A stretch of 64,000 bases of DNA from a virus. The notes beneath the pieces were generated by a model. It made no database searches. It saw nothing but the letters and a program-made list of their open reading frames with translations, and had not been told where the DNA came from. Within the stretch, counting starts at the first letter, position 1, and each line of letters begins with the position of its first letter. This document shows positions 1 through 64,000 of the stretch, one piece after another. A program made the translations under genes and the position numbers. The stretch lies in the IMG/VR virus record IMGVR_UViG_3300025425_001694; one strand, given 5' to 3'.

Positions 1-1
1 T

Positions 2-220
2 CGTTGTAAAATTGTCTTTACGAAAGTAAATGGCGATGAACGTGTAATGAATTGCACACTTCACGAGTCTCTACTCCCAGAGCAGATTGACATAGAAGAA
101 CATATTCAAAAGAAAAAACCAAACCAAGACGTTCTTGCAGTTTGGGATATTGATGCCACTGGCTGGCGGTCGTTTCGTTGGGATTCAATTAAAGATTTTA
201 CAGTCGATTCTGTTCTATGA
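2..220 (+). CDS. 5'-truncated conserved T4-like protein (DUF2693 / WYL-like SH3 barrel)
   Basis: Frame 2 reads ..KIVFTKVNGDERVMNCTL...VLAVWDIDATGWRSFRWDSI; the FTKxxGxxRxMxCT and WRSF motifs are typical; its stop overlaps the next ATG (ATGA). Confidence 0.65.
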   Translation, partial: RCKIVFTKVNGDERVMNCTLHESLLPEQIDIEEHIQKKKPNQDVLAVWDIDATGWRSFRWDSIKDFTVDSVL

Positions 221-1161
221 GTTGTGTCTATAAAGGAAAGGTAATAGAAACAGATTTATCTAAAAACTCCAAAGGCGGCACTGAAATGATGCGCAATCGT
301 CTTGTTGAAAACGTAGATAAAACTTTACTTAAAAAATATGCTGTTCATTTGTCAAGACCTCGAGAATTGTATGGTGATGTAAAAAACATTTTTTATTGTC
401 ACGATCTTGCTTTAGATCCTGAGAACAAAATTCTTAAAGACAATGGCTGGGAAAAATTCGATCATTTTGTGTTCGTTTCATATTGGCAAAGAGATCAATA
501 TATTTTAATCTATGGAATTCCCTACTCTAAATGTACAGTTATTCAAAACGCTATTGAATTAGAATATTCGCCGATTGAAAAGCAAACAGGCCAAATTCGT
601 TTAATATATCACACGACTCCACATAGAGGCCTCGAACTTGTATATCCAATTGTTGACGCGTTATCAAAACAATATGACAATATTCATTTAGACGTGTATT
701 CTTCTTTTTCAATATACGGTTGGAAGCAAAGAGATAAACCTTTTAAAGAACTTTTCAATAAAATTAAAAATCATAGTCATATGACATATCATGGCTCTGT
801 TAATAACAATGTTATTCTTGATGCGTTGAAGAAAAGCCATATATTTTTATTTCCATCTATTTGGCAAGAAACGTCATGCATTGCTATGATAGAGGCCATC
901 CGCTCTGGGGTTCTAGTAATTCATCCTAGTTACGGTGCTCTTCAAGAAACTGCTGTCGATGCAACTGTGATGTACGAATATACTGAAATTGCAAATGATA
1001 ACGCGAATATGGCTTTTTCCGTAGTTAAAAATTTATTAGAAGCTCAAAAGATTGAACCAAATTTGTTTAATAATATGACTTCGTCTGAGCGATTTGCCCT
1101 TCCTAAAAATAGTATAAATAATTTTACTAACTCTTGGAATAACTTATTGAGGCATTTATAA
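217..1161 (+). CDS. GT-B fold glycosyltransferase (GT4-like)
   Basis: N-terminal GGTE motif, YHTTPHRGL, and C-terminal FPSIWQETSCIAMIEA (ExF/SxxxxxEA) signature. Confidence 0.8.
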   Translation: MSCVYKGKVIETDLSKNSKGGTEMMRNRLVENVDKTLLKKYAVHLSRPRELYGDVKNIFYCHDLALDPENKILKDNGWEKFDHFVFVSYWQRDQYILIYGIPYSKCTVIQNAIELEYSPIEKQTGQIRLIYHTTPHRGLELVYPIVDALSKQYDNIHLDVYSSFSIYGWKQRDKPFKELFNKIKNHSHMTYHGSVNNNVILDALKKSHIFLFPSIWQETSCIAMIEAIRSGVLVIHPSYGALQETAVDATVMYEYTEIANDNANMAFSVVKNLLEAQKIEPNLFNNMTSSERFALPKNSINNFTNSWNNLLRHL

Positions 1162-1162
1162 A

Positions 1163-1504
1163 ATGGGTGAACTTATTACCTTTCCGAAAATGAAATTAGA
1201 TACTCCACCGCAATCCGCTGATGAATTAGCAGAAAAGCTAGCTGACTACAGAACCAGCTTTTCAACAGATGTTGCTGAACAAATGTGGAATCTAGTTCTT
1301 ATCGAAATGGTAAGGTCCGGGTGTAAATTTGATGATAACATGGAAGAGTATTTTCCTTCAATTATACTTTTGTTGGAAGCAATCAAATCACTACACCTAC
1401 AAACTAACGAAATTCATCATACACTACAAGATTTTGCAAAAGATTTTGTTATTGAAGAAGATATCAATGAAGAATCTATTGACATTAATGATCTTTTAGA
1501 TTAA
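1163..1504 (+). CDS. hypothetical phage protein
   Basis: 113-aa ORF tightly packed between the glycosyltransferase and rnh. Confidence 0.65.
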   Translation: MGELITFPKMKLDTPPQSADELAEKLADYRTSFSTDVAEQMWNLVLIEMVRSGCKFDDNMEEYFPSIILLLEAIKSLHLQTNEIHHTLQDFAKDFVIEEDINEESIDINDLLD

Positions 1505-1507
1505 TAT
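1479..1507 (+). promoter_or_regulatory. sigma70-type early promoter for rnh
   Basis: CTA-TTGACA-N17-TAATAT, same family as the other early promoters in the window. Confidence 0.55.
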
Positions 1508-1545
1508 AGATCTGTAACACACAGATATGAAAGAAACAATATAAC

Positions 1546-2406
1546 ATGGCTATTTTAATTGACTTTAACCAAGTAATGCTAGCATCCTTATTCGCTAGCA
1601 TTGGAAACCACCACAACATTGATGTTGACGAAAACCTTTTACGTCACATGTTCCTCAACTCTATTCGATCAAATCGAAAAAAGTTCCACGAAGAATTTGG
1701 CGAAATTGTAATTTGCGCTGACGGCCAAAAATCATGGCGGCGTGAGTCATATCCATACTACAAAGCAGCACGTAAAAAAACTCGTGATGAATCTGAATTG
1801 GATTGGAACCATTTGTTTAGTATCATAAACAATATTCGCTCTGAACTAAAAGAGTACTTTCCTTATAAAGTAATTCACATCGACCATTGCGAAGCAGATG
1901 ACGTAATTGGAACAGTACTACATAAATATGGTACTGAACTAAATATTGGCGCTGAACAATTTCTTGTTCTGTCTGGCGACCACGATTTTAAACAATTGCA
2001 CAAATACGCAAATGTAAAACAATACGATCCTGTTCGTAAAAAATGGATCCAAAATTCTGATCCTGATAAATATTTACGAGAACACATATTAAAAGGAGAC
2101 GTCGGGGACGGAGTGCCAAACATTCTTTCTGCTGATAATTGTATAGTAGTTGGCGAACGCCAAAAGCCGATGACAGCAAAAAGAATTGCAAACTTTACTG
2201 AAAATCCTGATTCGATGGATTCTCAAACAAAGGCCCGTTTTGACCGCAATACTCTTATGATTGATCTTTGTCAAGTTCCTCAAAAATATCAAGATATAAT
2301 TCTTTCTGAATACGCTATTAAAAAAGAATTTGGAAGATCTAAACTATTTAACTATTTCGTACAAAAGAAATTGAAAAACTTAATCACGGACATACAGGAT
2401 TTTTAA
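1546..2406 (+). CDS. rnh: T4-type RNase H / 5'-3' flap exonuclease
   Basis: ILIDFNQ, SWRR..YPYYKAARKK, EADDVIG, SGDHDFKQL, KGDVGDGVPN motifs. Confidence 0.93.
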   Translation: MAILIDFNQVMLASLFASIGNHHNIDVDENLLRHMFLNSIRSNRKKFHEEFGEIVICADGQKSWRRESYPYYKAARKKTRDESELDWNHLFSIINNIRSELKEYFPYKVIHIDHCEADDVIGTVLHKYGTELNIGAEQFLVLSGDHDFKQLHKYANVKQYDPVRKKWIQNSDPDKYLREHILKGDVGDGVPNILSADNCIVVGERQKPMTAKRIANFTENPDSMDSQTKARFDRNTLMIDLCQVPQKYQDIILSEYAIKKEFGRSKLFNYFVQKKLKNLITDIQDF

Positions 2407-2846
2407 TGTTACTATCATTATCTGAAATTATTAATAAAGCATGTGAACTTAACTCAAAAGAGGAAAAGGTAGCATGGCTTCAACAAAACGATACCGCTCC
2501 CCTACGAACAATTCTTAAAAACACGTATGATAAAGGTGTTGAATTTCTAATTCCTAACGTTCCACCCCCTTGGAAAAAGAATGGGTATTTTGACGTTGAA
2601 GGAATGCTATTCAAAGAAGCTCGGCGTTTGCGTATTTTCATCAAAGGTGGTGGTTATGATAACCTAAACCAAGCAAAAAGAGAAAATCTTTTTATTAGTC
2701 TATTACAAGACATTGACGATAGAGACGCAGATCTCCTATGTAATATGATTGCACAAAAACCTATTAAAGGATTGCCAAAAGCAACAGTGATTGAAGCATT
2801 CCCAGACCTAATTTCAACAGAAGTAAAAGAGAAAGAAAATGGCTAA
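2406..2846 (+). CDS. conserved T4-like hypothetical protein downstream of rnh
   Basis: L..EARRL..FIKGG...L.Q.KRE.LFI.LL pattern; start overlaps the rnh stop. Confidence 0.7.
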   Translation: MLLSLSEIINKACELNSKEEKVAWLQQNDTAPLRTILKNTYDKGVEFLIPNVPPPWKKNGYFDVEGMLFKEARRLRIFIKGGGYDNLNQAKRENLFISLLQDIDDRDADLLCNMIAQKPIKGLPKATVIEAFPDLISTEVKEKENG

Positions 2847-2997
2847 GTCGTTTAAAAAATTTAGAGAAGATTACGATGAATGGGATGATGATAACGAAGA
2901 TCACGAACGCAAAAAGCAAAAAATGAACATCCAAAACCAACGTCGTAAAAAAGCGCAGGAAAGATCTTCTATTTTTGATGAAAACGAAAAACCATAA
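2839..2997 (+). CDS. small charged hypothetical protein (52 aa, not in ORF track)
   Basis: MAKSFKKFREDYDEWDDDNEDHERKKQK...; overlaps the end of the upstream ORF. Confidence 0.6.
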   Translation: MAKSFKKFREDYDEWDDDNEDHERKKQKMNIQNQRRKKAQERSSIFDENEKP

Positions 2998-3009
2998 TTC
3001 TTTTTCATA

Positions 3010-3045
3010 TTAACTATTGACATTTGAGTAGTACTAGTGTATATT
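3010..3045 (+). promoter_or_regulatory. early promoter cassette
   Basis: TTAACTA-TTGACA(3017)-N17-TATATT. Confidence 0.75.
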
Positions 3046-3079
3046 GATTCTATAGGGTAAAACAAAAGGAATCAGTCTT

Positions 3080-3466
3080 ATGGGTACTTCATCAATGATC
3101 GCAAACTATAACGAAGACGGCACAGTTACAGCAACGTATTGCCATTACGATGGTTATCTTGCATATAACGGCCGTCTTCTTTTTGATTCATATAACACTC
3201 CTGAAAAGGCAAAAGCTGTTGCGAATGCTGGTTATATCTCGAGTTTGAAAAAAGATCTACAAACATCCTTAGATGAGTCAGTTCACTCAAATCAAGATCC
3301 AATAACATATAGCTCTATCGAAGATTTTTTAGCCGAAGGTCGAGAATTTTCCATGGCGGATTATCTTTATCTTTTTGACGGCGGCGCGTGGTTTTATGCT
3401 GCAGCTAACGGTAATAAAAAATTGCTAATGGAAGAAGTTGAACTTAATTTGAAAGAAATGGCATAA
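3080..3466 (+). CDS. conserved phage hypothetical protein (YCHYDGY motif)
   Basis: MGTSSMI...YCHYDGY...YLYLFD pattern of a widespread phage early family; AAAGGA SD. Confidence 0.75.
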   Translation: MGTSSMIANYNEDGTVTATYCHYDGYLAYNGRLLFDSYNTPEKAKAVANAGYISSLKKDLQTSLDESVHSNQDPITYSSIEDFLAEGREFSMADYLYLFDGGAWFYAAANGNKKLLMEEVELNLKEMA

Positions 3467-3470
3467 ATTT

Positions 3471-3520
3471 GAAATTAAATCAAATTAACTATTGACATTC
3501 TCTTTAGAATCAGATAGATT
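3471..3520 (+). promoter_or_regulatory. early promoter cassette
   Basis: GAAATTAAATCAAATTAACTA-TTGACA(3492)-N17-TAGATT; the upstream part is identical to that at 15945. Confidence 0.75.
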
Positions 3521-3550
3521 GTATATATCAAATGGAAAAGGAATAACACA

Positions 3551-3910
3551 ATGACAAAGACAATCACAAAATTCGACAAACCAACACTTCGCAACCTTCG
3601 TACTGAAATGCAAGCATTGCTTGAGTCATATGGTGTTAAAACTAATTTGGATATCACGGTAGGAAACATGAGTTTCTCAGATGCTGAAGTCAATATTAAA
3701 ATCCAAGTAAAAGTAAAAGGTGCAGTTACTATGACTGACAGAATTCTTCAAATGGAAGTTGATCGTCTTGGTCTAGTAACAGTCAATAAAGCAGGAGATA
3801 AACTTGTAGAGTATAAAACGCGTGCTCAAAAATACTCATTCGTATATGAGTCTCGTGGAAAAATGTATAAGACCGACGAACGTGGTGTTCAAGCCCGGTT
3901 CGCGGCATAA
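3551..3910 (+). CDS. hypothetical early protein
   Basis: 119-aa ORF with AAAGGA SD directly behind a promoter cassette. Confidence 0.75.
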   Translation: MTKTITKFDKPTLRNLRTEMQALLESYGVKTNLDITVGNMSFSDAEVNIKIQVKVKGAVTMTDRILQMEVDRLGLVTVNKAGDKLVEYKTRAQKYSFVYESRGKMYKTDERGVQARFAA

Positions 3911-3928
3911 GTTAAGAAAGAATATAAT

Positions 3929-4507
3929 ATGAAATTGAATGAAAAACTAATCCTCGTAGATTGCGACGGTGTATTGCTTGATTGGCAATATTCCTTTTAT
4001 AAATGGATGGAAGCACGGGGTCATACTCCGCTTTCGTACGATGAATATGATATGGGTAAAGTATTTAATATGCCTTATTCTGAAGCAAAACAAATGTGTG
4101 AATATTTTAATACATCGGCAGCAATTGGATGGCTAACTCCATTCCGTGATGCTGTTAAATACGTACGCAAACTTCACGAAGATCACGGCTATGTTTTCCA
4201 CTGCATTACATCGCTGTCAACAGACAAATATGCTGGTAAACTTCGTAAGAAAAACCTTGAAGCTATTTTTGGTAAAAAAGTTTTTGAAGAGGTTATTTGT
4301 CTAGAATGCGGTGGAGACAAGGATGAAGCCTTGCTACCATATAAAGATACCGGCTGTGCATGGATCGAAGATAAAGAGTCTAACGCAGACCTCGGTTTAG
4401 AACTTGGTTTAAATTCGATGCTTATTGAACATGGTCATAATAAAAATTATGCTGGTGAAGCAATAAAAGTTGCAAATTGGAAAGAAATATACGATCTTAT
4501 TGTATAA
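3929..4507 (+). CDS. HAD-superfamily 5'-nucleotidase-like protein (T4 gp30.2-like)
   Basis: LVDCDGVLLDW (HAD motif I), ITS (motif II), WIEDK (motif IV). Confidence 0.8.
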   Translation: MKLNEKLILVDCDGVLLDWQYSFYKWMEARGHTPLSYDEYDMGKVFNMPYSEAKQMCEYFNTSAAIGWLTPFRDAVKYVRKLHEDHGYVFHCITSLSTDKYAGKLRKKNLEAIFGKKVFEEVICLECGGDKDEALLPYKDTGCAWIEDKESNADLGLELGLNSMLIEHGHNKNYAGEAIKVANWKEIYDLIV

Positions 4508-4510
4508 ATA
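4503..4510 (+). promoter_or_regulatory. T4-type late promoter
   Basis: exact TATAAATA overlapping the stop of the HAD gene. Confidence 0.55.
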
Positions 4511-4539
4511 AAGGTAATACAGATTAGTTATATTATGCT

Positions 4540-4570
4540 AAGGCGGTTCTGTATGGATCGCCTTTTTTTT
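4540..4570 (+). terminator. rho-independent terminator
   Basis: AAGGCGGTTC-TGTAT-GGATCGCCTT stem followed by a T-run. Confidence 0.7.
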
Positions 4571-4589
4571 ATTTATTAAAGGAGACTTA

Positions 4590-4823
4590 ATGCCTCATTA
4601 TAGTTTTGAAAACAAAGAAACAAATGAACAATTTGATAAGATTATGAGCATGTCCGAACGCGAGACATATCTAATAGAAAACCCCACCATAAAACAAATA
4701 TTCAAGAGATTTCCGGGAATCGTTGACTCGGTACGCATTGGTGTCCGTAGACCTGATGATAATTTTCGTGATGTATTACAAAAAGCAAAAGTTCATAAAG
4801 ATAACACAATAAACATACGATAG
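4590..4823 (+). CDS. FmdB-like small protein (T4-like type, lacks the Cys ligands)
   Basis: MPHYSFENKETNEQFD..MSMSE...Y...NP pattern; GGAG SD; precedes phoH. Confidence 0.6.
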   Translation: MPHYSFENKETNEQFDKIMSMSERETYLIENPTIKQIFKRFPGIVDSVRIGVRRPDDNFRDVLQKAKVHKDNTINIR

Positions 4824-4859
4824 GAAATGAAATATTTTCCTAATTCGTAAGGAGGTTTC

Positions 4860-5612
4860 ATGGCAACACAGCAGCGTAGATTATCTAAAAGAGAAAAGCG
4901 TAGACAGGAAAGAGAAATGGATCATATAGTTGGTATTTTAAACCAAAAGTTTTCAATGCGAAAGATCAGTCCATTAACTCCAACACAAAGCGATTTATTT
5001 CAATCTTATAAACAAGGATACAATCTCGCAGCCATCGGAACAGCAGGTACAGGAAAAACAATGTGTGCTACATACTTAGCACTCAAAGATGTACTAGAGA
5101 AAGGAGAGTATGAAAAGGTCGTCATAGTTAGATCTGCAGTTCAGACGCGCGAGCAGGGGTTTGTACCCGGCACACTAGAACAAAAGGAAGCAATATTTGA
5201 AGCTCCTTATGTTGACATAGTTAACGATTTATTTAAAAGAAAAGACGCTTATCAAATACTTAAAATGAAAGGAATGATTAAATTCACAACTTCTTCAAAT
5301 ATTAGAGGCCTTACATTTGATAACTCAATCATAATTGTTGATGAATGTCAATCCATGAATTATCACGAACTCGATACTATTATTACACGGGTTGGTGAAT
5401 CGTCAAAAATTGTATTCTGCGGTGATACAGCACAGGACGATTTAGCTACTTCTAAAAATAGAGCTGATAATTCAGGACTGCACGACTTTTTAAAAGTTCT
5501 TAATCAAATCACGTCTTTTAACGTTATAAATTTTGGAGTAGACGATATTGTTCGCTCCGGGCTTGTAAAAGAATATATAATTGCAAAAGAAAAAATATTA
5601 GAAGCTGCTTAA
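4860..5612 (+). CDS. phoH: PhoH-family ATPase
   Basis: GTAGTGKT Walker A, GFVPGTLEQK, RGLTF, IIVDECQ, GDTAQDDL, DIVRSGLVK. Confidence 0.93.
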   Translation: MATQQRRLSKREKRRQEREMDHIVGILNQKFSMRKISPLTPTQSDLFQSYKQGYNLAAIGTAGTGKTMCATYLALKDVLEKGEYEKVVIVRSAVQTREQGFVPGTLEQKEAIFEAPYVDIVNDLFKRKDAYQILKMKGMIKFTTSSNIRGLTFDNSIIIVDECQSMNYHELDTIITRVGESSKIVFCGDTAQDDLATSKNRADNSGLHDFLKVLNQITSFNVINFGVDDIVRSGLVKEYIIAKEKILEAA

Positions 5613-5618
5613 ATACTG

Positions 5619-5659
5619 ATTAGCGCCTCTTTATAAATAAAAGTAAAAGAGGCGCTAAT
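5619..5659 (+). promoter_or_regulatory. late promoter inside an RBS-sequestering hairpin
   Basis: 14-bp perfect stem ATTAGCGCCTCTTT/AAAGAGGCGCTAAT; TATAAATA at 5632-5639 lies in the loop; the SD GAGG (5649-5652) of the PAAR gene lies in the 3' arm. Confidence 0.8.
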
Positions 5660-5662
5660 ATT

Positions 5663-5965
5663 ATGAGTGGAAAAGCAATAGTAAGAGATAGAATAGATCG
5701 TCATTATGGCCACGCATCTCCAACACCAAACCCATTTCATCAAACACCATACAATTCAACAAAACAATCCAAGGTGTTTGTTGAAACACGCAAAGCAATC
5801 GTAAAAGGTGACAAGACCGCGTGTGGAGATCCAGCTGTAGGCGCATCTACAAAGGTTTTTGCGCAAGGGATTGGCGTGCACAGAAAATTAGATACTACAG
5901 AGGGTCATGGTACTTGGGTTGCAAACGCCGCCAGTTCAGGATCTGGCAAAGTTTTTGCAGGTTGA
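5663..5965 (+). CDS. PAAR-type baseplate spike tip protein (gp5.4-like)
   Basis: D.H.GH...., GDKTACGDPAVGASTKVFAQG.GVHR..D...HG, SGSGKVFAG. Confidence 0.85.
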   Translation: MSGKAIVRDRIDRHYGHASPTPNPFHQTPYNSTKQSKVFVETRKAIVKGDKTACGDPAVGASTKVFAQGIGVHRKLDTTEGHGTWVANAASSGSGKVFAG

Positions 5966-5971
5966 TGATTA

Positions 5972-6232
5972 ATGAGTACTAAACCAAATTACAGAGATTT
6001 ACTTGCCCAAATTGCGGCAGAAACAGACCCTGTTGAAAAACAGCGCCTGATTGAACTCTGTTTTCAATTTGTTTTTGACGATATAACTGATGAAGACAAA
6101 ATAGCCTTTTCGTATGTTAACGACGATTATGTAGTACCAAACCCAGGTTATCAACCATATGGACCGGGAACGGTAGGTCTTTTTGCAGCCTACGTCGGCC
6201 TGTATTACAGTGACGAAGGAGAAACTACATAA
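5972..6232 (+). CDS. hypothetical protein, probably virion-associated
   Basis: 86-aa ORF in the late island; YV..DYV.P.PGY motif; coupled to the next gene. Confidence 0.6.
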   Translation: MSTKPNYRDLLAQIAAETDPVEKQRLIELCFQFVFDDITDEDKIAFSYVNDDYVVPNPGYQPYGPGTVGLFAAYVGLYYSDEGETT

Positions 6233-6891
6233 TGGCTGTTGTAACGCTAAGACGCAATAAAGGTTTCGCTTTAACGTTTGACGAATTAGATGACAACTTT
6301 GCAGCTCTCTCCGGAGGGTTACTTTCTCTTGGTTTAACAATTTCTGACACTGCACCCGCAAATCCGACTGACGGCGAATTGTGGTTGGATACAGGGATAA
6401 CAAATAGAACGTTTACTTGGTACGCAAATATATCCGCGTGGGTTGATATTTCTCCTGGCAATAAAACAACAGTTTCAGGGACAGAACCTGCTACAAAGAA
6501 TACTGGCGACGCCTGGTTTGATACTTCAAGTGGCGGCATTGGTTCTTTAGTAATATGGAATGGAAACGCGTGGCTTGAGGTAATTGGGGCAGGTGGTGGA
6601 GGGGGAGGCGGCGCCAGCAGCGTCACTAGGACTGTTCAAACAGGCAGTATTCGCCATGATTCATCTATAACCTTTGCGGATGTACAAGTGGGTGACCAGC
6701 TAATAATCACCAGTATTGGTACTGGCACATTAGACCTTCGGTCAACAATTAACAGCACACCTTCAGGCTCTTCGTACACAGATGATACTATCATTGATGT
6801 GACTATAGCAGGCTCATATCTCTTCTTCATACCCGACTTCTTATCAACTCAAAGTAATCAGGTAATTATTTCACAGACAAGGAGTACATAA
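6232..6891 (+). CDS. putative tail-fibre/virion appendage protein
   Basis: N-terminal TLRRNKG.ALTF.ELD.NF fibre-attachment-like motif; two P.NP..G.LW.DT repeats; poly-Gly linker. Confidence 0.6.
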
Positions 6892-6893
6892 TA

Positions 6894-9800
6894 ATGGCAT
6901 TCCCAACAAATCCAGTTAACGGCGATACATATGTTGTTGGCTCTATTGTATTTACTTATAATGCCGCTACGAATGTATGGGTTAGATCCACTAGCGCAGT
7001 ATCTGCGCAAGGTACTCAAGGTACTCAAGGTTCTGGCGGTACTGACGGCGCTCAAGGATTTCAAGGTACTGATGGCCGTGGTTTTGACGGATTTCAAGGA
7101 ACACAAGGAGAAACCGGCGAAGGTATCCAGGGTTTACAGGGCCGGCGAGGTATCCAAGGTATCCAAGGATTTCAAGGTGTACAGGGCATTCAGGGAAACC
7201 AAGGAATGCAAGGAATGCAAGGCATTCAGGGACTTCAAGGAAATCAAGGTGTCCAAGGTATGCAGGGCATCCAAGGAGTACAAGGATTCCAAGGCATTCA
7301 AGGAGACCAAGGAGTACAAGGTACTGGGGGTCTAGGATCTCAAGGATTCCAAGGTACTACTGGTGAACAAGGTGTCCAAGGTAGAGCTGGATATGGTAAC
7401 CAAGGACTACAAGGTATCCAAGGATATACTGGCGACCAAGGTATTCAAGGAACCCAAGGTTCTCAAGGAAACCAAGGCTTTCAAGGTATACAAGGATATC
7501 TAGGTATACAAGGCGACCAGGGCGTTCAAGGTGTACAAGGTATTGCAGTTCAAGGTACTACTGGTGCTGGGTTTCAAGGTACTGTTGGGCAACAGGGCCT
7601 CCAAGGCGTACAAGGTATGCAAGGATTCCAAGGTATTCAAGGTACTCAAGGTGTACAAGGTCTTATGGGAGAGCAAGGCCTCCAAGGAGATCAGGGACTT
7701 CAAGGCGCGTTTGGCCCCGCTTTAAACATTATTGGTGCAGTAAGCGATGTTAACGCAAATCCGCCAAACGACCCAAATACATTATTAAACGCAGGATTTC
7801 CGTCAGCAGGAGTTGGTGAGACTGTTATAGATGAAGCTTCAAACGATTTGTGGGCATATACTGGCGGTAGCGTTTGGATAAATGTTGGACCAATAAGAGG
7901 CGTTCAAGGTTTTCAAGGGATACAAGGGGCGGCTATCCAAGGCATACAAGGTATGCAAGGTACACAAGCGGCGCAAGGTTCGCAAGGTGTCCAAGGAAAT
8001 CTCGGAACACAAGGTACGCAGGGTACACAAGGCATCCAAGGTATGCAGGGCATGCAGGGTATGCAAGGGTTCCAAGGAATTCAAGGAGAGCAAGGTGTAC
8101 AAGGTGCTATTGGTATTGGTACACAGGGTATTCAAGGTCGCCAAGGTATTCAAGGTTTTGACGGTATTCAAGGTATCCAAGGCGAGCAAGGTATTCAGGG
8201 CCTTCAAGGTGGGCAAGGTATGCAAGGCTTCCAAGGTATGCAAGGCATACAAGGAACGCAGGGTATACAAGGCGGTGGCGGCCAGCAAGGATTACAAGGA
8301 AGCCAAGGATTACAAGGCTTCCAAGGTATTCAAGGTAAAACTGGAGATCCATTTAGAATACTTGGATCTATTGAAGACGTTAATGTTAATTTCCCAGCAC
8401 GTACTCCTGAAGAAATAATAAGAGAAGCCTTTGGGCCTACGTTAGATGGTCAGCCGCCGACAGAAAGGCCAGCAATTGCTAGCCCAGATTTGTCTGACGG
8501 CATAATCGATGAAGAACTAAATGAATTTTGGCTGTGGAACGGTACTGAATGGATTAACACTGGTAATATTGTCGGGCCGCACGGTATTCAAGGTATTCAA
8601 GGTCGCCAAGGTATTCAAGGTATTCAAGGTCGCCAAGGTATTCAAGGTGTACAAGGTATTCAAGGTGTACAAGGTATCCAGGGTCCGGTTGGACAGGGTC
8701 TTCAAGGTAGTCAGGCTTCACAAGGTATCATAGGAAATCGTGGTTTCCAAGGATTTCAAGGTATTCAAGGTCGCCAAGGTTCTCAAGGTACTCAAGGCAT
8801 GCAGGGTATCCAAGGTGTACAAGGTGTACAAGGTAACACAGGTAACCCGTTTAGAATACTTGGAACTATAGCAGACGTAAATCAGGCTCCTACATTTGAC
8901 CCACAAGTAATATTGGAAACAGCCTTCCCAGATGCTGTACCAGGTGATGCGGTTATAGATGAATTGGAAAACGACCTGTGGACGTTTACTCCTGACGATG
9001 GTGGAGAATGGATAAACGTAGGAAATATCGTTGGTCCTCAGGGTATTCAAGGTATTCAAGGTATCCAAGGCATGCAAGGTATGCAAGGTATTCAAGGCGA
9101 ACAAGGCACGCAAGGCAGCCAAGGTGTTCAAGGCTCGTACGGTCGGCAAGGTATTCAAGGTACTGGTAATGCTGGTTTCCAAGGTATTACTGGTGACCAA
9201 GGTGTACAAGGTATTCAGGGTTTACGTGGCCCTGGGCAAGGTGTGCAAGGTATTCAGGGCGAACAAGGTATTCAAGGCATACAGGGAACGCTAGGTATTC
9301 AAGGTCGCCAAGGTATTCAAGGTCGTCAAGGATTACAAGGTATTCAGGGTCGCCAAGGTATTCAAGGTATGCAAGGCGAGCAAGGTATTCAGGGTGTGCA
9401 GGGTATGCAGGGTACTCAAGGTCGCCAGGGTATTCAGGGTCGCCAAGGTATTCAAGGTGTACAAGGTATCCAGGGTATTCAAGGACTACAGGGTATTCAG
9501 GGCATTCAGGGACTTCAAGGAAATCAAGGTGTCCAAGGTATGCAGGGCATCCAAGGAGTACAAGGATTCCAAGGCATTCAGGGTCGCCTAGGCGAGCAAG
9601 GTACTCAAGGTAAGACCGGGGCTGGTACTCAAGGTGCCCAAGGTCGCCAAGGTATACGAGGTGATACTGGCTTACAGGGTATTTATGGAGTTCAAGGTTC
9701 TCAAGGTACTCAGGGTTCTCAAGGGAATCAGGGATTTCAGGGATTTCAAGGATTTCAAGGATTTCAAGGATTTCAGGGTTTCCAAGGATTGGTTGGCCAT

Positions 9801-11768
9801 GGCCTTCAAGGACAGGCAGGGTCGACGCAGGGTACCCAGGGCTCTATAGGACCGGGCGGTGGGACAACATTACCGATAGGTCAAGAAGGTGAAGTACTCT
9901 ATAATACTCAGGATGATACAAATAACGCAGCGTTTGATGATCTTGTAAATATAGAACCTATTATTGTAACGAGTGAAAGCGAAGCTGCAGCCTATTTTAC
10001 CGAACCCGGCCCATCGGCACCGACGCCACAGGAGATCTTTAACAATTGGTATAGGTTTTCACACAATTCAGGAACAAATTATCCAGCAAACGCGGCTGAA
10101 ACTGCTTCGTCGCAATGGCAGTTTGATGCCGGAACACAAGAAATCGTTGGGGTAACCAACACGGGCACTGCTGTTGGCTTTGTTTCGGATCTTGAGTATT
10201 CATACTATACCTTATCATACACTTTAAGAAGTGGCCAGTACGACAACGATACGATTGGTGTTGTTCTTGCGTATATAACAGAAGGAACTTTTGGGCAGGC
10301 AGGTTATAGAGAACACACACTAACAGCATTTAGAACTGGCGGCGGTACTCAAGGAGCGCGTACATGGGGTGTTTCATATAATATTCTGCAAAGCGATGAG
10401 CAGATTATTGCCGACGGATCTCCTGCGGTGCCAACGACCGGTGTTTGGCATTCACTTGGATCTACGATCGTTGACGTAGATAGGCAAGGCGATATAATAA
10501 CTGTAAAAACTTCTCCATTTGGTAGTGCATTATTGAGCCAAGCTTCAACTCTTACCATTGATCTAACTAGCAATCCAGTTCTCGAAAAGTTTAGAGGTCC
10601 AAAAGCTTACGGTTACATGGCTCATAGTCAAGGGGATGCGAGATTTAAAGGTGATTTTAGCGGTGTTTCATCCACAGACAATGTTGTTTATGATGTTGTA
10701 TCTGGTAAAGTTTACGGCTCACAAGTAACCCTGCCGTATTATAAAGAGTTAGTAGGAGCTGCGTCGTTTAATGACATTACAGAACCAGGCCGTTTCTATA
10801 ACAACCCAGATAACAAGATTACTACCTGGAGATCTTCCTTTGATGAGAATAATTATCTAATAGGGGGCAGTGGAAGTGGAGGTACACAGGGTACACAAGG
10901 AACTACCGGGGCAGGCAGCATTGATTGTGTAGATTGCTACTATGATGAACCAACAGATACAACTAATAGTGTGGCGTTTCACTCAAAACAATCCATGTAT
11001 TTGTTTATTGATGATAACAATAATGTGGGTGAAGATTCGAATTACTTTGGCTTCTATAATGACTTAGATCCTTATACTGACACGGTGAATAGGGATAATA
11101 CAATCTTTAGGATAGATCAAGACGGGTCTGTTAGAACAACGAATGCGATATACGCAACAACGAGCGGTATTAAGTTTCCTGTTGATGCGTATGGGGGGTC
11201 GGGTGATACCGCAATGATTGATTTAAGAACAGGTGGCGGAGAAGCTACTCAACTTACTCTTCAAGTGACAAACGACGCGGATGACGAAATACATTTTAGA
11301 GCTCCAACGGATAATGGTGTAAAAGTTAATGGATACACTGTATGGCACGAGGGAAATCATGACTGTAGTGGCGGCGGCGGCACTGGCCTTGCTTCAAGAG
11401 CCAATTTAACAACAACGACATCTTCATTAGCAAATGATGTAAGTGAAAACGTTGACTTAACTGGCTATAAAGGATATGTGGTCTACACAATCACAACTGA
11501 CCGGGCAGCTTGGGTTAGATTATATATCAATGCGGCGAGCAGAACGGCCGATGCAAGTAGAAACGAGCTTACAGACCCAGATCCAGATGCAGGCGTAATC
11601 CTAGAAGTTATAACAAATGGCGCTGAAACCGTTGTCATTTCACCGGGTGTATTTGGATATAATGGAGAAGCTCCAGCAACAACAACTATACCAATGAGAG
11701 TAACAAATAAATCAGGATCAACTAGCACAGTGCAGGTAGCAGTTACTGCGCTTCAATTAGAGGCATAA
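6894..11768 (+). CDS. giant collagen-like (Gly-X-Gln) fibre protein, 1624 aa
   Basis: about 900 aa of GXQ triplets broken by three homologous globular inserts, followed by a non-repetitive C-terminal region. Confidence 0.85.
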
Positions 11769-11771
11769 CAA

Positions 11772-13484
11772 ATGTTAAGAGAATGGATCGTTACTCTTTA
11801 TAATCGTGAAGATCTGGACGATTTTTACGAAGATATGCAAACGCCAGGTGGAAATTTATATATTCCAGACAGAGCTGTTGATGTTGCCAAGCAAAGACCT
11901 ATAAGCAGAAATACTCACTACATGTTAACTGACGAAGAAGCAGAAACGATACGCCAAGACGAAAGAGTTTGGGGAGTTGAACTCCTTGAGCTTTTAGAAC
12001 TATCAACTCGGCCGGCTGGATATAAAATTGAAAATGGTTTGTTTGCTAAAGATTGGGGTGCAGGTGGGCCACCATACACTTCTGATACTGATATAAACTG
12101 GGGATTTTTAAGACAAACCGAATCTTCAAACAGATCTAACTGGGGAGATAACGGTACGTCAGTAATAACAGATGATGTAACAATAACCGCGTCTGGGAGG
12201 AATGTTGATGTAGTTATTTTTGATGGGCACATAGATCCAAATCACCCAGAATTTGCTGCCAACTCAGATGGCTCTGGCGGATCGAGAATTAATCAATATA
12301 ACTGGTTTCAAAATAACATAGGATTTGGAACTGGCACATACACTTATACACCGTATGTTGATTCTAGTAACGCTGGAAGAACTAGCGATAATGATCATGG
12401 TGTTCACGTGGGCGGAACCGTAGCGGGGAATACTCAAGGTTGGGCTCGAGACGCCAATATATACAATATAAGTATATATGGAACAAATCCAAGTTTTGGT
12501 ACTCTTGGTCTAGACTCTTCAACTTATTGGGATTACGTAAGAGCTTGGCATAATAATAAACCAATTAATCCAGTGACTGGAAGGAAAAATCCTACTGTTA
12601 CAAATCATAGTTACGGGTCAGCAATTACATACAATACCGGTTCTTTTGGGGCGGTGACTTCAGCAACTTTTCGTGGTGTAACGTACTCACCAGGAAGAGC
12701 ACTAACCGTCGCAGAGCTGCAAGCGCGAGGTTTCTTTACAAATGACACTTCACCCGGACCGATCCCATATTATTCTACATCAAGAACTTCAGATTTCGAA
12801 GATGCAATAAACGATGGCATAATTACGATGTCGGCCGCTGGCAATGAATCATGGAAAATAGTTAATTCATCAGACCAAGATTATAATAATTCGTTTCTTG
12901 CAGCATTTAACGGAAGTACTTTTTCATGGTGGTTACATCGTGGAAACGGTGGCGGTGCTGGCATCGCTCTTAATATAACTGTTGGCGCCGTTGGAATTAA
13001 TAAAGAAGATTATAAAGGTAATTTTAGTAATTGTGGTAGCCAAGTAGATATATTTGCCGCAGGTACTGCAATACAGAGTTCCCTTCATACCGCTTCCGGT
13101 ACTGCCGGATCATCTGTCTATGACGCAAGAAACAATGCTTACTACCTTGGAAAGTACCAAGGAACTAGTATGGCTACTCCTCAAGTGTGTGGCATGCTTG
13201 CATGCCTTGCTGAGCATTGGCCCAATATGACTCAGACAGAATCAATTCAGTGGCTCGTAGATTTTTGTAACGAAAATCAAATGGGTGATACAGGCGAAGA
13301 CGATCCCATGGAAGTTTTAAGTCTTCAAGGGGCGCCAAACAAGTTTGCTAGATGGGCAAATCAAAGACCGATAAATGGGGGAACGTTTCCAACAAGAAAC
13401 TTTAGGCCGCGAACGGTTGATGGAGATCCTGTTTATTATGGAAGAAGAGTTTATCCGCGACCAAGGATACGACGAAGAGGTTAA
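11772..13484 (+). CDS. subtilisin-like serine protease (peptidase S8)
   Basis: catalytic triad motifs DVVIFDG, HGVHVGGTVAG and GTSMATPQV; oxyanion motif AAGNE; N-terminal prodomain-like region. Confidence 0.9.
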   Translation: MLREWIVTLYNREDLDDFYEDMQTPGGNLYIPDRAVDVAKQRPISRNTHYMLTDEEAETIRQDERVWGVELLELLELSTRPAGYKIENGLFAKDWGAGGPPYTSDTDINWGFLRQTESSNRSNWGDNGTSVITDDVTITASGRNVDVVIFDGHIDPNHPEFAANSDGSGGSRINQYNWFQNNIGFGTGTYTYTPYVDSSNAGRTSDNDHGVHVGGTVAGNTQGWARDANIYNISIYGTNPSFGTLGLDSSTYWDYVRAWHNNKPINPVTGRKNPTVTNHSYGSAITYNTGSFGAVTSATFRGVTYSPGRALTVAELQARGFFTNDTSPGPIPYYSTSRTSDFEDAINDGIITMSAAGNESWKIVNSSDQDYNNSFLAAFNGSTFSWWLHRGNGGGAGIALNITVGAVGINKEDYKGNFSNCGSQVDIFAAGTAIQSSLHTASGTAGSSVYDARNNAYYLGKYQGTSMATPQVCGMLACLAEHWPNMTQTESIQWLVDFCNENQMGDTGEDDPMEVLSLQGAPNKFARWANQRPINGGTFPTRNFRPRTVDGDPVYYGRRVYPRPRIRRRG

Positions 13485-13487
13485 AAA

Positions 13488-13519
13488 CTATTGACATTTT
13501 TTTAATATTAGTATATATT
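13488..13519 (+). promoter_or_regulatory. early promoter
   Basis: CTA-TTGACA(13491)-N17-TATATT. Confidence 0.7.
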
Positions 13520-13544
13520 GGAACTAGTATTAAAGGAATCAAAA

Positions 13545-14213
13545 ATGTTTAATCATGTAGAGCACGGATTAGTGCTCCCAAAACTCACTCGCAAAACTAG
13601 TGAAACAGGCCGTAAGTATTTTACACCTGACGGTAATGCATATCCATCTATCACAACGGTATTAGGTATATTAAGCAAAGAAGGAATTCTAGCTTGGCGG
13701 GCCCGCGTTGGCGAAGAAGAAGCAAACAAAATTTCTCGTCAGGCCGCTGGGCGAGGAACAGCTGTTCACACACTAGCAGAAGATTACCTAAACAATAAAG
13801 AAGATTGGAAAGGCAAACACATGCCTGCCAACTTAAATACGTTTAATGACTTACGAAAAATAATGGATGGACGTATAGATAACGTATGGATGCAAGAAGA
13901 ATTCCTTTATAGTGATAAACTAAAATGTGCAGGACAGGTAGATTGTATTGCAGAATATGACAATGAATTATCAATTATAGATTTTAAGACATCTCGAAAA
14001 CCAAAGAAAGAAGAATGGATTCAGTCATACTTCATTCAAGCCTCGTTTTACGCGGCGGCTTTTCTCGAGCGCACCGGAATTCCAATCAAACAGGCCGCGA
14101 TCCTAATCGCGGTTGACGGATCAGAATCGCAAGTATTCAAAATTAATACGTTTGACTATCTTAAGCACTTTCTTGCGGTCCGTAAAAAATACAAAGAAAT
14201 AAAAGGAGTTTGA
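13545..14213 (+). CDS. PD-(D/E)xK exonuclease, conserved in T4-like phages
   Basis: YPSITTVL, RGTAVH, AGQVDCIAE, IIDFKTS, Q...YA; start taken at ATG 13545 behind AAGGA. Confidence 0.85.
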   Translation: MFNHVEHGLVLPKLTRKTSETGRKYFTPDGNAYPSITTVLGILSKEGILAWRARVGEEEANKISRQAAGRGTAVHTLAEDYLNNKEDWKGKHMPANLNTFNDLRKIMDGRIDNVWMQEEFLYSDKLKCAGQVDCIAEYDNELSIIDFKTSRKPKKEEWIQSYFIQASFYAAAFLERTGIPIKQAAILIAVDGSESQVFKINTFDYLKHFLAVRKKYKEIKGV

Positions 14214-14218
14214 GGTAA

Positions 14219-14260
14219 TTAACTATTGACATTTTGTTTAGAATCAGTTATATTGATATT
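14219..14260 (+). promoter_or_regulatory. early promoter cassette
   Basis: TTAACTA-TTGACA(14226)-TTTTGTTTAGAATCAGT-TATATT-GATATT. Confidence 0.8.
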
Positions 14261-14282
14261 AACAAATGAAAAGGAATAGATT

Positions 14283-14621
14283 ATGACAAAGTTCAACAAA
14301 GCAGACTTCAACTTCCACGGTGGATACCTTACATACACAGGAGAGTACTATGGTCGTCCAGTATATGAAGATGGTCCTAATGTTCACCCAACTCGTGTAG
14401 GAAAAGGTAAAGATCTTTTCATCGCTCGCTTCAAGCACAAGGGTCCGATCACTAAAGCAAAATTTCTTAAAGAACTTATTAAGAACCATGCTGTTGAGGA
14501 TTATGCAAATGCTTCCTTGTTTGGCATGGCTCCGGTAGCTATCCTTAAAGATAAGAACCCAGATTGGTATGAAAATATCATGACCAATTTTAGAACTCTT
14601 AGCCGCGTTGGATTAATGTAA
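14283..14621 (+). CDS. hypothetical early protein
   Basis: 112 aa; AAAAGGA SD behind a promoter cassette. Confidence 0.75.
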   Translation: MTKFNKADFNFHGGYLTYTGEYYGRPVYEDGPNVHPTRVGKGKDLFIARFKHKGPITKAKFLKELIKNHAVEDYANASLFGMAPVAILKDKNPDWYENIMTNFRTLSRVGLM

Positions 14622-14834
14622 ATGAAATATTTTAAATCTAAATATATTGGTACAGAAAACCACCTGTTTAATGGATTTTCATGGCCATACCGCAACTGCG
14701 AGGTTACAATGAGTCAAAAAGGATTTTCATGTACTTGCATGAAGAGAATGATATATAAATGCAATCATATCAAATCAGTAGAATTAGGAATTTTAGGAGT
14801 AGGACAGACACACTATGAACTTATTCATTCTTGA
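14622..14834 (+). CDS. small SWIM zinc-finger protein
   Basis: FSCTC...KCNHI (CxC-xn-CxH). Confidence 0.65.
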   Translation: MKYFKSKYIGTENHLFNGFSWPYRNCEVTMSQKGFSCTCMKRMIYKCNHIKSVELGILGVGQTHYELIHS

Positions 14835-15372
14835 TAAATCCCCAATTAAATCTGCACAATTGCAATGTGATAAGCATATTCTAAAAATGATTGTTGAATC
14901 TGCGCAGATGCTTTCTACGACCCACAGGATGCTAGACGGGGAGCTAGAACGTCGTCCATCAAAATCGGGTAGGACTATAGTTAAGTATTGGAAGCTTCCT
15001 GATAGGCGCGAAAACTTCTTCTACAAGGCTGTTCATATGTACCATCCGTGTACTGTATGGACTGCTGAATCTAATAATAACTATAACTGGCATTGGGTGC
15101 ATTTTTCTGCACTTTGTGATGAATATAAATATCGTTATGGAAAGATACATGCAACCGATAAATTACTTCGTGAAGAATTACGTTCCTTACCTAAGAACAT
15201 ACCGATTGGTTATTTAACATCACAGCCGTTGGCTATGAAGGCGTATCCTGAATGTATGGATCCAAATAATATAGTAGAATCATATAGAAAGTTTTATCAA
15301 ACAAAACAGCATCGTTTTAAAATGGTTTGGACTAAAAGAGAAATACCAGAATGGTTTGAGTTTGCTGCTTAG
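14815..15372 (+). CDS. pyrimidine-dimer DNA glycosylase / endonuclease V-family protein
   Basis: MNLFILD, CDKH..KMIVESAQMLST, HPCTVW, EY..RYGK.H, YR.FY...K motifs. Confidence 0.75.
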   Translation: MNLFILDKSPIKSAQLQCDKHILKMIVESAQMLSTTHRMLDGELERRPSKSGRTIVKYWKLPDRRENFFYKAVHMYHPCTVWTAESNNNYNWHWVHFSALCDEYKYRYGKIHATDKLLREELRSLPKNIPIGYLTSQPLAMKAYPECMDPNNIVESYRKFYQTKQHRFKMVWTKREIPEWFEFAA

Positions 15373-15393
15373 TATTATAGTAGGAGAAGATAA

Positions 15394-15699
15394 ATTTTAA
15401 TACGATATATAGTAGCTGAAGAGGAACTTGGCGTTTTTCTAGGTGCTTTTAAAAACCAAGGTGTTTTTGCAAAAACAGATATATTCGGTATATCAAAAGC
15501 TTTTAGCTTTAATTCTAAAGAAGATGCTAAAGAATTCATAAGTGATTACGCTGGTGATAATAACGGCAGTTGGTCAGTTATTGGAATAAAAACCAACAAC
15601 AAATACGTTGATGTTATTGATCTTATAAAAAACGGTCATTCAAAATATACTCATGGAATGATAGATTCCATGCACATGTATTCTACAGAGCTACACTAA
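15394..15699 (+). CDS. hypothetical protein with a non-ATG start (ATT 15394 or ATA 15400), not in ORF track
   Basis: 101 sense codons (..RYIVAEEELGVFLGAFKNQGVFAK..) fill the intergenic gap; AGGAG SD at 15382-15386; in-frame TAA just before. Confidence 0.6.
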   Translation: MLIRYIVAEEELGVFLGAFKNQGVFAKTDIFGISKAFSFNSKEDAKEFISDYAGDNNGSWSVIGIKTNNKYVDVIDLIKNGHSKYTHGMIDSMHMYSTELH

Positions 15700-15723
15700 T
15701 TTTTATATTTAATTTCATTTTAT

Positions 15724-15761
15724 CTATTGACATTTCGTTTAGAATCAGTTATATTGATATT
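15724..15761 (+). promoter_or_regulatory. early promoter cassette
   Basis: CTA-TTGACA(15727)-TTTCGTTTAGAATCAGT-TATATT-GATATT, near-identical to the cassette at 14219. Confidence 0.8.
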
Positions 15762-15782
15762 AACAGATGAAAAGGAATACAC

Positions 15783-15962
15783 ATGCAATCTTATACTATA
15801 AAAGCATACGTTTGGAAGAATGGAGCTGAAGAACTGGTTGAATGGGCGTCTGGATTTGGACACCGTCAAGCGGATCAATATTTTAAAGCTCTTCGTGCTA
15901 CCAAAGATTTTGCTAAAATTGAAATGACTATGATAGATAAAAATGAAATTAAATCAAATTAA
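15783..15962 (+). CDS. small hypothetical early protein (59 aa, not in ORF track)
   Basis: MQSYTIKAYVWKNGAEELVEW...; AAAAGGA SD; flanked by two promoter cassettes. Confidence 0.65.
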   Translation: MQSYTIKAYVWKNGAEELVEWASGFGHRQADQYFKALRATKDFAKIEMTMIDKNEIKSN

Positions 15963-15994
15963 CTATTGACATTTCGTTTAGAATCGGTTATATT
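15945..15994 (+). promoter_or_regulatory. early promoter cassette
   Basis: GAAATTAAATCAAATTAACTA-TTGACA(15966)-N17-TATATT. Confidence 0.8.
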
Positions 15995-16029
15995 AATTAT
16001 ATCAAAACAAACAAACTAGGAATTATATT

Positions 16030-16983
16030 ATGTCACATGAATTAGAAATGGTTAACGGCGAAGCACAAATGGCTTACCGCTCTTCTCAAGGTAAGCCTTG
16101 GCACGGTCTTGGTACACCAGTATCAGACGATATGTCTCCACAACAAATGATGCAAGCTGCTGGTTTAGATTGGGGTGTTGAAAAAGTTGACACGTTTATT
16201 CGTTATAACGGTGATAACGTTGCAACAGGCCAACAAGCATTGGTACGTGATACTGATGGGAAAATCTTAACACAAGTTGGCCAAGGCTGGAATCCTGTTC
16301 AAAACGCTGCGGCGTTTGAGTTCTTTAATGATTTTGTTTCCGCCGGCGACATGCAAATGGATACAGCTGGTTCTCTAAAGGATGGCCGTTTGGTTTGGGC
16401 TTTAGCTGATGTAAAAGATGGCTTTTCGTTGTTTAACGGTGACGAAGTAAAAGGCTACTTGCTATTTTCCAACCCTCACATTTACGGAAAATCTATTGAT
16501 ATTAAGTTTGTAATGGAACGTGTTGTTTGCAATAACACTTTGTCTGTTGCACTGAACGAGGCAGGTCAACCATCTGTCCGTGTCAATCATCGCTCAGTAT
16601 TTAATCCTGATAGCGTCAAGGAAATTCTTGGCTTGGGTCACAATAAGGTCGAAAAGTTTAAAGAAGCTGCGGAATTCCTTGGCTCAAAACGTTACACCGA
16701 CGATCAGCTTACTCAGTTCTTTGGAGTTGTTTTTGGCAAATCAACAAAAGAAAAAGAAACACTTGCTCGTAATGCTAAAGAAGCAATGGAAATCGTTGAA
16801 AACCAGCCAGGCGATCATTTTGTACCAGGTACTTGGTGGAATGCGTATAACGCGGTTACTTACATGACAGACCACAAGCTAGGTCGTTCAGCAGATACAC
16901 GAATGGCTTCTGCATGGTTTGGAGGTAACGCTAAGCGTAAGGTTGATGCGTTGGATTTGGCACTGTCTATGGCAGATGCATAA
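16030..16983 (+). CDS. DUF932 / phage-plasmid-like protein
   Basis: PWHGLG, AGLDW, PVQN..AF.FF, TAGSL..G..VW, RVVCNNTL, GTWWNAYNAVT..DH. Confidence 0.85.
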   Translation: MSHELEMVNGEAQMAYRSSQGKPWHGLGTPVSDDMSPQQMMQAAGLDWGVEKVDTFIRYNGDNVATGQQALVRDTDGKILTQVGQGWNPVQNAAAFEFFNDFVSAGDMQMDTAGSLKDGRLVWALADVKDGFSLFNGDEVKGYLLFSNPHIYGKSIDIKFVMERVVCNNTLSVALNEAGQPSVRVNHRSVFNPDSVKEILGLGHNKVEKFKEAAEFLGSKRYTDDQLTQFFGVVFGKSTKEKETLARNAKEAMEIVENQPGDHFVPGTWWNAYNAVTYMTDHKLGRSADTRMASAWFGGNAKRKVDALDLALSMADA

Positions 16984-17008
16984 ATTAAATTCTAAAAAAA
17001 TGGTTTTT

Positions 17009-17040
17009 CATGGAGTAGCCTCAAAGCTACTCCATGTTCT
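17009..17040 (+). terminator. hairpin / probable terminator
   Basis: CATGGAGTAGC-CTCAAA-GCTACTCCATG 11-bp perfect stem after DUF932; weak T-tail. Confidence 0.6.
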
Positions 17041-17132
17041 AATAAAACCGTCGTATGCTACATAATTTACGTTGAGCCTTTTAAATAAATATATTTTTAA
17101 ACCGGTTATTTGACATTAGTGAGAATTAATTT

Positions 17133-18332
17133 ATGGAATATTTAGAATACTTTAAAAACACAATTAAAGACTTTAGAGATGATGGTCGTTATAGAGTTTT
17201 TAACGATATATTGAGAGAAAGAGGCAAATTCCCACGTTCAGTGTGGTATGGTAAATATGCTCCTAAAAATATAATTAATTGGTGTTCTAATGACTATTTA
17301 GGTATGGGTCAAAATAAGCATGTTATTGATTCTATGCATACAGCGTTGAATCAAACGGGCGCTGGTTCTGGTGGTACACGAAATATCGGTGGGACTTCTC
17401 ATTATCACGTAACACTCGAAAGAGAATTGGCTTCTTTACACGACAGAGATGCATCGTTACTGTTCACTAGCGCATATGTAGCAAACGAATGGACACTCAT
17501 ATCACTTTCGCGTATCATACCTAATATATGTTTCATTTCAGATAATAAAAACCACGCTTCTTTAATCATGGGTATTAAACACTCAAGATCTGAAAAGAAA
17601 ATCTTTCAGCATAACAACATGGAAGATTTAGAAACACAGCTAAAACTTACAAAAAAAGAAAAATTAAATCCTGTAATTGTTTTTGAATCTGTCTATAGTA
17701 TGGACGGCGACATCGCACCAATAAAAGATATTGTTGCGTTGGCAAAAAAATACAATGCATTAACATATATTGATGAAGTACATGCTGTAGGACTATACGG
17801 CAAACGCGGTGGTGGATTATGCGAAGAGCTTAATTTGTGGGCAGACGATATTGACATTATTAACGGAACTCTTGGAAAAGCCTTCGGAGTTCAAGGAGGA
17901 TATATTGCTGCAAGTAAAGAGATTGTTGATGCTATTAGGTGTGTTGCTAGCGGGTTTATATTTACTACATCAACCAGTCCAGTCATTTGCGCCGGGGCCT
18001 TGGCATCCATCAGATATCTCCGTGACAATCATAGATTAAGAGTTCAACATCGAGAACGAGTTGCAAAATTAAAAGAAATGCTAGCTGATGCGAATATACC
18101 TATTCATCCAAATGCATGCACTCATATTATTCCAATTATGGTAAATGATGCATTTAAAACAAAAGAAGCAAGCGATAGACTTCTTAACGAATATGGCATA
18201 TACATCCAAGCAATTAACAGTCCTACGGTTGAAGCTGGTACCGAAAGATTGAGAGTTGCTCCAACTCCTTATCATACAGATGTTATGATGATGGAATTAG
18301 TAACAGCATTAAAAACTATATTAAACACATGA
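17133..18332 (+). CDS. hemA: 5-aminolevulinate synthase (PLP-dependent), auxiliary metabolic gene
   Basis: [74 protein letters not shown]. Confidence 0.93.
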
Positions 18333-18709
18333 TAAACAAAAAGGGTGGTTCATTGTTTTCAAGTAACCCATATTCTGCTTCCATAAACGCGTTGTTACAA
18401 GCAACTGCTTTATTTGCTTCGTCACAAGGTGTAATCTGGGCAATGTATCCAATCATGGCAATGCTATGTTATATTGGATTTATGCAATCCATCGCCGCCG
18501 CTAGCCTATTTTCAGGCTTTATCGAAGGAAGCACTGAAAACGAAGATCCTAACTACAGCATTTCAATATTAGTAGCGATTTTATATTTAGTATCTTCTTA
18601 TCATGTATATACTCTAGGGTATGGCGTTATCGCCGGCATTATGTTTACACATGCTGTAATATTTTTAATTACGAATATACTTGGTGTCTTGAAAGAGTAT
18701 AAGGATTAG
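18329..18709 (+). CDS. hypothetical membrane protein
   Basis: 3-4 hydrophobic segments; overlaps the hemA stop. Confidence 0.6.
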
Positions 18710-18711
18710 CA

Positions 18712-19146
18712 ATGAAAATATTAATCATGGGTCTACCAGGATCCGGTAAAACATGGCTAGCTGAAAGACTGCAAAAGCATCTAAGCTGCGCATGGTATAA
18801 TGCTGATGAAATTCGTAAAATGGCTAACGACTGGGAATTTACAGACTTAGCTCGGTTTCGTCAAGCAAATCGAATGGCTGTACTTGCAGACACGGAAGTA
18901 TTGTTTGATCGTGTAGTAATCTGCGATTTTGTCTGTCCTACGAATACCCTTAGAAATGTATTTAACGCGGACTATACTGTATGGATGGACACTATTAATA
19001 CAGGCCAATTTGAAGATACTAATAAAGTGTTCGAAAAACCAAACTTGTCTAGTGTAAATTATCACGTTTCAAGATGGTTTGATAACACTGATGAAACTTT
19101 AGCAGACGCTATTCATCGGCATATAAGGTTAGAACAGAATGTTTAA
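18712..19146 (+). CDS. adenylylsulfate-kinase-like P-loop kinase (short CysC-like)
   Basis: GLPGSGKT, NADEIR, DW.F...R.RQA.RM, VICDFVCP, FEKP. Confidence 0.7.
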   Translation: MKILIMGLPGSGKTWLAERLQKHLSCAWYNADEIRKMANDWEFTDLARFRQANRMAVLADTEVLFDRVVICDFVCPTNTLRNVFNADYTVWMDTINTGQFEDTNKVFEKPNLSSVNYHVSRWFDNTDETLADAIHRHIRLEQNV

Positions 19147-19549
19147 TTACCAAGCTCCAACTACTATGCTGCTTGGGCGGTGGCAACCTTGGCACAATGG
19201 ACATACAGAACTGTTCAGACGCGCGTTAGCCGAAACAGGCCAAGTATGTATTCAAGTACGAAACGTCAGTTTTATTTTAGGCGAAGATGCAGGTGGCGGC
19301 CGCACAGTAACACAGGACGATAATCCGTTTAGTTATGATTATGTAGTAGATAGCATTGAAGATGGATTGCATGATGCGGGTTTTACACGTGGCGTAGAAT
19401 ATATTATAATGCAAGTACCAAACATTGTCGATATTAGTTATGGTAGAGGTGTGGGATATACCTTGACAGAACACAACTTAGGTGATACAATACATAGTAT
19501 AAGCGCAACAAAAATTAGAAAACAAATGAGAGAAGAAGGAATATTATGA
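19139..19549 (+). CDS. HxGH-motif nucleotidyltransferase (cytidyltransferase-like)
   Basis: LGRWQPWHNGH, DNPF, YGRGVGY, ISATKIR. Confidence 0.8.
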   Translation: MFNYQAPTTMLLGRWQPWHNGHTELFRRALAETGQVCIQVRNVSFILGEDAGGGRTVTQDDNPFSYDYVVDSIEDGLHDAGFTRGVEYIIMQVPNIVDISYGRGVGYTLTEHNLGDTIHSISATKIRKQMREEGIL

Positions 19550-19875
19550 ATACCAAAGTAACACAAACTTTGCCATCTGTTATTACAAATAATGATCGTA
19601 AAGTTATTCAAAATGCGTTAAAAGAAATGTCAGATTCTATGACAAGAATTTCAGCTGAGAAAGATCTACAAAAAGAAATTTCAGAACAAATGGTTGAAAA
19701 ACTAAACGTGCCAAAACGTGAATTCAATAGACTTGCTAAAATTTTTCATGCTTCTAATCTCATGGAAGAAGCCGCGAGGAATGAAGAATTCATGGAATTT
19801 GCAGAAGCTGTTATGGCCCCGGTTTCTAATAGAATTGAAGATAATAACAAATTACCCGAAGTTGAAATTGTATGA
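19546..19875 (+). CDS. dsbA: T4 DsbA-like dsDNA-binding protein
   Basis: LKEMSDSMTRI.AEKD..KEI.....EKLNVPKREFNRLAKIFH resembles the T4 DsbA core (IKEASD...ELGVDGKMFNRLLALYH). Confidence 0.7.
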   Translation: MNTKVTQTLPSVITNNDRKVIQNALKEMSDSMTRISAEKDLQKEISEQMVEKLNVPKREFNRLAKIFHASNLMEEAARNEEFMEFAEAVMAPVSNRIEDNNKLPEVEIV

Positions 19876-20096
19876 AGCCGAACAGAAACTTTGACTTTGA
19901 TGTAAATGAATTGGACTTAGTAGAATATTCTATGAAATATCGTATGTCTCGTTTACAAAAACGCCGGGCAACTGTAAAAAAAGAAACAAGCCGATTAGCT
20001 ATTGACAATGAAATAAAACAGATATATACACTACTAGGAAAGATACATAATCAAAAAGTTTGGTATAGACCTAAGGGGTTTGTTCCAGGCGGGTAA
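19872..20096 (+). CDS. hypothetical protein
   Basis: 74 aa; ATGA overlap with the upstream gene; ends LLGKIHNQKVWYRPK. Confidence 0.65.
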   Translation: MKPNRNFDFDVNELDLVEYSMKYRMSRLQKRRATVKKETSRLAIDNEIKQIYTLLGKIHNQKVWYRPKGFVPGG

Positions 20097-20158
20097 AATG
20101 CTATTTTGGAGCTCCAAGGCAGCTATCAATGATAATATTCAAATAAGAAAGAAAAGCA

Positions 20159-20368
20159 ATGAATCGCGAAGATAGAAATGATTTTACTATATTAGAAACA
20201 AATCGTACTACCGGTCAAAAAATATGGCAAATAATTTTAGGAGGCAAAGCTATTACAGTCTGTGTTACTGAAAAGCAAGCAGTTGACCTTGCAAAAAATT
20301 TAAATTTAGATCCATATTTTTTAAACAGAGGTCAAACACGTTCGGATGTAGCTGCGCGGTATAATTAA
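20159..20368 (+). CDS. hypothetical protein
   Basis: 69-aa ORF, last of the + strand block. Confidence 0.55.
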   Translation: MNREDRNDFTILETNRTTGQKIWQIILGGKAITVCVTEKQAVDLAKNLNLDPYFLNRGQTRSDVAARYN

Positions 20369-20378
20369 AACCAAAGAT

Positions 20379-20406
20379 AAAAAAAGGGAGATCCGAAGAT
20401 CTCCCT
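20379..20406 (-). terminator. rho-independent terminator after gp23, cUUCGg tetraloop
   Basis: minus strand reads AGGGAGATC-TTCG-GATCTCCCT-TTTTTT. Confidence 0.88.
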
Positions 20407-20425
20407 AGTATTCGTAAAGAATTGT

Positions 20426-20456
20426 AGAGGAGGGGTTTATCCCCTCTTCTTTTTTT
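20426..20456 (+). terminator. rho-independent terminator for the + strand block
   Basis: AGAGGAGGGG-TTTAT-CCCCTCTTCT followed by a T-run. Confidence 0.8.
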
Positions 20457-20457
20457 A

Positions 20458-21768
20458 TTAGAACAAGTTGCTTACGCGAACTCTGCGGTAGTATACGTTA
20501 GTGTTATCTGTAAGAGCACCTTCACTGCGTGTTGGGCCTGCTGCGAACGGGTTAGCAACCATGCCGTAACGTGTTTTAAAGCCGATTTTTGGCTGGAAGG
20601 AATTCTCACCAACTGCGCGGTACATTTGCAATGGTACGTATGGGCAATAGAAGAGTCCTGCGTCGAATGCAGAAGAACCTTTATAACCAACAACCAGATA
20701 ATTGCTACCTGCATATGGATCGATATATACTCTGTAACGACCGTTTAGGATACCTGCGAATGTATTGCCTGTATCATCAACGTTAAGTGCGTTGCTGTTA
20801 AGAGCTGGAGTATAATCAAGAACACCAGACATCTGAAGTGCCGATGCAACATCGGAAGAACAGATAACGATGTTACCTTTACCGCGACGAGTTGCTTTTG
20901 CAATCGCGTTGGCTTCGATTTCAACTTGGAACATCAAGCCTTTGAATTTCTCAACTGACCAACGACCGTTTGCGTCAACATCCAAGTCAAACACACCAGC
21001 TGATGCAGTAGATGCAGCACCGGTTACGGCTGTGTTATAGATTGTACGAACAACTTCACGGTTGATTTCTGCGAGGATTTCAGATTGAAGAATGTTTGCA
21101 AGCTCAGTTTCTGCGTCAAGACCATGAACAGCACGAAGATCTTGTGCAAGCTCAGTGGTATATTCTGCTTTCAATGCGCGGCTTTTTGCAGCAACAGTAA
21201 CTTTTTCGATAGCAAGAGCCATCTCTGCAAAGTTTGTACCGCCACCGTCGCCAAGTGCTTCAGCATCCGCAGTAGCAAGACCAGTACCAGTTGGGGCTGT
21301 TGCGCCTCCACCAGTAGAGCCTGACATTGCGCCTGTACCTGAGAAGTCGGTATCAGCTTCGTTATAAAACGCTTCTTGTGCAGTGTTACCTGTCATTGCA
21401 TTCATGTTAGAACGCATTGCGAAGATAAGACCTGTTGGGCCTGTCATTGGCTGTACACCAGCAATGTCGTATGCCATCAAGTTTGGCATTGAACGGCGAA
21501 CCAAGCTGATTAGAACTGGGTCATAACCTGCTGTTGGAGTTGCTGAACCAGAACCAAATCCGCCAGTTCCAGCTGCGTTTGTTGGAGCTTCTTGTAAAAG
21601 CGAAGTCATATTGATTGACTGATCGCCACTTTCTACAAGTGCCTTTTCTGTGTTTTCAAGAAGAGTAGCAGTAACTGCTTTTCTGTGCTCGTCTTTGATT
21701 GTTGCGAAAGATGAGTGCTCAAGAAGAGGACCCCACTTTTCGATTAATGATCTGCTAGATTGACTCAT
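20458..21768 (-). CDS. gp23: major capsid protein
   Basis: DPVLISLVRR, GVQPMTGPTGLIFAMR, SRALKAEYT.ELAQDLRAVHGLDAE.EL, FQPKIGFKTRYG. Confidence 0.98.
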   Translation of the reverse strand: MSQSSRSLIEKWGPLLEHSSFATIKDEHRKAVTATLLENTEKALVESGDQSINMTSLLQEAPTNAAGTGGFGSGSATPTAGYDPVLISLVRRSMPNLMAYDIAGVQPMTGPTGLIFAMRSNMNAMTGNTAQEAFYNEADTDFSGTGAMSGSTGGGATAPTGTGLATADAEALGDGGGTNFAEMALAIEKVTVAAKSRALKAEYTTELAQDLRAVHGLDAETELANILQSEILAEINREVVRTIYNTAVTGAASTASAGVFDLDVDANGRWSVEKFKGLMFQVEIEANAIAKATRRGKGNIVICSSDVASALQMSGVLDYTPALNSNALNVDDTGNTFAGILNGRYRVYIDPYAGSNYLVVGYKGSSAFDAGLFYCPYVPLQMYRAVGENSFQPKIGFKTRYGMVANPFAAGPTRSEGALTDNTNVYYRRVRVSNLF

Positions 21769-21805
21769 TTTGTCACTCCTATCTCTGTTGTTTTAATTAT
21801 AGTGG

Positions 21806-21813
21806 TATTTATA
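21806..21813 (-). promoter_or_regulatory. T4 late promoter for gp23
   Basis: TATAAATA on the minus strand; exact copies also at 22802, 23525, 24703, 28818, 35128, 45314, 45907, 47859, 49029, 51567, 55786, 56848 and 63785, all at gene boundaries. Confidence 0.85.
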
Positions 21814-21825
21814 ATTTGTTTATTT

Positions 21826-22761
21826 TCACTTTTGTTTGTTATTGATCGCTTCAACGATTGCAGAAACCGAAGAATATTGAGAAACTGGTTTTCTTGTTTC
21901 AGTCTCTTCAGTAAGAACTTCATCTTCTGTTTCTTCGCTTATTACTTGCGCCTTTTTAGCTTTAAAGAATGATTCCTTAAGGGTACCAAGATCTGCCTCA
22001 TATGCTTGAATGTCGTCGTTATCAAGCTTTTCTGACAAAGATTTTAATCTTTCTTTCTGAGAGACTGTAAGTCCTTCTGAAATATCATCAAAAACTTTTT
22101 CAGCTTTGAGACTGGCTATTTCCTTTGCAAGGGAAATATTTTCGTTGATAGCTTCATTTGTTTGATTTTGAAGTTCACCAACTTGTTCTTCTAACCCAGC
22201 AACCACATCAACTGTTTCTTCATCAATGTCAATATTGTGAGCAGAGAAAATATCTCTGAGACCGTCCATTAATGATTCTGCCATTTCTACTTTAATGCCA
22301 GACTCTACAGCCACTTTATTTTCTTCCATCCACTGCTCAACAACATAGTCGAGATACGAGTCTAGGTTTTCGGTAATTTCTTCTATAGCTTCGTTAACAG
22401 TTTCAACTAATTTGTTATCAAACTCTTCTTCAAGAGCGGTAACAGCTTCGTTCACTTTTGTGTTTGTTGCTTCTCTAACAGCTGTTTCAAATACTAATGA
22501 TACTTTAGATTTGAACTCTTCAGAAAGATCTGTACCTTCAAACATTGAAGCAATAGACTCTTCAACAGATACAACTTCTTCTGCATCAACGTCGTCAGTT
22601 TCTTCTGACATAGGTGGCGCTTCTACAGTATCCGCTTTAGGATCTACTTTCTTTTTAACATCAGCTTTTTTCTTTTTAACTTCGCCGCCTGCTGGTGTCG
22701 TTGGTTCTGGAACCTCGGATACACCGTCGTCAGCAACGAATTTTTCTTCTAACTCTGACAT
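21826..22761 (-). CDS. gp22: prohead core scaffold protein
   Basis: LSEEFK.K...FE.A, LD.YL.YVVE.W..EN..A, LKESFF; lies between gp21 and gp23. Confidence 0.9.
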   Translation of the reverse strand: MSELEEKFVADDGVSEVPEPTTPAGGEVKKKKADVKKKVDPKADTVEAPPMSEETDDVDAEEVVSVEESIASMFEGTDLSEEFKSKVSLVFETAVREATNTKVNEAVTALEEEFDNKLVETVNEAIEEITENLDSYLDYVVEQWMEENKVAVESGIKVEMAESLMDGLRDIFSAHNIDIDEETVDVVAGLEEQVGELQNQTNEAINENISLAKEIASLKAEKVFDDISEGLTVSQKERLKSLSEKLDNDDIQAYEADLGTLKESFFKAKKAQVISEETEDEVLTEETETRKPVSQYSSVSAIVEAINNKQK

Positions 22762-22813
22762 ATTTACTCTCCTCTTATTTGGATTCGTGTTATATTATCC
22801 ATATTTATAATTT

Positions 22814-23500
22814 TTAATTTTTCAGAGAAGTAAGGAATTTCTCAAAGAGTTTGGCGGCGTGTGACTCGTCAATTACTCTAACAGTTTTCTTATATTCCCT
22901 TTTCACTTCTTGAACTATTTCCTCAACAACCTGTTGAACAGCATATTGTCTCCAAGTCCCAGCGGCAATATCATAATAATATTCCGTATTTTCCATTATA
23001 CCATTCACAAAACAATCAGGTCCAGAAGGATCTGTTACAATATCAACAGTTGCTAAATGAAAGTCGTCTTGCACTTCCATTACGCCGTCTTTAGTAGGTT
23101 TGACAGAACCAAGACCACGCGTAGAAACACCAACCCTTACACCTTCATCTACGAAAGTTTTAACAATCTCACCCATTGGTGTCGACAAGATTTTTGCCTT
23201 CCCAATAAAGTTTGATCCTTCACGCTTCATTTCAGTAATAAGATGAGAAACTCTATCACCGTTAATTTGCGGTCCGTCAGGATGTCCTAATTCACCAAGA
23301 GCTCTTTTTGGTTCAATAAAGTTCTTTTGGTATCTATTCATTTCTTTTTCAAGAATAGTTGAAGGATATATGCGACCGTTACGATTTTTCATATCGCCTT
23401 GCATGAAGATACCTTCAATGAAGTAATTCTTCTTACCATTTTCAGCTGCTTCGGTAACAACCTCGCAATCTTCATTGAATACTTCAGTAATTAACTTCAT
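22814..23500 (-). CDS. gp21: prohead protease
   Basis: MKLITE, IEGIFMQ...NRNGR.YP, ALGELGHP, GVSTRGLGS, DIVTDPS. Confidence 0.95.
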   Translation of the reverse strand: MKLITEVFNEDCEVVTEAAENGKKNYFIEGIFMQGDMKNRNGRIYPSTILEKEMNRYQKNFIEPKRALGELGHPDGPQINGDRVSHLITEMKREGSNFIGKAKILSTPMGEIVKTFVDEGVRVGVSTRGLGSVKPTKDGVMEVQDDFHLATVDIVTDPSGPDCFVNGIMENTEYYYDIAAGTWRQYAVQQVVEEIVQEVKREYKKTVRVIDESHAAKLFEKFLTSLKN

Positions 23501-23527
23501 GTATATACTCCTCGTTGTATCTTTTAT

Positions 23528-23752
23528 TTATACTCTAGCATCGTAGTAGTTTTTAGATAATTCGCCGCGTTCAGTAGTTTCTCCAGCTTTCCTAACTTTA
23601 ACATACGTTTTTTGTACGTTTCCAAGAGGAGTTGTGAAAGTTCGAACACCAGCTGCTGTAGTTCCGTTTGCGCCTGAATATGTTGCTGCGGCCGTGGCAG
23701 CATTATCATATTCCCATATGCTGTTTGATCCTGGAACTACTACCCAAGCCAT
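23528..23752 (-). CDS. small hypothetical protein in the head module
   Basis: likely start MAWVVVPGSNSIWEY at 23752, immediately after the upstream stop. Confidence 0.6.
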   Translation of the reverse strand: MAWVVVPGSNSIWEYDNAATAAATYSGANGTTAAGVRTFTTPLGNVQKTYVKVRKAGETTERGELSKNYYDARV

Positions 23753-23753
23753 A

Positions 23754-24671
23754 TTACATTGCTTCTCTTGCGAAACCAAGAATTTCTTCAAACCCTGACT
23801 TATCTGCCATCGCAGTACTTTGCATTTTCTTACGGTTCGTAGAAGAAAGATCTTTGAACATTTGGTTTAAAAGATCAGCATCTTGTTTCTTTAGAATAAC
23901 AGAAGAACCGTCCTTAAATTTTACCATTCCGGTTGCAAACTTTTCGTTTAAGTCTTCGTCAATTTCGGCTTCTTCGGACTTGTCCCAAGGTGCTTTCTTC
24001 AAAGATACTTTACCTTTAGGCTGCACCTTCATTCCTTGAAGAGCTCTTGTAATTGTTTTTTGCGAAATTTTTACAGTTTTTTTCGAACTTTTTGCTTCAT
24101 CAATTTCGGCTTCTTCGCCCATAGACATTACTTCAGCTGTAGCGTAACTATATAATGTTTGCATTTCTTTAGCAACACCAGCTAATTTGTTTTGGAACCA
24201 TTCTTCAGGATCTTGTGTTGATTGAACATAACGAGCAATACCCTGTACATTGTGTGACATTGAACGCAACGCATTCATCATCATTGGCTTTTCTTCCATT
24301 GGGTTTTCAGAAAGCTCAACTTCTTCTTTAGCAATAGCTTTAGAAATAGCTTTGCGGCGCTTATGTAGATATTCGTCAGAATCGTCAACATCGCCATCAT
24401 TGTCAATATCTTTATCTTTACGATCTTTGTGCTTACCTTTAAGGGCTTTTGCATCTACTGGATCTATAGCTTCGTATACAGATGCATCTTCTCCAGGTGC
24501 AAGATCTGCCCTACGCTTGAGTTTAGCTGTCCCAGGTATTTCACCAGTAAACTGATGATCTAAAGCAACAGGATGGCCAACTTTAGTTACGATGTGTTTA
24601 TCCTTAAATGCTTTTTCGTCGCCTGCTTTTGGCTGAGCAACTTCAGATATTAAATTCTTAAAGGTTTTCAT
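23754..24671 (-). CDS. putative prohead core / internal head protein (gp67/gp68 position)
   Basis: between gp20 and gp21; highly charged; MKTFK start; DKDIDNDGDVDDSDEYL motif; has its own late promoter. Confidence 0.55.
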   Translation of the reverse strand: MKTFKNLISEVAQPKAGDEKAFKDKHIVTKVGHPVALDHQFTGEIPGTAKLKRRADLAPGEDASVYEAIDPVDAKALKGKHKDRKDKDIDNDGDVDDSDEYLHKRRKAISKAIAKEEVELSENPMEEKPMMMNALRSMSHNVQGIARYVQSTQDPEEWFQNKLAGVAKEMQTLYSYATAEVMSMGEEAEIDEAKSSKKTVKISQKTITRALQGMKVQPKGKVSLKKAPWDKSEEAEIDEDLNEKFATGMVKFKDGSSVILKKQDADLLNQMFKDLSSTNRKKMQSTAMADKSGFEEILGFAREAM

Positions 24672-26344
24672 TTTTGAGGCTTTCTTTTAAATGATTTTGT
24701 TTTATTTATAACTTTAAGTGATTCTTCAGCATCGATTTCGGTATTATCATCTGCTGGCTCATCATCTGTAGGCTCTTGTTCTGAATCATCAAAATCGTCT
24801 TCTGCATCCATGCCCGGATCGTCTGGGTCATTGTATAGACCAGCCGATCTTTCTTGATCAATTTGCAGTTGCATTTCGCGCATTTCATCGTCAGTCATGA
24901 ATAGAACATTTTTGGTAATCCATTGTCTTGAATAATATTTGCCTACTTGTTCTTCCATATCTCTTAACGTTGTTATTTTTTCGCGTAGAATTTCAGTCTG
25001 TTTTAATTCTTCAAAATAGTTATCTTTCATAAAGTCATAACGTATTTTGTTTTTAATATCGCCCCACTCTTCAGGATCTAAAACACCTTTTAAGATTAAT
25101 TGCTTTTCAAGTAGAGAATCAAATAAACCTGAGAATCTGTTTCTTAATCTACGAATAAACTTACTAAACTTTATTTCATCACGCGTCATTTCAGAAACAC
25201 GGCCCATACTATACATATTTTCTGGCTCTAATCTAGAAACAGGAACTTTTAGCGATTTATATAATTTTCTTTGGAAATACGAAAGATTTTCATCACCACT
25301 TAGCGCTGCAGCATTACCACCAGCTAAAATATCCACTTCTGTAGATCTTTCTCCACCTCGGCGAGGAAACCAAAAATCTTCAGTCATAGTCATAAACTTA
25401 CGACCATCTGTGATATCGCCACTATCTGAATCATACTGCAGTTTATTTTTATGGCGAGTCATCATGTCATGTAAGTATTGTTCAGCTTTTGCTTTTGGCA
25501 ACTGACCTACATCGATATAAAATATTCTTCTTTCAGGAGCTCTTGTAATTGTATAAATTACAGTAGCATCTTCCAACATACGAAGTTGGTTTAACGGTTT
25601 AATAGCAGGATGTAAATACGAAAGAATTAGCGAATTATTTTCGTTCATATACCCAGAAGTTATTCTTGCTACTGAATCTTTTGCAATTCTATAACCCTGA
25701 ACAGTTTGCCCAGATGAAACATTGGAACTAACCGCTTTGGATCCAAACCCTGAATCGGAATAAAGATAATATTCTTTCTTAACTTTTTTCAAAGGAATTC
25801 CAGAATGAGGATCTTTTTGTTTTTCATCCATTTCTTTAATAAGACGAAGTTTCCGCGGATCTATATAACGAACTTCTTTTATGCCATCTTTTAAGTTTTC
25901 ATTGTCTATGATAACATGATAATTTAATCTGCCATCTACGTAAAACTTTTGAAAAATGTCATATCCATAATTTGAAAAGTCAAGAAAACGAAGAATTTCT
26001 TCAAATTCCTCTATTATTCTATCTTTTACTTTGTCTGGTAAATTCGTATCATCTAAAACAACTTCAACAGCGTTTTCATGCGAATCAATGTTTATAGCTT
26101 CGTTAATAACTTCATCAACGGCCTGTGAAATTTCGGGCTGCAACATCATACCACGGTATTTTGTCACTAATTCGCCTTCAGACTTGGCATCGCCATCCAT
26201 ATTAATAGAAATACCATAGGATCCCCCGAGAGAGTTTCCTATGGTAATTGCGCCTTCGTCGTTAGTCGGTTCTACAAAAGAAACCGCAATGTCTTCATCA
26301 GCGCCGCCGATATCTTTTTTTATTTCAAAACCAAAAATTCGCAT
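24668..26344 (-). CDS. gp20: portal vertex protein
   Basis: YIDPRK, NQLRMLEDA.VIY.ITRAPERRIFYIDVG.LPK.KAEQY, EDFWFPRR. Confidence 0.97.
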   Translation of the reverse strand: MRIFGFEIKKDIGGADEDIAVSFVEPTNDEGAITIGNSLGGSYGISINMDGDAKSEGELVTKYRGMMLQPEISQAVDEVINEAINIDSHENAVEVVLDDTNLPDKVKDRIIEEFEEILRFLDFSNYGYDIFQKFYVDGRLNYHVIIDNENLKDGIKEVRYIDPRKLRLIKEMDEKQKDPHSGIPLKKVKKEYYLYSDSGFGSKAVSSNVSSGQTVQGYRIAKDSVARITSGYMNENNSLILSYLHPAIKPLNQLRMLEDATVIYTITRAPERRIFYIDVGQLPKAKAEQYLHDMMTRHKNKLQYDSDSGDITDGRKFMTMTEDFWFPRRGGERSTEVDILAGGNAAALSGDENLSYFQRKLYKSLKVPVSRLEPENMYSMGRVSEMTRDEIKFSKFIRRLRNRFSGLFDSLLEKQLILKGVLDPEEWGDIKNKIRYDFMKDNYFEELKQTEILREKITTLRDMEEQVGKYYSRQWITKNVLFMTDDEMREMQLQIDQERSAGLYNDPDDPGMDAEDDFDDSEQEPTDDEPADDNTEIDAEESLKVINKTKSFKRKPQK

Positions 26345-26363
26345 TAATTAATCATCCTATAAA

Positions 26364-26897
26364 TTAAGTAGTTGAAGTGCCAGTAGTTCCTTCAACTCTC
26401 CACAGATCGTATTGGAATGTAACTCCAAATTCTTCGATAACATCTGTAGATTCCCATGAAAGGGGTATCGCGTCAACTGTGACAGGATATATACCCTCGA
26501 ATACGTATGTTCTAAGCAAAGATCCATCTTTACCAAACTGTGTTACAATCGCGTTTGATTTGTAATCTTGTGGTAACGACCGTGCATTAGAATCATGAGT
26601 ATTTATCGCATTTGACCATGTTTCCATCGCGTTGCGAACTAAAAAGTCCTCATCGTTGATACACGTAACGGGCCAATCTTCAAACGTCCTATCTCCAGCA
26701 TATTTGACTTGACGACCAAAGTATGGAACCACATAAGAACCTAGAGTTGATCCAGGTAATGCTGCAGTTTTAACCATAAATGGTACTTTCAAATCAGCAA
26801 GGCCAGTGATTGGATTTGTGATTTGCACTTGGAAGAGGGTAGGTCTTGCCCCACCCCCTACTAATTGCGATTTAAATTCGTTGATATTAAATGCCAT
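26364..26897 (-). CDS. gp19: tail tube protein
   Basis: GGARPTLF, F.GR..K.AGDRTF.DW..T..ND.DF. Confidence 0.95.
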   Translation of the reverse strand: MAFNINEFKSQLVGGGARPTLFQVQITNPITGLADLKVPFMVKTAALPGSTLGSYVVPYFGRQVKYAGDRTFEDWPVTCINDEDFLVRNAMETWSNAINTHDSNARSLPQDYKSNAIVTQFGKDGSLLRTYVFEGIYPVTVDAIPLSWESTDVIEEFGVTFQYDLWRVEGTTGTSTT

Positions 26898-26921
26898 GAT
26901 TATCTCCTTTTCTTTTATTTA

Positions 26922-28763
26922 TTAGAGTGGCTGACCAACGATTTCATCAAACTCAACGCCAGTTCTTGTGGCAACGAATGTCAATTCAATAACGTTAATT
27001 GAACGAGCAGGCTTAATAAAGATATTGCCTCTAAACAAGTTTTTATCAACAACATCTGGGGTATTTACAGTTGCATCAGATACAACCCTGAAATCAATAA
27101 TACCACGCTTTCCTTGAATATCGCGAAGGAATGGTTCCACTAAGTTTTTAAACTGCGTTTGAGTAAACTCATCGTTAAAGTCAAAGAGGAACGACGCCGA
27201 CACCGTAGATATAGCTTTCTCAACTGTGATGAAGAGGCGGCGAACATTAATACGAGTAAATGCGCTCCCAGTTGCTGTACCAAGTCCAGTTTTATCACCA
27301 AAGAGTAATACACCTTGGCCTACTTGAGTAATAACTGGGTTAATATCAGCACCGTATAATTGGTCTCTTTGAGCTTTATTTGGATTAAATGCTAATTTAA
27401 CAACATTTTTAATAATACCTCTTTTAAAACCAGCTGGTGATACCCAAGGTTCTACTCTCACAGAAAGACCTGCAATGTCACCGTTTAAAGGTACCCAACG
27501 ATATTCGTCGTTATATTTGTCGTAACGATATTTATATCCGCTGTCCATAAACCAATAAGACGAAGATTGCACAAGATTTCTAAATGCAATAACATTTGTC
27601 ATTTTAGTTTCAGGATTTGATGGAGTAACAGCATCAGCTAAAGGCGGCGAAAAGTAAACAACGCAATCTTTTCTATGTTCAGCAATATTTGCTACAACAT
27701 AGTTTGCGAGATTTGAGCTATCAGATTTACCACAAATAATAGCTGAAATATCAACTTCATTAGCATCTTTATATAAATCGTAACCTAATGCTACTTGTCC
27801 AAACGGTACCGCAGCTTCGCCAAGACCGTCTGTGCCATCTGCCATACGATCATAAATTGGAATTGTAATAGCAGTACTAACCAATGTGCCAAGAGCTATT
27901 TGGTTAACCCATGCAGAAGAATTAAATATCACAGTAGGATAATAATTGTTTGTGCCGTCCGGGAGTTTTGCATTGGAATTAACTGATAAGTTTTCATATA
28001 ATTCAAGAACAGTACCAGCAGTTCCAGTGATTTCGCCACCAGCATCAATAACAGCAATGTGAATATTGTTTGCATTTGACGGCGCAGATTGCGCTATATT
28101 TGCATATCCCCATTTTCTTGTTATTTTTAATAGTGCAAGATCTGTTTCAGCTAACGTAAATCTGTTTTTTGTTGTTATTGTATAGTTAAATGGTGCAGAG
28201 CCAGGACTTGCGGTATCATCAGAAAATGCGGATACAATAAGTTCTTGGTACCCTACTGAATCGTTTCCTATTCGTATAATATCATCTTGTTGAATTTCAC
28301 CAATTTCGGCTGTTAAACCAGTTATGCTAAAAGATGTTGAGTTAAACGTAATAGTACCTGCTATATCGCCTATAGCCACAATCGCTTCCTCATAAGATGT
28401 AGAAGTTACTACGGAAACTTCAATGCTATTTCCTAGTTCTCCTGGATACTTTGCCTGAAAATACGTATTATCAGCGATTGCAGTATTTGCCCCATCAGTG
28501 ACGCGAGTTACATATAACGCGTTTGAATATGACAAAAAGTCTGCTGCACTAAAAAAGGTTTCATGGTTTTGCCAAGTAGTGTTTGCGTGTGGTTTACCAA
28601 AACGACTAGCTAGTTCTTCTTCCGAAGAAACTAAAATGCGTTCGTTAACTGGACCCCAACGAAAAACACCGGCAATAGCGGCAGGTGGTGTTCCAATGGC
28701 CGGTATTACTGCCGACGCATCTACTTCCCTGACGATGACGGATGGACTTACAGAAAAAGTCAT
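26922..28763 (-). CDS. gp18: contractile tail sheath protein
   Basis: SP.V..RE.D, F.WGP, YD.YND..RWVPLNGD.AG, RINVRRLF, IKPARSIN. Confidence 0.97.
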   Translation of the reverse strand: MTFSVSPSVIVREVDASAVIPAIGTPPAAIAGVFRWGPVNERILVSSEEELASRFGKPHANTTWQNHETFFSAADFLSYSNALYVTRVTDGANTAIADNTYFQAKYPGELGNSIEVSVVTSTSYEEAIVAIGDIAGTITFNSTSFSITGLTAEIGEIQQDDIIRIGNDSVGYQELIVSAFSDDTASPGSAPFNYTITTKNRFTLAETDLALLKITRKWGYANIAQSAPSNANNIHIAVIDAGGEITGTAGTVLELYENLSVNSNAKLPDGTNNYYPTVIFNSSAWVNQIALGTLVSTAITIPIYDRMADGTDGLGEAAVPFGQVALGYDLYKDANEVDISAIICGKSDSSNLANYVVANIAEHRKDCVVYFSPPLADAVTPSNPETKMTNVIAFRNLVQSSSYWFMDSGYKYRYDKYNDEYRWVPLNGDIAGLSVRVEPWVSPAGFKRGIIKNVVKLAFNPNKAQRDQLYGADINPVITQVGQGVLLFGDKTGLGTATGSAFTRINVRRLFITVEKAISTVSASFLFDFNDEFTQTQFKNLVEPFLRDIQGKRGIIDFRVVSDATVNTPDVVDKNLFRGNIFIKPARSINVIELTFVATRTGVEFDEIVGQPL

Positions 28764-28836
28764 ATTTTTCTCCCCTGTGTAAGGTTATTTGACACTTGTT
28801 TTCAATCTATTCTTGTCTATTTATAAAAAACCGTTT

Positions 28837-30456
28837 TTACATCATCCAACGTTCATCTTCTTCGATGGGCTGAAATCCTGTGCTTAACGCGTTTTCACCA
28901 CTATCAATGAATCCAAATGGAAGAAGATCATCTTGTATTTGCGCTTCGGTCTTTGCTCTTAGTTTATGTAGTGTATTTATATCTGTTATTTCTTTGAAAT
29001 ATGCTTGGCTTGTTAACCATCCAAATATTACCAAATTCATTACAAGATCGTCGTGAGATCCTGGTTCTGCTTCATACGAATTACCCTTTTTAGAAAATCT
29101 TGATAACTCTTGAATAGTTTCAAAATCGTTTATAATAAATTGGTTTTGTTCAATCAACATTTTCAACATTGAACAACCAACCGCCTTCACGGATTTTGTA
29201 GTCCTAACACCGGTATCAGCCATTTTGCCAAAACCAGAAGAAATTCTTTTACCTTCTCGGCCTGCGCTTTCTGTATGAAGTAAACTTTCGTAACCAAAGT
29301 CCATCAAAAGAGTATCGGATACTTGAGAACCAATATCATTAATTTCAACTAAAACCAATGCTTGGTTATATGCAGTACCTACGCGATATATAATAGATGC
29401 AAAATCTATTGGAGATATGTAATTATCTCTAAAAGTACAAACCTGCCTATACGGCATTGTTGTAATATCTATTACGTTAAACGTGGAATAATCTAAACCC
29501 TTTCCTCGGGAAACGTCAACAGTCATTGCGTATATGTGATTTTTTTCTGCTTGTGCGTATTGGCTAATACCTTCACTTGCATATAATGGTGTAGAAAACG
29601 CCAATTCTTTCAATTTGGAGCCAGAAATGAGTGTACCAGAAGATCCTAAAAATTGTCCGTTGTATTCTTGATTAAACTTTTCTTCATCATGATCTAACGC
29701 TTCTAGTGTTTCAGTTTTCCATTTTTCGTTTCTTCCTGGTACGTCACTCCATACAACTTTTACAAACTCGTATCCATTCGTTCCTTCTTCGGCCCCCTTA
29801 CAAGTTTTCCAAAAATGGTTTAAACCGTTTGGTGTAGAGGTCATTAAAAGCTTTGTAGATTCACCCGATGAAATAGTAGGATATACTGACGCGAAGAATT
29901 CGTCATACCCCTCAATGAAGGCTACCTCATCTAGATACAAGAATGAGATAGACTTACCACGAATTGCAGAGCTAGATGTTGTACCAGCTAAAACGTTACA
30001 TCCGTTTTCTAATGCAATGTTACCTTTGTTCCATTCTTCGACGCCATGCTGTAGCCATTTTGGTAATGCTTCGTACGCAAGTTTAATTCTCGCAAGAACT
30101 TCCCTTGCAGCGTCGCCTTTGTTAGCAAGAACCGCAGCAGTTTTAAATTCGTTAAATAGAATATAGTGTAATATGACCGCAACAGCCGTAGTAGTTTTTC
30201 CGGCTTGCCTTGCAGTTAAAACAGCAACTCTTCTATTATTAGTTATTTTTTCAACAATTTCTTGCTGATAGTCATACATATTTAAAGGAATAAGACCATG
30301 ATCTACATGAACGATTTTAATATAATTACGCGCAAAATAAACAGGATCTTCTGAACATTTTAAATATTCTTTAATTAATTCTGGAGTCCATTCTATCTGT
30401 TCACCAGTTTTCTTTAAATGTATGTTACCTAAGTAACCATCACTCATTAGTTTCAC
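28837..30456 (-). CDS. gp17: terminase large subunit
   Basis: DPVYF, RQAGKTT, YLDEVAF, STPNGLNHF, DVSRGKGLDYS, HDDLVM. Confidence 0.97.
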   Translation of the reverse strand: MKLMSDGYLGNIHLKKTGEQIEWTPELIKEYLKCSEDPVYFARNYIKIVHVDHGLIPLNMYDYQQEIVEKITNNRRVAVLTARQAGKTTTAVAVILHYILFNEFKTAAVLANKGDAAREVLARIKLAYEALPKWLQHGVEEWNKGNIALENGCNVLAGTTSSSAIRGKSISFLYLDEVAFIEGYDEFFASVYPTISSGESTKLLMTSTPNGLNHFWKTCKGAEEGTNGYEFVKVVWSDVPGRNEKWKTETLEALDHDEEKFNQEYNGQFLGSSGTLISGSKLKELAFSTPLYASEGISQYAQAEKNHIYAMTVDVSRGKGLDYSTFNVIDITTMPYRQVCTFRDNYISPIDFASIIYRVGTAYNQALVLVEINDIGSQVSDTLLMDFGYESLLHTESAGREGKRISSGFGKMADTGVRTTKSVKAVGCSMLKMLIEQNQFIINDFETIQELSRFSKKGNSYEAEPGSHDDLVMNLVIFGWLTSQAYFKEITDINTLHKLRAKTEAQIQDDLLPFGFIDSGENALSTGFQPIEEDERWMM

Positions 30457-30877
30457 CCTTAATCATTTTAAGTAAATCAGCTGTAGAAAGTATAAGATTA
30501 TTATTTGTTACGTTTTGCTGAGTATTAGATGCGCCGTTTTTTTCTTCTTTTGCATATTTTTTCTTAGTTGACATTTCAACAAAATCTTTGTTTGCGTCAA
30601 GGAGTGTTTTCATTAATGTTGATGCGACTTCAAACGCACGTGGAGATTCTGACTGTTTTGCTAGTTCTATCATTTCTTTTAATGCGTCATCACCTTGCTC
30701 TATAATATTTTTTATATTTCCACGAGCTTGCTCAATATCAACAATAGTGTCATCTTCATCGCTCGAAGCTTCTATTATTTCTAACGGTTTTTCTTCAATT
30801 ACTTCTGGCAAATTTTCTTGTTTAGCTTCTTCTAAAGGTCTTAAACCGAGAACTTTTGCAATTTTGTCTTCGCTCAT
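30440..30877 (-). CDS. gp16: terminase small subunit
   Basis: ESPRAFEVA motif, NNN...STADL; upstream of gp17. Confidence 0.92.
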   Translation of the reverse strand: MSEDKIAKVLGLRPLEEAKQENLPEVIEEKPLEIIEASSDEDDTIVDIEQARGNIKNIIEQGDDALKEMIELAKQSESPRAFEVASTLMKTLLDANKDFVEMSTKKKYAKEEKNGASNTQQNVTNNNLILSTADLLKMIKGETNE

Positions 30878-31695
30878 ACTTCGGCCTCAGGATCTTCGGT
30901 CACAACTCCAATTGGAGCCCAATCATCATCATACTCAACGTCTAAGTAAGGTATGGCCTCATCTACATCGGTTGTTGGTGCTCCATTTGCAGTCAACCCA
31001 GGGAATGTGTTTATGCCCCTTACAGGGTTTACTGTTGCCCCATTCGTTGTATCATAGACATCAGTATCAATAAACTTAATTATTTTATTATCTTTTTCCG
31101 GTCCAAAATACCAGCATTTCATTGTAAAGTTGAGAGTCCACAGTACAGATCTTCTTTCAGTAAACGCGCCTTCGTACAATTCTTCGTTCGTAACACCATT
31201 TAAAATAAGTGGTATATCAATAGGATCCATGTCATCGATTAATTTAACAGTTGATGTCCATTCCGGTTTAAAGAATGGAATTATTTGTTCGACTATTTTT
31301 GTTGCATCTTCAGAATATTTTGTCATAATGTATAACGAAAAATCTACATTGTATGGAGCTCCAGACCAAGTGTAGTATCTCTTATCCTCAGTCTCTGGGT
31401 TGGTTTTAAACATTCTTTGTTTTGATGCAATCTTACGAGTACCATCGTATGCCATGTTTGTCATTTCAAAAGACATTCGCGGGAGTGTAATTGAAGAAGG
31501 GTTACTTAAGTTCGGATCTTGTGTAATTTTTGCAAGAAACTTCTGAAAAGGGCCATAAGCAATAGGTACTATAATACTTTGTACTTCAGCGTCATTGTTT
31601 CCATTCCGCGTGATACGAATCTTATTAAAAAGAGTACCAAACAGAGCAACATATTTTCTTGTACTTGAATTATAAAAGTGATTTACAAATGCCAT
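30874..31695 (-). CDS. gp15: tail sheath stabilizer / tail terminator
   Basis: FGTLFN, VPIAYGP.QKFL, LPRMSFE, QIIPFF.P, WTL.FT.K. Confidence 0.93.
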   Translation of the reverse strand: MAFVNHFYNSSTRKYVALFGTLFNKIRITRNGNNDAEVQSIIVPIAYGPFQKFLAKITQDPNLSNPSSITLPRMSFEMTNMAYDGTRKIASKQRMFKTNPETEDKRYYTWSGAPYNVDFSLYIMTKYSEDATKIVEQIIPFFKPEWTSTVKLIDDMDPIDIPLILNGVTNEELYEGAFTERRSVLWTLNFTMKCWYFGPEKDNKIIKFIDTDVYDTTNGATVNPVRGINTFPGLTANGAPTTDVDEAIPYLDVEYDDDWAPIGVVTEDPEAEV

Positions 31696-31727
31696 AGTTT
31701 ATCCTATTTTTACACTTATTCGTTTCA

Positions 31728-32633
31728 TTATACTTGTTGGCCTGCAGAGTAGTACCGTGCTTGTGTTAAATCACCAACATCAGTCGCATTTCCATCAGAT
31801 GCAAAAGGAAACTTATCAATTGTTCCGATGCCGGGAGTTCCGCCCGATGCATAACCGGATGCATTGCTTGATTGGCCTGCAGCCCCGGATCTACCTTGTG
31901 TTAAATCACCAACATCAGTCGCATTGCCGTCAGCAGCAAAAGGAAACTTATCAATTGTTCCGACTACCGGGGGAGTTCCGCCTGATGCATAACCAGATAC
32001 ATCGCTTGATTGGCCTGCAGGCCCGGCTGTCGCTACTGTTAAATCACCAACATCAGTCGCATTGCCGTCAGCCGCAAAGGGGAACTTATCAATTATCATG
32101 CTCCAATTGCCGGGGTCCATTCCGCCTGAAGTATACCCAGATACAGTACTTGACTGACCTGCCGCCACATATCTTGCTTGTGTTAGATCACCAACATCTG
32201 TTGCATTTCCGTCAGATGCAAAAGGAAACTTGTCAATAACAGTAGAAGTTGGAAAATGGCCACCAGACGAATAACCCGACACTGTACTCGATTGACCCGC
32301 AACGGTCTGTCTTGCTACTGTCAAATCGCCAACGTCTGTTGCATTACCATCAGCTGCAAAAGGAAACTTGTCAATAACAGTAGAATAGGGAGGTGCAGTC
32401 CCACCAGAAGTATATCCGGATACTACGCTTGATTGCCCTCCACATATTTGTCCTCTTAATACTGTCAAATCGCCAACGTCTGTTGCATTGGCATCAGATG
32501 CAAAAGGAAATTTATCAATTACATTTGTGGACGCGGTTCCGCCTGAAGTATAACCGCTTACCGAGCCTTGTGCATGTGACGGGTTTGATACATGTACACT
32601 TGCTATCTTATCTTGAGTAATTTTTATTGCCAT
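31728..32633 (-). CDS. six-repeat (Kelch-like beta-propeller) protein, paralog A
   Basis: six copies of GY.SGG-x-IDKFPFA.D.NATDVGDLT-x-AGQSS. Confidence 0.75.
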   Translation of the reverse strand: MAIKITQDKIASVHVSNPSHAQGSVSGYTSGGTASTNVIDKFPFASDANATDVGDLTVLRGQICGGQSSVVSGYTSGGTAPPYSTVIDKFPFAADGNATDVGDLTVARQTVAGQSSTVSGYSSGGHFPTSTVIDKFPFASDGNATDVGDLTQARYVAAGQSSTVSGYTSGGMDPGNWSMIIDKFPFAADGNATDVGDLTVATAGPAGQSSDVSGYASGGTPPVVGTIDKFPFAADGNATDVGDLTQGRSGAAGQSSNASGYASGGTPGIGTIDKFPFASDGNATDVGDLTQARYYSAGQQV

Positions 32634-32669
32634 TTTTCTATCCTAATATTTTATACTCGTTTGTTGACA

Positions 32670-33671
32670 TTATACTTGTTGACCTGCTAAACTATAACGA
32701 CCCGCTGTTAAATTTCCTACATCAGTTGCATTACCGTCAGCCGCAAAGGGGAACTTGTCGATAATATTAGATTGGGCAGGGACTTTGCCACCAGAAGAAT
32801 AACCAGACGCGGTGCTCGATTGACCAGCTGCCTGGCGTTTTACCGTCGTTAAATCACCAACATCAGTAGCGTTAGCGTCAGATGCAAAAGGAAACTTGTC
32901 GATAATATTTGTGAACGCGCCGCCATCGCCACCAGAAGTATATCCGGATACTGTGCTCGATTGACCAGCTGCATACCTTGTTACTCTTGTCAAATCACCA
33001 ACATCAGTTGCATTACCGTCAGCCGCAAAGGGGAATTTATCAATTATATTTCCAGACCCCAATGTGCTATACCCAGCTGAAGAATATCCGGATACTGCGC
33101 TTGATTGGCCAGCCGGGGAATATCTACCTTGTGTTAAATCACCAACATCAGTTGCATTACCGTCAGCCGCAAAGGGGAACTTGTCGATAACATTTGTAAG
33201 CGTCATGGCGCCGGTTGGATTGGTTCGCCCGCCTGAAGTATAACCAGACGCGTCGCTTGATTGACCAGCCATATAATAACGAACCTGTGTCAAATCACCA
33301 ACGTCAGTTGCATTTCCGTCAGAAGCAAATGCAAACTTATCAATTGTATTCTGCAATGCCTGTGCCGGCCACGTGTTTCCACCTGAAGTATACCCAGATA
33401 CAGTACTTGACTGACCTGCCACAGCATATCTTGCTTGTGTTAGATCACCAACATCTGTTGCATTTCCGTCAGATGCAAAAGGAAACTTGTCAATAACAGT
33501 AGAAGCTGGAAACATGCCACCAGACGAATAACCACTTACCGAGCCTTGTTCAGGCGTCGTTGGATGATCGGCAAATTCTAAATAGTCATTTACAACAAAC
33601 TTTGTTTTGTCACCCGGGTTAATATTACCGGATGCATCTACAACTACGGTACCTTTTACTTTATATGTCAT
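32670..33671 (-). CDS. six-repeat propeller protein, paralog B
   Basis: six copies of the same repeat. Confidence 0.75.
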   Translation of the reverse strand: MTYKVKGTVVVDASGNINPGDKTKFVVNDYLEFADHPTTPEQGSVSGYSSGGMFPASTVIDKFPFASDGNATDVGDLTQARYAVAGQSSTVSGYTSGGNTWPAQALQNTIDKFAFASDGNATDVGDLTQVRYYMAGQSSDASGYTSGGRTNPTGAMTLTNVIDKFPFAADGNATDVGDLTQGRYSPAGQSSAVSGYSSAGYSTLGSGNIIDKFPFAADGNATDVGDLTRVTRYAAGQSSTVSGYTSGGDGGAFTNIIDKFPFASDANATDVGDLTTVKRQAAGQSSTASGYSSGGKVPAQSNIIDKFPFAADGNATDVGNLTAGRYSLAGQQV

Positions 33672-33676
33672 ATATC

Positions 33677-34357
33677 TTATCCAGCATCTGTTGGGTTTGT
33701 GATAGTTTCGCTAAACGGATCTATCTCTGTGAAATCTATTATATCATCACCAGCATCTTCAAAGTCTATATTATTTGCAATAGGATCTTTTGTTTTTAAT
33801 GCAGTGAGCGAAGTAACAGCAGTTGTTTTATAATTATCAAAAAATGTATCTATATCCGATACACCAGTTTGGAATCTTTCATTGGAATATTCAAACAATT
33901 CGCACTGAAGGTCGAACACTTGTAAAGCACCACTCTGATAGAAGACGCTCTCATGTTCAACGTGAGTAATTTTAAAGAACTTGTTAACCATTGGAAAGTA
34001 TACCAGTTCTCCTTCCTTTGGTCTTAAAATAGTAGGGATTATGTTAGTTACATTTTTCTCAAATGTTCGCATTGCAACAGTAAATGTAACTTGGTCACGA
34101 ATTTGTAAACCAAACCTACTAAGGAAGTCGCCTTCACCTTGAAATCCATCAACACTCTTAACATACATTTCCATTTCATATGAAGTATTAAAGATCGAAA
34201 GATCATCTTCATTTAATATATTGTCTACAGCCTGCAAACTACGAGTAAGATAATACGTGTCTATCCCATAAATCTGAATAGACTCGATCACCAGGTCATC
34301 AATGAGAGTCTGTTCGTTTGAATAATCATAATTATTAAAATATGCGTTAGTAGCCAT
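33677..34357 (-). CDS. gp14: neck protein
   Basis: EQ.L..DL..ESIQIYG.D.YY, GEGDFLS.FG..IRD, RP.EG.L.YFP, CELF.YS.E. Confidence 0.93.
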   Translation of the reverse strand: MATNAYFNNYDYSNEQTLIDDLVIESIQIYGIDTYYLTRSLQAVDNILNEDDLSIFNTSYEMEMYVKSVDGFQGEGDFLSRFGLQIRDQVTFTVAMRTFEKNVTNIIPTILRPKEGELVYFPMVNKFFKITHVEHESVFYQSGALQVFDLQCELFEYSNERFQTGVSDIDTFFDNYKTTAVTSLTALKTKDPIANNIDFEDAGDDIIDFTEIDPFSETITNPTDAG

Positions 34358-34360
34358 GTA

Positions 34361-35104
34361 TTAACCCACAAAATTATAGGTAAGCGGTTGCAGGGAATTA
34401 ATAGCGTTTTCTTCCATCTCTTTTCGATCTGTCTTAGCTTCGCTTAATATTTGCTCACCGTTAAACTGTACACCACCTACAAGTTGCATGTTTGTAAACT
34501 TCGTTAAATTAAATCCCCATTGTTCTCTTACTAGAGCTGAAGTGTAATTTTGAAGAAAGCGATCTTGCCAAACATCAGCATATGTTTCACCACTTATGAT
34601 ATCATATCCTTCAATGATAATATGCGATCCTGCGACCATTATATTTTTCTTACCATCAATATAAAGGCGATTTACATGGCGGTTATATCGTACTAAAGGT
34701 TTTCCTACTAAAATTTCCTGAAGAAATTGCAGATGAGACATTGACATATAATAGTTCTGTATACTATATCCTGTAATATCACTGAGGTTATTTAAAACGA
34801 ATTGGTATTGCACATTAAAAATGCCAGTACCCGTTGACACAGATGAGCTCAAGTCAAATATTCGAGTAACACCGAGCATATTTTCCGGTACTGTGACATA
34901 ACCTTGATCTATTTCAGCTTGGGTGAGCTCGTGCTTAAGATAAACCATTTGACTTCCATCATAATGATAATCTCTCCAAAAAGATATAGCTTCGTCAATA
35001 CGGTCTTCAATTTGTTCTTCGGAAACATTTATTTGAATGACCGGAGCACCTATTTTACGAAGTACGTAATCTTTAAACTCTTCGCGTGTTGTTGGTAATG
35101 CCAT
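34361..35104 (-). CDS. gp13: neck protein
   Basis: LR..GAPVI.INV..EQ.EDRI.EA, HYDG, QWG.NL.KF...QL.GG...NG. Confidence 0.93.
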   Translation of the reverse strand: MALPTTREEFKDYVLRKIGAPVIQINVSEEQIEDRIDEAISFWRDYHYDGSQMVYLKHELTQAEIDQGYVTVPENMLGVTRIFDLSSSVSTGTGIFNVQYQFVLNNLSDITGYSIQNYYMSMSHLQFLQEILVGKPLVRYNRHVNRLYIDGKKNIMVAGSHIIIEGYDIISGETYADVWQDRFLQNYTSALVREQWGFNLTKFTNMQLVGGVQFNGEQILSEAKTDRKEMEENAINSLQPLTYNFVG

Positions 35105-35151
35105 GTGAGTTAACCTATTTTTGTTTATATTTATAAAAAAAGAGCTATTGT

Positions 35152-35320
35152 CATTTTTCTATTGACATTTTTCAAATAATAGATATAATAGAATTATCTA
35201 TTCTGGGAGTTGTGGTACTAGATTACAATAATTTAATTCAATGCAGGTACCATTTTTCCATTGACATTTCTTCAACAATGAGTATAATAGAATTATATAT
35301 TCTAGGAGCCATGGTATTAG
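35152..35320 (+). repeat. two imperfect copies (99-bp period) of a sigma70 promoter plus short hairpin, facing antisense to the late genes
   Basis: TTGACA-N16-TATAAT at 35162/35184 and 35261/35283; shared flanks CATTTTTC..TTGACATTT and TATAATAGAATTAT.TATTCT.GGAG..TGGTA.TAGA. Confidence 0.75.
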
Positions 35321-36081
35321 ACGCGTTCTATATCTTCTTCAATGCAATTACTGCCGTACTGTATTTCAACTATCCTAACTTCATCATTTGTATTATTTAT
35401 CAATTGATGCCATGTATGGACCGGAATGTATATTTCACCATGTTTTTTAAGTACTGATGTCTGTATATTATCTAGATCATCACCATGATTTACGGTTGCT
35501 TCTCCGTAACTTACAATCCAATATTCACTTCTTGTTTCGTGTTTCTGCAAACTAAGCGATCTTCCAGGCGCAACAACAAGTTCTTTTACTTTAGTGGATG
35601 GGCCATCAGAATGAAGTACGCGATAATATCCCCATTTTCTTTCTGTTTTTGGTGTTTTCCACTCAGTAAGTATTTTACTGCTGGAATTCATCTTGTGAAT
35701 TCCACCTACTCCGAAAACAAATGATAATCTCTTATCTTTAATTTTCATTTCTGGAATGTTATCATCTGTTCTATCTCCACCGTTCGCAAAGATAATTTCA
35801 GCGTTTGGATACATATTTAAACAATTATGAATTGCCTGGGATGCACCACCATCGCTATCGTCGAATACCATTACAGAGTCAACGACAGAAAGATTTTTTA
35901 CAATCTCAACTCTTTCGTTAATATCCATAAACGGTTGGCCTTTTTTACGAGTCAGCCATTCGTTGCTATTTACCCCAACAACTAGCACGTCCCCTAACTT
36001 TTTCGCTTCATTAAAATATGCTATATGACCAGAATGAATCGGGTCAAATCCGCCTGTAACTAAAACTACTTTCATTATCAA
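35317..36081 (-). CDS. cytidyltransferase-family nucleotidyltransferase fused to a ManC/PMI-type cupin
   Basis: VTGGFDPIHSGH, FANGGDR, SSS.IL; ERKWGYY, LSLQKH..RSEYW, IVEIQYG....EEDIER. Confidence 0.85.
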   Translation of the reverse strand: MIMKVVLVTGGFDPIHSGHIAYFNEAKKLGDVLVVGVNSNEWLTRKKGQPFMDINERVEIVKNLSVVDSVMVFDDSDGGASQAIHNCLNMYPNAEIIFANGGDRTDDNIPEMKIKDKRLSFVFGVGGIHKMNSSSKILTEWKTPKTERKWGYYRVLHSDGPSTKVKELVVAPGRSLSLQKHETRSEYWIVSYGEATVNHGDDLDNIQTSVLKKHGEIYIPVHTWHQLINNTNDEVRIVEIQYGSNCIEEDIERV

Positions 36082-36791
36082 TCTCCTAAATGCATATTTG
36101 AAACTTCGCCATCAAAGAAAAACATTTGCCACATTCTACAATCATGTATATTGCTACCAAAATATTCAGAAGCAGCATGTATTGATCCACCTTCGAATAT
36201 AACTAATCTGTTAAAAATATTACCAAAAGAATCTACCGTATCGTATGGAGTCTTATCTAAAAATGTATTTCCAGGAAATACTTTATGGCCAGTCCCATCG
36301 TTCCAATTAATTTGGGAATTATGATGGATTTTAGTTTCTCTATGCATATAGGTACTTGTACCAGTTTGTGGTGGGGCATCTGGAGTTAGGTATATCATAG
36401 CGGCCCATTTTTGTTGGTCACAGTGATATACTAATTTTTCACCGGCGTGGTTGTGTTGAAACCTTCCGTTCATACCATATGTTTCCCATTCGCTAATTCT
36501 TTCGCCAATGATACTTTCAAATGTTTCCTTTAGTCCTGGAAAAAGGTGTTGTGTTCTTGTTCTTTTACCGATATACCCGTCATCATCAAAGTATTCTTGT
36601 TGAAGCGCAAATTCTCGCATCGCGTAAGGATCCGCATAAAAATTATCAATTATGAATGCTCTTTTGTTTTCTTGTAGATTGGGGTTAACCGCGTATACAG
36701 AAGAATCGTCATGATGAGTAATTTCTTCATCTTGAACTTCTATAATTTCTTCTTCTGTAATTTCTTCTTCTGTAATAAGCCAATTTTTCAT
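36078..36791 (-). CDS. 2OG-Fe(II) oxygenase-like protein (DUF6445-like)
   Basis: IIDNFYADP...R.FAL, HCD...WAAMIYLTP..P...GT, FNRLVIF....H. Confidence 0.75.
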   Translation of the reverse strand: MKNWLITEEEITEEEIIEVQDEEITHHDDSSVYAVNPNLQENKRAFIIDNFYADPYAMREFALQQEYFDDDGYIGKRTRTQHLFPGLKETFESIIGERISEWETYGMNGRFQHNHAGEKLVYHCDQQKWAAMIYLTPDAPPQTGTSTYMHRETKIHHNSQINWNDGTGHKVFPGNTFLDKTPYDTVDSFGNIFNRLVIFEGGSIHAASEYFGSNIHDCRMWQMFFFDGEVSNMHLGD

Positions 36792-36792
36792 A

Positions 36793-38352
36793 TTAAAAAC
36801 CCATGTGTTTTTGTCTAACGAAATCTAAATCGTATGTTGTTGCTGAGATTGGTGTTTCTTCACCTTCAAATACTTCTTTATTAGGAGACAACTTTCTCCA
36901 ACCGATACCCCATTTACGTGTTAAATAATCAATATTTAACTCATTTGAGTGGTCAAGCTTTTCTTTTAAACCATTTTCGTTTTTCTCTGTTTGACTACCG
37001 GTTTCATAATACATTGTACTATCACCGTGTCCATGCATATATTTATTCTCTAGACCAACAATCTTTCGAATAGGACGATGCGACATTCGCATAATATAAT
37101 CGGCATCTTCACAATATGCGGGGTATGTGTTTTCATCAAACAACCCAAATACCTTTACAACGTTTTCTCGAATAAGGAAAAGATCCCACGCGCCAACATT
37201 AAAGTCTCCAGCATTTGGATGTATCATGCCGACCATTGGATCGCCGTTTATTCTTTCAACCATTTCGCCTAAAAGACCAGGGCCAAAGGCGACATCGTCG
37301 TTTGCAATAATCCAATAAGGAGCTAACATATAACATTTAATAATAAGGTTCCAAGCACCTGCGCACCCTACATTTGCAGGCATGTGAACTACTTTAATAT
37401 TATCAATAAACTTATGATCCATTTTAACCAAACGGTTGAGCTCTTCATCTAATTCACCCCTGCCATTATTGTTTATAATGACAAAGTTTTCTACAGGATA
37501 GTCAACACTCATAATAAGTCTTGAAATCCAATAAGTGCTATTTACAACTGGTGCACCTATGACTGGGATTTTATCTACCATATTCACCAACTCCTTTATA
37601 TTAATATTATTTCCGTTTTCTTTCCACCAATCAGTTATAAATTTACTACTCTGATTTTGGATTGTGTCTATATTATCCTTGTTGTCCTGTCTTATAAGAG
37701 TGGAATCATGTACTCTATTTTCTGTAAAGAACGGAAACACGTAGCATCTTTTATAGTTATAAGGATATATTACATTCTCAGGTAAAGGAATGTGTCTTGT
37801 CTCTTTTATTTTTAGGTTGAAAGAATTTGTTTCTACATCGTAGAAGTCATCCAATATTTCCTTTGCATATTCTCGTCGCATTAAATATGCACAACACGAC
37901 CAATCATTCCACCTTTTTCTTCTTATTCTCATGTCACTCCAATTAACTGGATCTTCTTTAATTAGTGACATTTGAATAACCTGCCAATCTTGTGGCAACG
38001 GTTCGATAAATTCACTGAAATCAAAGTTCCAATAATCGGCTAGAGAAAAATTAATATCATCTTCGCAAAAGAAACCAATTTCTTCATCGGTCTCTGTATA
38101 CCAACGGTATATCATATGTAAATGGGATACTGCAACAGATAGTACTTCAGAAGAAATACCTATAGGACTTAAGTGTGGACTTGTTATATCTAATTGTTCT
38201 CGGATATCAACGGTTCTTCCATCGTATCCTTCAATCATACAAAAATTTACTCCTCTTGAGGACAGCTGCGATTCTAAATCGCGCTGCCTCTCTAAGGAAT
38301 CTTTTAAAGAAAGATAATATACTGTTGGAAAGTTTTTAAGCTGCTTCGCCAT
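36793..38352 (-). CDS. two-domain glycosyltransferase (GT25-like plus GT2-like)
   Basis: YYLSL..S.ER, DG, SH, FCEDD, AYLMRR.YA (GT25-like); G.AGAWN, NDDV.F, G.FDE..YPAYCEDADY (GT2-like). Confidence 0.8.
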   Translation of the reverse strand: MAKQLKNFPTVYYLSLKDSLERQRDLESQLSSRGVNFCMIEGYDGRTVDIREQLDITSPHLSPIGISSEVLSVAVSHLHMIYRWYTETDEEIGFFCEDDINFSLADYWNFDFSEFIEPLPQDWQVIQMSLIKEDPVNWSDMRIRRKRWNDWSCCAYLMRREYAKEILDDFYDVETNSFNLKIKETRHIPLPENVIYPYNYKRCYVFPFFTENRVHDSTLIRQDNKDNIDTIQNQSSKFITDWWKENGNNINIKELVNMVDKIPVIGAPVVNSTYWISRLIMSVDYPVENFVIINNNGRGELDEELNRLVKMDHKFIDNIKVVHMPANVGCAGAWNLIIKCYMLAPYWIIANDDVAFGPGLLGEMVERINGDPMVGMIHPNAGDFNVGAWDLFLIRENVVKVFGLFDENTYPAYCEDADYIMRMSHRPIRKIVGLENKYMHGHGDSTMYYETGSQTEKNENGLKEKLDHSNELNIDYLTRKWGIGWRKLSPNKEVFEGEETPISATTYDLDFVRQKHMGF

Positions 38353-40207
38353 TATTAGTTCTGCCCATCATATAATCTTCAGCCATTTTTGTAGAATCAT
38401 CGTTATTCTTTAAAATGCTAAACTCATTAGTATTTATAATATCTGGATGGACAAACCAATCTTCATAAGGCCTATCCTTATCAGGAGATATGTTACCAAC
38501 AACAAGTTCATAGCCATACGATTTTAAATATTGTCTAGCTTTTTCTCTATATCCGCCGGTTGGATCTGCATAATGATCATGCTCAAATGTAATTACTCCA
38601 AACCTTTTGGTTTCAAACGGCATTGATAATAGTACTTTAAAACTTACTTCGGGCGGATCACAATCAATTTGCAGATAGTCAATATCCTTACCAAAGCCAA
38701 GACCATTTAAGAATGAGTCGTAATTAACAGTAGTCGCATCTTTAAGAAGACACGTATGGTTTCTTTCTTTGTTATGGCCAGCAACAAACTCTTCGCTTAT
38801 ATCAAATGATACGCCATTCCAACCATAATCTTTTTCTAATAAGTATGTGTTATTTCCGTATGTAGGATGACCAGAACCAACTTCAACGTAACTACCGTTT
38901 TTCTTACCGCCGAATAATGTAAGAACAAACATATCTTGGTAAGCTTCAGAATAATTCTGTTTGATATTTTCAGAACCAGAAAATTGATTTTTTAAACTAC
39001 TATGTTTTTCATTTGTATATAATGTAAGACTTTTAGATGTGAATGCTCCTAATCTTACGAGGTTTTCATATACTGAATTGCGATACTCATCTTTCAAATC
39101 ATAATTTGTATAGAGATCCATTAACATACTTCTTGAATCCTCACTAAGACCACACCACCAAGCAGTATGAGCTTTTTGGAATAATAAGGCATGTTTACCA
39201 GGGTAATCCACGACAGTCCTGAGAGGCTCTAATACGTCGTCTGTAAAGGAGTAACCAATTGACGCAGTTGTATACGAGTCAAACCATTTACCGTCACCAG
39301 GATCATTTTCATAAAACTTACTAAGTAAATAATAACCTTCAGGGCGATGTGGTTGTGTTGCTATTGCGTGCTGCACGATACCCTTTACAGTAAATCTTCG
39401 AGTACCTTGTTTTTCAAAACACATCGCAGCCCGAATGAGACATTCGTATTTTAACAAATCTTCTTCTGTTCTTTCGGCTGTGCGAATATAAAAAGAAATC
39501 GCAGAAGCTAGTTGCCCAATTGTATCGTAGTGTAGAGCTAAATTCCAATTACTTTCAGGGTTATTTGGATCCATGATATAAGTTTTTAACATGAATTTTA
39601 GACCAGTCATTCCAAACATTTTTCCAAATTTTTCGGGGCTAATAAGATTTAACCATTCTACTCTATTTTTGTCAAAGTCTTTATATTCTAATTCACCATT
39701 TGGTATATCTAAAGTTTTTTGCTTACCTTTTTTAATTATCCCACAACCATGATCTGTATTAACAGTGTACATTTCCAAATCTTTTCGAGTTGCTCTTAAA
39801 TTGACAAATGCTTTCCAGCAATCACCATTCCAAGTACCTCCTTTAAATGGTATGATTTGATGTTCTTCCTTAAGTGGGTTCATATCGTGACATACTATAT
39901 AACCACCTTCATTTAAAATATCAACTGCGTTTGTAATATCACGATGAACTTGATCTGCGTGATGTAAACCATCAACAAATATTACATCAAAAGTTTCTTT
40001 ATTTTTTTCAAAAAATTCATCGGACGTTATAACACAATCAGCTTTTGACAGCGGTTCTGGGTCAACACTTACTTTGTGTTTGCATTTTATTTCTCTCCAA
40101 TTGTATCCTTCTGAAATTCCTATTTCAAGATAGCTCTTTGCTTCTATTTTGTTTATGAGAGATTGTATAATATCAGTTCTGTTCATAATAATTTTCCTCT
40201 CAACCAA
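38336..40207 (-). CDS. class I methyltransferase - TPR - FkbM-like methyltransferase fusion
   Basis: YLEIG, FDVIFVDGLH, GG.IVCHD; helical region with P.RPE.YY; Y.EVG...P..GNNTY.LE..YGW.G, IDYLQID. Confidence 0.75.
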   Translation of the reverse strand: MVERKIIMNRTDIIQSLINKIEAKSYLEIGISEGYNWREIKCKHKVSVDPEPLSKADCVITSDEFFEKNKETFDVIFVDGLHHADQVHRDITNAVDILNEGGYIVCHDMNPLKEEHQIIPFKGGTWNGDCWKAFVNLRATRKDLEMYTVNTDHGCGIIKKGKQKTLDIPNGELEYKDFDKNRVEWLNLISPEKFGKMFGMTGLKFMLKTYIMDPNNPESNWNLALHYDTIGQLASAISFYIRTAERTEEDLLKYECLIRAAMCFEKQGTRRFTVKGIVQHAIATQPHRPEGYYLLSKFYENDPGDGKWFDSYTTASIGYSFTDDVLEPLRTVVDYPGKHALLFQKAHTAWWCGLSEDSRSMLMDLYTNYDLKDEYRNSVYENLVRLGAFTSKSLTLYTNEKHSSLKNQFSGSENIKQNYSEAYQDMFVLTLFGGKKNGSYVEVGSGHPTYGNNTYLLEKDYGWNGVSFDISEEFVAGHNKERNHTCLLKDATTVNYDSFLNGLGFGKDIDYLQIDCDPPEVSFKVLLSMPFETKRFGVITFEHDHYADPTGGYREKARQYLKSYGYELVVGNISPDKDRPYEDWFVHPDIINTNEFSILKNNDDSTKMAEDYMMGRTNNGEAA

Positions 40208-41270
40208 TCATATCTTCAATTGTTTTTGGATTTACTTCTAAGATAAATGCTGCATTATCTTGGAACCCGAATGTAATAAGTATTTTATCTTTGTAATGAC
40301 ACATGCCTGCTGAAAATTCAGTATGTCCGTTCATTAAAGAAAAATCTTTTGAATGTTTTAGTATATTCCAGTCTTTATCAAATAATATAAACCTATGTCG
40401 ATACACACCATCTTTTCTTCCAACATCACTTTTAAATAAATCAACGTCATGAGTAAGTGTAAGGTAATTATCACCAAACGGAATTACTTGCGAACCTCCA
40501 CGCGGATCCTTACTTAAAAAATTACCAGAAGATTGTAAGTGGCATGTTTCTGATTCGACCCAATTTGATTCAAAAACTTTGTCATCAGTTGGAGTTTCGT
40601 TAACTTTTACAACTTCTACTGGGTTACACCATTTTACATATTTAAAAGGCTGGTCTGCAATTGGCATCCAATTCTTTTCACAATATGAATTCTTATCGTT
40701 TGGTGGATGAATTCTCCATCTTGAAACTTCTACAACACTATCTTCACGCACTTCAATTTCACAAAGTTCCATTCTCCCTTGGCCGTTTTCAGTTGTATCA
40801 CGTCGTACTCCTGATGTAAATAGTTTTCCATTCCATTCAATTAAACGCGCATCCTCAAGACCAACAAAGTCCCACATTGGTTTGTAGTTGTCAAATTTGC
40901 TTGTGTCTATTTTATTAAACCGAGTTATTTCAAACGAATCGTCTAATTCGCAATAATAGTTTTCTGTCCTCAGATGCATATCGTTCTCGGGATGCAAATA
41001 CGTAAGAGGTCCCCACGGGTGTTGAAACAGTTTTCTTTCTGAATGATAGAAAGTATAGTTTACGTGTCTTATATTTACAACAAGTTTACCGTCTATATTC
41101 AATATAGACGGGTTCATTAAACCTGTGCCGTTTGTAAGATTTGATGGAATAATGAGGGGGTAAATATCACCCCCATCATTTAAAACGTTTTTTGCAAAAC
41201 TATCACTGTCGCCGTAATGATACGTGCTTTCAACTTCTTGTCCATTTTTAGTTTTTTCGAAAAAACTCAT
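40200..41270 (-). CDS. putative five-bladed beta-propeller glycoside hydrolase-like protein
   Basis: MNPSI, GLEDARL, EKNWMP, RGGSQ, EF.AG, ITFG.QD motifs. Confidence 0.6.
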   Translation of the reverse strand: MSFFEKTKNGQEVESTYHYGDSDSFAKNVLNDGGDIYPLIIPSNLTNGTGLMNPSILNIDGKLVVNIRHVNYTFYHSERKLFQHPWGPLTYLHPENDMHLRTENYYCELDDSFEITRFNKIDTSKFDNYKPMWDFVGLEDARLIEWNGKLFTSGVRRDTTENGQGRMELCEIEVREDSVVEVSRWRIHPPNDKNSYCEKNWMPIADQPFKYVKWCNPVEVVKVNETPTDDKVFESNWVESETCHLQSSGNFLSKDPRGGSQVIPFGDNYLTLTHDVDLFKSDVGRKDGVYRHRFILFDKDWNILKHSKDFSLMNGHTEFSAGMCHYKDKILITFGFQDNAAFILEVNPKTIEDMIG

Positions 41271-41312
41271 AATATATTTTCACTCCATAATAAAACATAA
41301 TAAAACTAGAAG

Positions 41313-43190
41313 TTACTTATTTTTAACTTCTTCCTTTAGTTTATTTATCGCGTCGATCATGATTGCAATTAAAGGAATATATGAAACAGTTCTTTGACCA
41401 TTGCCATTTTTCTTTACAAGCTCAGGCATGATTTTTTCTAATTCTTGCGCCATAACACCATAACTCAATTCTTTTGTATCTTTCCAATTAAACTTATATG
41501 TATCAATTTTATCAAGTATTGAAAAGCTATCATTAATTGGTAAAATATTTTCTTTAACTGTTGCATCTGAAAGTGAATTAAAGCCTGTTGCTGACAAGTC
41601 GCCAGTAGAAGGATTAAAATACAGTTTTGTTGTTGACGACGTAATTGTTTGAACAGATCCAGTTGCTCCAACAAAAACCGGATAAAAATCTTGATTTGTT
41701 GATGTATCATTTAGTGATTGCAATTCATATGCAGAAGCAGCTTCTGCAGCTCCACCTTGAATACCTTGTCCACCAGTAATACCTTGGATACCTTGCGAAC
41801 CAACGCCAGTAATACCTTGGATACCTTGACGACCCTGAATACCTTGAATACCTTGTCCACCAGTAATACCTTGGATACCTTGTCCGCCAGTAATACCTTG
41901 GATACCTTGAATACCTTGAATACCTTGGGCGCCAGCGGCACCAGTAATACCCTGAATACCTTGTCCACCAGTAATACCTTGAATACCTTGAATACCTTGA
42001 ATACCTTGGGCGCCAGCGGCACCAGTAATACCCTGAATACCTTGTCCACCAGTAATACCCTGTATACCCTGTGACCCAGCTCCAGTAATACCCTGAATAC
42101 CCTGTTCGCCAGTAATACCTTGAGCACCAGTAACACCTTGGATACCTTGAGCACCAGTAACACCTTGGATACCCTGAATACCTTGTTCACCAGTAATACC
42201 CTGAATACCTTGAACACCCTGAGCACCTACAGAACCTAATGTACCGCTAATACCTTGAATACCTTGTTCACCAGTAATACCTTGGATACCTTGAACACCC
42301 TGTTCACCAGCTCCTGTTAAACCTTGAATACCTTGTTCACCAGTTATACCTTGTATACCTTGAGCACCAGTAACACCTTGGATACCTTGGTTTCCAGTAC
42401 CGTCAGTACCTTGTACACCCTGTTCACCAGTAATACCCTGAATACCTTGGTCACCTTGACTACCTTGGATACCCTGTTCTCCAGTAATACCTTGGATACC
42501 TTGTTCACCAGTAGTACCTTGAGAACCTTGAATACCTTGATTACCGGTACCGTCAGTACCCTGAATACCCTGTTCACCAGTTATACCTTGGATACCTTGA
42601 ACACCCTGAATACCTTGGTCGCCAGTTATACCTTGAACACCCTGGATACCTTGTACACCCTGTTCACCAGAAATACCTTGGATACCCTGTTGCGCAATAC
42701 CTTGAATACCTTGGATACCTTGCGGTCCAACGATGTCTCCGGTGTTAACCCAATCACTACCACCCCAAACCCATAGGTTTGATGTTGCTTCGTCAATTAC
42801 ACCGTCAGCCAAAGAAGGCGATGAGAAAGCTGCAGACAGAGTTGTTTGCGGGTTATTTGGCGGATTGACATTAACATCAGGAACAGATCCTAATACTTTA
42901 AAAGGATCACCCTTTGTACCTTGGAGACCTTGAAATCCCTGAATACCCTGAATACCTTGTTCACCAGTGATACCTTGAATACCCTGTGGACCAATTATAG
43001 TACTTCCGTCTATCCAATTTCTAGACCCATCTTCATCAGATGCAAGTATGTAACCGTTAGCAGATGGTACGCCAAGATCTGGTTCTGTTTCAGATAGAGT
43101 TAAAAATTCGTATCTATCTTCAGAAACTTCAGATGACGGAGTTTTTGATATTCTACCCGATACGGTAGAATCGGATATTAATTTTACCAT
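41313..43190 (-). CDS. collagen-like (GXQ/GIT) fibre with C-terminal peptidase S74 intramolecular chaperone
   Basis: long GIQ/GIT/GEQ tract; SDATVKENI...F.WK.....[13 protein letters not shown]...V.Y..LI. Confidence 0.85.
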
Positions 43191-43192
43191 TT

Positions 43193-43657
43193 TTATTCAA
43201 CTCCAACGTGTTCGTTTGACGTTTTCTCTTCTGCAGAAACCCAAATATCAAACATATTTGCTACTTCTGCTCTTACTTGTAAAGTATCACCAGACGCATT
43301 GTTTGCTACTCTTTTTAATAAACTTCTACCCTGTAAAGGTATCAACGCTGTATCACCAGCTGGTACTTCCACCTTAGCAAACTCTATTGTTTGGCTATCT
43401 TCCGTGACAAAAATTGCCTCAACCCACCTAGTAACAGTATCTTTATTTTTTGCTGCTATCGGAGTCAAAAAGAATACTTCACCTGGCCTGATTGCACGAG
43501 TATCATCAGTTGGATCGCGATCTGGGAACTTATTTGACGCGTCTGGTACCGAAAAGTCTGGTGCTTCTGCGATTGTTACAAATGTACTTGCAACATCTGC
43601 TTGTATAATTCTTAATGGTTTCCCCGTAGATGGGGTTCTACATGTAATGCGTGCCAT
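43193..43657 (-). CDS. hypothetical virion protein, paralog of 60224-60646
   Basis: shared I.T.....KP, I.E.P..S.P, TP....N.D, P..G......D.L...A pattern. Confidence 0.6.
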
Positions 43658-43660
43658 TAT

Positions 43661-45283
43661 TTAAAAACTCCTTGCGATTGCTGCTCTTGTGGCAATTCTA
43701 TTTACTGCCTGATCGAATGGTGGTCCAGAAAGTTCTCCTGTGTCAGCATCAATTTTCATACCGCCAACGAATAGCGCAGAACCTTGATCGTCTTGTCCAG
43801 AAGCAATAACTTTTCCGTTACTTAATTCCAAAATACTTTCTTCTATTGTTGTCTTATTTTTCGCTGGCGGAATGCGAGTAAGAGCAACACCTGTCATAAT
43901 TGAATTCCAAGTATGACCGATTGCTGTAATAGTTGAAGGTTCTGAAATTCTTACTGGGTTTTGTTGTGTATTAATTAATGCTACAAATAAAGCATCTACG
44001 ATAGTATCAGAAGCCGCGTTGACGCCGGATAACGCTTTTATTTCAGCTCTTATAAATTGCCATGCTCTGATAGCTGCAGTTTCTTTACCTGCGGTTATTG
44101 TCGGTGTTCCGTCTAAATTAAACAATCCTTTTTGAAAATCTAACATTGGTTTTTCTACCGCTGTTTGAAGAACCCATTCTATTGATTGTATAAGGTTTTT
44201 GGCATCTCTACGACAGAGGGCCTCGTCTCCTGTAGCCCACGAAGAAGTAAATCCATTATCTACTAAATCTGTAATCGTTGCATCAATAATAGTATTAGCC
44301 GCGGCGCCTACTGCTTGATATGCCGCGATTTGAATAGTTAATGTACCTTCTGCAACTTCAGTCGCTTGGACAAGATCGCGAGTTCCACTAGCAACTAATG
44401 TATAATCACCAAATTGTGTTGAACAAGCAGAAAGAATTAAATGGCCACCTGATAACGCTAGGAAGTGTTTGTGTGCCCAAAGACTAATAGCATTCACTGC
44501 GTTAATCAGTGCACCGTTTTTAGCACAATATCCAATACCATTATGAGATACTGGCGTTGCACCCCATGCCATGATATTAGGGTAAATACTACTCGCAGAA
44601 CAAACAAGACCATCTGCAAGAATAACACCAGCGCCTCTACCATACAACGGATTGGAGTTTGCTCTATCAAGTGGAGGTGCAATTGTGTCCCAGAAAGGAG
44701 TTGTTCGAACAACACATTTGTGTACATATGGAGTTCTACGAATTACTGCACCTGGTCTAAACGATACCGCGAAACCTTCGGTTGGATTTTCTAAGCTATC
44801 CAATCTCCAGCCTTCAAATACAAATCCTTCTATGAAACATCCAGACCCAAGTCTAAAAACGTTTTTTTCCTCATAACCAGTTTCCGGTTTTATTATTGTA
44901 GATCTGTGACAGGTGCGAAGAAGACAATTATCAGGAACATCAATATGGCCTTGAGATGTATACTCGCCAGGACCTACATCAATAATAGTAAGTTCGCCGT
45001 CTCTCGTATCAACTTCTTGAATTGCTCTTTCAATCGTAGCAAAAGCTGCGCTCCATGTATTACCAAGAACGTTGTTTGCATCACTGCCATTTTTTTGTAC
45101 GTAATAAACATTTTTAACCGGGTTAGTCCCGGTAAATTTAATTATTTCTTCGGTACCTTCACGATCTATTTTTGCGAAGATATTTCCATCGTATGTATTA
45201 ACGGCTAATTCGCCTAATACGAGCTGGTCTAATGTAGGTTCCCTACCTGTTACACCAGATAATCTATGTTTGATTATAGCCAC
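43661..45283 (-). CDS. putative virion fibre/beta-helix protein, paralog of 60643-63762
   Basis: N-terminal P....L..GELAVNT.DG.IF.K fibre motif; YYV.K.GSD.N.....AFATI.RA and GPGEY (pectin-lyase-like start); R.PYV..C. Confidence 0.65.
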   Translation of the reverse strand: MAIIKHRLSGVTGREPTLDQLVLGELAVNTYDGNIFAKIDREGTEEIIKFTGTNPVKNVYYVQKNGSDANNVLGNTWSAAFATIERAIQEVDTRDGELTIIDVGPGEYTSQGHIDVPDNCLLRTCHRSTIIKPETGYEEKNVFRLGSGCFIEGFVFEGWRLDSLENPTEGFAVSFRPGAVIRRTPYVHKCVVRTTPFWDTIAPPLDRANSNPLYGRGAGVILADGLVCSASSIYPNIMAWGATPVSHNGIGYCAKNGALINAVNAISLWAHKHFLALSGGHLILSACSTQFGDYTLVASGTRDLVQATEVAEGTLTIQIAAYQAVGAAANTIIDATITDLVDNGFTSSWATGDEALCRRDAKNLIQSIEWVLQTAVEKPMLDFQKGLFNLDGTPTITAGKETAAIRAWQFIRAEIKALSGVNAASDTIVDALFVALINTQQNPVRISEPSTITAIGHTWNSIMTGVALTRIPPAKNKTTIEESILELSNGKVIASGQDDQGSALFVGGMKIDADTGELSGPPFDQAVNRIATRAAIARSF

Positions 45284-45323
45284 TTTTACACCTTAAACTT
45301 ATTCTGTTTCTTTTATTTATAAT

Positions 45324-45542
45324 TTAATAACTGCCACCATCAATCACATTTCCGTCTCCATCAATTGAAAGAATCGAAGATGCGGAAGTTGCAACTATTG
45401 TATTGGTTGCTGAATCATACGTTAATATTTCGTTATTTGCTGCTCCTGCCAAATCAACATCGGCCAAATCAAAAATAGATCTAGTAACTACTCCGGTGTT
45501 TTGATTTACAAAAACTTTTATTTTTTCTCTATTTGAAATCAT
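45324..45542 (-). CDS. small structural-type hypothetical protein
   Basis: L.DVD...A.N..IL.YD motif; ends IDGGSY. Confidence 0.55.
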   Translation of the reverse strand: MISNREKIKVFVNQNTGVVTRSIFDLADVDLAGAANNEILTYDSATNTIVATSASSILSIDGDGNVIDGGSY

Positions 45543-45880
45543 ATTTGTGTTACCGTTGGTGTTATTTTTAAAAGACCTTCGAGGATTTTTGTTTTTGCCC
45601 CCGAAGGATTAACCATTATAATATCGTAAACATAATTTCCTGGATCTACATTCTCAGTCGCTTCAGCTGATAACGCAAATTCTAATATATTATTAGCAGA
45701 AGATAACAACGTAACTTCGGCATTTGCTATTGCAGCTGAAGAATAATGTTTTCTAAAACTTGAATAAAACGACTTGTCGCTTATTAAAAAAACTTCTCCA
45801 GGATTTGCATCATAAGTTATTTCAAGATCTATTGCAAAATCAGTCCCTTTACCTACATATAAATTAGCCTGAGTTGTCAT
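45539..45880 (-). CDS. conserved T4-like virion-associated hypothetical protein
   Basis: NL....GTDF, RKH.SS, L....T.....G.YVYD......G.....LEG......P.VT. Confidence 0.7.
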   Translation of the reverse strand: MTTQANLYVGKGTDFAIDLEITYDANPGEVFLISDKSFYSSFRKHYSSAAIANAEVTLLSSANNILEFALSAEATENVDPGNYVYDIIMVNPSGAKTKILEGLLKITPTVTQI

Positions 45881-45922
45881 TTAGAAACCTATTAATCCTT
45901 TACATTTATTTATAAAAAAGTT

Positions 45923-46948
45923 CTACTCTGAAACGAGCCATCTATCGTTTTTAAGTGTCCAATCAACAACTTCTTCAATTCTTTCCCGAACAGATTTGGA
46001 AGGTACCCAACCCATTTCAGCCATTTTATTTCCATCCAATGCATAACGAAGATCGTGCCCAGGTCTGCTTGAATGAAAATCCACGTATTCATAATTTAAT
46101 TCTTTTCCTTGCGTTTCAGCAATAATTTTTGCAAGCTCGTAATTATCAATTTCTTCAGCACCTACGATATTAAACTTAGGGCATTTTGCGCCACCCCATT
46201 CCAATTCTTTAACATCCTTACCAAAAAGAAACATGACAGCATCAGCTACATCTTCAGCGTGTATGTAATGACGTGATCCTGCAATTGTTTTGGTGTTATC
46301 GCTATGGATCGTAATCTTTTCACCGTCTCTTGCTCGTTTAATACACATCGGAATATACTTTTCCGGATGCTGTCTTTCGCCAAACACATTCATAGTATGA
46401 GTAATATAGATTGGCAGCTTATATGTATTTTCGTATGCTACCGCGAGTTCTTCGCCGCCTGCCTTTGAAGCGCTATATGGATTTGTTGAATTGTAGCGAT
46501 CATTTTCCTTATACTTAATACCATCTGGTGCAGGACCAAAAACTTCATCTGTACTAAAGTAAATAAATCTTTCTAAATTATCCTTTTGGTGTTTAGCAAA
46601 TTCTAGAATATTACACGTTCCTACAACATTGTCAAGGACAAATTCCATTGGATATTCAATAGAACGGTCTACATGTGATCCAGCTGCTAGGTGCGCGATA
46701 TAATCAACTTTTCCAATTTCAGCACGAATAAGTGGATTTAATTCTGCTTTTAAATCATGAAAAACAACTTTTACTCGTTTTTTTGTTTCAACATCAAACT
46801 CTTGTAGAGCATCATCTAAGCGATTTAAATTACCACTATAATCCAATCTGTCGAGTGTTACAATCTCCCAGTCTGTTTCCTTTAGCACCTTACTCACGAG
46901 ATGGTGAGCAATAAATCCAGCTCCGCCAGTAATCAAAATTCTTTTCAT
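45923..46948 (-). CDS. rmlB: dTDP-glucose 4,6-dehydratase (NAD-dependent epimerase/dehydratase)
   Basis: ITGGAGFI, HLAAGSHVDRSI, STDEVFG, PYSASKA, Q.PEK.IP, RPGHDLRYA. Confidence 0.85.
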   Translation of the reverse strand: MKRILITGGAGFIAHHLVSKVLKETDWEIVTLDRLDYSGNLNRLDDALQEFDVETKKRVKVVFHDLKAELNPLIRAEIGKVDYIAHLAAGSHVDRSIEYPMEFVLDNVVGTCNILEFAKHQKDNLERFIYFSTDEVFGPAPDGIKYKENDRYNSTNPYSASKAGGEELAVAYENTYKLPIYITHTMNVFGERQHPEKYIPMCIKRARDGEKITIHSDNTKTIAGSRHYIHAEDVADAVMFLFGKDVKELEWGGAKCPKFNIVGAEEIDNYELAKIIAETQGKELNYEYVDFHSSRPGHDLRYALDGNKMAEMGWVPSKSVRERIEEVVDWTLKNDRWLVSE

Positions 46949-46997
46949 AGTATAAACTCCATTTTTAATAATTCAATGTCTTGATTAATTGTATTTA

Positions 46998-47831
46998 TCA
47001 ATTATTCGTAACGTCTGGATAAAATGACTTATAAAACCACTGATTCTCATTTACAACTTGGTTGTGAAAATTATCAGAAAGTACTCTTGTCGGTTCTTTC
47101 CAAGGTATCATTTGCGGTTTAGTTTTGTGATCTGTTTTTTCCCGGAAGTATGCGTTATCATGCTCAAACATCGATGCCTGCGGTATATTATCCAAGTCAT
47201 GTTGATAGTTTTGTAAACCGAGGAATTCGTATATTCGTTTTAACATGTAGTTTGGATCACGAAGAAGATCCTCGTAGCGAATAAATTTAACTCTTGAAGG
47301 ATCTCGTTTAAACAGTTCAATATACTTTGGTATTTCGTGGCGAAGAGTTACAGAAAAAGAATTAGTTTCCTTGAAGTGATAAGCGTATTTTTCGTCTTCG
47401 GTCAACGAGCCGTATAGTGTATTGTCATTACCAAACGTGTGTAGAGCTTTAATCTTGCTATTAACACGATCAAAACTTTCTACGATATCTCTAAGATCGC
47501 GAACTGTAATTAACATTTTTGATTTTGGGAATAAGTGGTGTAGACCTGACCAATCTCGTGCCTTTGAAATTACAACTGGTTTTTGAGTAAGACCTTCGTA
47601 CCAACCGCGAGTTGCACCAAGAGCCATACCATAAACAGCATCGTCGGCTTGCTCACAACTCATTGCTTGAAACGCTTCTGAGTATCTTGACTTAATTAAA
47701 ATTTGTTCATTAAGTATATGTGGAAATGGGTCTGTAGAAGTAGTAAACACTTCTGGGTTTTGCTGTAACACATTCATTAGGACGGTCGACCCAGTTCTAG
47801 GTAAACCACCGCAAAAATTCAATTGTTTCAT
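46998..47831 (-). CDS. PAPS-dependent sulfotransferase
   Basis: 5'PSB-like GLPRTGST, 3'PB-like VRD..DIV.SF, RYEDL..P...L..IY.FLG. Confidence 0.82.
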   Translation of the reverse strand: MKQLNFCGGLPRTGSTVLMNVLQQNPEVFTTSTDPFPHILNEQILIKSRYSEAFQAMSCEQADDAVYGMALGATRGWYEGLTQKPVVISKARDWSGLHHLFPKSKMLITVRDLRDIVESFDRVNSKIKALHTFGNDNTLYGSLTEDEKYAYHFKETNSFSVTLRHEIPKYIELFKRDPSRVKFIRYEDLLRDPNYMLKRIYEFLGLQNYQHDLDNIPQASMFEHDNAYFREKTDHKTKPQMIPWKEPTRVLSDNFHNQVVNENQWFYKSFYPDVTNN

Positions 47832-47861
47832 GATATAACTTTCGTTGTTTAACGAATCTAT

Positions 47862-47975
47862 TTATACTTGTTGGGCCGCGATATCGAATCTAGTTTGTGT
47901 TAGATCACCAACGTTAGTACAACTGGCAGCGGCTGCAAAAGGAAACTTGTAAATATTAGCAGCTGCTCGCCGCAT
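47862..47975 (-). CDS. 37-aa single-repeat mini-ORF or remnant of the propeller family (not in ORF track)
   Basis: MRRAAANIYKFPFAAAASCTNVGDLTQTRFDIAAQQV*; AGGA upstream of the ATG. Confidence 0.6.
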   Translation of the reverse strand: MRRAAANIYKFPFAAAASCTNVGDLTQTRFDIAAQQV

Positions 47976-48005
47976 AACAAATTTCCTAAATCTTATTATT
48001 TTTTA

Positions 48006-49001
48006 TTATACAGAGCTTTGATTTCCATGGACCCAGCGTCTTGATGCTGTTGTTAGATCCCCAACATCTGTTGCGTTAGCGTCAGAAGCAAAAGGAAACT
48101 TATCAATTGTGTTTGTGGCCGCAGGCCCTGCAAACCCGCCAGACCTATAACCGGAAGCCGTACTCGACTGACCAGCGGCCGTAGTCACAACAGATGTCAA
48201 ATTACCAACATCTGTTGCATTTGCATCAGAAGCAAAAGGAAACTTATCAATAACATTAGAAGTTGCTGGATAATAGGTGCCAGTACTATGCCCGCCTGAA
48301 GTATAGCCAGATATTAAACTTGATTGGCCGGCTACGCTGGATCTAGCTTGAGAAAGATTAGCGACATCAGTTGCATTTCCATCAGTTGCAAATGAAAATT
48401 TGTATATAGTATTTTGTGTCGAACCGCCTGTGTTACCACCTGATACATAACCATTTTCCAAGCTTGATTGGTCAGTGCACCACGCCCGGATCGCTGGAAG
48501 ATCACCAACGTCCGTTGCATTAGCATCCGTAGCGAATGCAAACTTGTCTATCGTATTAACAATCGGTGCTGATTGCCCTCCGGCTGTATAGCCTGATACG
48601 TCGCTTTCATGGCCTGAGCCATTTCCTCTTGCTTGCGTTAAATCACCAACATCGGTTGCATTTCCGTCAGCAGCAAAGGGATACTTGTCAATAACGTTAG
48701 AGGTGGCAGCAGGCCCGCCGCCCACACTATAACCACTTACCAAACTTGATGCTCCAGTTTGGCTGCCGAACGCAGAAGTACGTGTCAAATTACCAACATC
48801 AGTCGCGTTGGCGTCAGATGCAAAAGGAAACTTATCGATTACATTAGAATTTGGCTGCCCACCATGTGTGTATCCGGATACACTACCGTATGCAGTTGGA
48901 GTTGGCGGCACGTTAAACTCATTCGCGGTAGCTTTACCGTCAAAGTATATGCCGTCATCGTATTCAGTAAACGAAAAAAGTTCTGTTATAACGGTTGCCA
49001 T
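48006..49001 (-). CDS. six-repeat propeller protein, paralog C
   Basis: six repeat units. Confidence 0.75.
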   Translation of the reverse strand: MATVITELFSFTEYDDGIYFDGKATANEFNVPPTPTAYGSVSGYTHGGQPNSNVIDKFPFASDANATDVGNLTRTSAFGSQTGASSLVSGYSVGGGPAATSNVIDKYPFAADGNATDVGDLTQARGNGSGHESDVSGYTAGGQSAPIVNTIDKFAFATDANATDVGDLPAIRAWCTDQSSLENGYVSGGNTGGSTQNTIYKFSFATDGNATDVANLSQARSSVAGQSSLISGYTSGGHSTGTYYPATSNVIDKFPFASDANATDVGNLTSVVTTAAGQSSTASGYRSGGFAGPAATNTIDKFPFASDANATDVGDLTTASRRWVHGNQSSV

Positions 49002-49031
49002 TCATTTAATCCTTGGAGTTGTTTAGTCTAT

Positions 49032-50042
49032 TTATACCTGTTGACCGGCCGCGGCGTAAACAGCATTAGTTAAATTACCAACATCTGTTGCATTAGCATC
49101 AGCAGCAAAAGGAAACTTTTCAATCGTGTTAATAGCTGCCCCAGGTGGCTGATATCCCCCAGAAGTATAACCAGAAGCTGTGCTTGACGTGCCTGTTACT
49201 CTGCGCGAAAATAACGTTGTTAAATCACCAACATCAGTCGCATTTCCATCAGATGCAAAAGGAAATTTATCAATTGTGTTAACACTTACAACCCCAGGAC
49301 CAATATTACCCCCAGAAGTATAACCTGAAGTTGCACTATTCTGTCCTGCAGCTTGCTTACGACTTTGCGTTAGATCCCCAACATCACTCACGTTTGCATC
49401 TGTAGAAAATGGAAACTTTTCAATAATATCAGTGTTTACTGAAGGGTCAGAAGGTAAACCGCCTGAAATATAGCCTGACACAACACTTGAGTGACCAGCT
49501 GGTGACGACCTACCTTGCGTTAAATCGCCAACATCTGTTGCGTTTGTGTCAGCTGCAAAAGGAAACTTGTCGATTACTAAGGAAGACGGTGGAAATACAA
49601 AACCACCTGATGTATACCCAGATACAGTACTTGACTGACCCGACGCACTGTTCCTTACCTGTGTTAGATCACCAACATCTGTTGCATTTCCGTCAGCTGC
49701 AAAAGGAAACTTGTCGATTTTATTAACACGAGTAGGGGACCCCGGTGTAGTACCACCAGAAGTATAACCGTTTTCTGTACTTGATTGCCCAGCAACAAAT
49801 GCTCTGTTATCAGGTCCGGACAAAAACCCAGATTGAGTTGCGTCAGCATCAGATGCAAAAGAAAACTTGTTAATTCTGTTAGTATGTGGCGGATTTATAC
49901 CACCAGACGAATAACCACTTACAGTACCCTGCGCATGGCTATCCGCAAATCCTAAATAGTCATTAACTACAATTTTAGTTTTATTTGCTGTGATAGACGC
50001 GTTATCACTTATAACCTCAACATCTTTTACAAACCATGCCAT
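49032..50042 (-). CDS. six-repeat propeller protein, paralog D
   Basis: six repeat units. Confidence 0.75.
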   Translation of the reverse strand: MAWFVKDVEVISDNASITANKTKIVVNDYLGFADSHAQGTVSGYSSGGINPPHTNRINKFSFASDADATQSGFLSGPDNRAFVAGQSSTENGYTSGGTTPGSPTRVNKIDKFPFAADGNATDVGDLTQVRNSASGQSSTVSGYTSGGFVFPPSSLVIDKFPFAADTNATDVGDLTQGRSSPAGHSSVVSGYISGGLPSDPSVNTDIIEKFPFSTDANVSDVGDLTQSRKQAAGQNSATSGYTSGGNIGPGVVSVNTIDKFPFASDGNATDVGDLTTLFSRRVTGTSSTASGYTSGGYQPPGAAINTIEKFPFAADANATDVGNLTNAVYAAAGQQV

Positions 50043-51034
50043 TATGCTTGTTGACCTGCTTGGCGAAGTCTTCCTACTGTTAAATCACCAACATCAGTTG
50101 CATTAGCATCAGAAGCAAAGGGAAACTTTTGAATTGTATTAGAAACCGGGCCACCAGACACATAGCCAGACGCTGTGCTAGATTGTCCTTCGTAATATGA
50201 ACCTACTTGCAACAGGTCGCCGACATCAGTAGCATTTCCATCAGATGCAAAAGGAAATTTATCGATTACATTGGTTGTGCCCGGGGATTGGCCGCCGGAA
50301 GCATAACCAGATTCTGTGCTACTTTGGCCTGCGCCGTCAAACCTTCCTACTGTTAAATCGCCAACATCAGTTGCATTACCATCAGTAGCAAAAGAAAACT
50401 TGTTAATAACATTTGAAGCAGGAGTGTTCCCGCCTGACACATAACCAGAAACTAGGCTTGATTGCCCCGTAACCAACGTGACGGTATTTGTTAAATCACC
50501 AACATCTGTTGTATTACCATCAGTAGCAAAAGGAAACTTGTGAATTTCAGCAACGGTCGGTTGGCCCGCGATTTGAGGGGCGGTGGCGCCGGAAGTATAA
50601 CCATTCGTGCCGCTTGATTGACCAGCTCCTTGCCATCCTGTGGCCGCTATACCAACATCAGTTGCATTACCATCAGATGCAAAAGAAAATTTCATGATAG
50701 TGCCTATGTTATAGGCAGGGGCATTTGTTCTTCCCCCAACAACATACCCGGCCGTAGAGCTAGATACTCCAACTCCGTTGCTATAGGGTAATGTCAAATC
50801 ACCAACGTCAGTTGCATTTCCGTCAGATGCAAAAGGAAACTTGTCAATTACAGTGGAGTACGCCGGTTCTTCACCGCCTGAAGTATAGCCACTTACAGTA
50901 CCTCCAAATTGCCAACGCTCTTCATATTCTGTAGCCAATATGTTGCCGTCAAACTCAAAACCTTCATCAGTAAAGGTTAACGTATAGTCACCAAAATTTA
51001 TGGTACCGTCTTGGTTAAATTTAATTTGGGACAT
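50042..51034 (-). CDS. six-repeat propeller protein, paralog E
   Basis: six repeat units; TAATG coupling to paralog D. Confidence 0.75.
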   Translation of the reverse strand: MSQIKFNQDGTINFGDYTLTFTDEGFEFDGNILATEYEERWQFGGTVSGYTSGGEEPAYSTVIDKFPFASDGNATDVGDLTLPYSNGVGVSSSTAGYVVGGRTNAPAYNIGTIMKFSFASDGNATDVGIAATGWQGAGQSSGTNGYTSGATAPQIAGQPTVAEIHKFPFATDGNTTDVGDLTNTVTLVTGQSSLVSGYVSGGNTPASNVINKFSFATDGNATDVGDLTVGRFDGAGQSSTESGYASGGQSPGTTNVIDKFPFASDGNATDVGDLLQVGSYYEGQSSTASGYVSGGPVSNTIQKFPFASDANATDVGDLTVGRLRQAGQQA

Positions 51035-51050
51035 GTACTACTTCTTTCTA

Positions 51051-51179
51051 TTAAACGTCTTCAACGAGCTCTTTTAAAATTTCAAACGCATCATTATCTT
51101 CCATTTGAAATTTTCTTAATACTTCAATTAATTCATTTTCATCAAGTTCTTCAATCTTTTTTGCTAACATAATTTCCAT
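51051..51179 (-). CDS. small acidic hypothetical protein (42 aa, not in ORF track)
   Basis: MEIMLAKKIEELDENELIEVLRKFQMEDNDAFEILKELVEDV*, fills the gap in the operon. Confidence 0.5.
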   Translation of the reverse strand: MEIMLAKKIEELDENELIEVLRKFQMEDNDAFEILKELVEDV

Positions 51180-51185
51180 ATTGTA

Positions 51186-51521
51186 TTAACTTCCGTTTTT
51201 AGTTACAAAATCGTCGTACCAAGCTTCAGTCATTGTTGTTACTTCGGCATCAGTCATATCTGTTGGATCTGCACCAGGATCAGATTCATCCATATTCTGA
51301 AACGGAGTTACTCCATGCATTGCGAGGTTGCGAGTAACCAATTCTGCTTTTGTAAAGGACGTAACCGAGTCGGGAACGTAATAATCGCGAGTATCATCTA
51401 CCCAGCCGATATATGTATTGTCTGCGCTATTAAACCAGTGGCCGCGATCGCCGACCCAACCTGGTATTTCAGCGCGATTACCACCATTAATTCTATGAAG
51501 CATATATTCTATTACAGCCAT
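51186..51521 (-). CDS. hypothetical protein
   Basis: 111 aa; GGAGG SD; late promoter at 51567. Confidence 0.7.
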   Translation of the reverse strand: MAVIEYMLHRINGGNRAEIPGWVGDRGHWFNSADNTYIGWVDDTRDYYVPDSVTSFTKAELVTRNLAMHGVTPFQNMDESDPGADPTDMTDAEVTTMTEAWYDDFVTKNGS

Positions 51522-51575
51522 TTTATTTCCTCCGGGTGTTATAGTTTAAATAAAGGTTTCTCAGTGTATTTATAA

Positions 51576-52346
51576 TTACAATGATCTTATATTCTTCCTT
51601 GGGTAAGGAAAAATATCTATTGGTGTTAAAGTAATACAACATGTGCTATTTTGATTGCGTTCTTTATTTTCTACCATGTGGTCTACTTTAAATTCTGTAT
51701 TTTCAATTTTATATTTTAGTTTTTCTATATCGTATTCTTTTTGTAGGCCTTTACTGTTTTCTAATGCATCATAAAATATTTTTGGCATTTTTCCATTATT
51801 TAATACATCAATTATACGATTAATTGCCATGTAAGATGGATAATGAGTACTTGCGCTATCGATATATATTTTAGCATGGTCATTCATTTTTGGAATATAA
51901 TCAACTAATAACTTTGTTACATCAAAAACACCATGCGCAAAATCAGAAAAAAGTATATCAATATTATTTAAATCTAAAACATCAATTTTTTGATTTAAAA
52001 ACTTAATACTATCCTTAAGTTGAAAGTCTTCAATTAAACCTAAAATAAAATCGTCATATTCTTCTTTATAGTAATTACCCATCGCATCTTTTGCAGTTTT
52101 AAGACGGTGCCATTCGCTACCGTCATCAATAGTATGTATAGTACCATAATCGTTTTCTTGAAGAGCTAACCCAGCCCAAAGCATTGCTGAACCAAGACCA
52201 GTTCCAAGTTCAACAACAGTTTTTGGTTTCATCATTTTAATCATAGAATAAAGGTACACTGAAAAGTCTTCTGTTCCGTATATAGAACCAACTCCGTCAG
52301 TGTACCTTTTTAACTCTACGAATTTTTCATAGAAATCAGTCTTCAT
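51576..52346 (-). CDS. class I SAM-dependent O-methyltransferase-like protein
   Basis: KP.TVVELGTGLG, G.I.TID, IDILFSD..H; start taken at MKTDF. Confidence 0.75.
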   Translation of the reverse strand: MKTDFYEKFVELKRYTDGVGSIYGTEDFSVYLYSMIKMMKPKTVVELGTGLGSAMLWAGLALQENDYGTIHTIDDGSEWHRLKTAKDAMGNYYKEEYDDFILGLIEDFQLKDSIKFLNQKIDVLDLNNIDILFSDFAHGVFDVTKLLVDYIPKMNDHAKIYIDSASTHYPSYMAINRIIDVLNNGKMPKIFYDALENSKGLQKEYDIEKLKYKIENTEFKVDHMVENKERNQNSTCCITLTPIDIFPYPRKNIRSL

Positions 52347-53283
52347 CTGTCTCTTCTGTAAGGTCAGCAAGAGATGCAACTTTGTTTGAAAAGGAAATTG
52401 CTTCGTTTGGTTCTGGGTCGTATCCTAGAAGTTCCATTCGAGTAATGTCAACCTTATGCTTATTAATCAATTCATTTGCTAAACCATCAACAAACTCAAA
52501 TAATCCTTCGCTACCCCAAGAGTTTTGTTCAACTTCTTTCTTTACATATTCTTGAATGATACGTTGCATTTTACTCGGGTTTACACCAATCTGTTCCATA
52601 TACTCTTGTTCACCCTTTGTAATTTTACCAGATTGGCGAACGTCACGAATACATTGAACAATACTTCTTTTAAGATGTGTAATTGATTCTTCTTTTTCAA
52701 TATCATGCTCAGAGAAACCACTTACCTTTTCTTTAAGATCTTCGTAGATTTCTTGAAGGGCAAGAACATCTTTCATCGCACCTTCGATATATGTCATACC
52801 GTCAACAGCACCTTCTTGAAGCTGAGCAAGTTTAATCTTAAGATCAACTTCTCTCCAATAATCAAGATCTACAGCATTTTGCAGTTCTTCTTGAAGTTTA
52901 CGAATTTTTGCTTCATTTTTAATATGACGCCACTTTGCCTCGGTAAGAGCAGAATTCTTTTTTGATAACTCAGCAGAAATTTGGCGCATATTCTTATGTG
53001 GACTGTGGTAACTAAAGTTAATATGTTTCCACATCCATTGCGAGTGACTGTGGTTCCAAATATTACCTAATTCGCCAACATTCTTTAGAGCAGCGTCAAC
53101 GAGCTGAGAATTTTCGTTGAGCGTCTTGTTCCCAAAACTAGGGAGATTACCTGTAGTACCGTGGCCAAAAACCATAGCCATCGGAACCTTTAACTTTTCG
53201 GCATTTTCAGTCGTTACGATATTGCTTTTACGTATTTCTTCAAATACAGTAAGTTCACGTACGTTTTTCTTTTCTTCTTCCAT
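52336..53283 (-). CDS. coiled-coil hypothetical protein
   Basis: SP..NMRQI.AE..K...AL.EA, G.I..G..EY..Q.G.NP; helical; start taken at MEEEKK. Confidence 0.65.
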   Translation of the reverse strand: MEEEKKNVRELTVFEEIRKSNIVTTENAEKLKVPMAMVFGHGTTGNLPSFGNKTLNENSQLVDAALKNVGELGNIWNHSHSQWMWKHINFSYHSPHKNMRQISAELSKKNSALTEAKWRHIKNEAKIRKLQEELQNAVDLDYWREVDLKIKLAQLQEGAVDGMTYIEGAMKDVLALQEIYEDLKEKVSGFSEHDIEKEESITHLKRSIVQCIRDVRQSGKITKGEQEYMEQIGVNPSKMQRIIQEYVKKEVEQNSWGSEGLFEFVDGLANELINKHKVDITRMELLGYDPEPNEAISFSNKVASLADLTEETDED

Positions 53284-53284
53284 G

Positions 53285-54619
53285 TTATTTAAATCTCCTT
53301 GGTCCATGTATCCAAATTACGAGTGCATAGCGATCTCCGGTTTCAATTGGAGTAACTACATGTGGCATATAGCTCGGGAATAGGGAAATAGATCCTCTTT
53401 CACGAACTGCTTGTATTTTATTTCCGTGGTCATCAACAACTAAATCACAACCTGTATAGCTGTCTGGGTTGGATAATTGAGCCGTGAATGATATTTTTCT
53501 TGTTGCTACTGTACCGTTTCCAGCATCAACGTGCCAATCATAGTGTCCTGGGACTTCTGAATCGGATGGATAATGAATTAACTGTAGTGAATGTTCAATA
53601 TGTGATATGTCATAGTCAAAGTGTATTGCGTTTACAGCAGTTATAGACTTTGCTACTTTATCAAAAATCCATTTATTCTCTTTATCATTTTCAACTGAGT
53701 ATATTTCAGCTGATCTTATTTTACGAGAAACTGTGCCTTTACTATCGCCACCTACGCTCGCAGATGCTGCGTACGAATCGTTTGCGATCTGAATAATACG
53801 ATCACATTCTTCATCTGTAAACTTTAACTGCGGTAATGTTTTATTATTGATTGGAAAATACCCAGGCAAAGTATTATCCCGGCCAGGTAAAATTATCCCG
53901 CCAAACACCGGATCCGGAATAAGCATATCTTTTTTCTTTTCAAGAATTTCTTGAATAGGTACCTGATTATGTTGATGAACGATCGTAGTCGTCTGTTCTT
54001 GCTGGGCGGGTTGTTGAACTTCATTTGTGTTTGTCATAGTAGCTGCTGTTTTATCAACTCCCAATTCTGTTCTTCCATCCATAGCTTGATCTGCGTGTGG
54101 ACCATCTGCATCAACAAAATGCAAGAATACTTGACAATGCCAATTACCTTTAAACGGCTTTCTCCAGTGTACCATTTCAGTACCTTTGTAGGCTGCCATT
54201 TCTCCTGGTTCCATTGTTACTGCTTTTTCTACAGTACCATCGTCGTTTGAAAAATAGATTGGCCAGTTTGCCTTTGCATCATAACCTAATGTTAATGTTG
54301 TACTAATCTCACACGCTGGGCGATCCTTATGTTTTTTGAGTACGTCTCCCGGGCGATAAATGCGAGCATAGGAGTATGTAGGAAGTAGTCTTTTTCCGAC
54401 TGCCTTTCCAAGAGGTTCTGCGACGTTCTGAAGCAGTGCGTCAAATTTAAGATCGCCATACACTGCATCTGATAGTGGGCACTGGTCGTCCTTCACTAAC
54501 TTACCAGCGTCATGCAGATCAAACATGTGCTTTACTAAACCATCAGATTGTTCTTTTGATAAAACATCCTGTAGTACTACGTATCCATTTTCTTCAAAAT
54601 AATTTACTGTGTCGGTCAT
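53285..54619 (-). CDS. tandem two-domain 2OG-Fe(II) oxygenase
   Basis: domain 1: YSYARIY..G..L..HKDR..CEIS, HWR; domain 2: YDWHVD, RKIS...QLS....Y.G.DL, FPSY.PH.VTP...G.RY.LV.W..G. Confidence 0.85.
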   Translation of the reverse strand: MTDTVNYFEENGYVVLQDVLSKEQSDGLVKHMFDLHDAGKLVKDDQCPLSDAVYGDLKFDALLQNVAEPLGKAVGKRLLPTYSYARIYRPGDVLKKHKDRPACEISTTLTLGYDAKANWPIYFSNDDGTVEKAVTMEPGEMAAYKGTEMVHWRKPFKGNWHCQVFLHFVDADGPHADQAMDGRTELGVDKTAATMTNTNEVQQPAQQEQTTTIVHQHNQVPIQEILEKKKDMLIPDPVFGGIILPGRDNTLPGYFPINNKTLPQLKFTDEECDRIIQIANDSYAASASVGGDSKGTVSRKIRSAEIYSVENDKENKWIFDKVAKSITAVNAIHFDYDISHIEHSLQLIHYPSDSEVPGHYDWHVDAGNGTVATRKISFTAQLSNPDSYTGCDLVVDDHGNKIQAVRERGSISLFPSYMPHVVTPIETGDRYALVIWIHGPRRFK

Positions 54620-54625
54620 AATATA

Positions 54626-55198
54626 TTATTCTCCATTCGTATATTGAAATTTGCAAGTCACAACGTATCTTTTATCCTGAGCCGAAGCAAATGGTGGTGA
54701 ACCACAGTGCGGAATACCTCCATCAAAAACAACCAATCTACCAGGAACGTAAGCGGCAGCATATTCGATGTTATCAAGAGTTTCATTGAAAAAGAAGGTA
54801 TGTCCTCCCCAATGAATATTCCAATCCGGATGCGGATAATAGAGAGCAGTCTTTGGCTTTCCTAAGTGATTATCGTCGATGTGTATCGTATCAAAATCAC
54901 TTGTGGTAGCAAGGTTTACATATTGACGGTGTACTATGTAATTATCGCCCAAGTTTGGATCTACTCTATTGAGTTTATTTATAATACCAAAATTAATTGA
55001 TTGCTCACGCGACTCAAAAACATATTTTAATTTGTGCTTTTCACCATATATATGCGAACGCAACCCGTCACTAAAATTTGTAGCTGAGTAAGGAAATTGG
55101 CGAACAGCAATAAACATTCGCGACATTTCTTCAAAAGTAAAAAGATCATCGTATACGTCAACTTTTCGGCCGTTAATATTAATTTCTTTATGTTTCAT
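54626..55198 (-). CDS. 2OG-Fe(II) oxygenase (prolyl-hydroxylase-like)
   Basis: IHID, LYY...W...WGG.T.F, PGRLVVFDG.IPH, RY. Confidence 0.82.
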   Translation of the reverse strand: MKHKEININGRKVDVYDDLFTFEEMSRMFIAVRQFPYSATNFSDGLRSHIYGEKHKLKYVFESREQSINFGIINKLNRVDPNLGDNYIVHRQYVNLATTSDFDTIHIDDNHLGKPKTALYYPHPDWNIHWGGHTFFFNETLDNIEYAAAYVPGRLVVFDGGIPHCGSPPFASAQDKRYVVTCKFQYTNGE

Positions 55199-55755
55199 GA
55201 TATACCTATATTAAAGCTAATGCTTACTCTATTTTCTTCTGATGTGTTTGGTTCTACGTAATGTTCTAACCAACCCGGGAAAACAATACATGCAAGATGT
55301 TGAGGATCTATTGGATAATTTTTAGAGCGAATAGTGTGAGTATCGCTACGGATATTTGGATTTACAAATATTAATCTGCCACTGCTTTTTGGCACTTGTA
55401 AATAAAAAACTCCAGATAGACAACCTTCATGAGTATGTTGATAATTAAAAGAATGTTTACCATTTACATTCGCCCACATACTTTGTACTACAGGATTTTC
55501 TATCCCGTAGTCTTTTAGAATTGTTTGTCCAATTGATTTAATAAGAGTATTATTTACAAACTCTTTAAAAAGCGGTTCTTCGTGAAGATTATCCCGAGAC
55601 TGCCATCCGCCTCCTGCATTGCTTTTATTTGCAGAAGGTTCAGCAGAATGCAATTCAAGTATTTTTTCAAGATAATCTTCAGCCTGATATTTTTCACTAC
55701 TTAAAACATAACCCCAAATAGGAGTTGGAAATATATTTACTTCGTGGTCGTTCAT
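55195..55755 (-). CDS. 2OG-Fe(II) oxygenase (TIGR02466-like)
   Basis: FPTP, GGWQS, WAN.N.....N..H.H....SGV.Y, FP.WL.H.V.PN.....R.SISFN. Confidence 0.85.
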   Translation of the reverse strand: MNDHEVNIFPTPIWGYVLSSEKYQAEDYLEKILELHSAEPSANKSNAGGGWQSRDNLHEEPLFKEFVNNTLIKSIGQTILKDYGIENPVVQSMWANVNGKHSFNYQHTHEGCLSGVFYLQVPKSSGRLIFVNPNIRSDTHTIRSKNYPIDPQHLACIVFPGWLEHYVEPNTSEENRVSISFNIGIS

Positions 55756-55848
55756 AATTTACTCCATAATATAACATTGTATTGTTATTTATACAAACCC
55801 GGCCACTAATTTAAATGCTACAGTTTAATATTCTTGTGTTTTACATTT

Positions 55849-56820
55849 TTAGTATTGATGGCCGCTAAGGCCGTAGCGAGTACTTGTCAAATCGCCAACA
55901 TCTGTCGCGTTACCATTTGAAGAAAAAGGAAACTTATCAATCTCGTTTCGATTGGGAGGAACTTGGCCACCGGAAGTATAACCATGGGTTAAACCTGATG
56001 AACCGGCACTTGCCTTGCGGATTACGGTTAAATTGCCAACATCTGTTGCGTTGCCATCAGAAGCAAAAGGAAACTTATCGATTACATTTGATGTCGGAGA
56101 TGCTCCACCTGAAGTATAGCCGTCGTCTGCAGACTGTTGGCCCGCTTGCCAATATCTACCTGCTGTTAAATCACCAACATCGGTTGCATTACCATCAGAC
56201 GCAAAAGGAAACTTATCGATTACATTAGTACTAGTTTGCCCACCTGATGTATAACCTGACACAGCGCTCGACTGACCAACCAGCCTTGGTCTTCCTGCTG
56301 TTAAATCACCAACGTCTGTTGCATCACCATCAGCAGAAAAAGGAAATTTATCGATTACATTCGTCACTGAACCGCCCCCGGAAGTATAGCCAAAGCTAGT
56401 GCCGCTTTGCGCAGCTCCGAGAAGGGCTGTACTGAGCTTTGTTGGAGTTAAGCTTCCTACAGCTGCCCCATCACCGTCGCTAGCAAAGTCAAATTTTTGG
56501 ATTGAGTTTGTAGTTCCTCCACCTACAGTATAACCAGAAGTTGTGCTTGAAAGACCTGCGCCGTAACCAACCCCAGTCGCTAAGTTCGCACTGGTCGTTG
56601 CATTGGCATCAGAAGCAAAAGGAAACTTATCAATAATTTTTATCTGTGCTTGACCGCCTGATGTATAGCCACTCGTAGAACCTTGGGGCACACCTTGCGG
56701 GCCAAGTGGTACAGCATAAGATCCGTACTTAAACTTCCCGTCGATCTCAATACCATCGGCATGAACTGAGATACTATAGGCACCAAAGTTTATCGAGTCT
56801 TTATTAATTGAAATCGGCAT
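55849..56820 (-). CDS. six-repeat propeller protein, paralog F
   Basis: six repeat units. Confidence 0.75.
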   Translation of the reverse strand: MPISINKDSINFGAYSISVHADGIEIDGKFKYGSYAVPLGPQGVPQGSTSGYTSGGQAQIKIIDKFPFASDANATTSANLATGVGYGAGLSSTTSGYTVGGGTTNSIQKFDFASDGDGAAVGSLTPTKLSTALLGAAQSGTSFGYTSGGGSVTNVIDKFPFSADGDATDVGDLTAGRPRLVGQSSAVSGYTSGGQTSTNVIDKFPFASDGNATDVGDLTAGRYWQAGQQSADDGYTSGGASPTSNVIDKFPFASDGNATDVGNLTVIRKASAGSSGLTHGYTSGGQVPPNRNEIDKFPFSSNGNATDVGDLTSTRYGLSGHQY

Positions 56821-56850
56821 TTACAAAATCCTTAGAGTTCTTTAGTCTAT

Positions 56851-57933
56851 TTATACTTGTTGGCCTGCAGATTGGTACCTGCCTTGTGTTAAATCACCAA
56901 CACCTGATGCATTAGCATCTCCCGCAAAAGGAAACTTATCAATTGCTGCGACTAACGGGGGCTGTACGTTGCCGCCTGATGTATAACCGGATGTATCGCT
57001 TGATTGGCCTGCAGCCCCGAACCGTGCTTGTGTTAAATCACCAACATCAGTCGCATTGCCGTCAGCAGCAAAAGGAAACTTATCAATTGTTCCGACTACC
57101 GGGGGAGTTCCGCCTGATGCATAACCAGATACATCGCTTGATTGGCCTGCAGGCCCGTACCGCGCTACTGTTAAATCACCAACATCAGTCGCATTGCCGT
57201 CAGCCGCAAAGGGAAACTTGTCGATAACATTAGTTGTGCTTAAGCCACCCGAAGTATACCCGGATACTGTGCTTGTCTGGCCGGACACTTGATATTTACC
57301 TACTGTTAAATTGCCAACGTCAGTCGCATTTGCGTCAGCAGCAAAAGGAAACTTATCAATTGTATTTGTGCCCCCACTCCCGCCTGATGCATAACCCGAC
57401 ACTGTACTCGATTGACCCGCAACGAACCGTCTTGCTACTGTCAAATCGCCAACGTCTGTTGCATTACCATCAGCTGCAAAAGGAAACTTGTCTATTATGT
57501 TGGATAAAGTTGACGGCCCCTCGAGGCCGCTTGCAGAGTAACCACTCGTAGTACTCGATTGCCCTCCACCTATATTTCCTCTTAATACTGTCAAATCGCC
57601 AACGTCTGTTGCATTGGCATCAGATGCAAAAGGAAATTTATCAATTACATTTGTGGACGGGGTTCCGCCTGAAGTATAACCGCTTACCAAGCCTTGCGCT
57701 TGTGTATATACAGCTGAGATGAACCTAACGACCTGCGCTTCTGCATTAAACTGATTAAAAGAAAAACCATCTTCGTCAATAGCCTTATCTCCAACTACAG
57801 AATAACCATCAGAAGAAACTGTATCGTTATTTGCAATAAGAATATAAGCATCGTTGGCTATCTTGGAATTAGCCGATGCAGTATAATTTCGTGCATCACT
57901 TAAAAATTCTGTTCCACCTGACTTAAGTGCCAT
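56851..57933 (-). CDS. six-repeat propeller protein, paralog G
   Basis: six repeat units. Confidence 0.75.
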   Translation of the reverse strand: MALKSGGTEFLSDARNYTASANSKIANDAYILIANNDTVSSDGYSVVGDKAIDEDGFSFNQFNAEAQVVRFISAVYTQAQGLVSGYTSGGTPSTNVIDKFPFASDANATDVGDLTVLRGNIGGGQSSTTSGYSASGLEGPSTLSNIIDKFPFAADGNATDVGDLTVARRFVAGQSSTVSGYASGGSGGTNTIDKFPFAADANATDVGNLTVGKYQVSGQTSTVSGYTSGGLSTTNVIDKFPFAADGNATDVGDLTVARYGPAGQSSDVSGYASGGTPPVVGTIDKFPFAADGNATDVGDLTQARFGAAGQSSDTSGYTSGGNVQPPLVAAIDKFPFAGDANASGVGDLTQGRYQSAGQQV

Positions 57934-57936
57934 AAC

Positions 57937-60237
57937 TTACGATCCTTCTATTGTTGTAACGCGTTCTGCTAATTGTTTATAGCCTTCTATCAAAAACGCG
58001 ATTAATGGAATATAATTAACATATTTTTTATCTTCCATGTTTGTAACTAGCGCCGGTAATACTTGCTCGAGTTCTTGCGCTATAACACCATAACTATCAG
58101 TTCCGTTATCTTTCCATTTAAACTTATAAGTACTGATTTGATTTAAAATATTGTTTAAATCAGGAATTGGCATAAAGTCTGTTTTTGCATTTACATCTGA
58201 CAACGAGTTGAAGTTTGTAGCTGAAAGAGTACCAGTTGAAGGATTAAAGTATAGTTTAGTACTTGTTGCGTTAATTGTTTGAACTGCGCCAACATTTTGA
58301 ACAAATACAGGGAAGAAAGACGCATCCGTAGATGTATCATTTGTAGCCTCAAGTTCTGTTGCTGGCGATGCAGCAGCTGCTCCACCTTGAATACCTTGCC
58401 CGCCAGTAATACCTTGGATACCTTGAGTACCAGCACCGGTGATACCTTGTATACCTTGAATACCCTGAGCACCACCAGCACCGCCACCGCCAGTAATACC
58501 TTGGATACCTTGAGTACCAGCACCGGTGATACCTTGGACACCTTGTTCGCCAGTGACACCCTGAATACCTTGGTCGCCAGTGATACCCTGAATACCCTGT
58601 TCGCCAGTAATACCTTGTACACCTTGAGCACCAGTAACACCTTGGATACCTTGCGAACCAACACCGGTGATACCTTGGATACCCTGTTCACCAGCTGTAC
58701 CTTGAGTACCACTAAAACCAATTCCGTCAGCACCTTGTATACCCTGAGCTCCGGTTGCACCACTAATGCCTTGCGACCCAGCTCCAGTAATACCTTGAAT
58801 ACCTTGGCTGCCAGTATTACCGACAATACCCTGCGTTCCAATTTCACCATCTTCGCCTTGAGTACCTTGAAGACCCAGCGGACCTTGAATACCAATTCGG
58901 CCTTGTATACCTTGAGTACCTATACCAGTAATACCTTGAATACCTTGGTTGCCTGTACCGTCAGTACCTTGAATACCTTGTTCGCCAGTGATACCTTGGA
59001 TGCCCTGTTCACCAGCACCAGTAATACCTTGATTACCTTGAGTACCAGCACCGGTAATACCCTGAATACCTTGAGTACCAGCACCGGTAATACCCTGAAT
59101 ACCTTGTGGGCCTACATCGTTTATTTGTAACTCACCGCCCATCGCACTGTGAATAGAGCATTGGTAATATAATGTATTAGGTGCATTATAAGGGACTGCA
59201 AACGTTACAGTCCCTACTTCTGTTCCATTACCTGTTACACCGGCTGTATATTGGTCACCAGTGCCAGTTGTTGCACTTGTTTTAATATAAAAAGGATGAC
59301 CAGACGCGTTTACAATAAATCTATATGTAAAGCCTCTAATTAATTTAATATCTGCGTTACTCACAGAAAAGTCAATTAAATATGCAATATTGCCAGAACT
59401 ATCGACATTAATATCACGAGCGCCTTCAAGGCCTTGAACACCTTGTTCGCCAGTAATACCTTGAATACCCTGAATACCCTGTACTCCGATTGTACCATCT
59501 ATACCCTGAATACCTTGTTCGCCAGTGATCCCTTGGACACCTTGTTCGCCAGTGATGCCCTGAATACCTTGTTCGCCGGTAATGCCTTGGACACCTTGTT
59601 CGCCAGTGATACCTTGAACACCCTGAGCACCTATAGAACCTAAAGTACCGTCAATGCCTTGAACACCCTGTTCACCAATGATACCTTGAATACCTTGAAT
59701 ACCTTGGCGACCTTGAATCGCTGTACCTTGAATACCTTGAATACCTTGGCGACCTTGATTGGCAGTACCTTGAATGCCTTGTCCGCCATCAATACCTTGA
59801 GCACCCTGTGTACCTTGAGTACCTCTAAAGTCTCCAATGTTTACCCAAGTGCTAGAACCTGTATAAGCCCACAACTCATTTAAAGCCTGATCTACTACCG
59901 TGTTACCAACAGCAGCTCCTGGGAAGTTTGCATTAAGTACTGCCTGAGGATCGCTGGAATAATTTACATCAGATTCAGATCCAATAATATTAATTGCGGG
60001 TCCAAAATTACCCTGGATACCTTGAAACCCTTGTACACCCTGTATACCTTGGATTCCTTGATTGCCACCTGTACCAGCCAAATTCCAACTTATACCATCT
60101 GAAGCATATAAGTTGTCATCAGAACCATATACCAGAACATATTGAAATGCAACAGGATCCAAACTTATTGGAAGCTGTTGGAATAACAATTTATCCGGAG
60201 TTGTAGGGGTTCCTCGAATTGTTTTAAGCGACATCAT
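57937..60237 (-). CDS. collagen-like fibre with internal cupredoxin-like domain and C-terminal S74 chaperone
   Basis: GIQ/GIT tracts; GHPF...LYYQCSIHSAMGG; SD...K......F.WK.....GVIAQELE.VLP.LV. Confidence 0.85.
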   Translation of the reverse strand: MMSLKTIRGTPTTPDKLLFQQLPISLDPVAFQYVLVYGSDDNLYASDGISWNLAGTGGNQGIQGIQGVQGFQGIQGNFGPAINIIGSESDVNYSSDPQAVLNANFPGAAVGNTVVDQALNELWAYTGSSTWVNIGDFRGTQGTQGAQGIDGGQGIQGTANQGRQGIQGIQGTAIQGRQGIQGIQGIIGEQGVQGIDGTLGSIGAQGVQGITGEQGVQGITGEQGIQGITGEQGVQGITGEQGIQGIDGTIGVQGIQGIQGITGEQGVQGLEGARDINVDSSGNIAYLIDFSVSNADIKLIRGFTYRFIVNASGHPFYIKTSATTGTGDQYTAGVTGNGTEVGTVTFAVPYNAPNTLYYQCSIHSAMGGELQINDVGPQGIQGITGAGTQGIQGITGAGTQGNQGITGAGEQGIQGITGEQGIQGTDGTGNQGIQGITGIGTQGIQGRIGIQGPLGLQGTQGEDGEIGTQGIVGNTGSQGIQGITGAGSQGISGATGAQGIQGADGIGFSGTQGTAGEQGIQGITGVGSQGIQGVTGAQGVQGITGEQGIQGITGDQGIQGVTGEQGVQGITGAGTQGIQGITGGGGAGGAQGIQGIQGITGAGTQGIQGITGGQGIQGGAAAASPATELEATNDTSTDASFFPVFVQNVGAVQTINATSTKLYFNPSTGTLSATNFNSLSDVNAKTDFMPIPDLNNILNQISTYKFKWKDNGTDSYGVIAQELEQVLPALVTNMEDKKYVNYIPLIAFLIEGYKQLAERVTTIEGS

Positions 60238-60646
60238 CTTGCTCCGCTTGGCCTAATGTATACGATATAGTAACATCAATACTGTTGTTTGATGTTGCTT
60301 TCATTTCAAGAATATCACCAGTATATATAAATTGACCATTCATAGGAAAGGAAAGAACATCAAACTTTGGAAGAGGAATTTCATTTGCTAAATAAAACAC
60401 AGTATTTGAACTTACACGATATATCCTTATACTTACGTCAACAGTTACAATATCGCGATTTGAAATAATTAATGGTGTAATTATTTCTGCTACTCCTGGA
60501 ACCGTTACATTAGTTCCACCAAAAACAAGTTCAGGAATAGAGTAGCTAGGTACTTCAATAATTGGATCCCAGCTTTCTGATAAAGTAACACTGTGACCAA
60601 CTGGTTTTGCGTCTGGCGCCTGGCTCGTGGTAATAATTGTTGTCAT
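60224..60646 (-). CDS. hypothetical virion protein, paralog of 43193-43657
   Basis: similar length, motif pattern and gene context. Confidence 0.6.
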   Translation of the reverse strand: MTTIITTSQAPDAKPVGHSVTLSESWDPIIEVPSYSIPELVFGGTNVTVPGVAEIITPLIISNRDIVTVDVSIRIYRVSSNTVFYLANEIPLPKFDVLSFPMNGQFIYTGDILEMKATSNNSIDVTISYTLGQAEQDDVA

Positions 60647-63600
60647 GTTGATGTCCTACTGTTTGCGGCTCTACGAGCTAACTTTCTTACTGAAGATGTG
60701 AACGGCCTGCCTTCAATTCTGCCGGTTCTGCCGTTAATTCTGAGACCTTTTGCAAAATATTGGTTATTTAATTCGTCTGCTCCAGACCATCTTATTCTCC
60801 CACCGTCTTCTTCAAGAACTGAGGCTGCAGCAGATATTGGTTGTCCTAGTCTTCTCATGTTTATAGGAAGAGCGTTTACGTTAACGCCAGCACTTGCTAA
60901 ATTAAATTGGTGTGAAAGGCTTTCTACTAAACTTCCAAAATTAACAACAACCGGGTTTCGAACACTTGCGGTTAATACTTCGTCTATAAGACCGTCAAGC
61001 ATTGCCTCTTCACCAGCTGTTAGTGTGAATGTACTTTTAATTGTATCACGCATCCGATCCCATGAATTCGTAAATGCGTTTAATAGTGATATATCATTTG
61101 CGCCGTCTGAGGTCCACGCAGATCCGTTCCAATAATGAACTGTTCCGTCATATACATTCGTAACACTTGTGTATACGATATAAGCATCTTTAATTGCTAC
61201 CGTAGATCCAGCTGGTAAATCACCAATCGTGGCAACACTCCCAACGTAGTTAAGACCAACTGTTGTTGGGTTAAATACCGAAAAGACGTGCTTACCTTTA
61301 CCAGTAAATAAACTAGCTGTAAATATACGAGCCCCGGTTTGAGTTCCACCCCTAAAGTCATTTGTGATGGAACGAAGAAAGTTTAGCGCGTCTCTACGCG
61401 TGAGTTCTTCATCTATGAAATTATATGTTGCATTTACATAAGCAACTGTAGTTTTCTGAAGCTGTGCTTTGTTGCTATCTATAATTTCTTTACCGTTTAC
61501 ATAATTCGTAGCTACCCAAGTTAAATTAGGCTCTTCTCTCGCCAACAGATGTGTAAGGGAATTGTTTTTTATAACGTCTTTTAACATATTCGCGAGTGCT
61601 ATACACTTACTTGCTTCAACTTGAGAAGCAGCACCTGATGCAGTGTCTTGCGACGGGTACGTTCCTAACACTATAGATGAACATATTTCTCCGAGCTGTT
61701 CGTAAACAGCAGCAGTTGGTGCTCTTTGAGCTGCTGATAGTGAACTACCCACTTCTCTATTGTAATTTTCAGTATTTACGATTGACGCTATATTTGTTTC
61801 GTAGTTTAAGTCGTGTGTTAACGCATCTATTTTATAGCCAATGTCACGTGTATATGTTGCTACGTTATAGACGAGACTGGAATAATTTGTATTGATCCAA
61901 GCAATTAAGTCTGTTTGGATCAAAGATTTATTTGCAATTAAAAGATCTTTTGCATTTGCATGATTACTAGTGCCTGTACTTGAAAATGTAAGTGCATCTG
62001 CGTTGCCAGTTCCATTCTCAAGGATGTCTATGATTTCATCAAAGGCCGCATCAGTTCTTGTCTCATTTGCAGCGTTTTGTAAAAGATCCTTAACAGAAGA
62101 CTTAAGGAACGATATTGCGCCAGATGTCTCAGTTAGCTGATCGTCAATAACGACTTGCGAGTTTGCTGTTCTATATGAGTTACCATTTAATACTGCCCAG
62201 TAATTTGTACCGAGTGTTAAATCGTTTCCAACTCCGTCTAAGATGTATCCAGTGTCTCTTTTACATTTGGTTGAGTTGTAACCTTCGTAACCAAGAGTAG
62301 TAGTTAGATTACTCCATAGATCGTCTATAACCGTGGTTGATGAGGCCATAATAGTATCAGCAAGAGTATTATTTGCAACTAAAGTTGCTGTAGTTTGTCT
62401 TGGATCGAATATTGGAGTACTACCTTTAGAACGCATTGATATATCACCAAATTGCGTACCTGAGTTATTAAGAGTAATTTGACCACCATCTAAAGCGTAG
62501 AACGAACAGCGTGCAAAAACTGATAGAGATGAAATTCCGTTAATCCCAGCTCCGTTTTTTGCAACATATCCTATTCCGTTTTGTGTACGAGGAGTTGCGC
62601 CAAAGCAAAGCATATAAGGAAAAATTGAATCTGGATCCAAGACTTCTCGATCAGCAATAACCATTCCGCCACCACGACCAACATTTTTGTTTGGAAAGTC
62701 TTCTTCGCCGACAGTAGTAATTGTCGCGCTTCCACCTGAAGAAGATGTGATTGTAGTACTAGACGCAAAACTTTTTGTATTGTTTCTTATGTAAATTGTA
62801 CCTGAACCAATTTCGTCAACTCTTGAAACAAACCCGTTTACATCGTCGCTTGTTGTAATTGAATCGCCTTCTTTAAAAGTTCCAGTTACGCCAGATACAG
62901 TAAGCTCATATCCTAAATCGTAAATAGTTCCACGGCTATTAATTGGATTTAATAACGCAGGAATTTCTTTTTCAAAATAGTTTGATATTTGACTTGAGTC
63001 TCTCACATAAGGAGATCTTGTAATTTTTGCGCCAGGTCTGAATGCAAATGCAAACCCGCTGGTTGGATAATCAAAGTTATCAACTTTTAAATTAAAGAAT
63101 GAAAATCCCTGTACGTAACAGCCTGAACCTAAAAGAATACAGTTGTTAGTTTCGTACCCATCATTCATTACAATCGTCGTTGAATATTGACCTGAAGAAC
63201 CTATCATAGAGCAAAAGTCAGGTAAAGCCAATTCGCCGTTTGTGTAATAGGTTCCTGGCATTACAGTAATGTTAATGATTTGTCTGTCAAGAACACCGGG
63301 TGCTATTGTTTTAGCTTTTTCCTGTGCGATTGTTACAGCACGATCAAGAGTTGCGACTGGAGCAAGATAACTGCCAACATTATTATCACTGCCATCAACA
63401 CTTACATATACTTTTTTAGCTTTTTCAGAAGACTTTGCAATTTCGCTATATAATTGAGAATAAGAAAACGCAACGGTTGTTCCAGCCGACACGTCTTTTA
63501 AATAAAAATAATCATCGTCTTGGACGTCGTCTGTTAAAGGATGCGTGACTGTTATGTTTGGATTTTTAATTGGCGTATTGTCTATTAAGCCACCAGCTAC

Positions 63601-63762
63601 TTTAATATCAGTAAACTGTTCTTTCTGTAACGCCTTTAAAAGTTCATCTCTTGTGATGCTTTTTGTACCGTCTTCACCTTCATCAAGGCTAACCATGACA
63701 AAAAGATCACCGCCTTTTGTTTTATCACCAGAAATCTTTTCAAGATCTGTAATTTTTGACAT
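60643..63762 (-). CDS. large virion structural protein (beta-helix plus helical repeats)
   Basis: MSKITDL start, YVS..GSD.N.G...P.AT..RA, RSPYV, KCKRD.GY..D....DL..G.N repeats; C-terminus matches 43661-45283. Confidence 0.7.
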   Translation of the reverse strand: MSKITDLEKISGDKTKGGDLFVMVSLDEGEDGTKSITRDELLKALQKEQFTDIKVAGGLIDNTPIKNPNITVTHPLTDDVQDDDYFYLKDVSAGTTVAFSYSQLYSEIAKSSEKAKKVYVSVDGSDNNVGSYLAPVATLDRAVTIAQEKAKTIAPGVLDRQIINITVMPGTYYTNGELALPDFCSMIGSSGQYSTTIVMNDGYETNNCILLGSGCYVQGFSFFNLKVDNFDYPTSGFAFAFRPGAKITRSPYVRDSSQISNYFEKEIPALLNPINSRGTIYDLGYELTVSGVTGTFKEGDSITTSDDVNGFVSRVDEIGSGTIYIRNNTKSFASSTTITSSSGGSATITTVGEEDFPNKNVGRGGGMVIADREVLDPDSIFPYMLCFGATPRTQNGIGYVAKNGAGINGISSLSVFARCSFYALDGGQITLNNSGTQFGDISMRSKGSTPIFDPRQTTATLVANNTLADTIMASSTTVIDDLWSNLTTTLGYEGYNSTKCKRDTGYILDGVGNDLTLGTNYWAVLNGNSYRTANSQVVIDDQLTETSGAISFLKSSVKDLLQNAANETRTDAAFDEIIDILENGTGNADALTFSSTGTSNHANAKDLLIANKSLIQTDLIAWINTNYSSLVYNVATYTRDIGYKIDALTHDLNYETNIASIVNTENYNREVGSSLSAAQRAPTAAVYEQLGEICSSIVLGTYPSQDTASGAASQVEASKCIALANMLKDVIKNNSLTHLLAREEPNLTWVATNYVNGKEIIDSNKAQLQKTTVAYVNATYNFIDEELTRRDALNFLRSITNDFRGGTQTGARIFTASLFTGKGKHVFSVFNPTTVGLNYVGSVATIGDLPAGSTVAIKDAYIVYTSVTNVYDGTVHYWNGSAWTSDGANDISLLNAFTNSWDRMRDTIKSTFTLTAGEEAMLDGLIDEVLTASVRNPVVVNFGSLVESLSHQFNLASAGVNVNALPINMRRLGQPISAAASVLEEDGGRIRWSGADELNNQYFAKGLRINGRTGRIEGRPFTSSVRKLARRAANSRTST

Positions 63763-63862
63763 GACTAGTTAACCTTTTTTCTTATATTTATAAAACAAAA
63801 CATATCGCTGATGTAAATTTAAAAACTATAACTAATTTATATTTATCATTATTGATTTAAAT

Positions 63863-64000
63863 TTACACGGCCCCGTAAATAGTGCCGTTGTTTGTTATAG
63901 TTACGTTAGGGCTAGTTGTTTCTATAGCTTTACCACCAGTTCCGCCAAGTTTACCACCGCGGCCGGCATTAGCACCCCAACCACCTCCACCACCGCCAGA
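63863..64000 (-). CDS. 3' end of a gp38-like glycine-rich adhesin (truncated by the window edge)
   Basis: SGGGGGGWGANAGRGGKLGGTGGKAIETTSPNVTITNNGTIYGAV*, resembling the T2-type gp38 C-terminus (GGGGGWG...GG.A.......G.IYG). Confidence 0.6.
   Translation of the reverse strand, partial: SGGGGGGWGANAGRGGKLGGTGGKAIETTSPNVTITNNGTIYGAV

Follow-up and report, generated by a model that had tools for sequence, protein, structure and literature searches.

Seven predicted six-bladed Kelch-type propeller proteins with variable loops in the late region of an uncultured T4-like myovirus

Seven genes of an uncultured T4-like myovirus (IMG/VR record IMGVR_UViG_3300025425_001694, of which the whole analysed stretch of 64,000 nucleotides is referred to as the window) probably encode modular late proteins, each consisting of an addressed N-terminal tag and a propeller with a ligand-binding hypervariable face. 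The genes are located where the neck and host-recognition genes are transcribed late, and they belong to a large, uncharacterised family that is restricted to viruses, being virtually absent from cellular genomes. Display of the propellers on the virion, and binding by them, are suggested by the genomic context.

Repeat units and late gene context

The seven reading frames, assigned to three loci in the earlier note, are all found on the minus strand at the positions listed in Table 1. A six-frame motif scan identifies exactly 42 repeat units, six in each reading frame as had been claimed, and none elsewhere in the window. The units are 42-52 residues long, as compared with 5-7 repeats of about 44-56 residues in the Kelch superfamily. 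The GG pair is present in 40-41 of the 42 units, the tyrosine in all 42 and the arginine of the D-A loop in 28, and the conserved Kelch tryptophan is absent (tryptophan makes up 0% of the scaffold). The column entropy is at most about 0.9 bit at GY, SGG, I.KFPFA, D.NATDVGDLT and the G of AGQSS, and rises to 2.5-3.7 bits after GG and after DLT, the two segments previously described as strongly variable; this pattern of conserved and variable columns is repeated in 1462 units of 260 metagenomic homologues. The reported length variation of the segment after GG is also seen, with 2-11 residues in the trimmed units and 3-14 residues when DSSP is applied to a model. The scaffold had been thought to be near-invariant even at the DNA level, but between units the mean nucleotide identity of its 19-codon core is 0.79, and at third positions only 0.585; the scaffold is therefore kept at the protein level and not at the DNA level.

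Table 1. Propeller genes, neighbouring structural genes and late promoters of the window
Feature	Coordinates	Strand	Remarks
gp15, tail sheath stabiliser	30874..31695	(-)	downstream of A; PHROG 227, E 7e-73; Pfam T4-gp15_tss
Paralog A	31728..32633	(-)	301 aa; 25-aa N-terminal tag and predicted six-blade propeller; between gp14 and gp15
Paralog B	32670..33671	(-)	333 aa; ~45-aa N-terminal tag and predicted six-blade propeller; start 6 nt past gp14 stop
gp14	33677-34357	(-)	flanks A/B locus; Pfam T4_neck-protein; PHROG 460/679 and 211 for the gp13/gp14 pair
gp13	34361-35104	(-)	flanks A/B locus; Pfam Phage_T4_gp13
Late promoter	35128..35135	(-)	upstream of gp13
Collagen-like tail fibre 1	41313..43190	(-)	S74 chaperone domain
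Paralog C	48006..49001	(-)	331 aa; N-terminal tag of C/E/F class
T4-type late promoter TATAAATA	49029..49036	(-)	covers last Val codon and stop codon of D; 27 nt upstream of C start codon
Paralog D	49032..50042	(-)	336 aa; N-terminal tag of B/D class; start overlaps E stop (ATAATG)
Paralog E	50042..51034	(-)	330 aa; N-terminal tag of C/E/F class; population variants compared
Paralog F	55849..56820	(-)	323 aa; most degenerate copy; three blades lack D-x-N-x-S/T
Late promoter TATAAATA	56848..56855	(-)	same promoter/stop-codon junction, between G and F; 27 nt upstream of F
Paralog G	56851..57933	(-)	360 aa; 84-aa N-terminal extension; start 4 nt past stop of collagen-like fibre 2
Collagen-like tail fibre 2	57937..60237	(-)	C-terminal S74 chaperone domain; directly upstream of G

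The propeller genes are found among gp13, gp14, gp15, gp16-20 and gp23 and beside three collagen-like fibres, a location in the late structural and fibre region that is shared by receptor-binding and tail-fibre-associated proteins. Late transcription, as proposed earlier, is in agreement with the occurrence of TATAAATA at 22 sites when 7.5 are expected (no shuffle reached 22), including those at C and F, where the 31-nt spacer of the G/F junction is almost identical to that of the D/C junction. The other five paralogs appear to be in late operons with neck genes or with a collagen-like fibre gene: an operon gp13-gp14-B-A-gp15 would be transcribed from the late promoter upstream of gp13, and collagen-like fibre 2 is probably co-transcribed with paralog G. 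Within the window there is one match to an assembly protein, a weak one (45539-45880). In a related phage (L040), the cassette after the fibre 1 gene includes a 444-aa propeller protein, whose N-domain matches tail-fibre PHROGs and is common to a glycine-rich protein, and its gene is followed by that of a tail-fibre assembly chaperone (Phage_tail_APC).

Predicted fold and the variable face

The six-bladed Kelch-type propeller suggested by the earlier note is supported by structure prediction. The AF2 model of paralog B has a pLDDT of 92.7 and a pTM of 0.87, and in the model of paralog G the pLDDT is 85-93 for the propeller part and 40-57 for the N-terminal 80 aa; the N-terminal segments of both models are short and predicted with low confidence. 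The solved structures closest to the models are Kelch domains, as found with Foldseek (E 1e-18, TM 0.88 to KLHL12/Keap1) and with VIA-align, where the Kelch domains of KLHL17, Keap1 and KLHL12 superimpose with Z 39.5-39.9 (39.9 for KLHL17 and 39.6 for Keap1) and an rmsd of 1.7-1.9 Å over 278-280 residues. Other six-bladed folds score far lower, YjhT reaching Z 27, the RSL lectin about 21, and domains of the YWTD and NHL type 17-20; propeller lectins of the RSL/SapL1 type are at Z 18.5-20.8, and the blades of the phage family are highly alike. The models have 24 propeller strands, the last being the C-terminal AGQQV strand, which is followed by the stop codon, and the predicted four-stranded blades with closure by the terminal strand are those of the Kelch superfamily. 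When sequences are compared, a PDB profile search finds KLHL12 with E 0.19, in register (GY..GG against IYVIGG), and none of the Pfam models Kelch_1 to Kelch_6 exceeds its gathering threshold, the best being Kelch_6 in one paralog only (E 0.12, 12.9 bits versus a cut-off of 25.3).

In the model of paralog B, the DSSP assignment gives B-C links of 3-14 aa and D-A links of 2-8 aa, both variable, and C-D links of always 7 aa and A-B links of 2-3 aa, both constant. Both variable segments would thus be the B-C and D-A loops, predicted to lie on the same side of the propeller, as assigned from the strand topology of the four-strand meander and not from measured positions, and the loops of the opposite face are fixed in length and sequence. 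Of the earlier proposal that these loops form one binding face, the single face is therefore retained for the models, and binding is what the context suggests. In Keap1, the ligand is contacted by the D-A and B-C loops, and the propeller is likewise closed by its C-terminal strand (PMC12314335). As modelled, the variable loops of the phage proteins occupy the face equivalent to this ligand side.

The similarity with the BTB-Kelch adaptors KLHL17, Keap1 and KLHL12 thus concerns the six blades of four strands each, of which the first is completed by the C-terminal strand, the repeat length of about 46 aa, the Tyr-x-x-Gly-Gly strand and the D-A loop arginine, which are in register, and a ligand face built from the B-C and D-A loops, which is predicted on the phage side. 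Unlike these adaptors, the phage family is without BTB/BACK domains and the Kelch tryptophan, is restricted to viruses and occurs in multi-gene arrays, and its blades are much more alike than the blades of cellular Kelch proteins.

Distribution and evolution of the family

No Pfam model exists for the propeller family. All seven proteins match PHROG 19111, to which no function is assigned, with E-values of 5e-7 to 3e-22. Matches at E <= 1e-3 are found for 10580 metagenomic cluster representatives (50% identity), whereas among 185,579 cellular species genomes there are only 5, all on short MAG contigs. Copy number varies between related phages, 68 IMG/VR loci carrying 1-9 propeller genes each, and in divergent phages they lie inside or beside the gp13-gp15 neck genes and the fibre genes. 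Among the cultured phages of the phage collection, only the Synechococcus siphovirus S-SKS1 has a relative, the protein SWZG_00001, which is annotated as hypothetical and has 28% identity over 87% of the protein; it is also the second-best structural match in BFVD, and its gene has a tail-fibre gene and a 2OG oxygenase gene in the neighbourhood, but it is a distant member from an unrelated siphovirus. No cultured pelagiphage or cyanomyophage of this collection has the family. Across the family, many different N-terminal domains precede the propeller, among them Laminin_G_3 and Gly_rich_2, which exceed the Pfam cut-off, DUF4183, which falls just short of it, and, from precomputed matches, TIG and PF18454. 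The N-terminal segments of the seven paralogs do not match any other window protein, and in the seven proteins no signal peptide, no recognisable virion-attachment domain and no BTB, BACK or other effector domain is found.

The N-terminal classes are conserved at the same loci in related phages. Ortholog pairs between such phages are 67.5% identical in the N-terminus, 76% in the scaffold and 29% in the loops, with flanking core genes at 75-97%, and in a cluster at >= 92% identity the polymorphic sites amount to 19.3% of the loops, 5.6% of the scaffold and 4.5% of the N-terminus (Fisher p 8e-4). A conserved N-terminal part followed by what appears from these comparisons to be a fast-evolving C-terminal head is the pattern of receptor-binding proteins. 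The paralogs had been regarded as a library, which is not borne out in the sense of interchangeable members: each has its own N-terminal segment, conserved in related phages, and the seven therefore look like seven addressed components. Pooled dN/dS versus strain variants is 0.93-1.23 for the loops, 0.20-0.37 for the scaffold and 0.07-0.08 for the flanks; the loop value of about 1, obtained from small counts, does not prove positive selection and could reflect relaxed constraint and imported tracts.

Differences between near-identical strains are grouped in short tracts, as seen in the comparison with the strain variant L080, where 32 of 48 differences in 3 kb are within 167 nt. Exact DNA tracts are also common to paralogs (131, 83 and 64 nt between A and G, and 81 nt between A and B, the latter out of blade register), and the long ones are confined to particular blades. 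Judged from these sequences, paralog A is a mosaic, and the exact tracts of 81-131 nt show blade-level exchange between paralogs. The possibility that the loops are targets of a diversity-generating retroelement is not supported, as the loops vary in length, unlike the fixed-length variable regions of such targets, and what recurs between paralogs is exact sequence without changes at adenines; no reverse transcriptase is found among the window reading frames scanned.

Proposed function, alternatives and wider reading

In the proposed mechanism, the paralog-specific N-terminal segment (25-85 aa) would serve as an address by which the protein is docked to a given virion site, A and B at the neck or collar region and C-G at the fibre or baseplate region; this docking role is suggested only because the N-terminal segments are conserved. 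The remainder would be the six-bladed Kelch-type propeller, closed by its last strand, with a core and a lower face that are rigid, acidic and conserved to an extreme degree (each blade has IDKFPFA-S/A-D-G/A-NATDVGDLT), and with the B-C and D-A loops of the six blades forming one hypervariable upper face. The upper face may bind ligands from the host surface or the environment, with glycans or envelope proteins as the probable ones, so that several differently addressed binding heads would stand beside the collagen-like fibres. Diversity is generated by gene duplication and loss in the arrays, by replacement of blade-sized tracts through recombination between paralogs and between phages, and by loop substitutions that are about equally frequent at non-synonymous and synonymous sites; these routes are shown at the level of the sequences.

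Loop binding alone does not account for the extreme conservation of the lower face in all six blades, and the functional site could be there instead. It is conceivable, albeit unlikely, that the identical acidic pocket of each blade (D-x-N-x-T-D-x-G-D) is a binding site for a metal ion or a sugar. The protein would then be a six-valent lectin, or a decoration protein stabilised by Ca, and its upper loops would merely tolerate change. This would be in agreement with the preservation of the 19-residue core in 42 of 42 units and in the 1462 units of the homologues, with the enrichment of aspartate (14% of the scaffold versus about 1% of the loops), with the RSL and SapL1 propeller lectins also being structural neighbours (Z 18-21) and with the C-D loop, which carries oxygen-bearing side chains at its positions 1, 3, 5 and 9 and which we take to resemble integrin- and DxDxDG-type Ca loops. 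However, position 6 of this loop is an aspartate instead of the glycine of the classical Ca motif, the Kelch domains score well above the lectins (Z 40 versus 21), and the loops show more than drift, with wholesale differences between phages, N-termini and scaffold kept, and tracts replaced. It is quite unlikely that the proteins are intracellular late proteins and not virion parts, capturing host proteins, such as defence or envelope-biogenesis factors, with the variable face as eukaryotic and poxvirus Kelch proteins do. The nearest solved folds are indeed substrate adaptors, signal peptides and recognisable virion-attachment domains are missing from the seven window proteins, and fast-evolving binding faces are also compatible with an arms race against defence proteins. 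On the other hand, effector domains such as BTB and BACK are also missing, the late promoters and the operons with neck genes or a fibre gene, as well as the position within or beside gp13-gp15 and fibre genes across divergent phages, point to the virion, and the family is fused to fibre-type and lectin-type N-domains and adjoins a tail-fibre chaperone.

Among the propeller genes, the window encodes several enzymes (a GT25+GT2 protein, a sulfotransferase, a GDP-mannose dehydratase, methyltransferases and several 2OG oxygenases). The propellers could be substrates of these neighbours, glycosylated at a D/E-x-N-x-S/T site or hydroxylated or sulfated at another conserved residue, with the modified residues therefore displayed on the virion. 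The motif is present in 38 of the 42 units, and N-x-S/T in 80% of the 1462 family units; a double 2OG oxygenase adjoins the arrays in 36 of the 68 loci, and the distant homologue in S-SKS1 likewise has a 2OG oxygenase as its neighbour. This explanation is nevertheless considered very unlikely, since the window has only transferases of the GT2/GT25 type, no oligosaccharyltransferase or GT41/NGT-type enzyme being found in it, the motif can be purely structural, the co-location may reflect lineage synteny, and the enzymes also fit the modification of collagen-like fibres or of the host envelope. For the host-recognition clusters of pelagimyophages, modification of fibres or host envelope by such enzymes has been proposed (PMC7029224).

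The preferred reading, addressed propellers with a binding upper face, can be compared with other phage proteins. The gp38-type adhesins of T-even phages, encoded by a single gene and located at the long-fibre tip, have conserved glycine-rich motifs between hypervariable segments and evolve as mosaics, driven by recombination. They share with the propellers, as these are read here, a constant scaffold with hypervariable loops on one distal surface, mosaic recombination and the setting of a T4-like host-recognition protein, but the fold is unrelated, and there is one gene instead of seven addressed paralogs. In siphophages, a five-bladed beta-propeller platform is the receptor-binding module of a baseplate protein (the RBP of an S. 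aureus phage and gp18 of Brochothrix phage NF5; PMC12917162); these propellers differ in having five blades within a trimeric stem-platform-tower protein, and there is no sequence relation and there are no arrays. Phage Kelch-type propellers are also found as BFVD structural neighbours in jumbo phages (CBB_550/552/554, virion structural proteins of PhiPA3, Noxifer and Phabio, and a Kelch-motif protein of BcepSaruman), with 12-20% identity and query-normalised TM-scores of 0.52-0.77 (0.77 for BcepSaruman), but without the IDKFPF...NATDVGDLT scaffold and with no paralog arrays or hypervariable-loop evolution described. CBB_552 is among the virion proteins identified by mass spectrometry (PMC5259590), and these proteins are a precedent for Kelch-type propellers in virion structural proteins. 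The host recognition cluster of pelagimyophages and cyanomyophages is a large non-syntenic island between baseplate and neck genes with fibres, collagen repeats, lectin-like domains and glycosyltransferases (PMC7029224), and the propeller genes are in and beside what corresponds here to that region.

The seven proteins, in which the scaffold is rigid and each gene keeps an N-terminal tag of its own while the loops on one face change very fast, fit the role of virion-attached host-binding modules. More tentatively, and on balance doubtfully, the virus-only Kelch family may represent a means of host recognition that is general among aquatic T4-like phages and has not been described before. Blade-sized cassettes would be exchanged among arrayed paralogs and between co-infecting phages, and the tags would fix the virion site of each head. 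If so, these phages would possess a recombinational repertoire of six-loop binding faces on an invariant, possibly metal-stabilised scaffold.

Repeat units and predicted propeller fold

The seven paralogs, A-G, are all encoded on the minus strand, together occupy about 7 kb of coding sequence of the window and give translated proteins of 301-360 aa. When the 64 kb are scanned in six frames with the anchor I-x-K-F-x-F-A-x-D, exactly 42 units are found, six per ORF as claimed in the earlier note, and none elsewhere, and the per-column entropy of the 42 aligned units agrees with its description of two variable segments, the first of which also varies in length. The entropy is near zero at GY, SGG, I.KFPFA, D.NATDVGDLT and the G of AGQSS and climbs to 2.5-3.7 bits in the segments that follow GG and DLT. 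A matching profile is obtained for 1462 units of 260 metagenomic homologues, 180 of which have exactly six anchors. The claim that the scaffold is near-invariant also at the DNA level does not hold in general: when the 19 core codons of the units are compared, nucleotide identity averages 0.79 and third-position identity 0.585, with almost equal core-codon identity within and between genes. The repeats are thus old and maintained by selection at the protein level. Concerted evolution of the entire scaffold is ruled out because synonymous sites have diverged; homogenisation is limited to local tracts.

The predicted fold is clearly a six-bladed propeller of the Kelch type, as had been proposed, on which the AlphaFold2 models and two structure searches agree. 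The model of paralog B (68-sequence alignment) has a mean pLDDT of 92.7 and a pTM of 0.87, and the propeller of the paralog G model has a pLDDT of 85-93. With Foldseek the PDB matches are KLHL12, Keap1, KLHL3, KLHL17 and the designed SAKe6 (E ~1e-17 to 1e-18, per-target TM 0.86-0.94). In the second search, against representatives, KLHL17, Keap1 and KLHL12 (Z 39.9, 39.6 and 39.5) superimpose with an rmsd of 1.7-1.9 Å across 278-280 residues, and other propellers score markedly lower (YjhT, Z 26.9; RSL lectin, Z 20.8; YWTD and NHL, Z 17-20). The family sequence profile matches KLHL12 weakly (E 0.19) but in register, with GY..GG over IYVIGG. The Pfam scan of A-G gives sub-threshold noise only (THDPS_M, DNase_NucA_NucB, Kelch_6), Pfam has no model for the family, and the sequences belong to PHROG 19111, of unknown function; the proteins therefore appear to be Kelch-type by structure, yet form a separate sequence family.

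In the model, DSSP assigns 24 propeller strands, four in each of six blades, with the repeat order B-C-D-A'. The last strand, formed by the C-terminal AGQQV, closes blade 1, which is likewise closed by the C-terminal strand in Keap1 (PMC12314335). The B-C (3-14 residues) and D-A (2-8 residues) connections are variable, and the C-D (always 7 residues, A-S/A-D-G/A-N-A-T) and A-B (2-3 residues) connections are constant. Since the four strands form an up-down meander, with the B-C and D-A connections on one side and the A-B and C-D connections on the other, the strand topology of the predicted model upholds the proposal that both variable segments lie on one face. The variable loops would thus be confined to the canonical ligand face, the B-C/D-A loop face with which Keap1 holds Nrf2 (PMC12314335), and the opposite face is predicted to be constant. 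The amino-acid composition is polarised: Asp makes up 14% of the scaffold, the D-A loops are enriched in Arg (15%) and Tyr (7.5%), and the B-C loops in Pro, Ser and Thr.

Turnover of propeller genes and loops

In IMGVR_UViG_3300007609_000003, whose flanking core proteins are 75-97% identical to those of the window, the propeller genes at three loci number 1+4+3, versus 2+3+2 in the window, and the best propeller matches reach 55-70% identity only. Across seven ortholog pairs the loops are 29% identical, compared with 67.5% for the N-terminus and 76% for the scaffold. An IMG/VR pattern scan gave 218 confirmed stretches, from which 68 loci were retained; these have 1-9 propeller genes each, mainly in tandem runs. 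The copy-number variation for which the earlier note proposed a search is therefore found in related phages, and the arrays, as judged from these gene counts, evidently expand and contract.

Within the species, polymorphic positions among 12 variants of paralog E (identity at least 92%) amount to 19.3% in the loops, 5.6% in the scaffold and 4.5% in the N-terminal segment (Fisher p 8e-4). When the codons of the window are compared with those of four strain contigs, dN/dS is 0.07-0.08 for the flanking genes (dS 0-0.017), 0.20-0.37 for the scaffold and 0.93-1.23 for the loops, and dS in the propellers is about fourfold that of the flanks. Against the strain contig L080, 32 of the 48 differences in 3032 nt are packed into 167 nt, and a single difference is seen in 2070 nt of flanking genes. 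This clustering beside nearly unchanged flanks points to replacement of tracts through recombination, and tract-wise replacement is apparent from these alignments of the propeller genes. In blade 1 of E, four strain contigs that are otherwise near-identical to the window share an allele with which the window's own has only 83% identity across 181 nt; this is a replaced tract, for which no donor is found among the sequences compared, the best match reaching 81-83%. Paralogs A and G, 24 kb apart, share exact tracts of 131, 83 and 64 nt, variable loops included, and A and B share an exact tract of 81 nt that is out of register (A blade 3 versus B blade 1). At the level of sequence, these exact tracts indicate that blade-sized exchange between paralogs is real. 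A DGR origin of the loop variation is ruled out, as the loops differ in length and no RT is seen among the window ORFs scanned.

Genomic setting and neighbouring genes

The window is the late structural region of a T4-like myovirus (gp23, gp22, gp21, gp20, gp19, gp18, gp17, gp16, gp15, gp14 and gp13). Here A and B sit between gp14 and gp15, the start of D overlaps the stop of E, and only 4 nt separate the end of collagen-like fibre 2 from the start of G. The T4 late promoter motif TATAAATA occurs 22 times versus 7.5 expected, and 0 of 100 shuffles reach 22. The earlier suggestion of late promoters in a fibre-gene neighbourhood is borne out by this enrichment and by the position of G, and for A-G such putative promoters are evident in a structural-gene context. 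Between D and C, and likewise between G and F, lie near-identical spacers of 31 nt, in which the stop codon, TATAAATA and an AAGGA ribosome site are found. In both, the promoter takes in the last Val codon and the stop (GTA TAA ATA), 27 nt ahead of the next ATG. Because of these spacers D+C and G+F look like duplicates of one two-gene unit, having a B/D- or G-class N-terminal tag followed by a C/E/F-class tag.

Features of the window, with positions and strand
Feature	Position	Strand	Remarks
Giant collagen-like fibre	6894-11768	+	1624 aa; GC-rich stretch, 0.46-0.48 vs ~0.37
Paralogs A and B	~31.7-33.7 kb	-
Tailoring genes	35317-40207, 45923-47831, 51576-52379, 53285-55755		Interleaved with fibre and propeller genes
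Collagen-like fibre 1	41313-43190	-	C-terminal Peptidase_S74 intramolecular chaperone domain
Fibre-like protein	43661-45283
Paralogs C, D and E	48.0-51.0 kb	-
D/C junction	49001-49036
Blade 1 of E	50748-50925	-
Acidic ORF	51051-51179	-	42 codons
111-aa protein	51186-51521
Helical protein	52336-53307		323 aa
Paralogs F and G	55.8-57.9 kb	-
G/F junction	56820-56855
Collagen-like fibre 2	57937-60237	-	C-terminal Peptidase_S74 intramolecular chaperone domain
1039-aa protein	60643-63762		One short local fibre match

The Gly-X-Y repeats at the termini of both minus-strand fibres are mainly GIQ/GEQ/GTQ, with one proline only. The acidic ORF lies between the gene of the 111-aa protein and E, and a gene is called there in the strain contigs L078, L079 and L080. 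The major capsid protein is nearest to those of Sinorhizobium phiM12-type phages (67%), Melnitz (63%) and cyanomyophages (61%), and no cultured relative is found at the DNA level when 21 kb are compared by megablast with 50,697 phage records. The gene content fits the 'host recognition cluster' that PMC7029224 describes for pelagimyophages and cyanomyophages.

The N-terminal segments form classes, which related phages carry at the same loci, and they appear to be both paralog-specific and conserved. HMMs of the four classes, compared with all window ORFs in search of a shared docking motif, match propeller genes only, and the fold of the G N-terminal domain is not assignable because the AF2 confidence is low (pLDDT 40-57). 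Across the family the propeller is usually C-terminal, behind N-terminal domains of many kinds (median 88 aa), with Laminin_G_3 and Gly_rich_2 fusions over the Pfam cut-off, DUF4183 slightly under it, and precomputed TIG and PF18454 matches. In the close relative L040 (569-4112), three genes inserted after collagen fibre 1 have a common N-domain of ~150 aa (FP..P..G...Y.W.G..W) matching tail-fibre PHROGs; their heads are, in order, glycine-rich, none and a six-blade propeller, and a Phage_tail_APC chaperone gene comes next. This cassette is missing from the window. The metagenomic homologues P0128 (1455 aa), P0145 (2791 aa) and P0247 (1921 aa) have 5-10 profile-matched stretches each, that is, several propellers per polypeptide; no Pfam domains are recognised in P0128 and P0247.

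Sugar-nucleotide, glycosyl-, sulfo- and methyl-transferase genes are also present, together with 2OG oxygenase genes. This tailoring set comprises a cytidylyltransferase and a mannose-6-P-isomerase-like cupin, DUF6445, a GT25+GT2 fusion, a double methyltransferase (FkbM), GDP-mannose 4,6-dehydratase, a sulfotransferase, a 444-aa double 2OG oxygenase and two more 2OG oxygenases. As GT25 includes collagen galactosyltransferases, these enzymes are candidates for modifying the collagen-like fibres. Homologues of the double 2OG oxygenase, the helical protein and the 111-aa protein, all three encoded within 51186-54619, accompany the arrays in 36, 34 and 27, respectively, of the 68 IMG/VR loci, and sulfotransferase and methyltransferase genes likewise do so in many loci; the neck proteins of phages with these companion-gene homologues are just 36-47% identical. 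The association may reflect a functional link or lineage synteny. The helical protein falls in no family of Pfam or PHROG, and its ESM Atlas scores, at most 0.79, are uninformative.

Distribution and possible role of the family

The family is very large: the single-sequence search gives at least 4431 family matches among the 8000 candidates listed, and the profile search 10580 cluster representatives (50% identity) at E<=1e-3 and 2640 at <=1e-30. Among 185,579 prokaryotic species genomes there are five matches, every one on a short MAG contig, and the family is essentially confined to viruses. By tblastn of the phage collection, S-SKS1 is the sole relative, and a distant one; its homologue adjoins a 2OG oxygenase gene, with a tail-fibre gene nearby. 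The arrays lie inside or adjoining the gp13-gp14-gp15 block (5' of gp13, at gp13/gp14 or gp14/gp15, or past gp15). Literature searches on Kelch or propeller proteins of T4-like phages, cyanophages and myoviruses turned up no account of the family, its arrays or its loop dynamics.

The N-termini probably serve to anchor each protein at a particular site on the virion, with the variable face as the probable binding surface for host or environmental ligands. Kelch-type propellers in virions are known from jumbo phages (PMC5259590), and receptor-binding domains with a propeller fold from siphophages (PMC12917162). A virion location is also compatible with three other readings. That the conserved acidic face is the site of binding or of metal coordination is unlikely; intracellular capture of host proteins by the propellers is slightly less likely still. 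It is quite improbable that the propellers are substrates of the neighbouring modifying enzymes, a reading favoured by a D/E-x-N-x-S/T motif in 38 of the 42 blades.

The scaffold, being natural, extremely regular and tolerant of loop changes, is attractive as a binder framework, and its closest structural matches include designed symmetric Kelch proteins (SAKe). For viromes, the family additionally offers a marker by which host-recognition regions can be annotated. Should the propellers be virion-displayed binders, they would form a major unrecognised class of host-recognition modules in uncultured aquatic T4-like phages, and gene arrays, addressing by the N-termini and exchange of blades would then explain how these phages track the diversity of host surfaces.

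Follow-up and report, generated by a model that had tools for sequence, protein, structure and literature searches.

What history could leave one phage gene with long stretches of DNA identical to those of two of its paralogs, the one adjacent and the other 25 kb away? The question is raised by a 64,000-nt stretch of DNA (the window; IMG/VR record IMGVR_UViG_3300025425_001694) from an uncultured T4-like phage of Antarctic waters, which carries seven propeller genes, here called A to G, all on the minus strand and each a full-length ORF with an ATG start. Paralog A (31728-32633; 301 aa) has a short N-terminus of its own followed by a six-blade propeller, and B (32670-33671; 333 aa) lies directly upstream of it, between gp14 and gp15; C (48006-49001), D (49032-50042) and E (50042-51034) belong to the same propeller family, and F (55849-56820) lies directly downstream of G (56851-57933; 360 aa), where a 96-aa N-terminal domain of its own precedes the propeller. 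The N-terminal part of each paralog is locus-specific, while every propeller comprises six repeats of 44-52 aa, in agreement with the 42 units counted in an earlier sequence-only reading of this DNA. Conserved motifs alternate with hypervariable segments along the repeats, the scaffold being highly conserved (IDKFPFASDGNATDVGDLT ... AGQSSxVSGYxSGG), such that nearly any two blades share 30-50 nt of exact DNA identity.

The family to which these genes belong is large (>4,800 homologs, all without a name) and occurs in multiple copies in phage genomes of about 155-220 kb; our literature search found no published description of it, and its sole family match is to PHROG 19111, whose function is unknown. 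A search of GenBank phages with the A/B region gave no megablast match, and tblastn recovered only Synechococcus phage S-SKS1, at 27.6% identity, so that no polarity can be drawn from a cultured relative. The relatives in IMG/VR, with protein identities of at most 70-77%, were used solely as background for the repeat statistics.

The paralog proteins are predicted to fold as Kelch-like six-blade propellers. The AF2 model of the A propeller (pLDDT 91.9, 24 strands) matches in Foldseek the Kelch domains of KLHL12 and Keap1 with TM-scores of 0.80-0.83, and shares with these eukaryotic domains the six four-stranded blades, the GG doublet that follows strand B and a propeller closed by its N-terminal strand. 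Sequence identity, in contrast, is 14-18%, and Pfam gave no Kelch match at E <= 0.01; what it returned were matches to other families, below threshold. In Kelch domains, substrates are bound on the face that the B-C and D-A loops make up. In the model both variable loops of every blade lie on the same face of the propeller, and the face that varies is the one with which Kelch domains bind.

The identity that prompted the question holds at all of the coordinates first claimed for it. The longest tract is an exact match of 131 nt between A (31895-32025) and G (57027-57157), covering the strands and second loop of blade 4 and the start of blade 5; after 5 differing bases (ACAGC versus CGGTA, giving TA versus RY) exact identity resumes, as reported, although for 51 nt (32031-32081 with 57163-57213) rather than about 45. 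In blade 2, A 32271-32372 corresponds to G 57391-57492 through exact parts of 34 nt (32271-32304 with 57391-57424) and 64 nt (32309-32372 with 57429-57492), interrupted by 4 nt that span the loop codons QT versus RF and in which 3 bases differ, while a further 83-nt exact tract (32451-32533 with 57577-57659) takes in the first strand, a loop and blade 1. The likeness to B is of another kind, in that A 32125-32248 matches B 33382-33505 out of register, with blade A3 aligned to blade B1, a shift of two blades; here the exact parts measure 81 nt (32168-32248 with 33425-33505) and 39 nt (32125-32163 with 33382-33420). Paralogs C, D and E have no long tracts in common with other paralogs, the longest being 48 nt between A and D. 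The earlier description of A as a mosaic of G and B is thus right about the G-like and B-like DNA but incomplete, as nt 184-261, 513-552 and 746-822 of the gene have no donor among the known paralogs of this genome, and another A allele has the same sequence in the loop at nt 513-527 and over the final 18 nt. For the loop variants VATAGPA, ARQTVA, QGRSGAA and RGQICGG, which are the window's own, no donor was identified.

Against their background these tracts stand out clearly, which upholds the claim of recent DNA exchange between paralogs. The longest exact match among the 15 paralog pairs that do not involve A is 38 nt, and the longest between paralogs in five related phages is 44 nt; exponential fits to the window and related-phage backgrounds give expected numbers of matches of at least 131 nt of 6e-10 and 2.5e-12, respectively. 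Synonymous differences between A and G are found in 3 of 140 codons inside the tracts (~2%) and in 30 of 51 between them (~59%; Fisher P = 4.5e-18), and they are clustered, forming 38 runs where permutation gives a mean of 65; not one of 100,000 permutations gave as few. This pattern bears on a simpler history in which the G propeller was recently duplicated into A and has since changed solely by point mutation and positive selection on loops, recombination having ceased. Within the shared tracts most differences do alter loop amino acids, as such a history would have it, but it leaves unexplained the contrast in synonymous differences between tracts and intervening segments, the out-of-register identity of A3 and B1, and the five out of five adjacent bases that differ amid 187 otherwise identical ones, and we regard it as extremely unlikely. 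Whole-gene duplication is in any case not what is seen, because the N-termini of A and G are unrelated. In the unit tree, blades A1, A2, A4 and A6 each have the corresponding G blade as partner (support 0.94 for A2-G2 and 0.98 for A4-G4), and A3 groups with B1 and D2.

The differences that remain inside the tracts had been described as few, non-synonymous and confined to variable segments, which is mostly but not entirely so. Among 150 tract codons, 10 carry a non-synonymous difference (15 nt in all) and 3 a synonymous one (4 nt), and 6 of the 10 non-synonymous codons fall within the loop that follows DLTxxR. Counted per site, non-synonymous and synonymous differences are about equal over the shared tracts, which does not bear out the diversifying selection on loops proposed earlier; the loops may be under positive selection. 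Where several neighbouring nucleotides of a loop differ, they look like imported patches rather than point mutations. Short clustered differences in the loops of a probable binding protein of a phage are also the usual setting of a diversity-generating retroelement (DGR), and such elements act on phage receptor-binding proteins, for instance Mtd of Bordetella phage BPP-1 and the tentaclins (PMC10743442). In both cases a phage protein keeps its scaffold constant and varies mainly in its surface loops. Targeted loop mutagenesis by a DGR or similar system nevertheless has next to no probability here, since all four bases occur among the A-G mismatches, whichever strand is read, and these are not the adenines of one copy. 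Sources for variant loops are found in other blades, and there is no RVT_1 match in the genomes of five related phages, of which four reach at least 90% completeness. For the shared tracts a DGR is excluded by the lack of adenine specificity, and the proposal that no reverse transcriptase is needed stands.

If DNA has moved between these loci, chimeric alleles might be expected in nature, as the sequence-only reading had predicted, and they are found in metagenome contigs. Exact look-ups of the A, B, F and G proteins and of the allele proteins from contigs L073, L083 and L093 were unsuccessful, and population contigs were reached instead via conserved neighbours, namely gp14, gp15, a 186-aa oxygenase and a sulfotransferase. 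These contigs are 98.6-100% identical outside the paralogs, and all are short-read assemblies. Polymorphic tracts across these closely related genomes are seen in the alleles of L093, L076, L095, L073 and L109. In L093 the N-terminus of A is fused to a propeller 96.3% identical to that of G over 857 nt and six blades, with a longest exact run of 307 nt, and the loop of its blade B4 is the G4/A4 loop over 44 nt; the contig reaching F from that sample starts inside this gene and so does not include the strain's G allele. The partial A allele of L076 differs from window A by 8 bases in 45 nt, which makes its blade 5 G5-like and its G-like tract longer, and is not a k-mer assembly chimera because the identity at its junction, 12 nt, is too short. 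An unrelated A allele of 313 aa occupies the locus in L073-75, whose downstream background is 99.97% identical (2 mismatches over 6,872 nt), and in L109 the N-terminus of G is joined to a different propeller. In one strain background that is 0.77% divergent, B differs by 6% and A has a G-type propeller. For the RYIGGG loop of L095 no donor was found.

Near-identical phage strains carry very different versions of the propeller genes, most probably through the exchange of loops, blades and whole propellers. The exchanged tracts range from about 44 nt (a loop and its flanks) through 120-190 nt up to a whole propeller of 850 nt, and their ends are located both in loops and in the scaffold, which contradicts the earlier idea of the blade as the unit that is swapped.

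As every one of these sequences is a short-read assembly, similar repeats might have been collapsed or cross-joined by the assemblers to give false identical blocks. Many contigs do break at or beside propeller genes, and three of them (L079, L087 and L091) end 0-6 nt from the borders of the 131-nt tract, although a real two-copy repeat would produce contig ends at those borders just as well. The mosaic A allele recurs in L072/L092 and in L094, one base off the window, on contigs of 19-40 kb, and the window, JGI 3300025603 and ENA ERZ27315444 agree on it bar this one SNP, the last having been assembled with k=141, longer than the 131-nt repeat. A chimeric assembly path would, moreover, link A flanks to G flanks rather than give an in-frame mosaic with intact flanks. 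One contig, L090, represents the G locus with an A-type loop and could itself be a chimera formed via the 131-nt repeat. Taken as an account of the mosaic gene, an assembly artefact is very unlikely.

A more serious alternative is that the mosaic arose by allelic recombination among the A alleles of co-infecting phages, its likeness to G going back to one older transfer of a whole propeller into A and not to several recent A-G events inside this genome. A fully G-type A allele does exist, in L093, and it is this allele, not G, that agrees with the window's A in the first 77 nt and in the QGR loop; very different A alleles occur within near-identical backgrounds, and parts of A are without a donor in the genome. 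The 131-nt tract, on the other hand, is identical to the window's own G, whereas the longest exact match to the L093 A allele in that region is 79 nt, and for both the B1-like tract and the G4-type loop of L093 B a donor lies within about 1 kb in the genome concerned. Even this alternative would require one or more transfers between loci, and we consider it possible, if somewhat doubtful.

Our preferred reading, to which we give a probability of roughly 85%, is that paralogous loci have exchanged DNA by homologous recombination, with scaffold identity as the point of contact, and that A is the resulting mosaic. Homologous recombination is very active in T4-like phages, and its machinery would make use of the 30-50 nt of scaffold identity, and DNA would be copied between loci by gene conversion or double crossover, either within one genome or between co-infecting genomes. 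In the lineage of the window, locus A may first have had a G-type propeller and later gained the B1-derived tract, together with patches from other alleles, to give the present mosaic. This tract moved from B to A, given that blade B1 is the same in two B alleles and missing from the L093 A allele. We infer that the loops have a binding role and that the outcome is useful to the phage through altered binding specificity.

Such exchange is not constant across the family, because none of the five related phages, with 4-8 or more paralogs each, has long inter-paralog tracts. Nor is there any sign of ongoing homogenisation of all seven genes, because the other paralogs share scaffold codons only a little more often than expected (0.525 versus 0.435); with an excess this small, selection for homology in the scaffold is not claimed. 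A tentative and rather improbable extension is that the seven genes together form a self-contained combinatorial diversifier, in which scaffold codons are kept as homology and loops, blades and propellers are continually reshuffled, between the loci of one genome and between co-infecting genomes, independently of reverse transcriptase. Were it true, the phage population would be capable of fast change in binding specificity and would possess, in a Kelch-like fold, a counterpart of cassette-based antigenic variation.

Antigenic variation by segmental gene conversion is known for Neisseria pilE/pilS, Borrelia vlsE and Anaplasma msp2. There, too, short tracts of paralogs are copied elsewhere to give mosaics and a conserved framework serves as homology, but in these systems a single expression site is fed by donor cassettes that are silent and truncated, often with a dedicated element to initiate the process, whereas no such element was seen among the phage propeller genes. 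Cassette-type variation from silent, promoterless or truncated donors is not indicated here, all seven paralogs being complete ORFs with their own start codons.

A second comparison is with metaviromic islands, reportedly described by Mizuno et al. in 2014 as hypervariable host-recognition regions in natural phage populations. As with these islands, sharp differences between near-clonal genomes are limited to a few loci, at which short-read assemblies are interrupted; the interruptions at the propeller genes would result from exchange between paralogs. Unlike in the islands, part of the variation is here traced to paralogs in the same genome. Exchange is visible in otherwise almost clonal natural populations, and in a family so large and multi-copy it may be widespread. 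The propeller is also a naturally loop-tolerant scaffold.

The closest precedent, by analogy, is recombination at conserved motifs in the T-even gp37/gp38 adhesins. In these tail-fibre adhesins, recombination at His boxes or glycine-rich motifs shuffles hypervariable segments (Tetart et al. 1996, 1998; Trojet et al. 2011, PMC3157838). Both systems belong to T4-type phages, have conserved structural motifs flanking hypervariable binding segments, apparently need no reverse transcriptase and yield chimeric proteins by exchanges in or near the conserved motifs. The genes described here differ in their Kelch-like fold, in having no sequence relation to the adhesins (neither Pfam nor PHROG provided a link to gp38) and in that their host-binding role is putative. 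A further difference is that shuffling of gp38 involves one gene and takes place between phages, while the seven full-length paralogs of this genome can donate to each other. If the propellers bind host surface structures, the phage would be able to renew its binding repertoire both from its own paralogs and from those of other phages.

Paralog A (31728-32633, minus strand) shares exact, in-register tracts of 131, 83, 64, 51 and 34 nt with paralog G (56851-57933, minus), the 131-nt and 51-nt tracts being parted by a run of five bases, none of them shared, and tracts of 81 and 39 nt with paralog B (32670-33671, minus), which lie out of register by two blades (A3 against B1). Every coordinate given for these identities in the sequence-only reading held on checking. 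The repeat scaffold yields 30-50 nt of exact identity between nearly any pair of blades, and the longest exact match is at most 38 nt among the 15 paralog pairs without A and at most 44 nt between the paralogs of five related IMG/VR phage records (155-220 kb, 6-19 matches to A each, 4-8 full paralog ORFs extracted per record), from which long inter-paralog tracts are absent. Exponential fits to these two backgrounds give 6e-10 and 2.5e-12 expected matches of at least 131 nt, respectively.

In each paralog six repeats of 44-52 aa come after an N-terminal part that varies; within the repeats an almost invariant scaffold carries two variable segments, which follow DLTxxR and SGYxSGG. A Pfam search of the paralogs matched no family; their sole family match is PHROG 19111, of unknown function, and none of the more than 4,800 homologs is named. 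The AlphaFold model of A, made from a 65-sequence alignment (pLDDT 91.9, pTM 0.89), has 24 strands, and structurally it comes closest to the Kelch domains of KLHL12 and Keap1 and to designed Kelch-type propellers (TM 0.80-0.83, identity 14-18%). By the strand order of the model, the segment after SGG forms the B-C loop and that after DLTxxR the D-A loop; in any four-stranded blade these two loops make up one face, and the conserved A-B and C-D turns the opposite one. It is the face carrying the B-C and D-A loops on which Kelch domains bind substrate.

The window derives from a T4-like phage, with gp13 (34361-35104, Pfam tag on the called gene) and the neck genes gp14 (33677-34357) and gp15 (30874-31695) on the minus strand and A and B placed between gp14 and gp15. 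Also on the minus strand are paralogs C (48006-49001), D (49032-50042), E (50042-51034) and F (55849-56820), and directly upstream of G and F lies a collagen-like fibre gene (57937-60237, minus; 766 aa) with Collagen repeats and a C-terminal Peptidase_S74 chaperone domain. This placement beside neck and fibre genes fits a role for the propellers on the virion surface, without proving it. In near-identical strains the fibre gene encodes 754 and 740 aa (L082:1555-3819 and L083:1597-3819, in listed order), which suggests a polymorphic number of G-X-Y repeats. Between the propeller clusters (45923-47831 and 53285-55755) lie genes for an NAD-dependent sugar epimerase/dehydratase, a sulfotransferase and three 2OG-Fe(II) oxygenase-like proteins, whose products might act on the fibre or propellers as modifying enzymes. 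The spacers 3' of G, before F (56821-56850), and 3' of D, before C (49002-49031), are similar (ATAGACTAAA.AACTC.AAGGATT), and so are the N-termini of B and D and, separately, of E and F. Duplicated gene pairs or swapped N-terminal modules seem to account for the expansion of the family.

Duplication as the source of the likeness between A and G is contradicted by their unrelated N-termini, uneven synonymous divergence, the painting of A against candidate donors and a tree of the repeat units. Similarity begins only at an AQG motif just ahead of the first propeller strand. Among codons for the same residue, 3 of 140 differ synonymously inside the G-like tracts as against 30 of 51 between them (Fisher P = 4.5e-18), and synonymous differences fall into 38 runs where permutation gives a mean of 65 (0 of 100,000 permutations as few). 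When A was painted against all candidate donors (positions in nt of gene A), its own N-terminus (1-55) was followed by segments closest to G at 56-183, 262-363 and 553-745 and to B at 364-512, by a loop related to another A allele (513-552), by a borderline 48 nt common to D (823-870) and by a weakly G-like end (871-906), the final 18 nt of which are identical in a strain with a 313-aa A allele; 184-261 has no close donor and 746-822 none. In a tree of all 42 units, for which the sequence-only reading had expected clustering across genes, A1, A2, A4 and A6 do pair with the G blade of the same position (support: A2-G2 0.94, A4-G4 0.98), A3 falls with B1 and D2, and no clustering by gene or by position is seen among the rest. 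The proposal that A is a mosaic of G and B stands for its G- and B-like tracts; some other segments of the gene lack a donor in this genome.

Alleles at the same loci were sought in JGI, ENA and Logan metagenome assemblies, a series we take to come from Antarctic lakes and fjords, by fetching contigs with the same gp14, gp15 or neighbour genes (loci L072-L114), which are 98.6-100% identical to the window outside the paralogs. One strain (L093), its flanks diverging by 0.77%, encodes an A with A's N-terminus and a propeller that matches the window's G at 96.3% identity (857 nt, six blades; 307-nt exact run), so that a G-type propeller has been placed at locus A. Its B diverges by 6%, and the D-A loop of its blade B4 equals the G4 loop and its own A4 loop over 44 nt where the window's B differs. 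Since the B1 sequence occurs in both full B alleles and is missing from this strain's A, it was from B, or a B-type gene, that the window's A acquired its B-like tract. The 313-aa A allele (L073-75) shares its first 13 residues with the window's A and has an unrelated propeller, yet downstream of A there are 2 mismatches in 6,872 nt. A partial A allele (L076) differs at 8 bases inside 45 nt, which render blade 5 G5-like, and a B allele (L095) differs at 9 bases of a 12-base stretch in one loop and at just two more in the remaining ~990 nt. In L109, G's N-terminal domain carries an entirely different propeller; F there is also another allele (L109:1564-2556, 330 aa against 323 aa), and the adjacent G and F seem to have been replaced together. 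At E, 331-aa alleles (L085:5781, L104:1795, L105:25) are nearly identical to the window's save for a dense patch that starts at residue 40 and runs to about 94, covering the N-terminal end and blade 1, and in some for a second patch near 129-135; judged by these sequences, E is a further mosaic locus. Alleles of C (L101:3831, L103:3831) are identical apart from a short patch at residues about 239-247, within blade 4's long B-C loop.

All of this evidence comes from assembled contigs, and the shared tracts might be artefacts of assembly; one G-locus contig that begins with 202 nt of A-type sequence (L090) could indeed be a chimera through the 131-nt repeat. Such an origin is unlikely for the tracts themselves, as the same mosaic A, one base off the window's, recurs within 19-40 kb contigs of two other assemblies (JGI 3300025603 and ENA ERZ27315444), the latter made at k=141, exceeding the repeat, and the L076 allele returns to A-specific sequence across merely 12 nt of identity, too little for a k-mer chimera. 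Contigs L079, L087 and L091 end 0-6 nt from the borders of the 131-nt tract, and L077, L078 and L081 all start at 31745, the onset of the A allele differences, as expected of an assembly graph where a repeat truly has two copies and a site has several alleles. In most samples the phage is unassembled across the A/B locus; contigs of several assemblies, among them contigs of 25 and 64 kb, break off within B or just past it (32596-32743), or at A's 3' end (31745).

A diversity-generating retroelement is very unlikely for these tracts, A-G mismatches involving every base in both copies; a search for the reverse-transcriptase profile RVT_1 found no match in the five related phage genomes (four at least 90% complete), and control genomes matched. 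By gene structure it is not a silent-cassette system either, all seven copies being complete ORFs. Taken with the tracts, the synonymous clustering and the mosaic alleles, the mismatch spectrum supports recombinational exchange between paralogous loci without reverse transcriptase, to which we give a probability of roughly 85%. The exchanged unit is not the blade, as had been supposed: tracts span from about 44 nt to a whole propeller and end in loops as well as scaffold. Diversifying selection on loops is at most suggested, 15 nt lying in non-synonymous and 4 in synonymous codon changes across 150 tract codons, roughly equal per site, and loop differences of several bases have the look of imported patches. 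In the pooled strain alleles, 51 of the codon differences in loops are non-synonymous and 15 synonymous, against 27 and 43 in the scaffold; these tallies do not amount to independent events. Codon sharing in the scaffold of the other six paralogs is slightly higher than expected (0.525 against 0.435), too small an excess for us to claim that the scaffold is retained for the sake of recombination.

T4-type phages, as Singer et al. reportedly described in 1982, recombine very actively, tens of bases of homology sufficing. Scaffold matches of 30-50 nt could serve as such homology: a strand invading at one scaffold block, with the event resolved at a second, would copy the intervening loops, and because both loops would lie on the substrate-binding face of a Kelch domain, each exchange could by analogy change propeller binding. 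Tail-fibre mosaicism is seen in T4 relatives (PMC2993671), and in the T-even gp37/gp38 adhesins hypervariable segments are reassorted through exchanges that fall within conserved motifs or close to them (PMC3157838). These adhesins are the closest precedent, in that exchange near conserved motifs reshuffles variable segments, but the propellers differ from them in fold, in being present as seven full-length paralogs of one genome able to donate mutually, and in that the process is visible here inside a near-clonal natural population.
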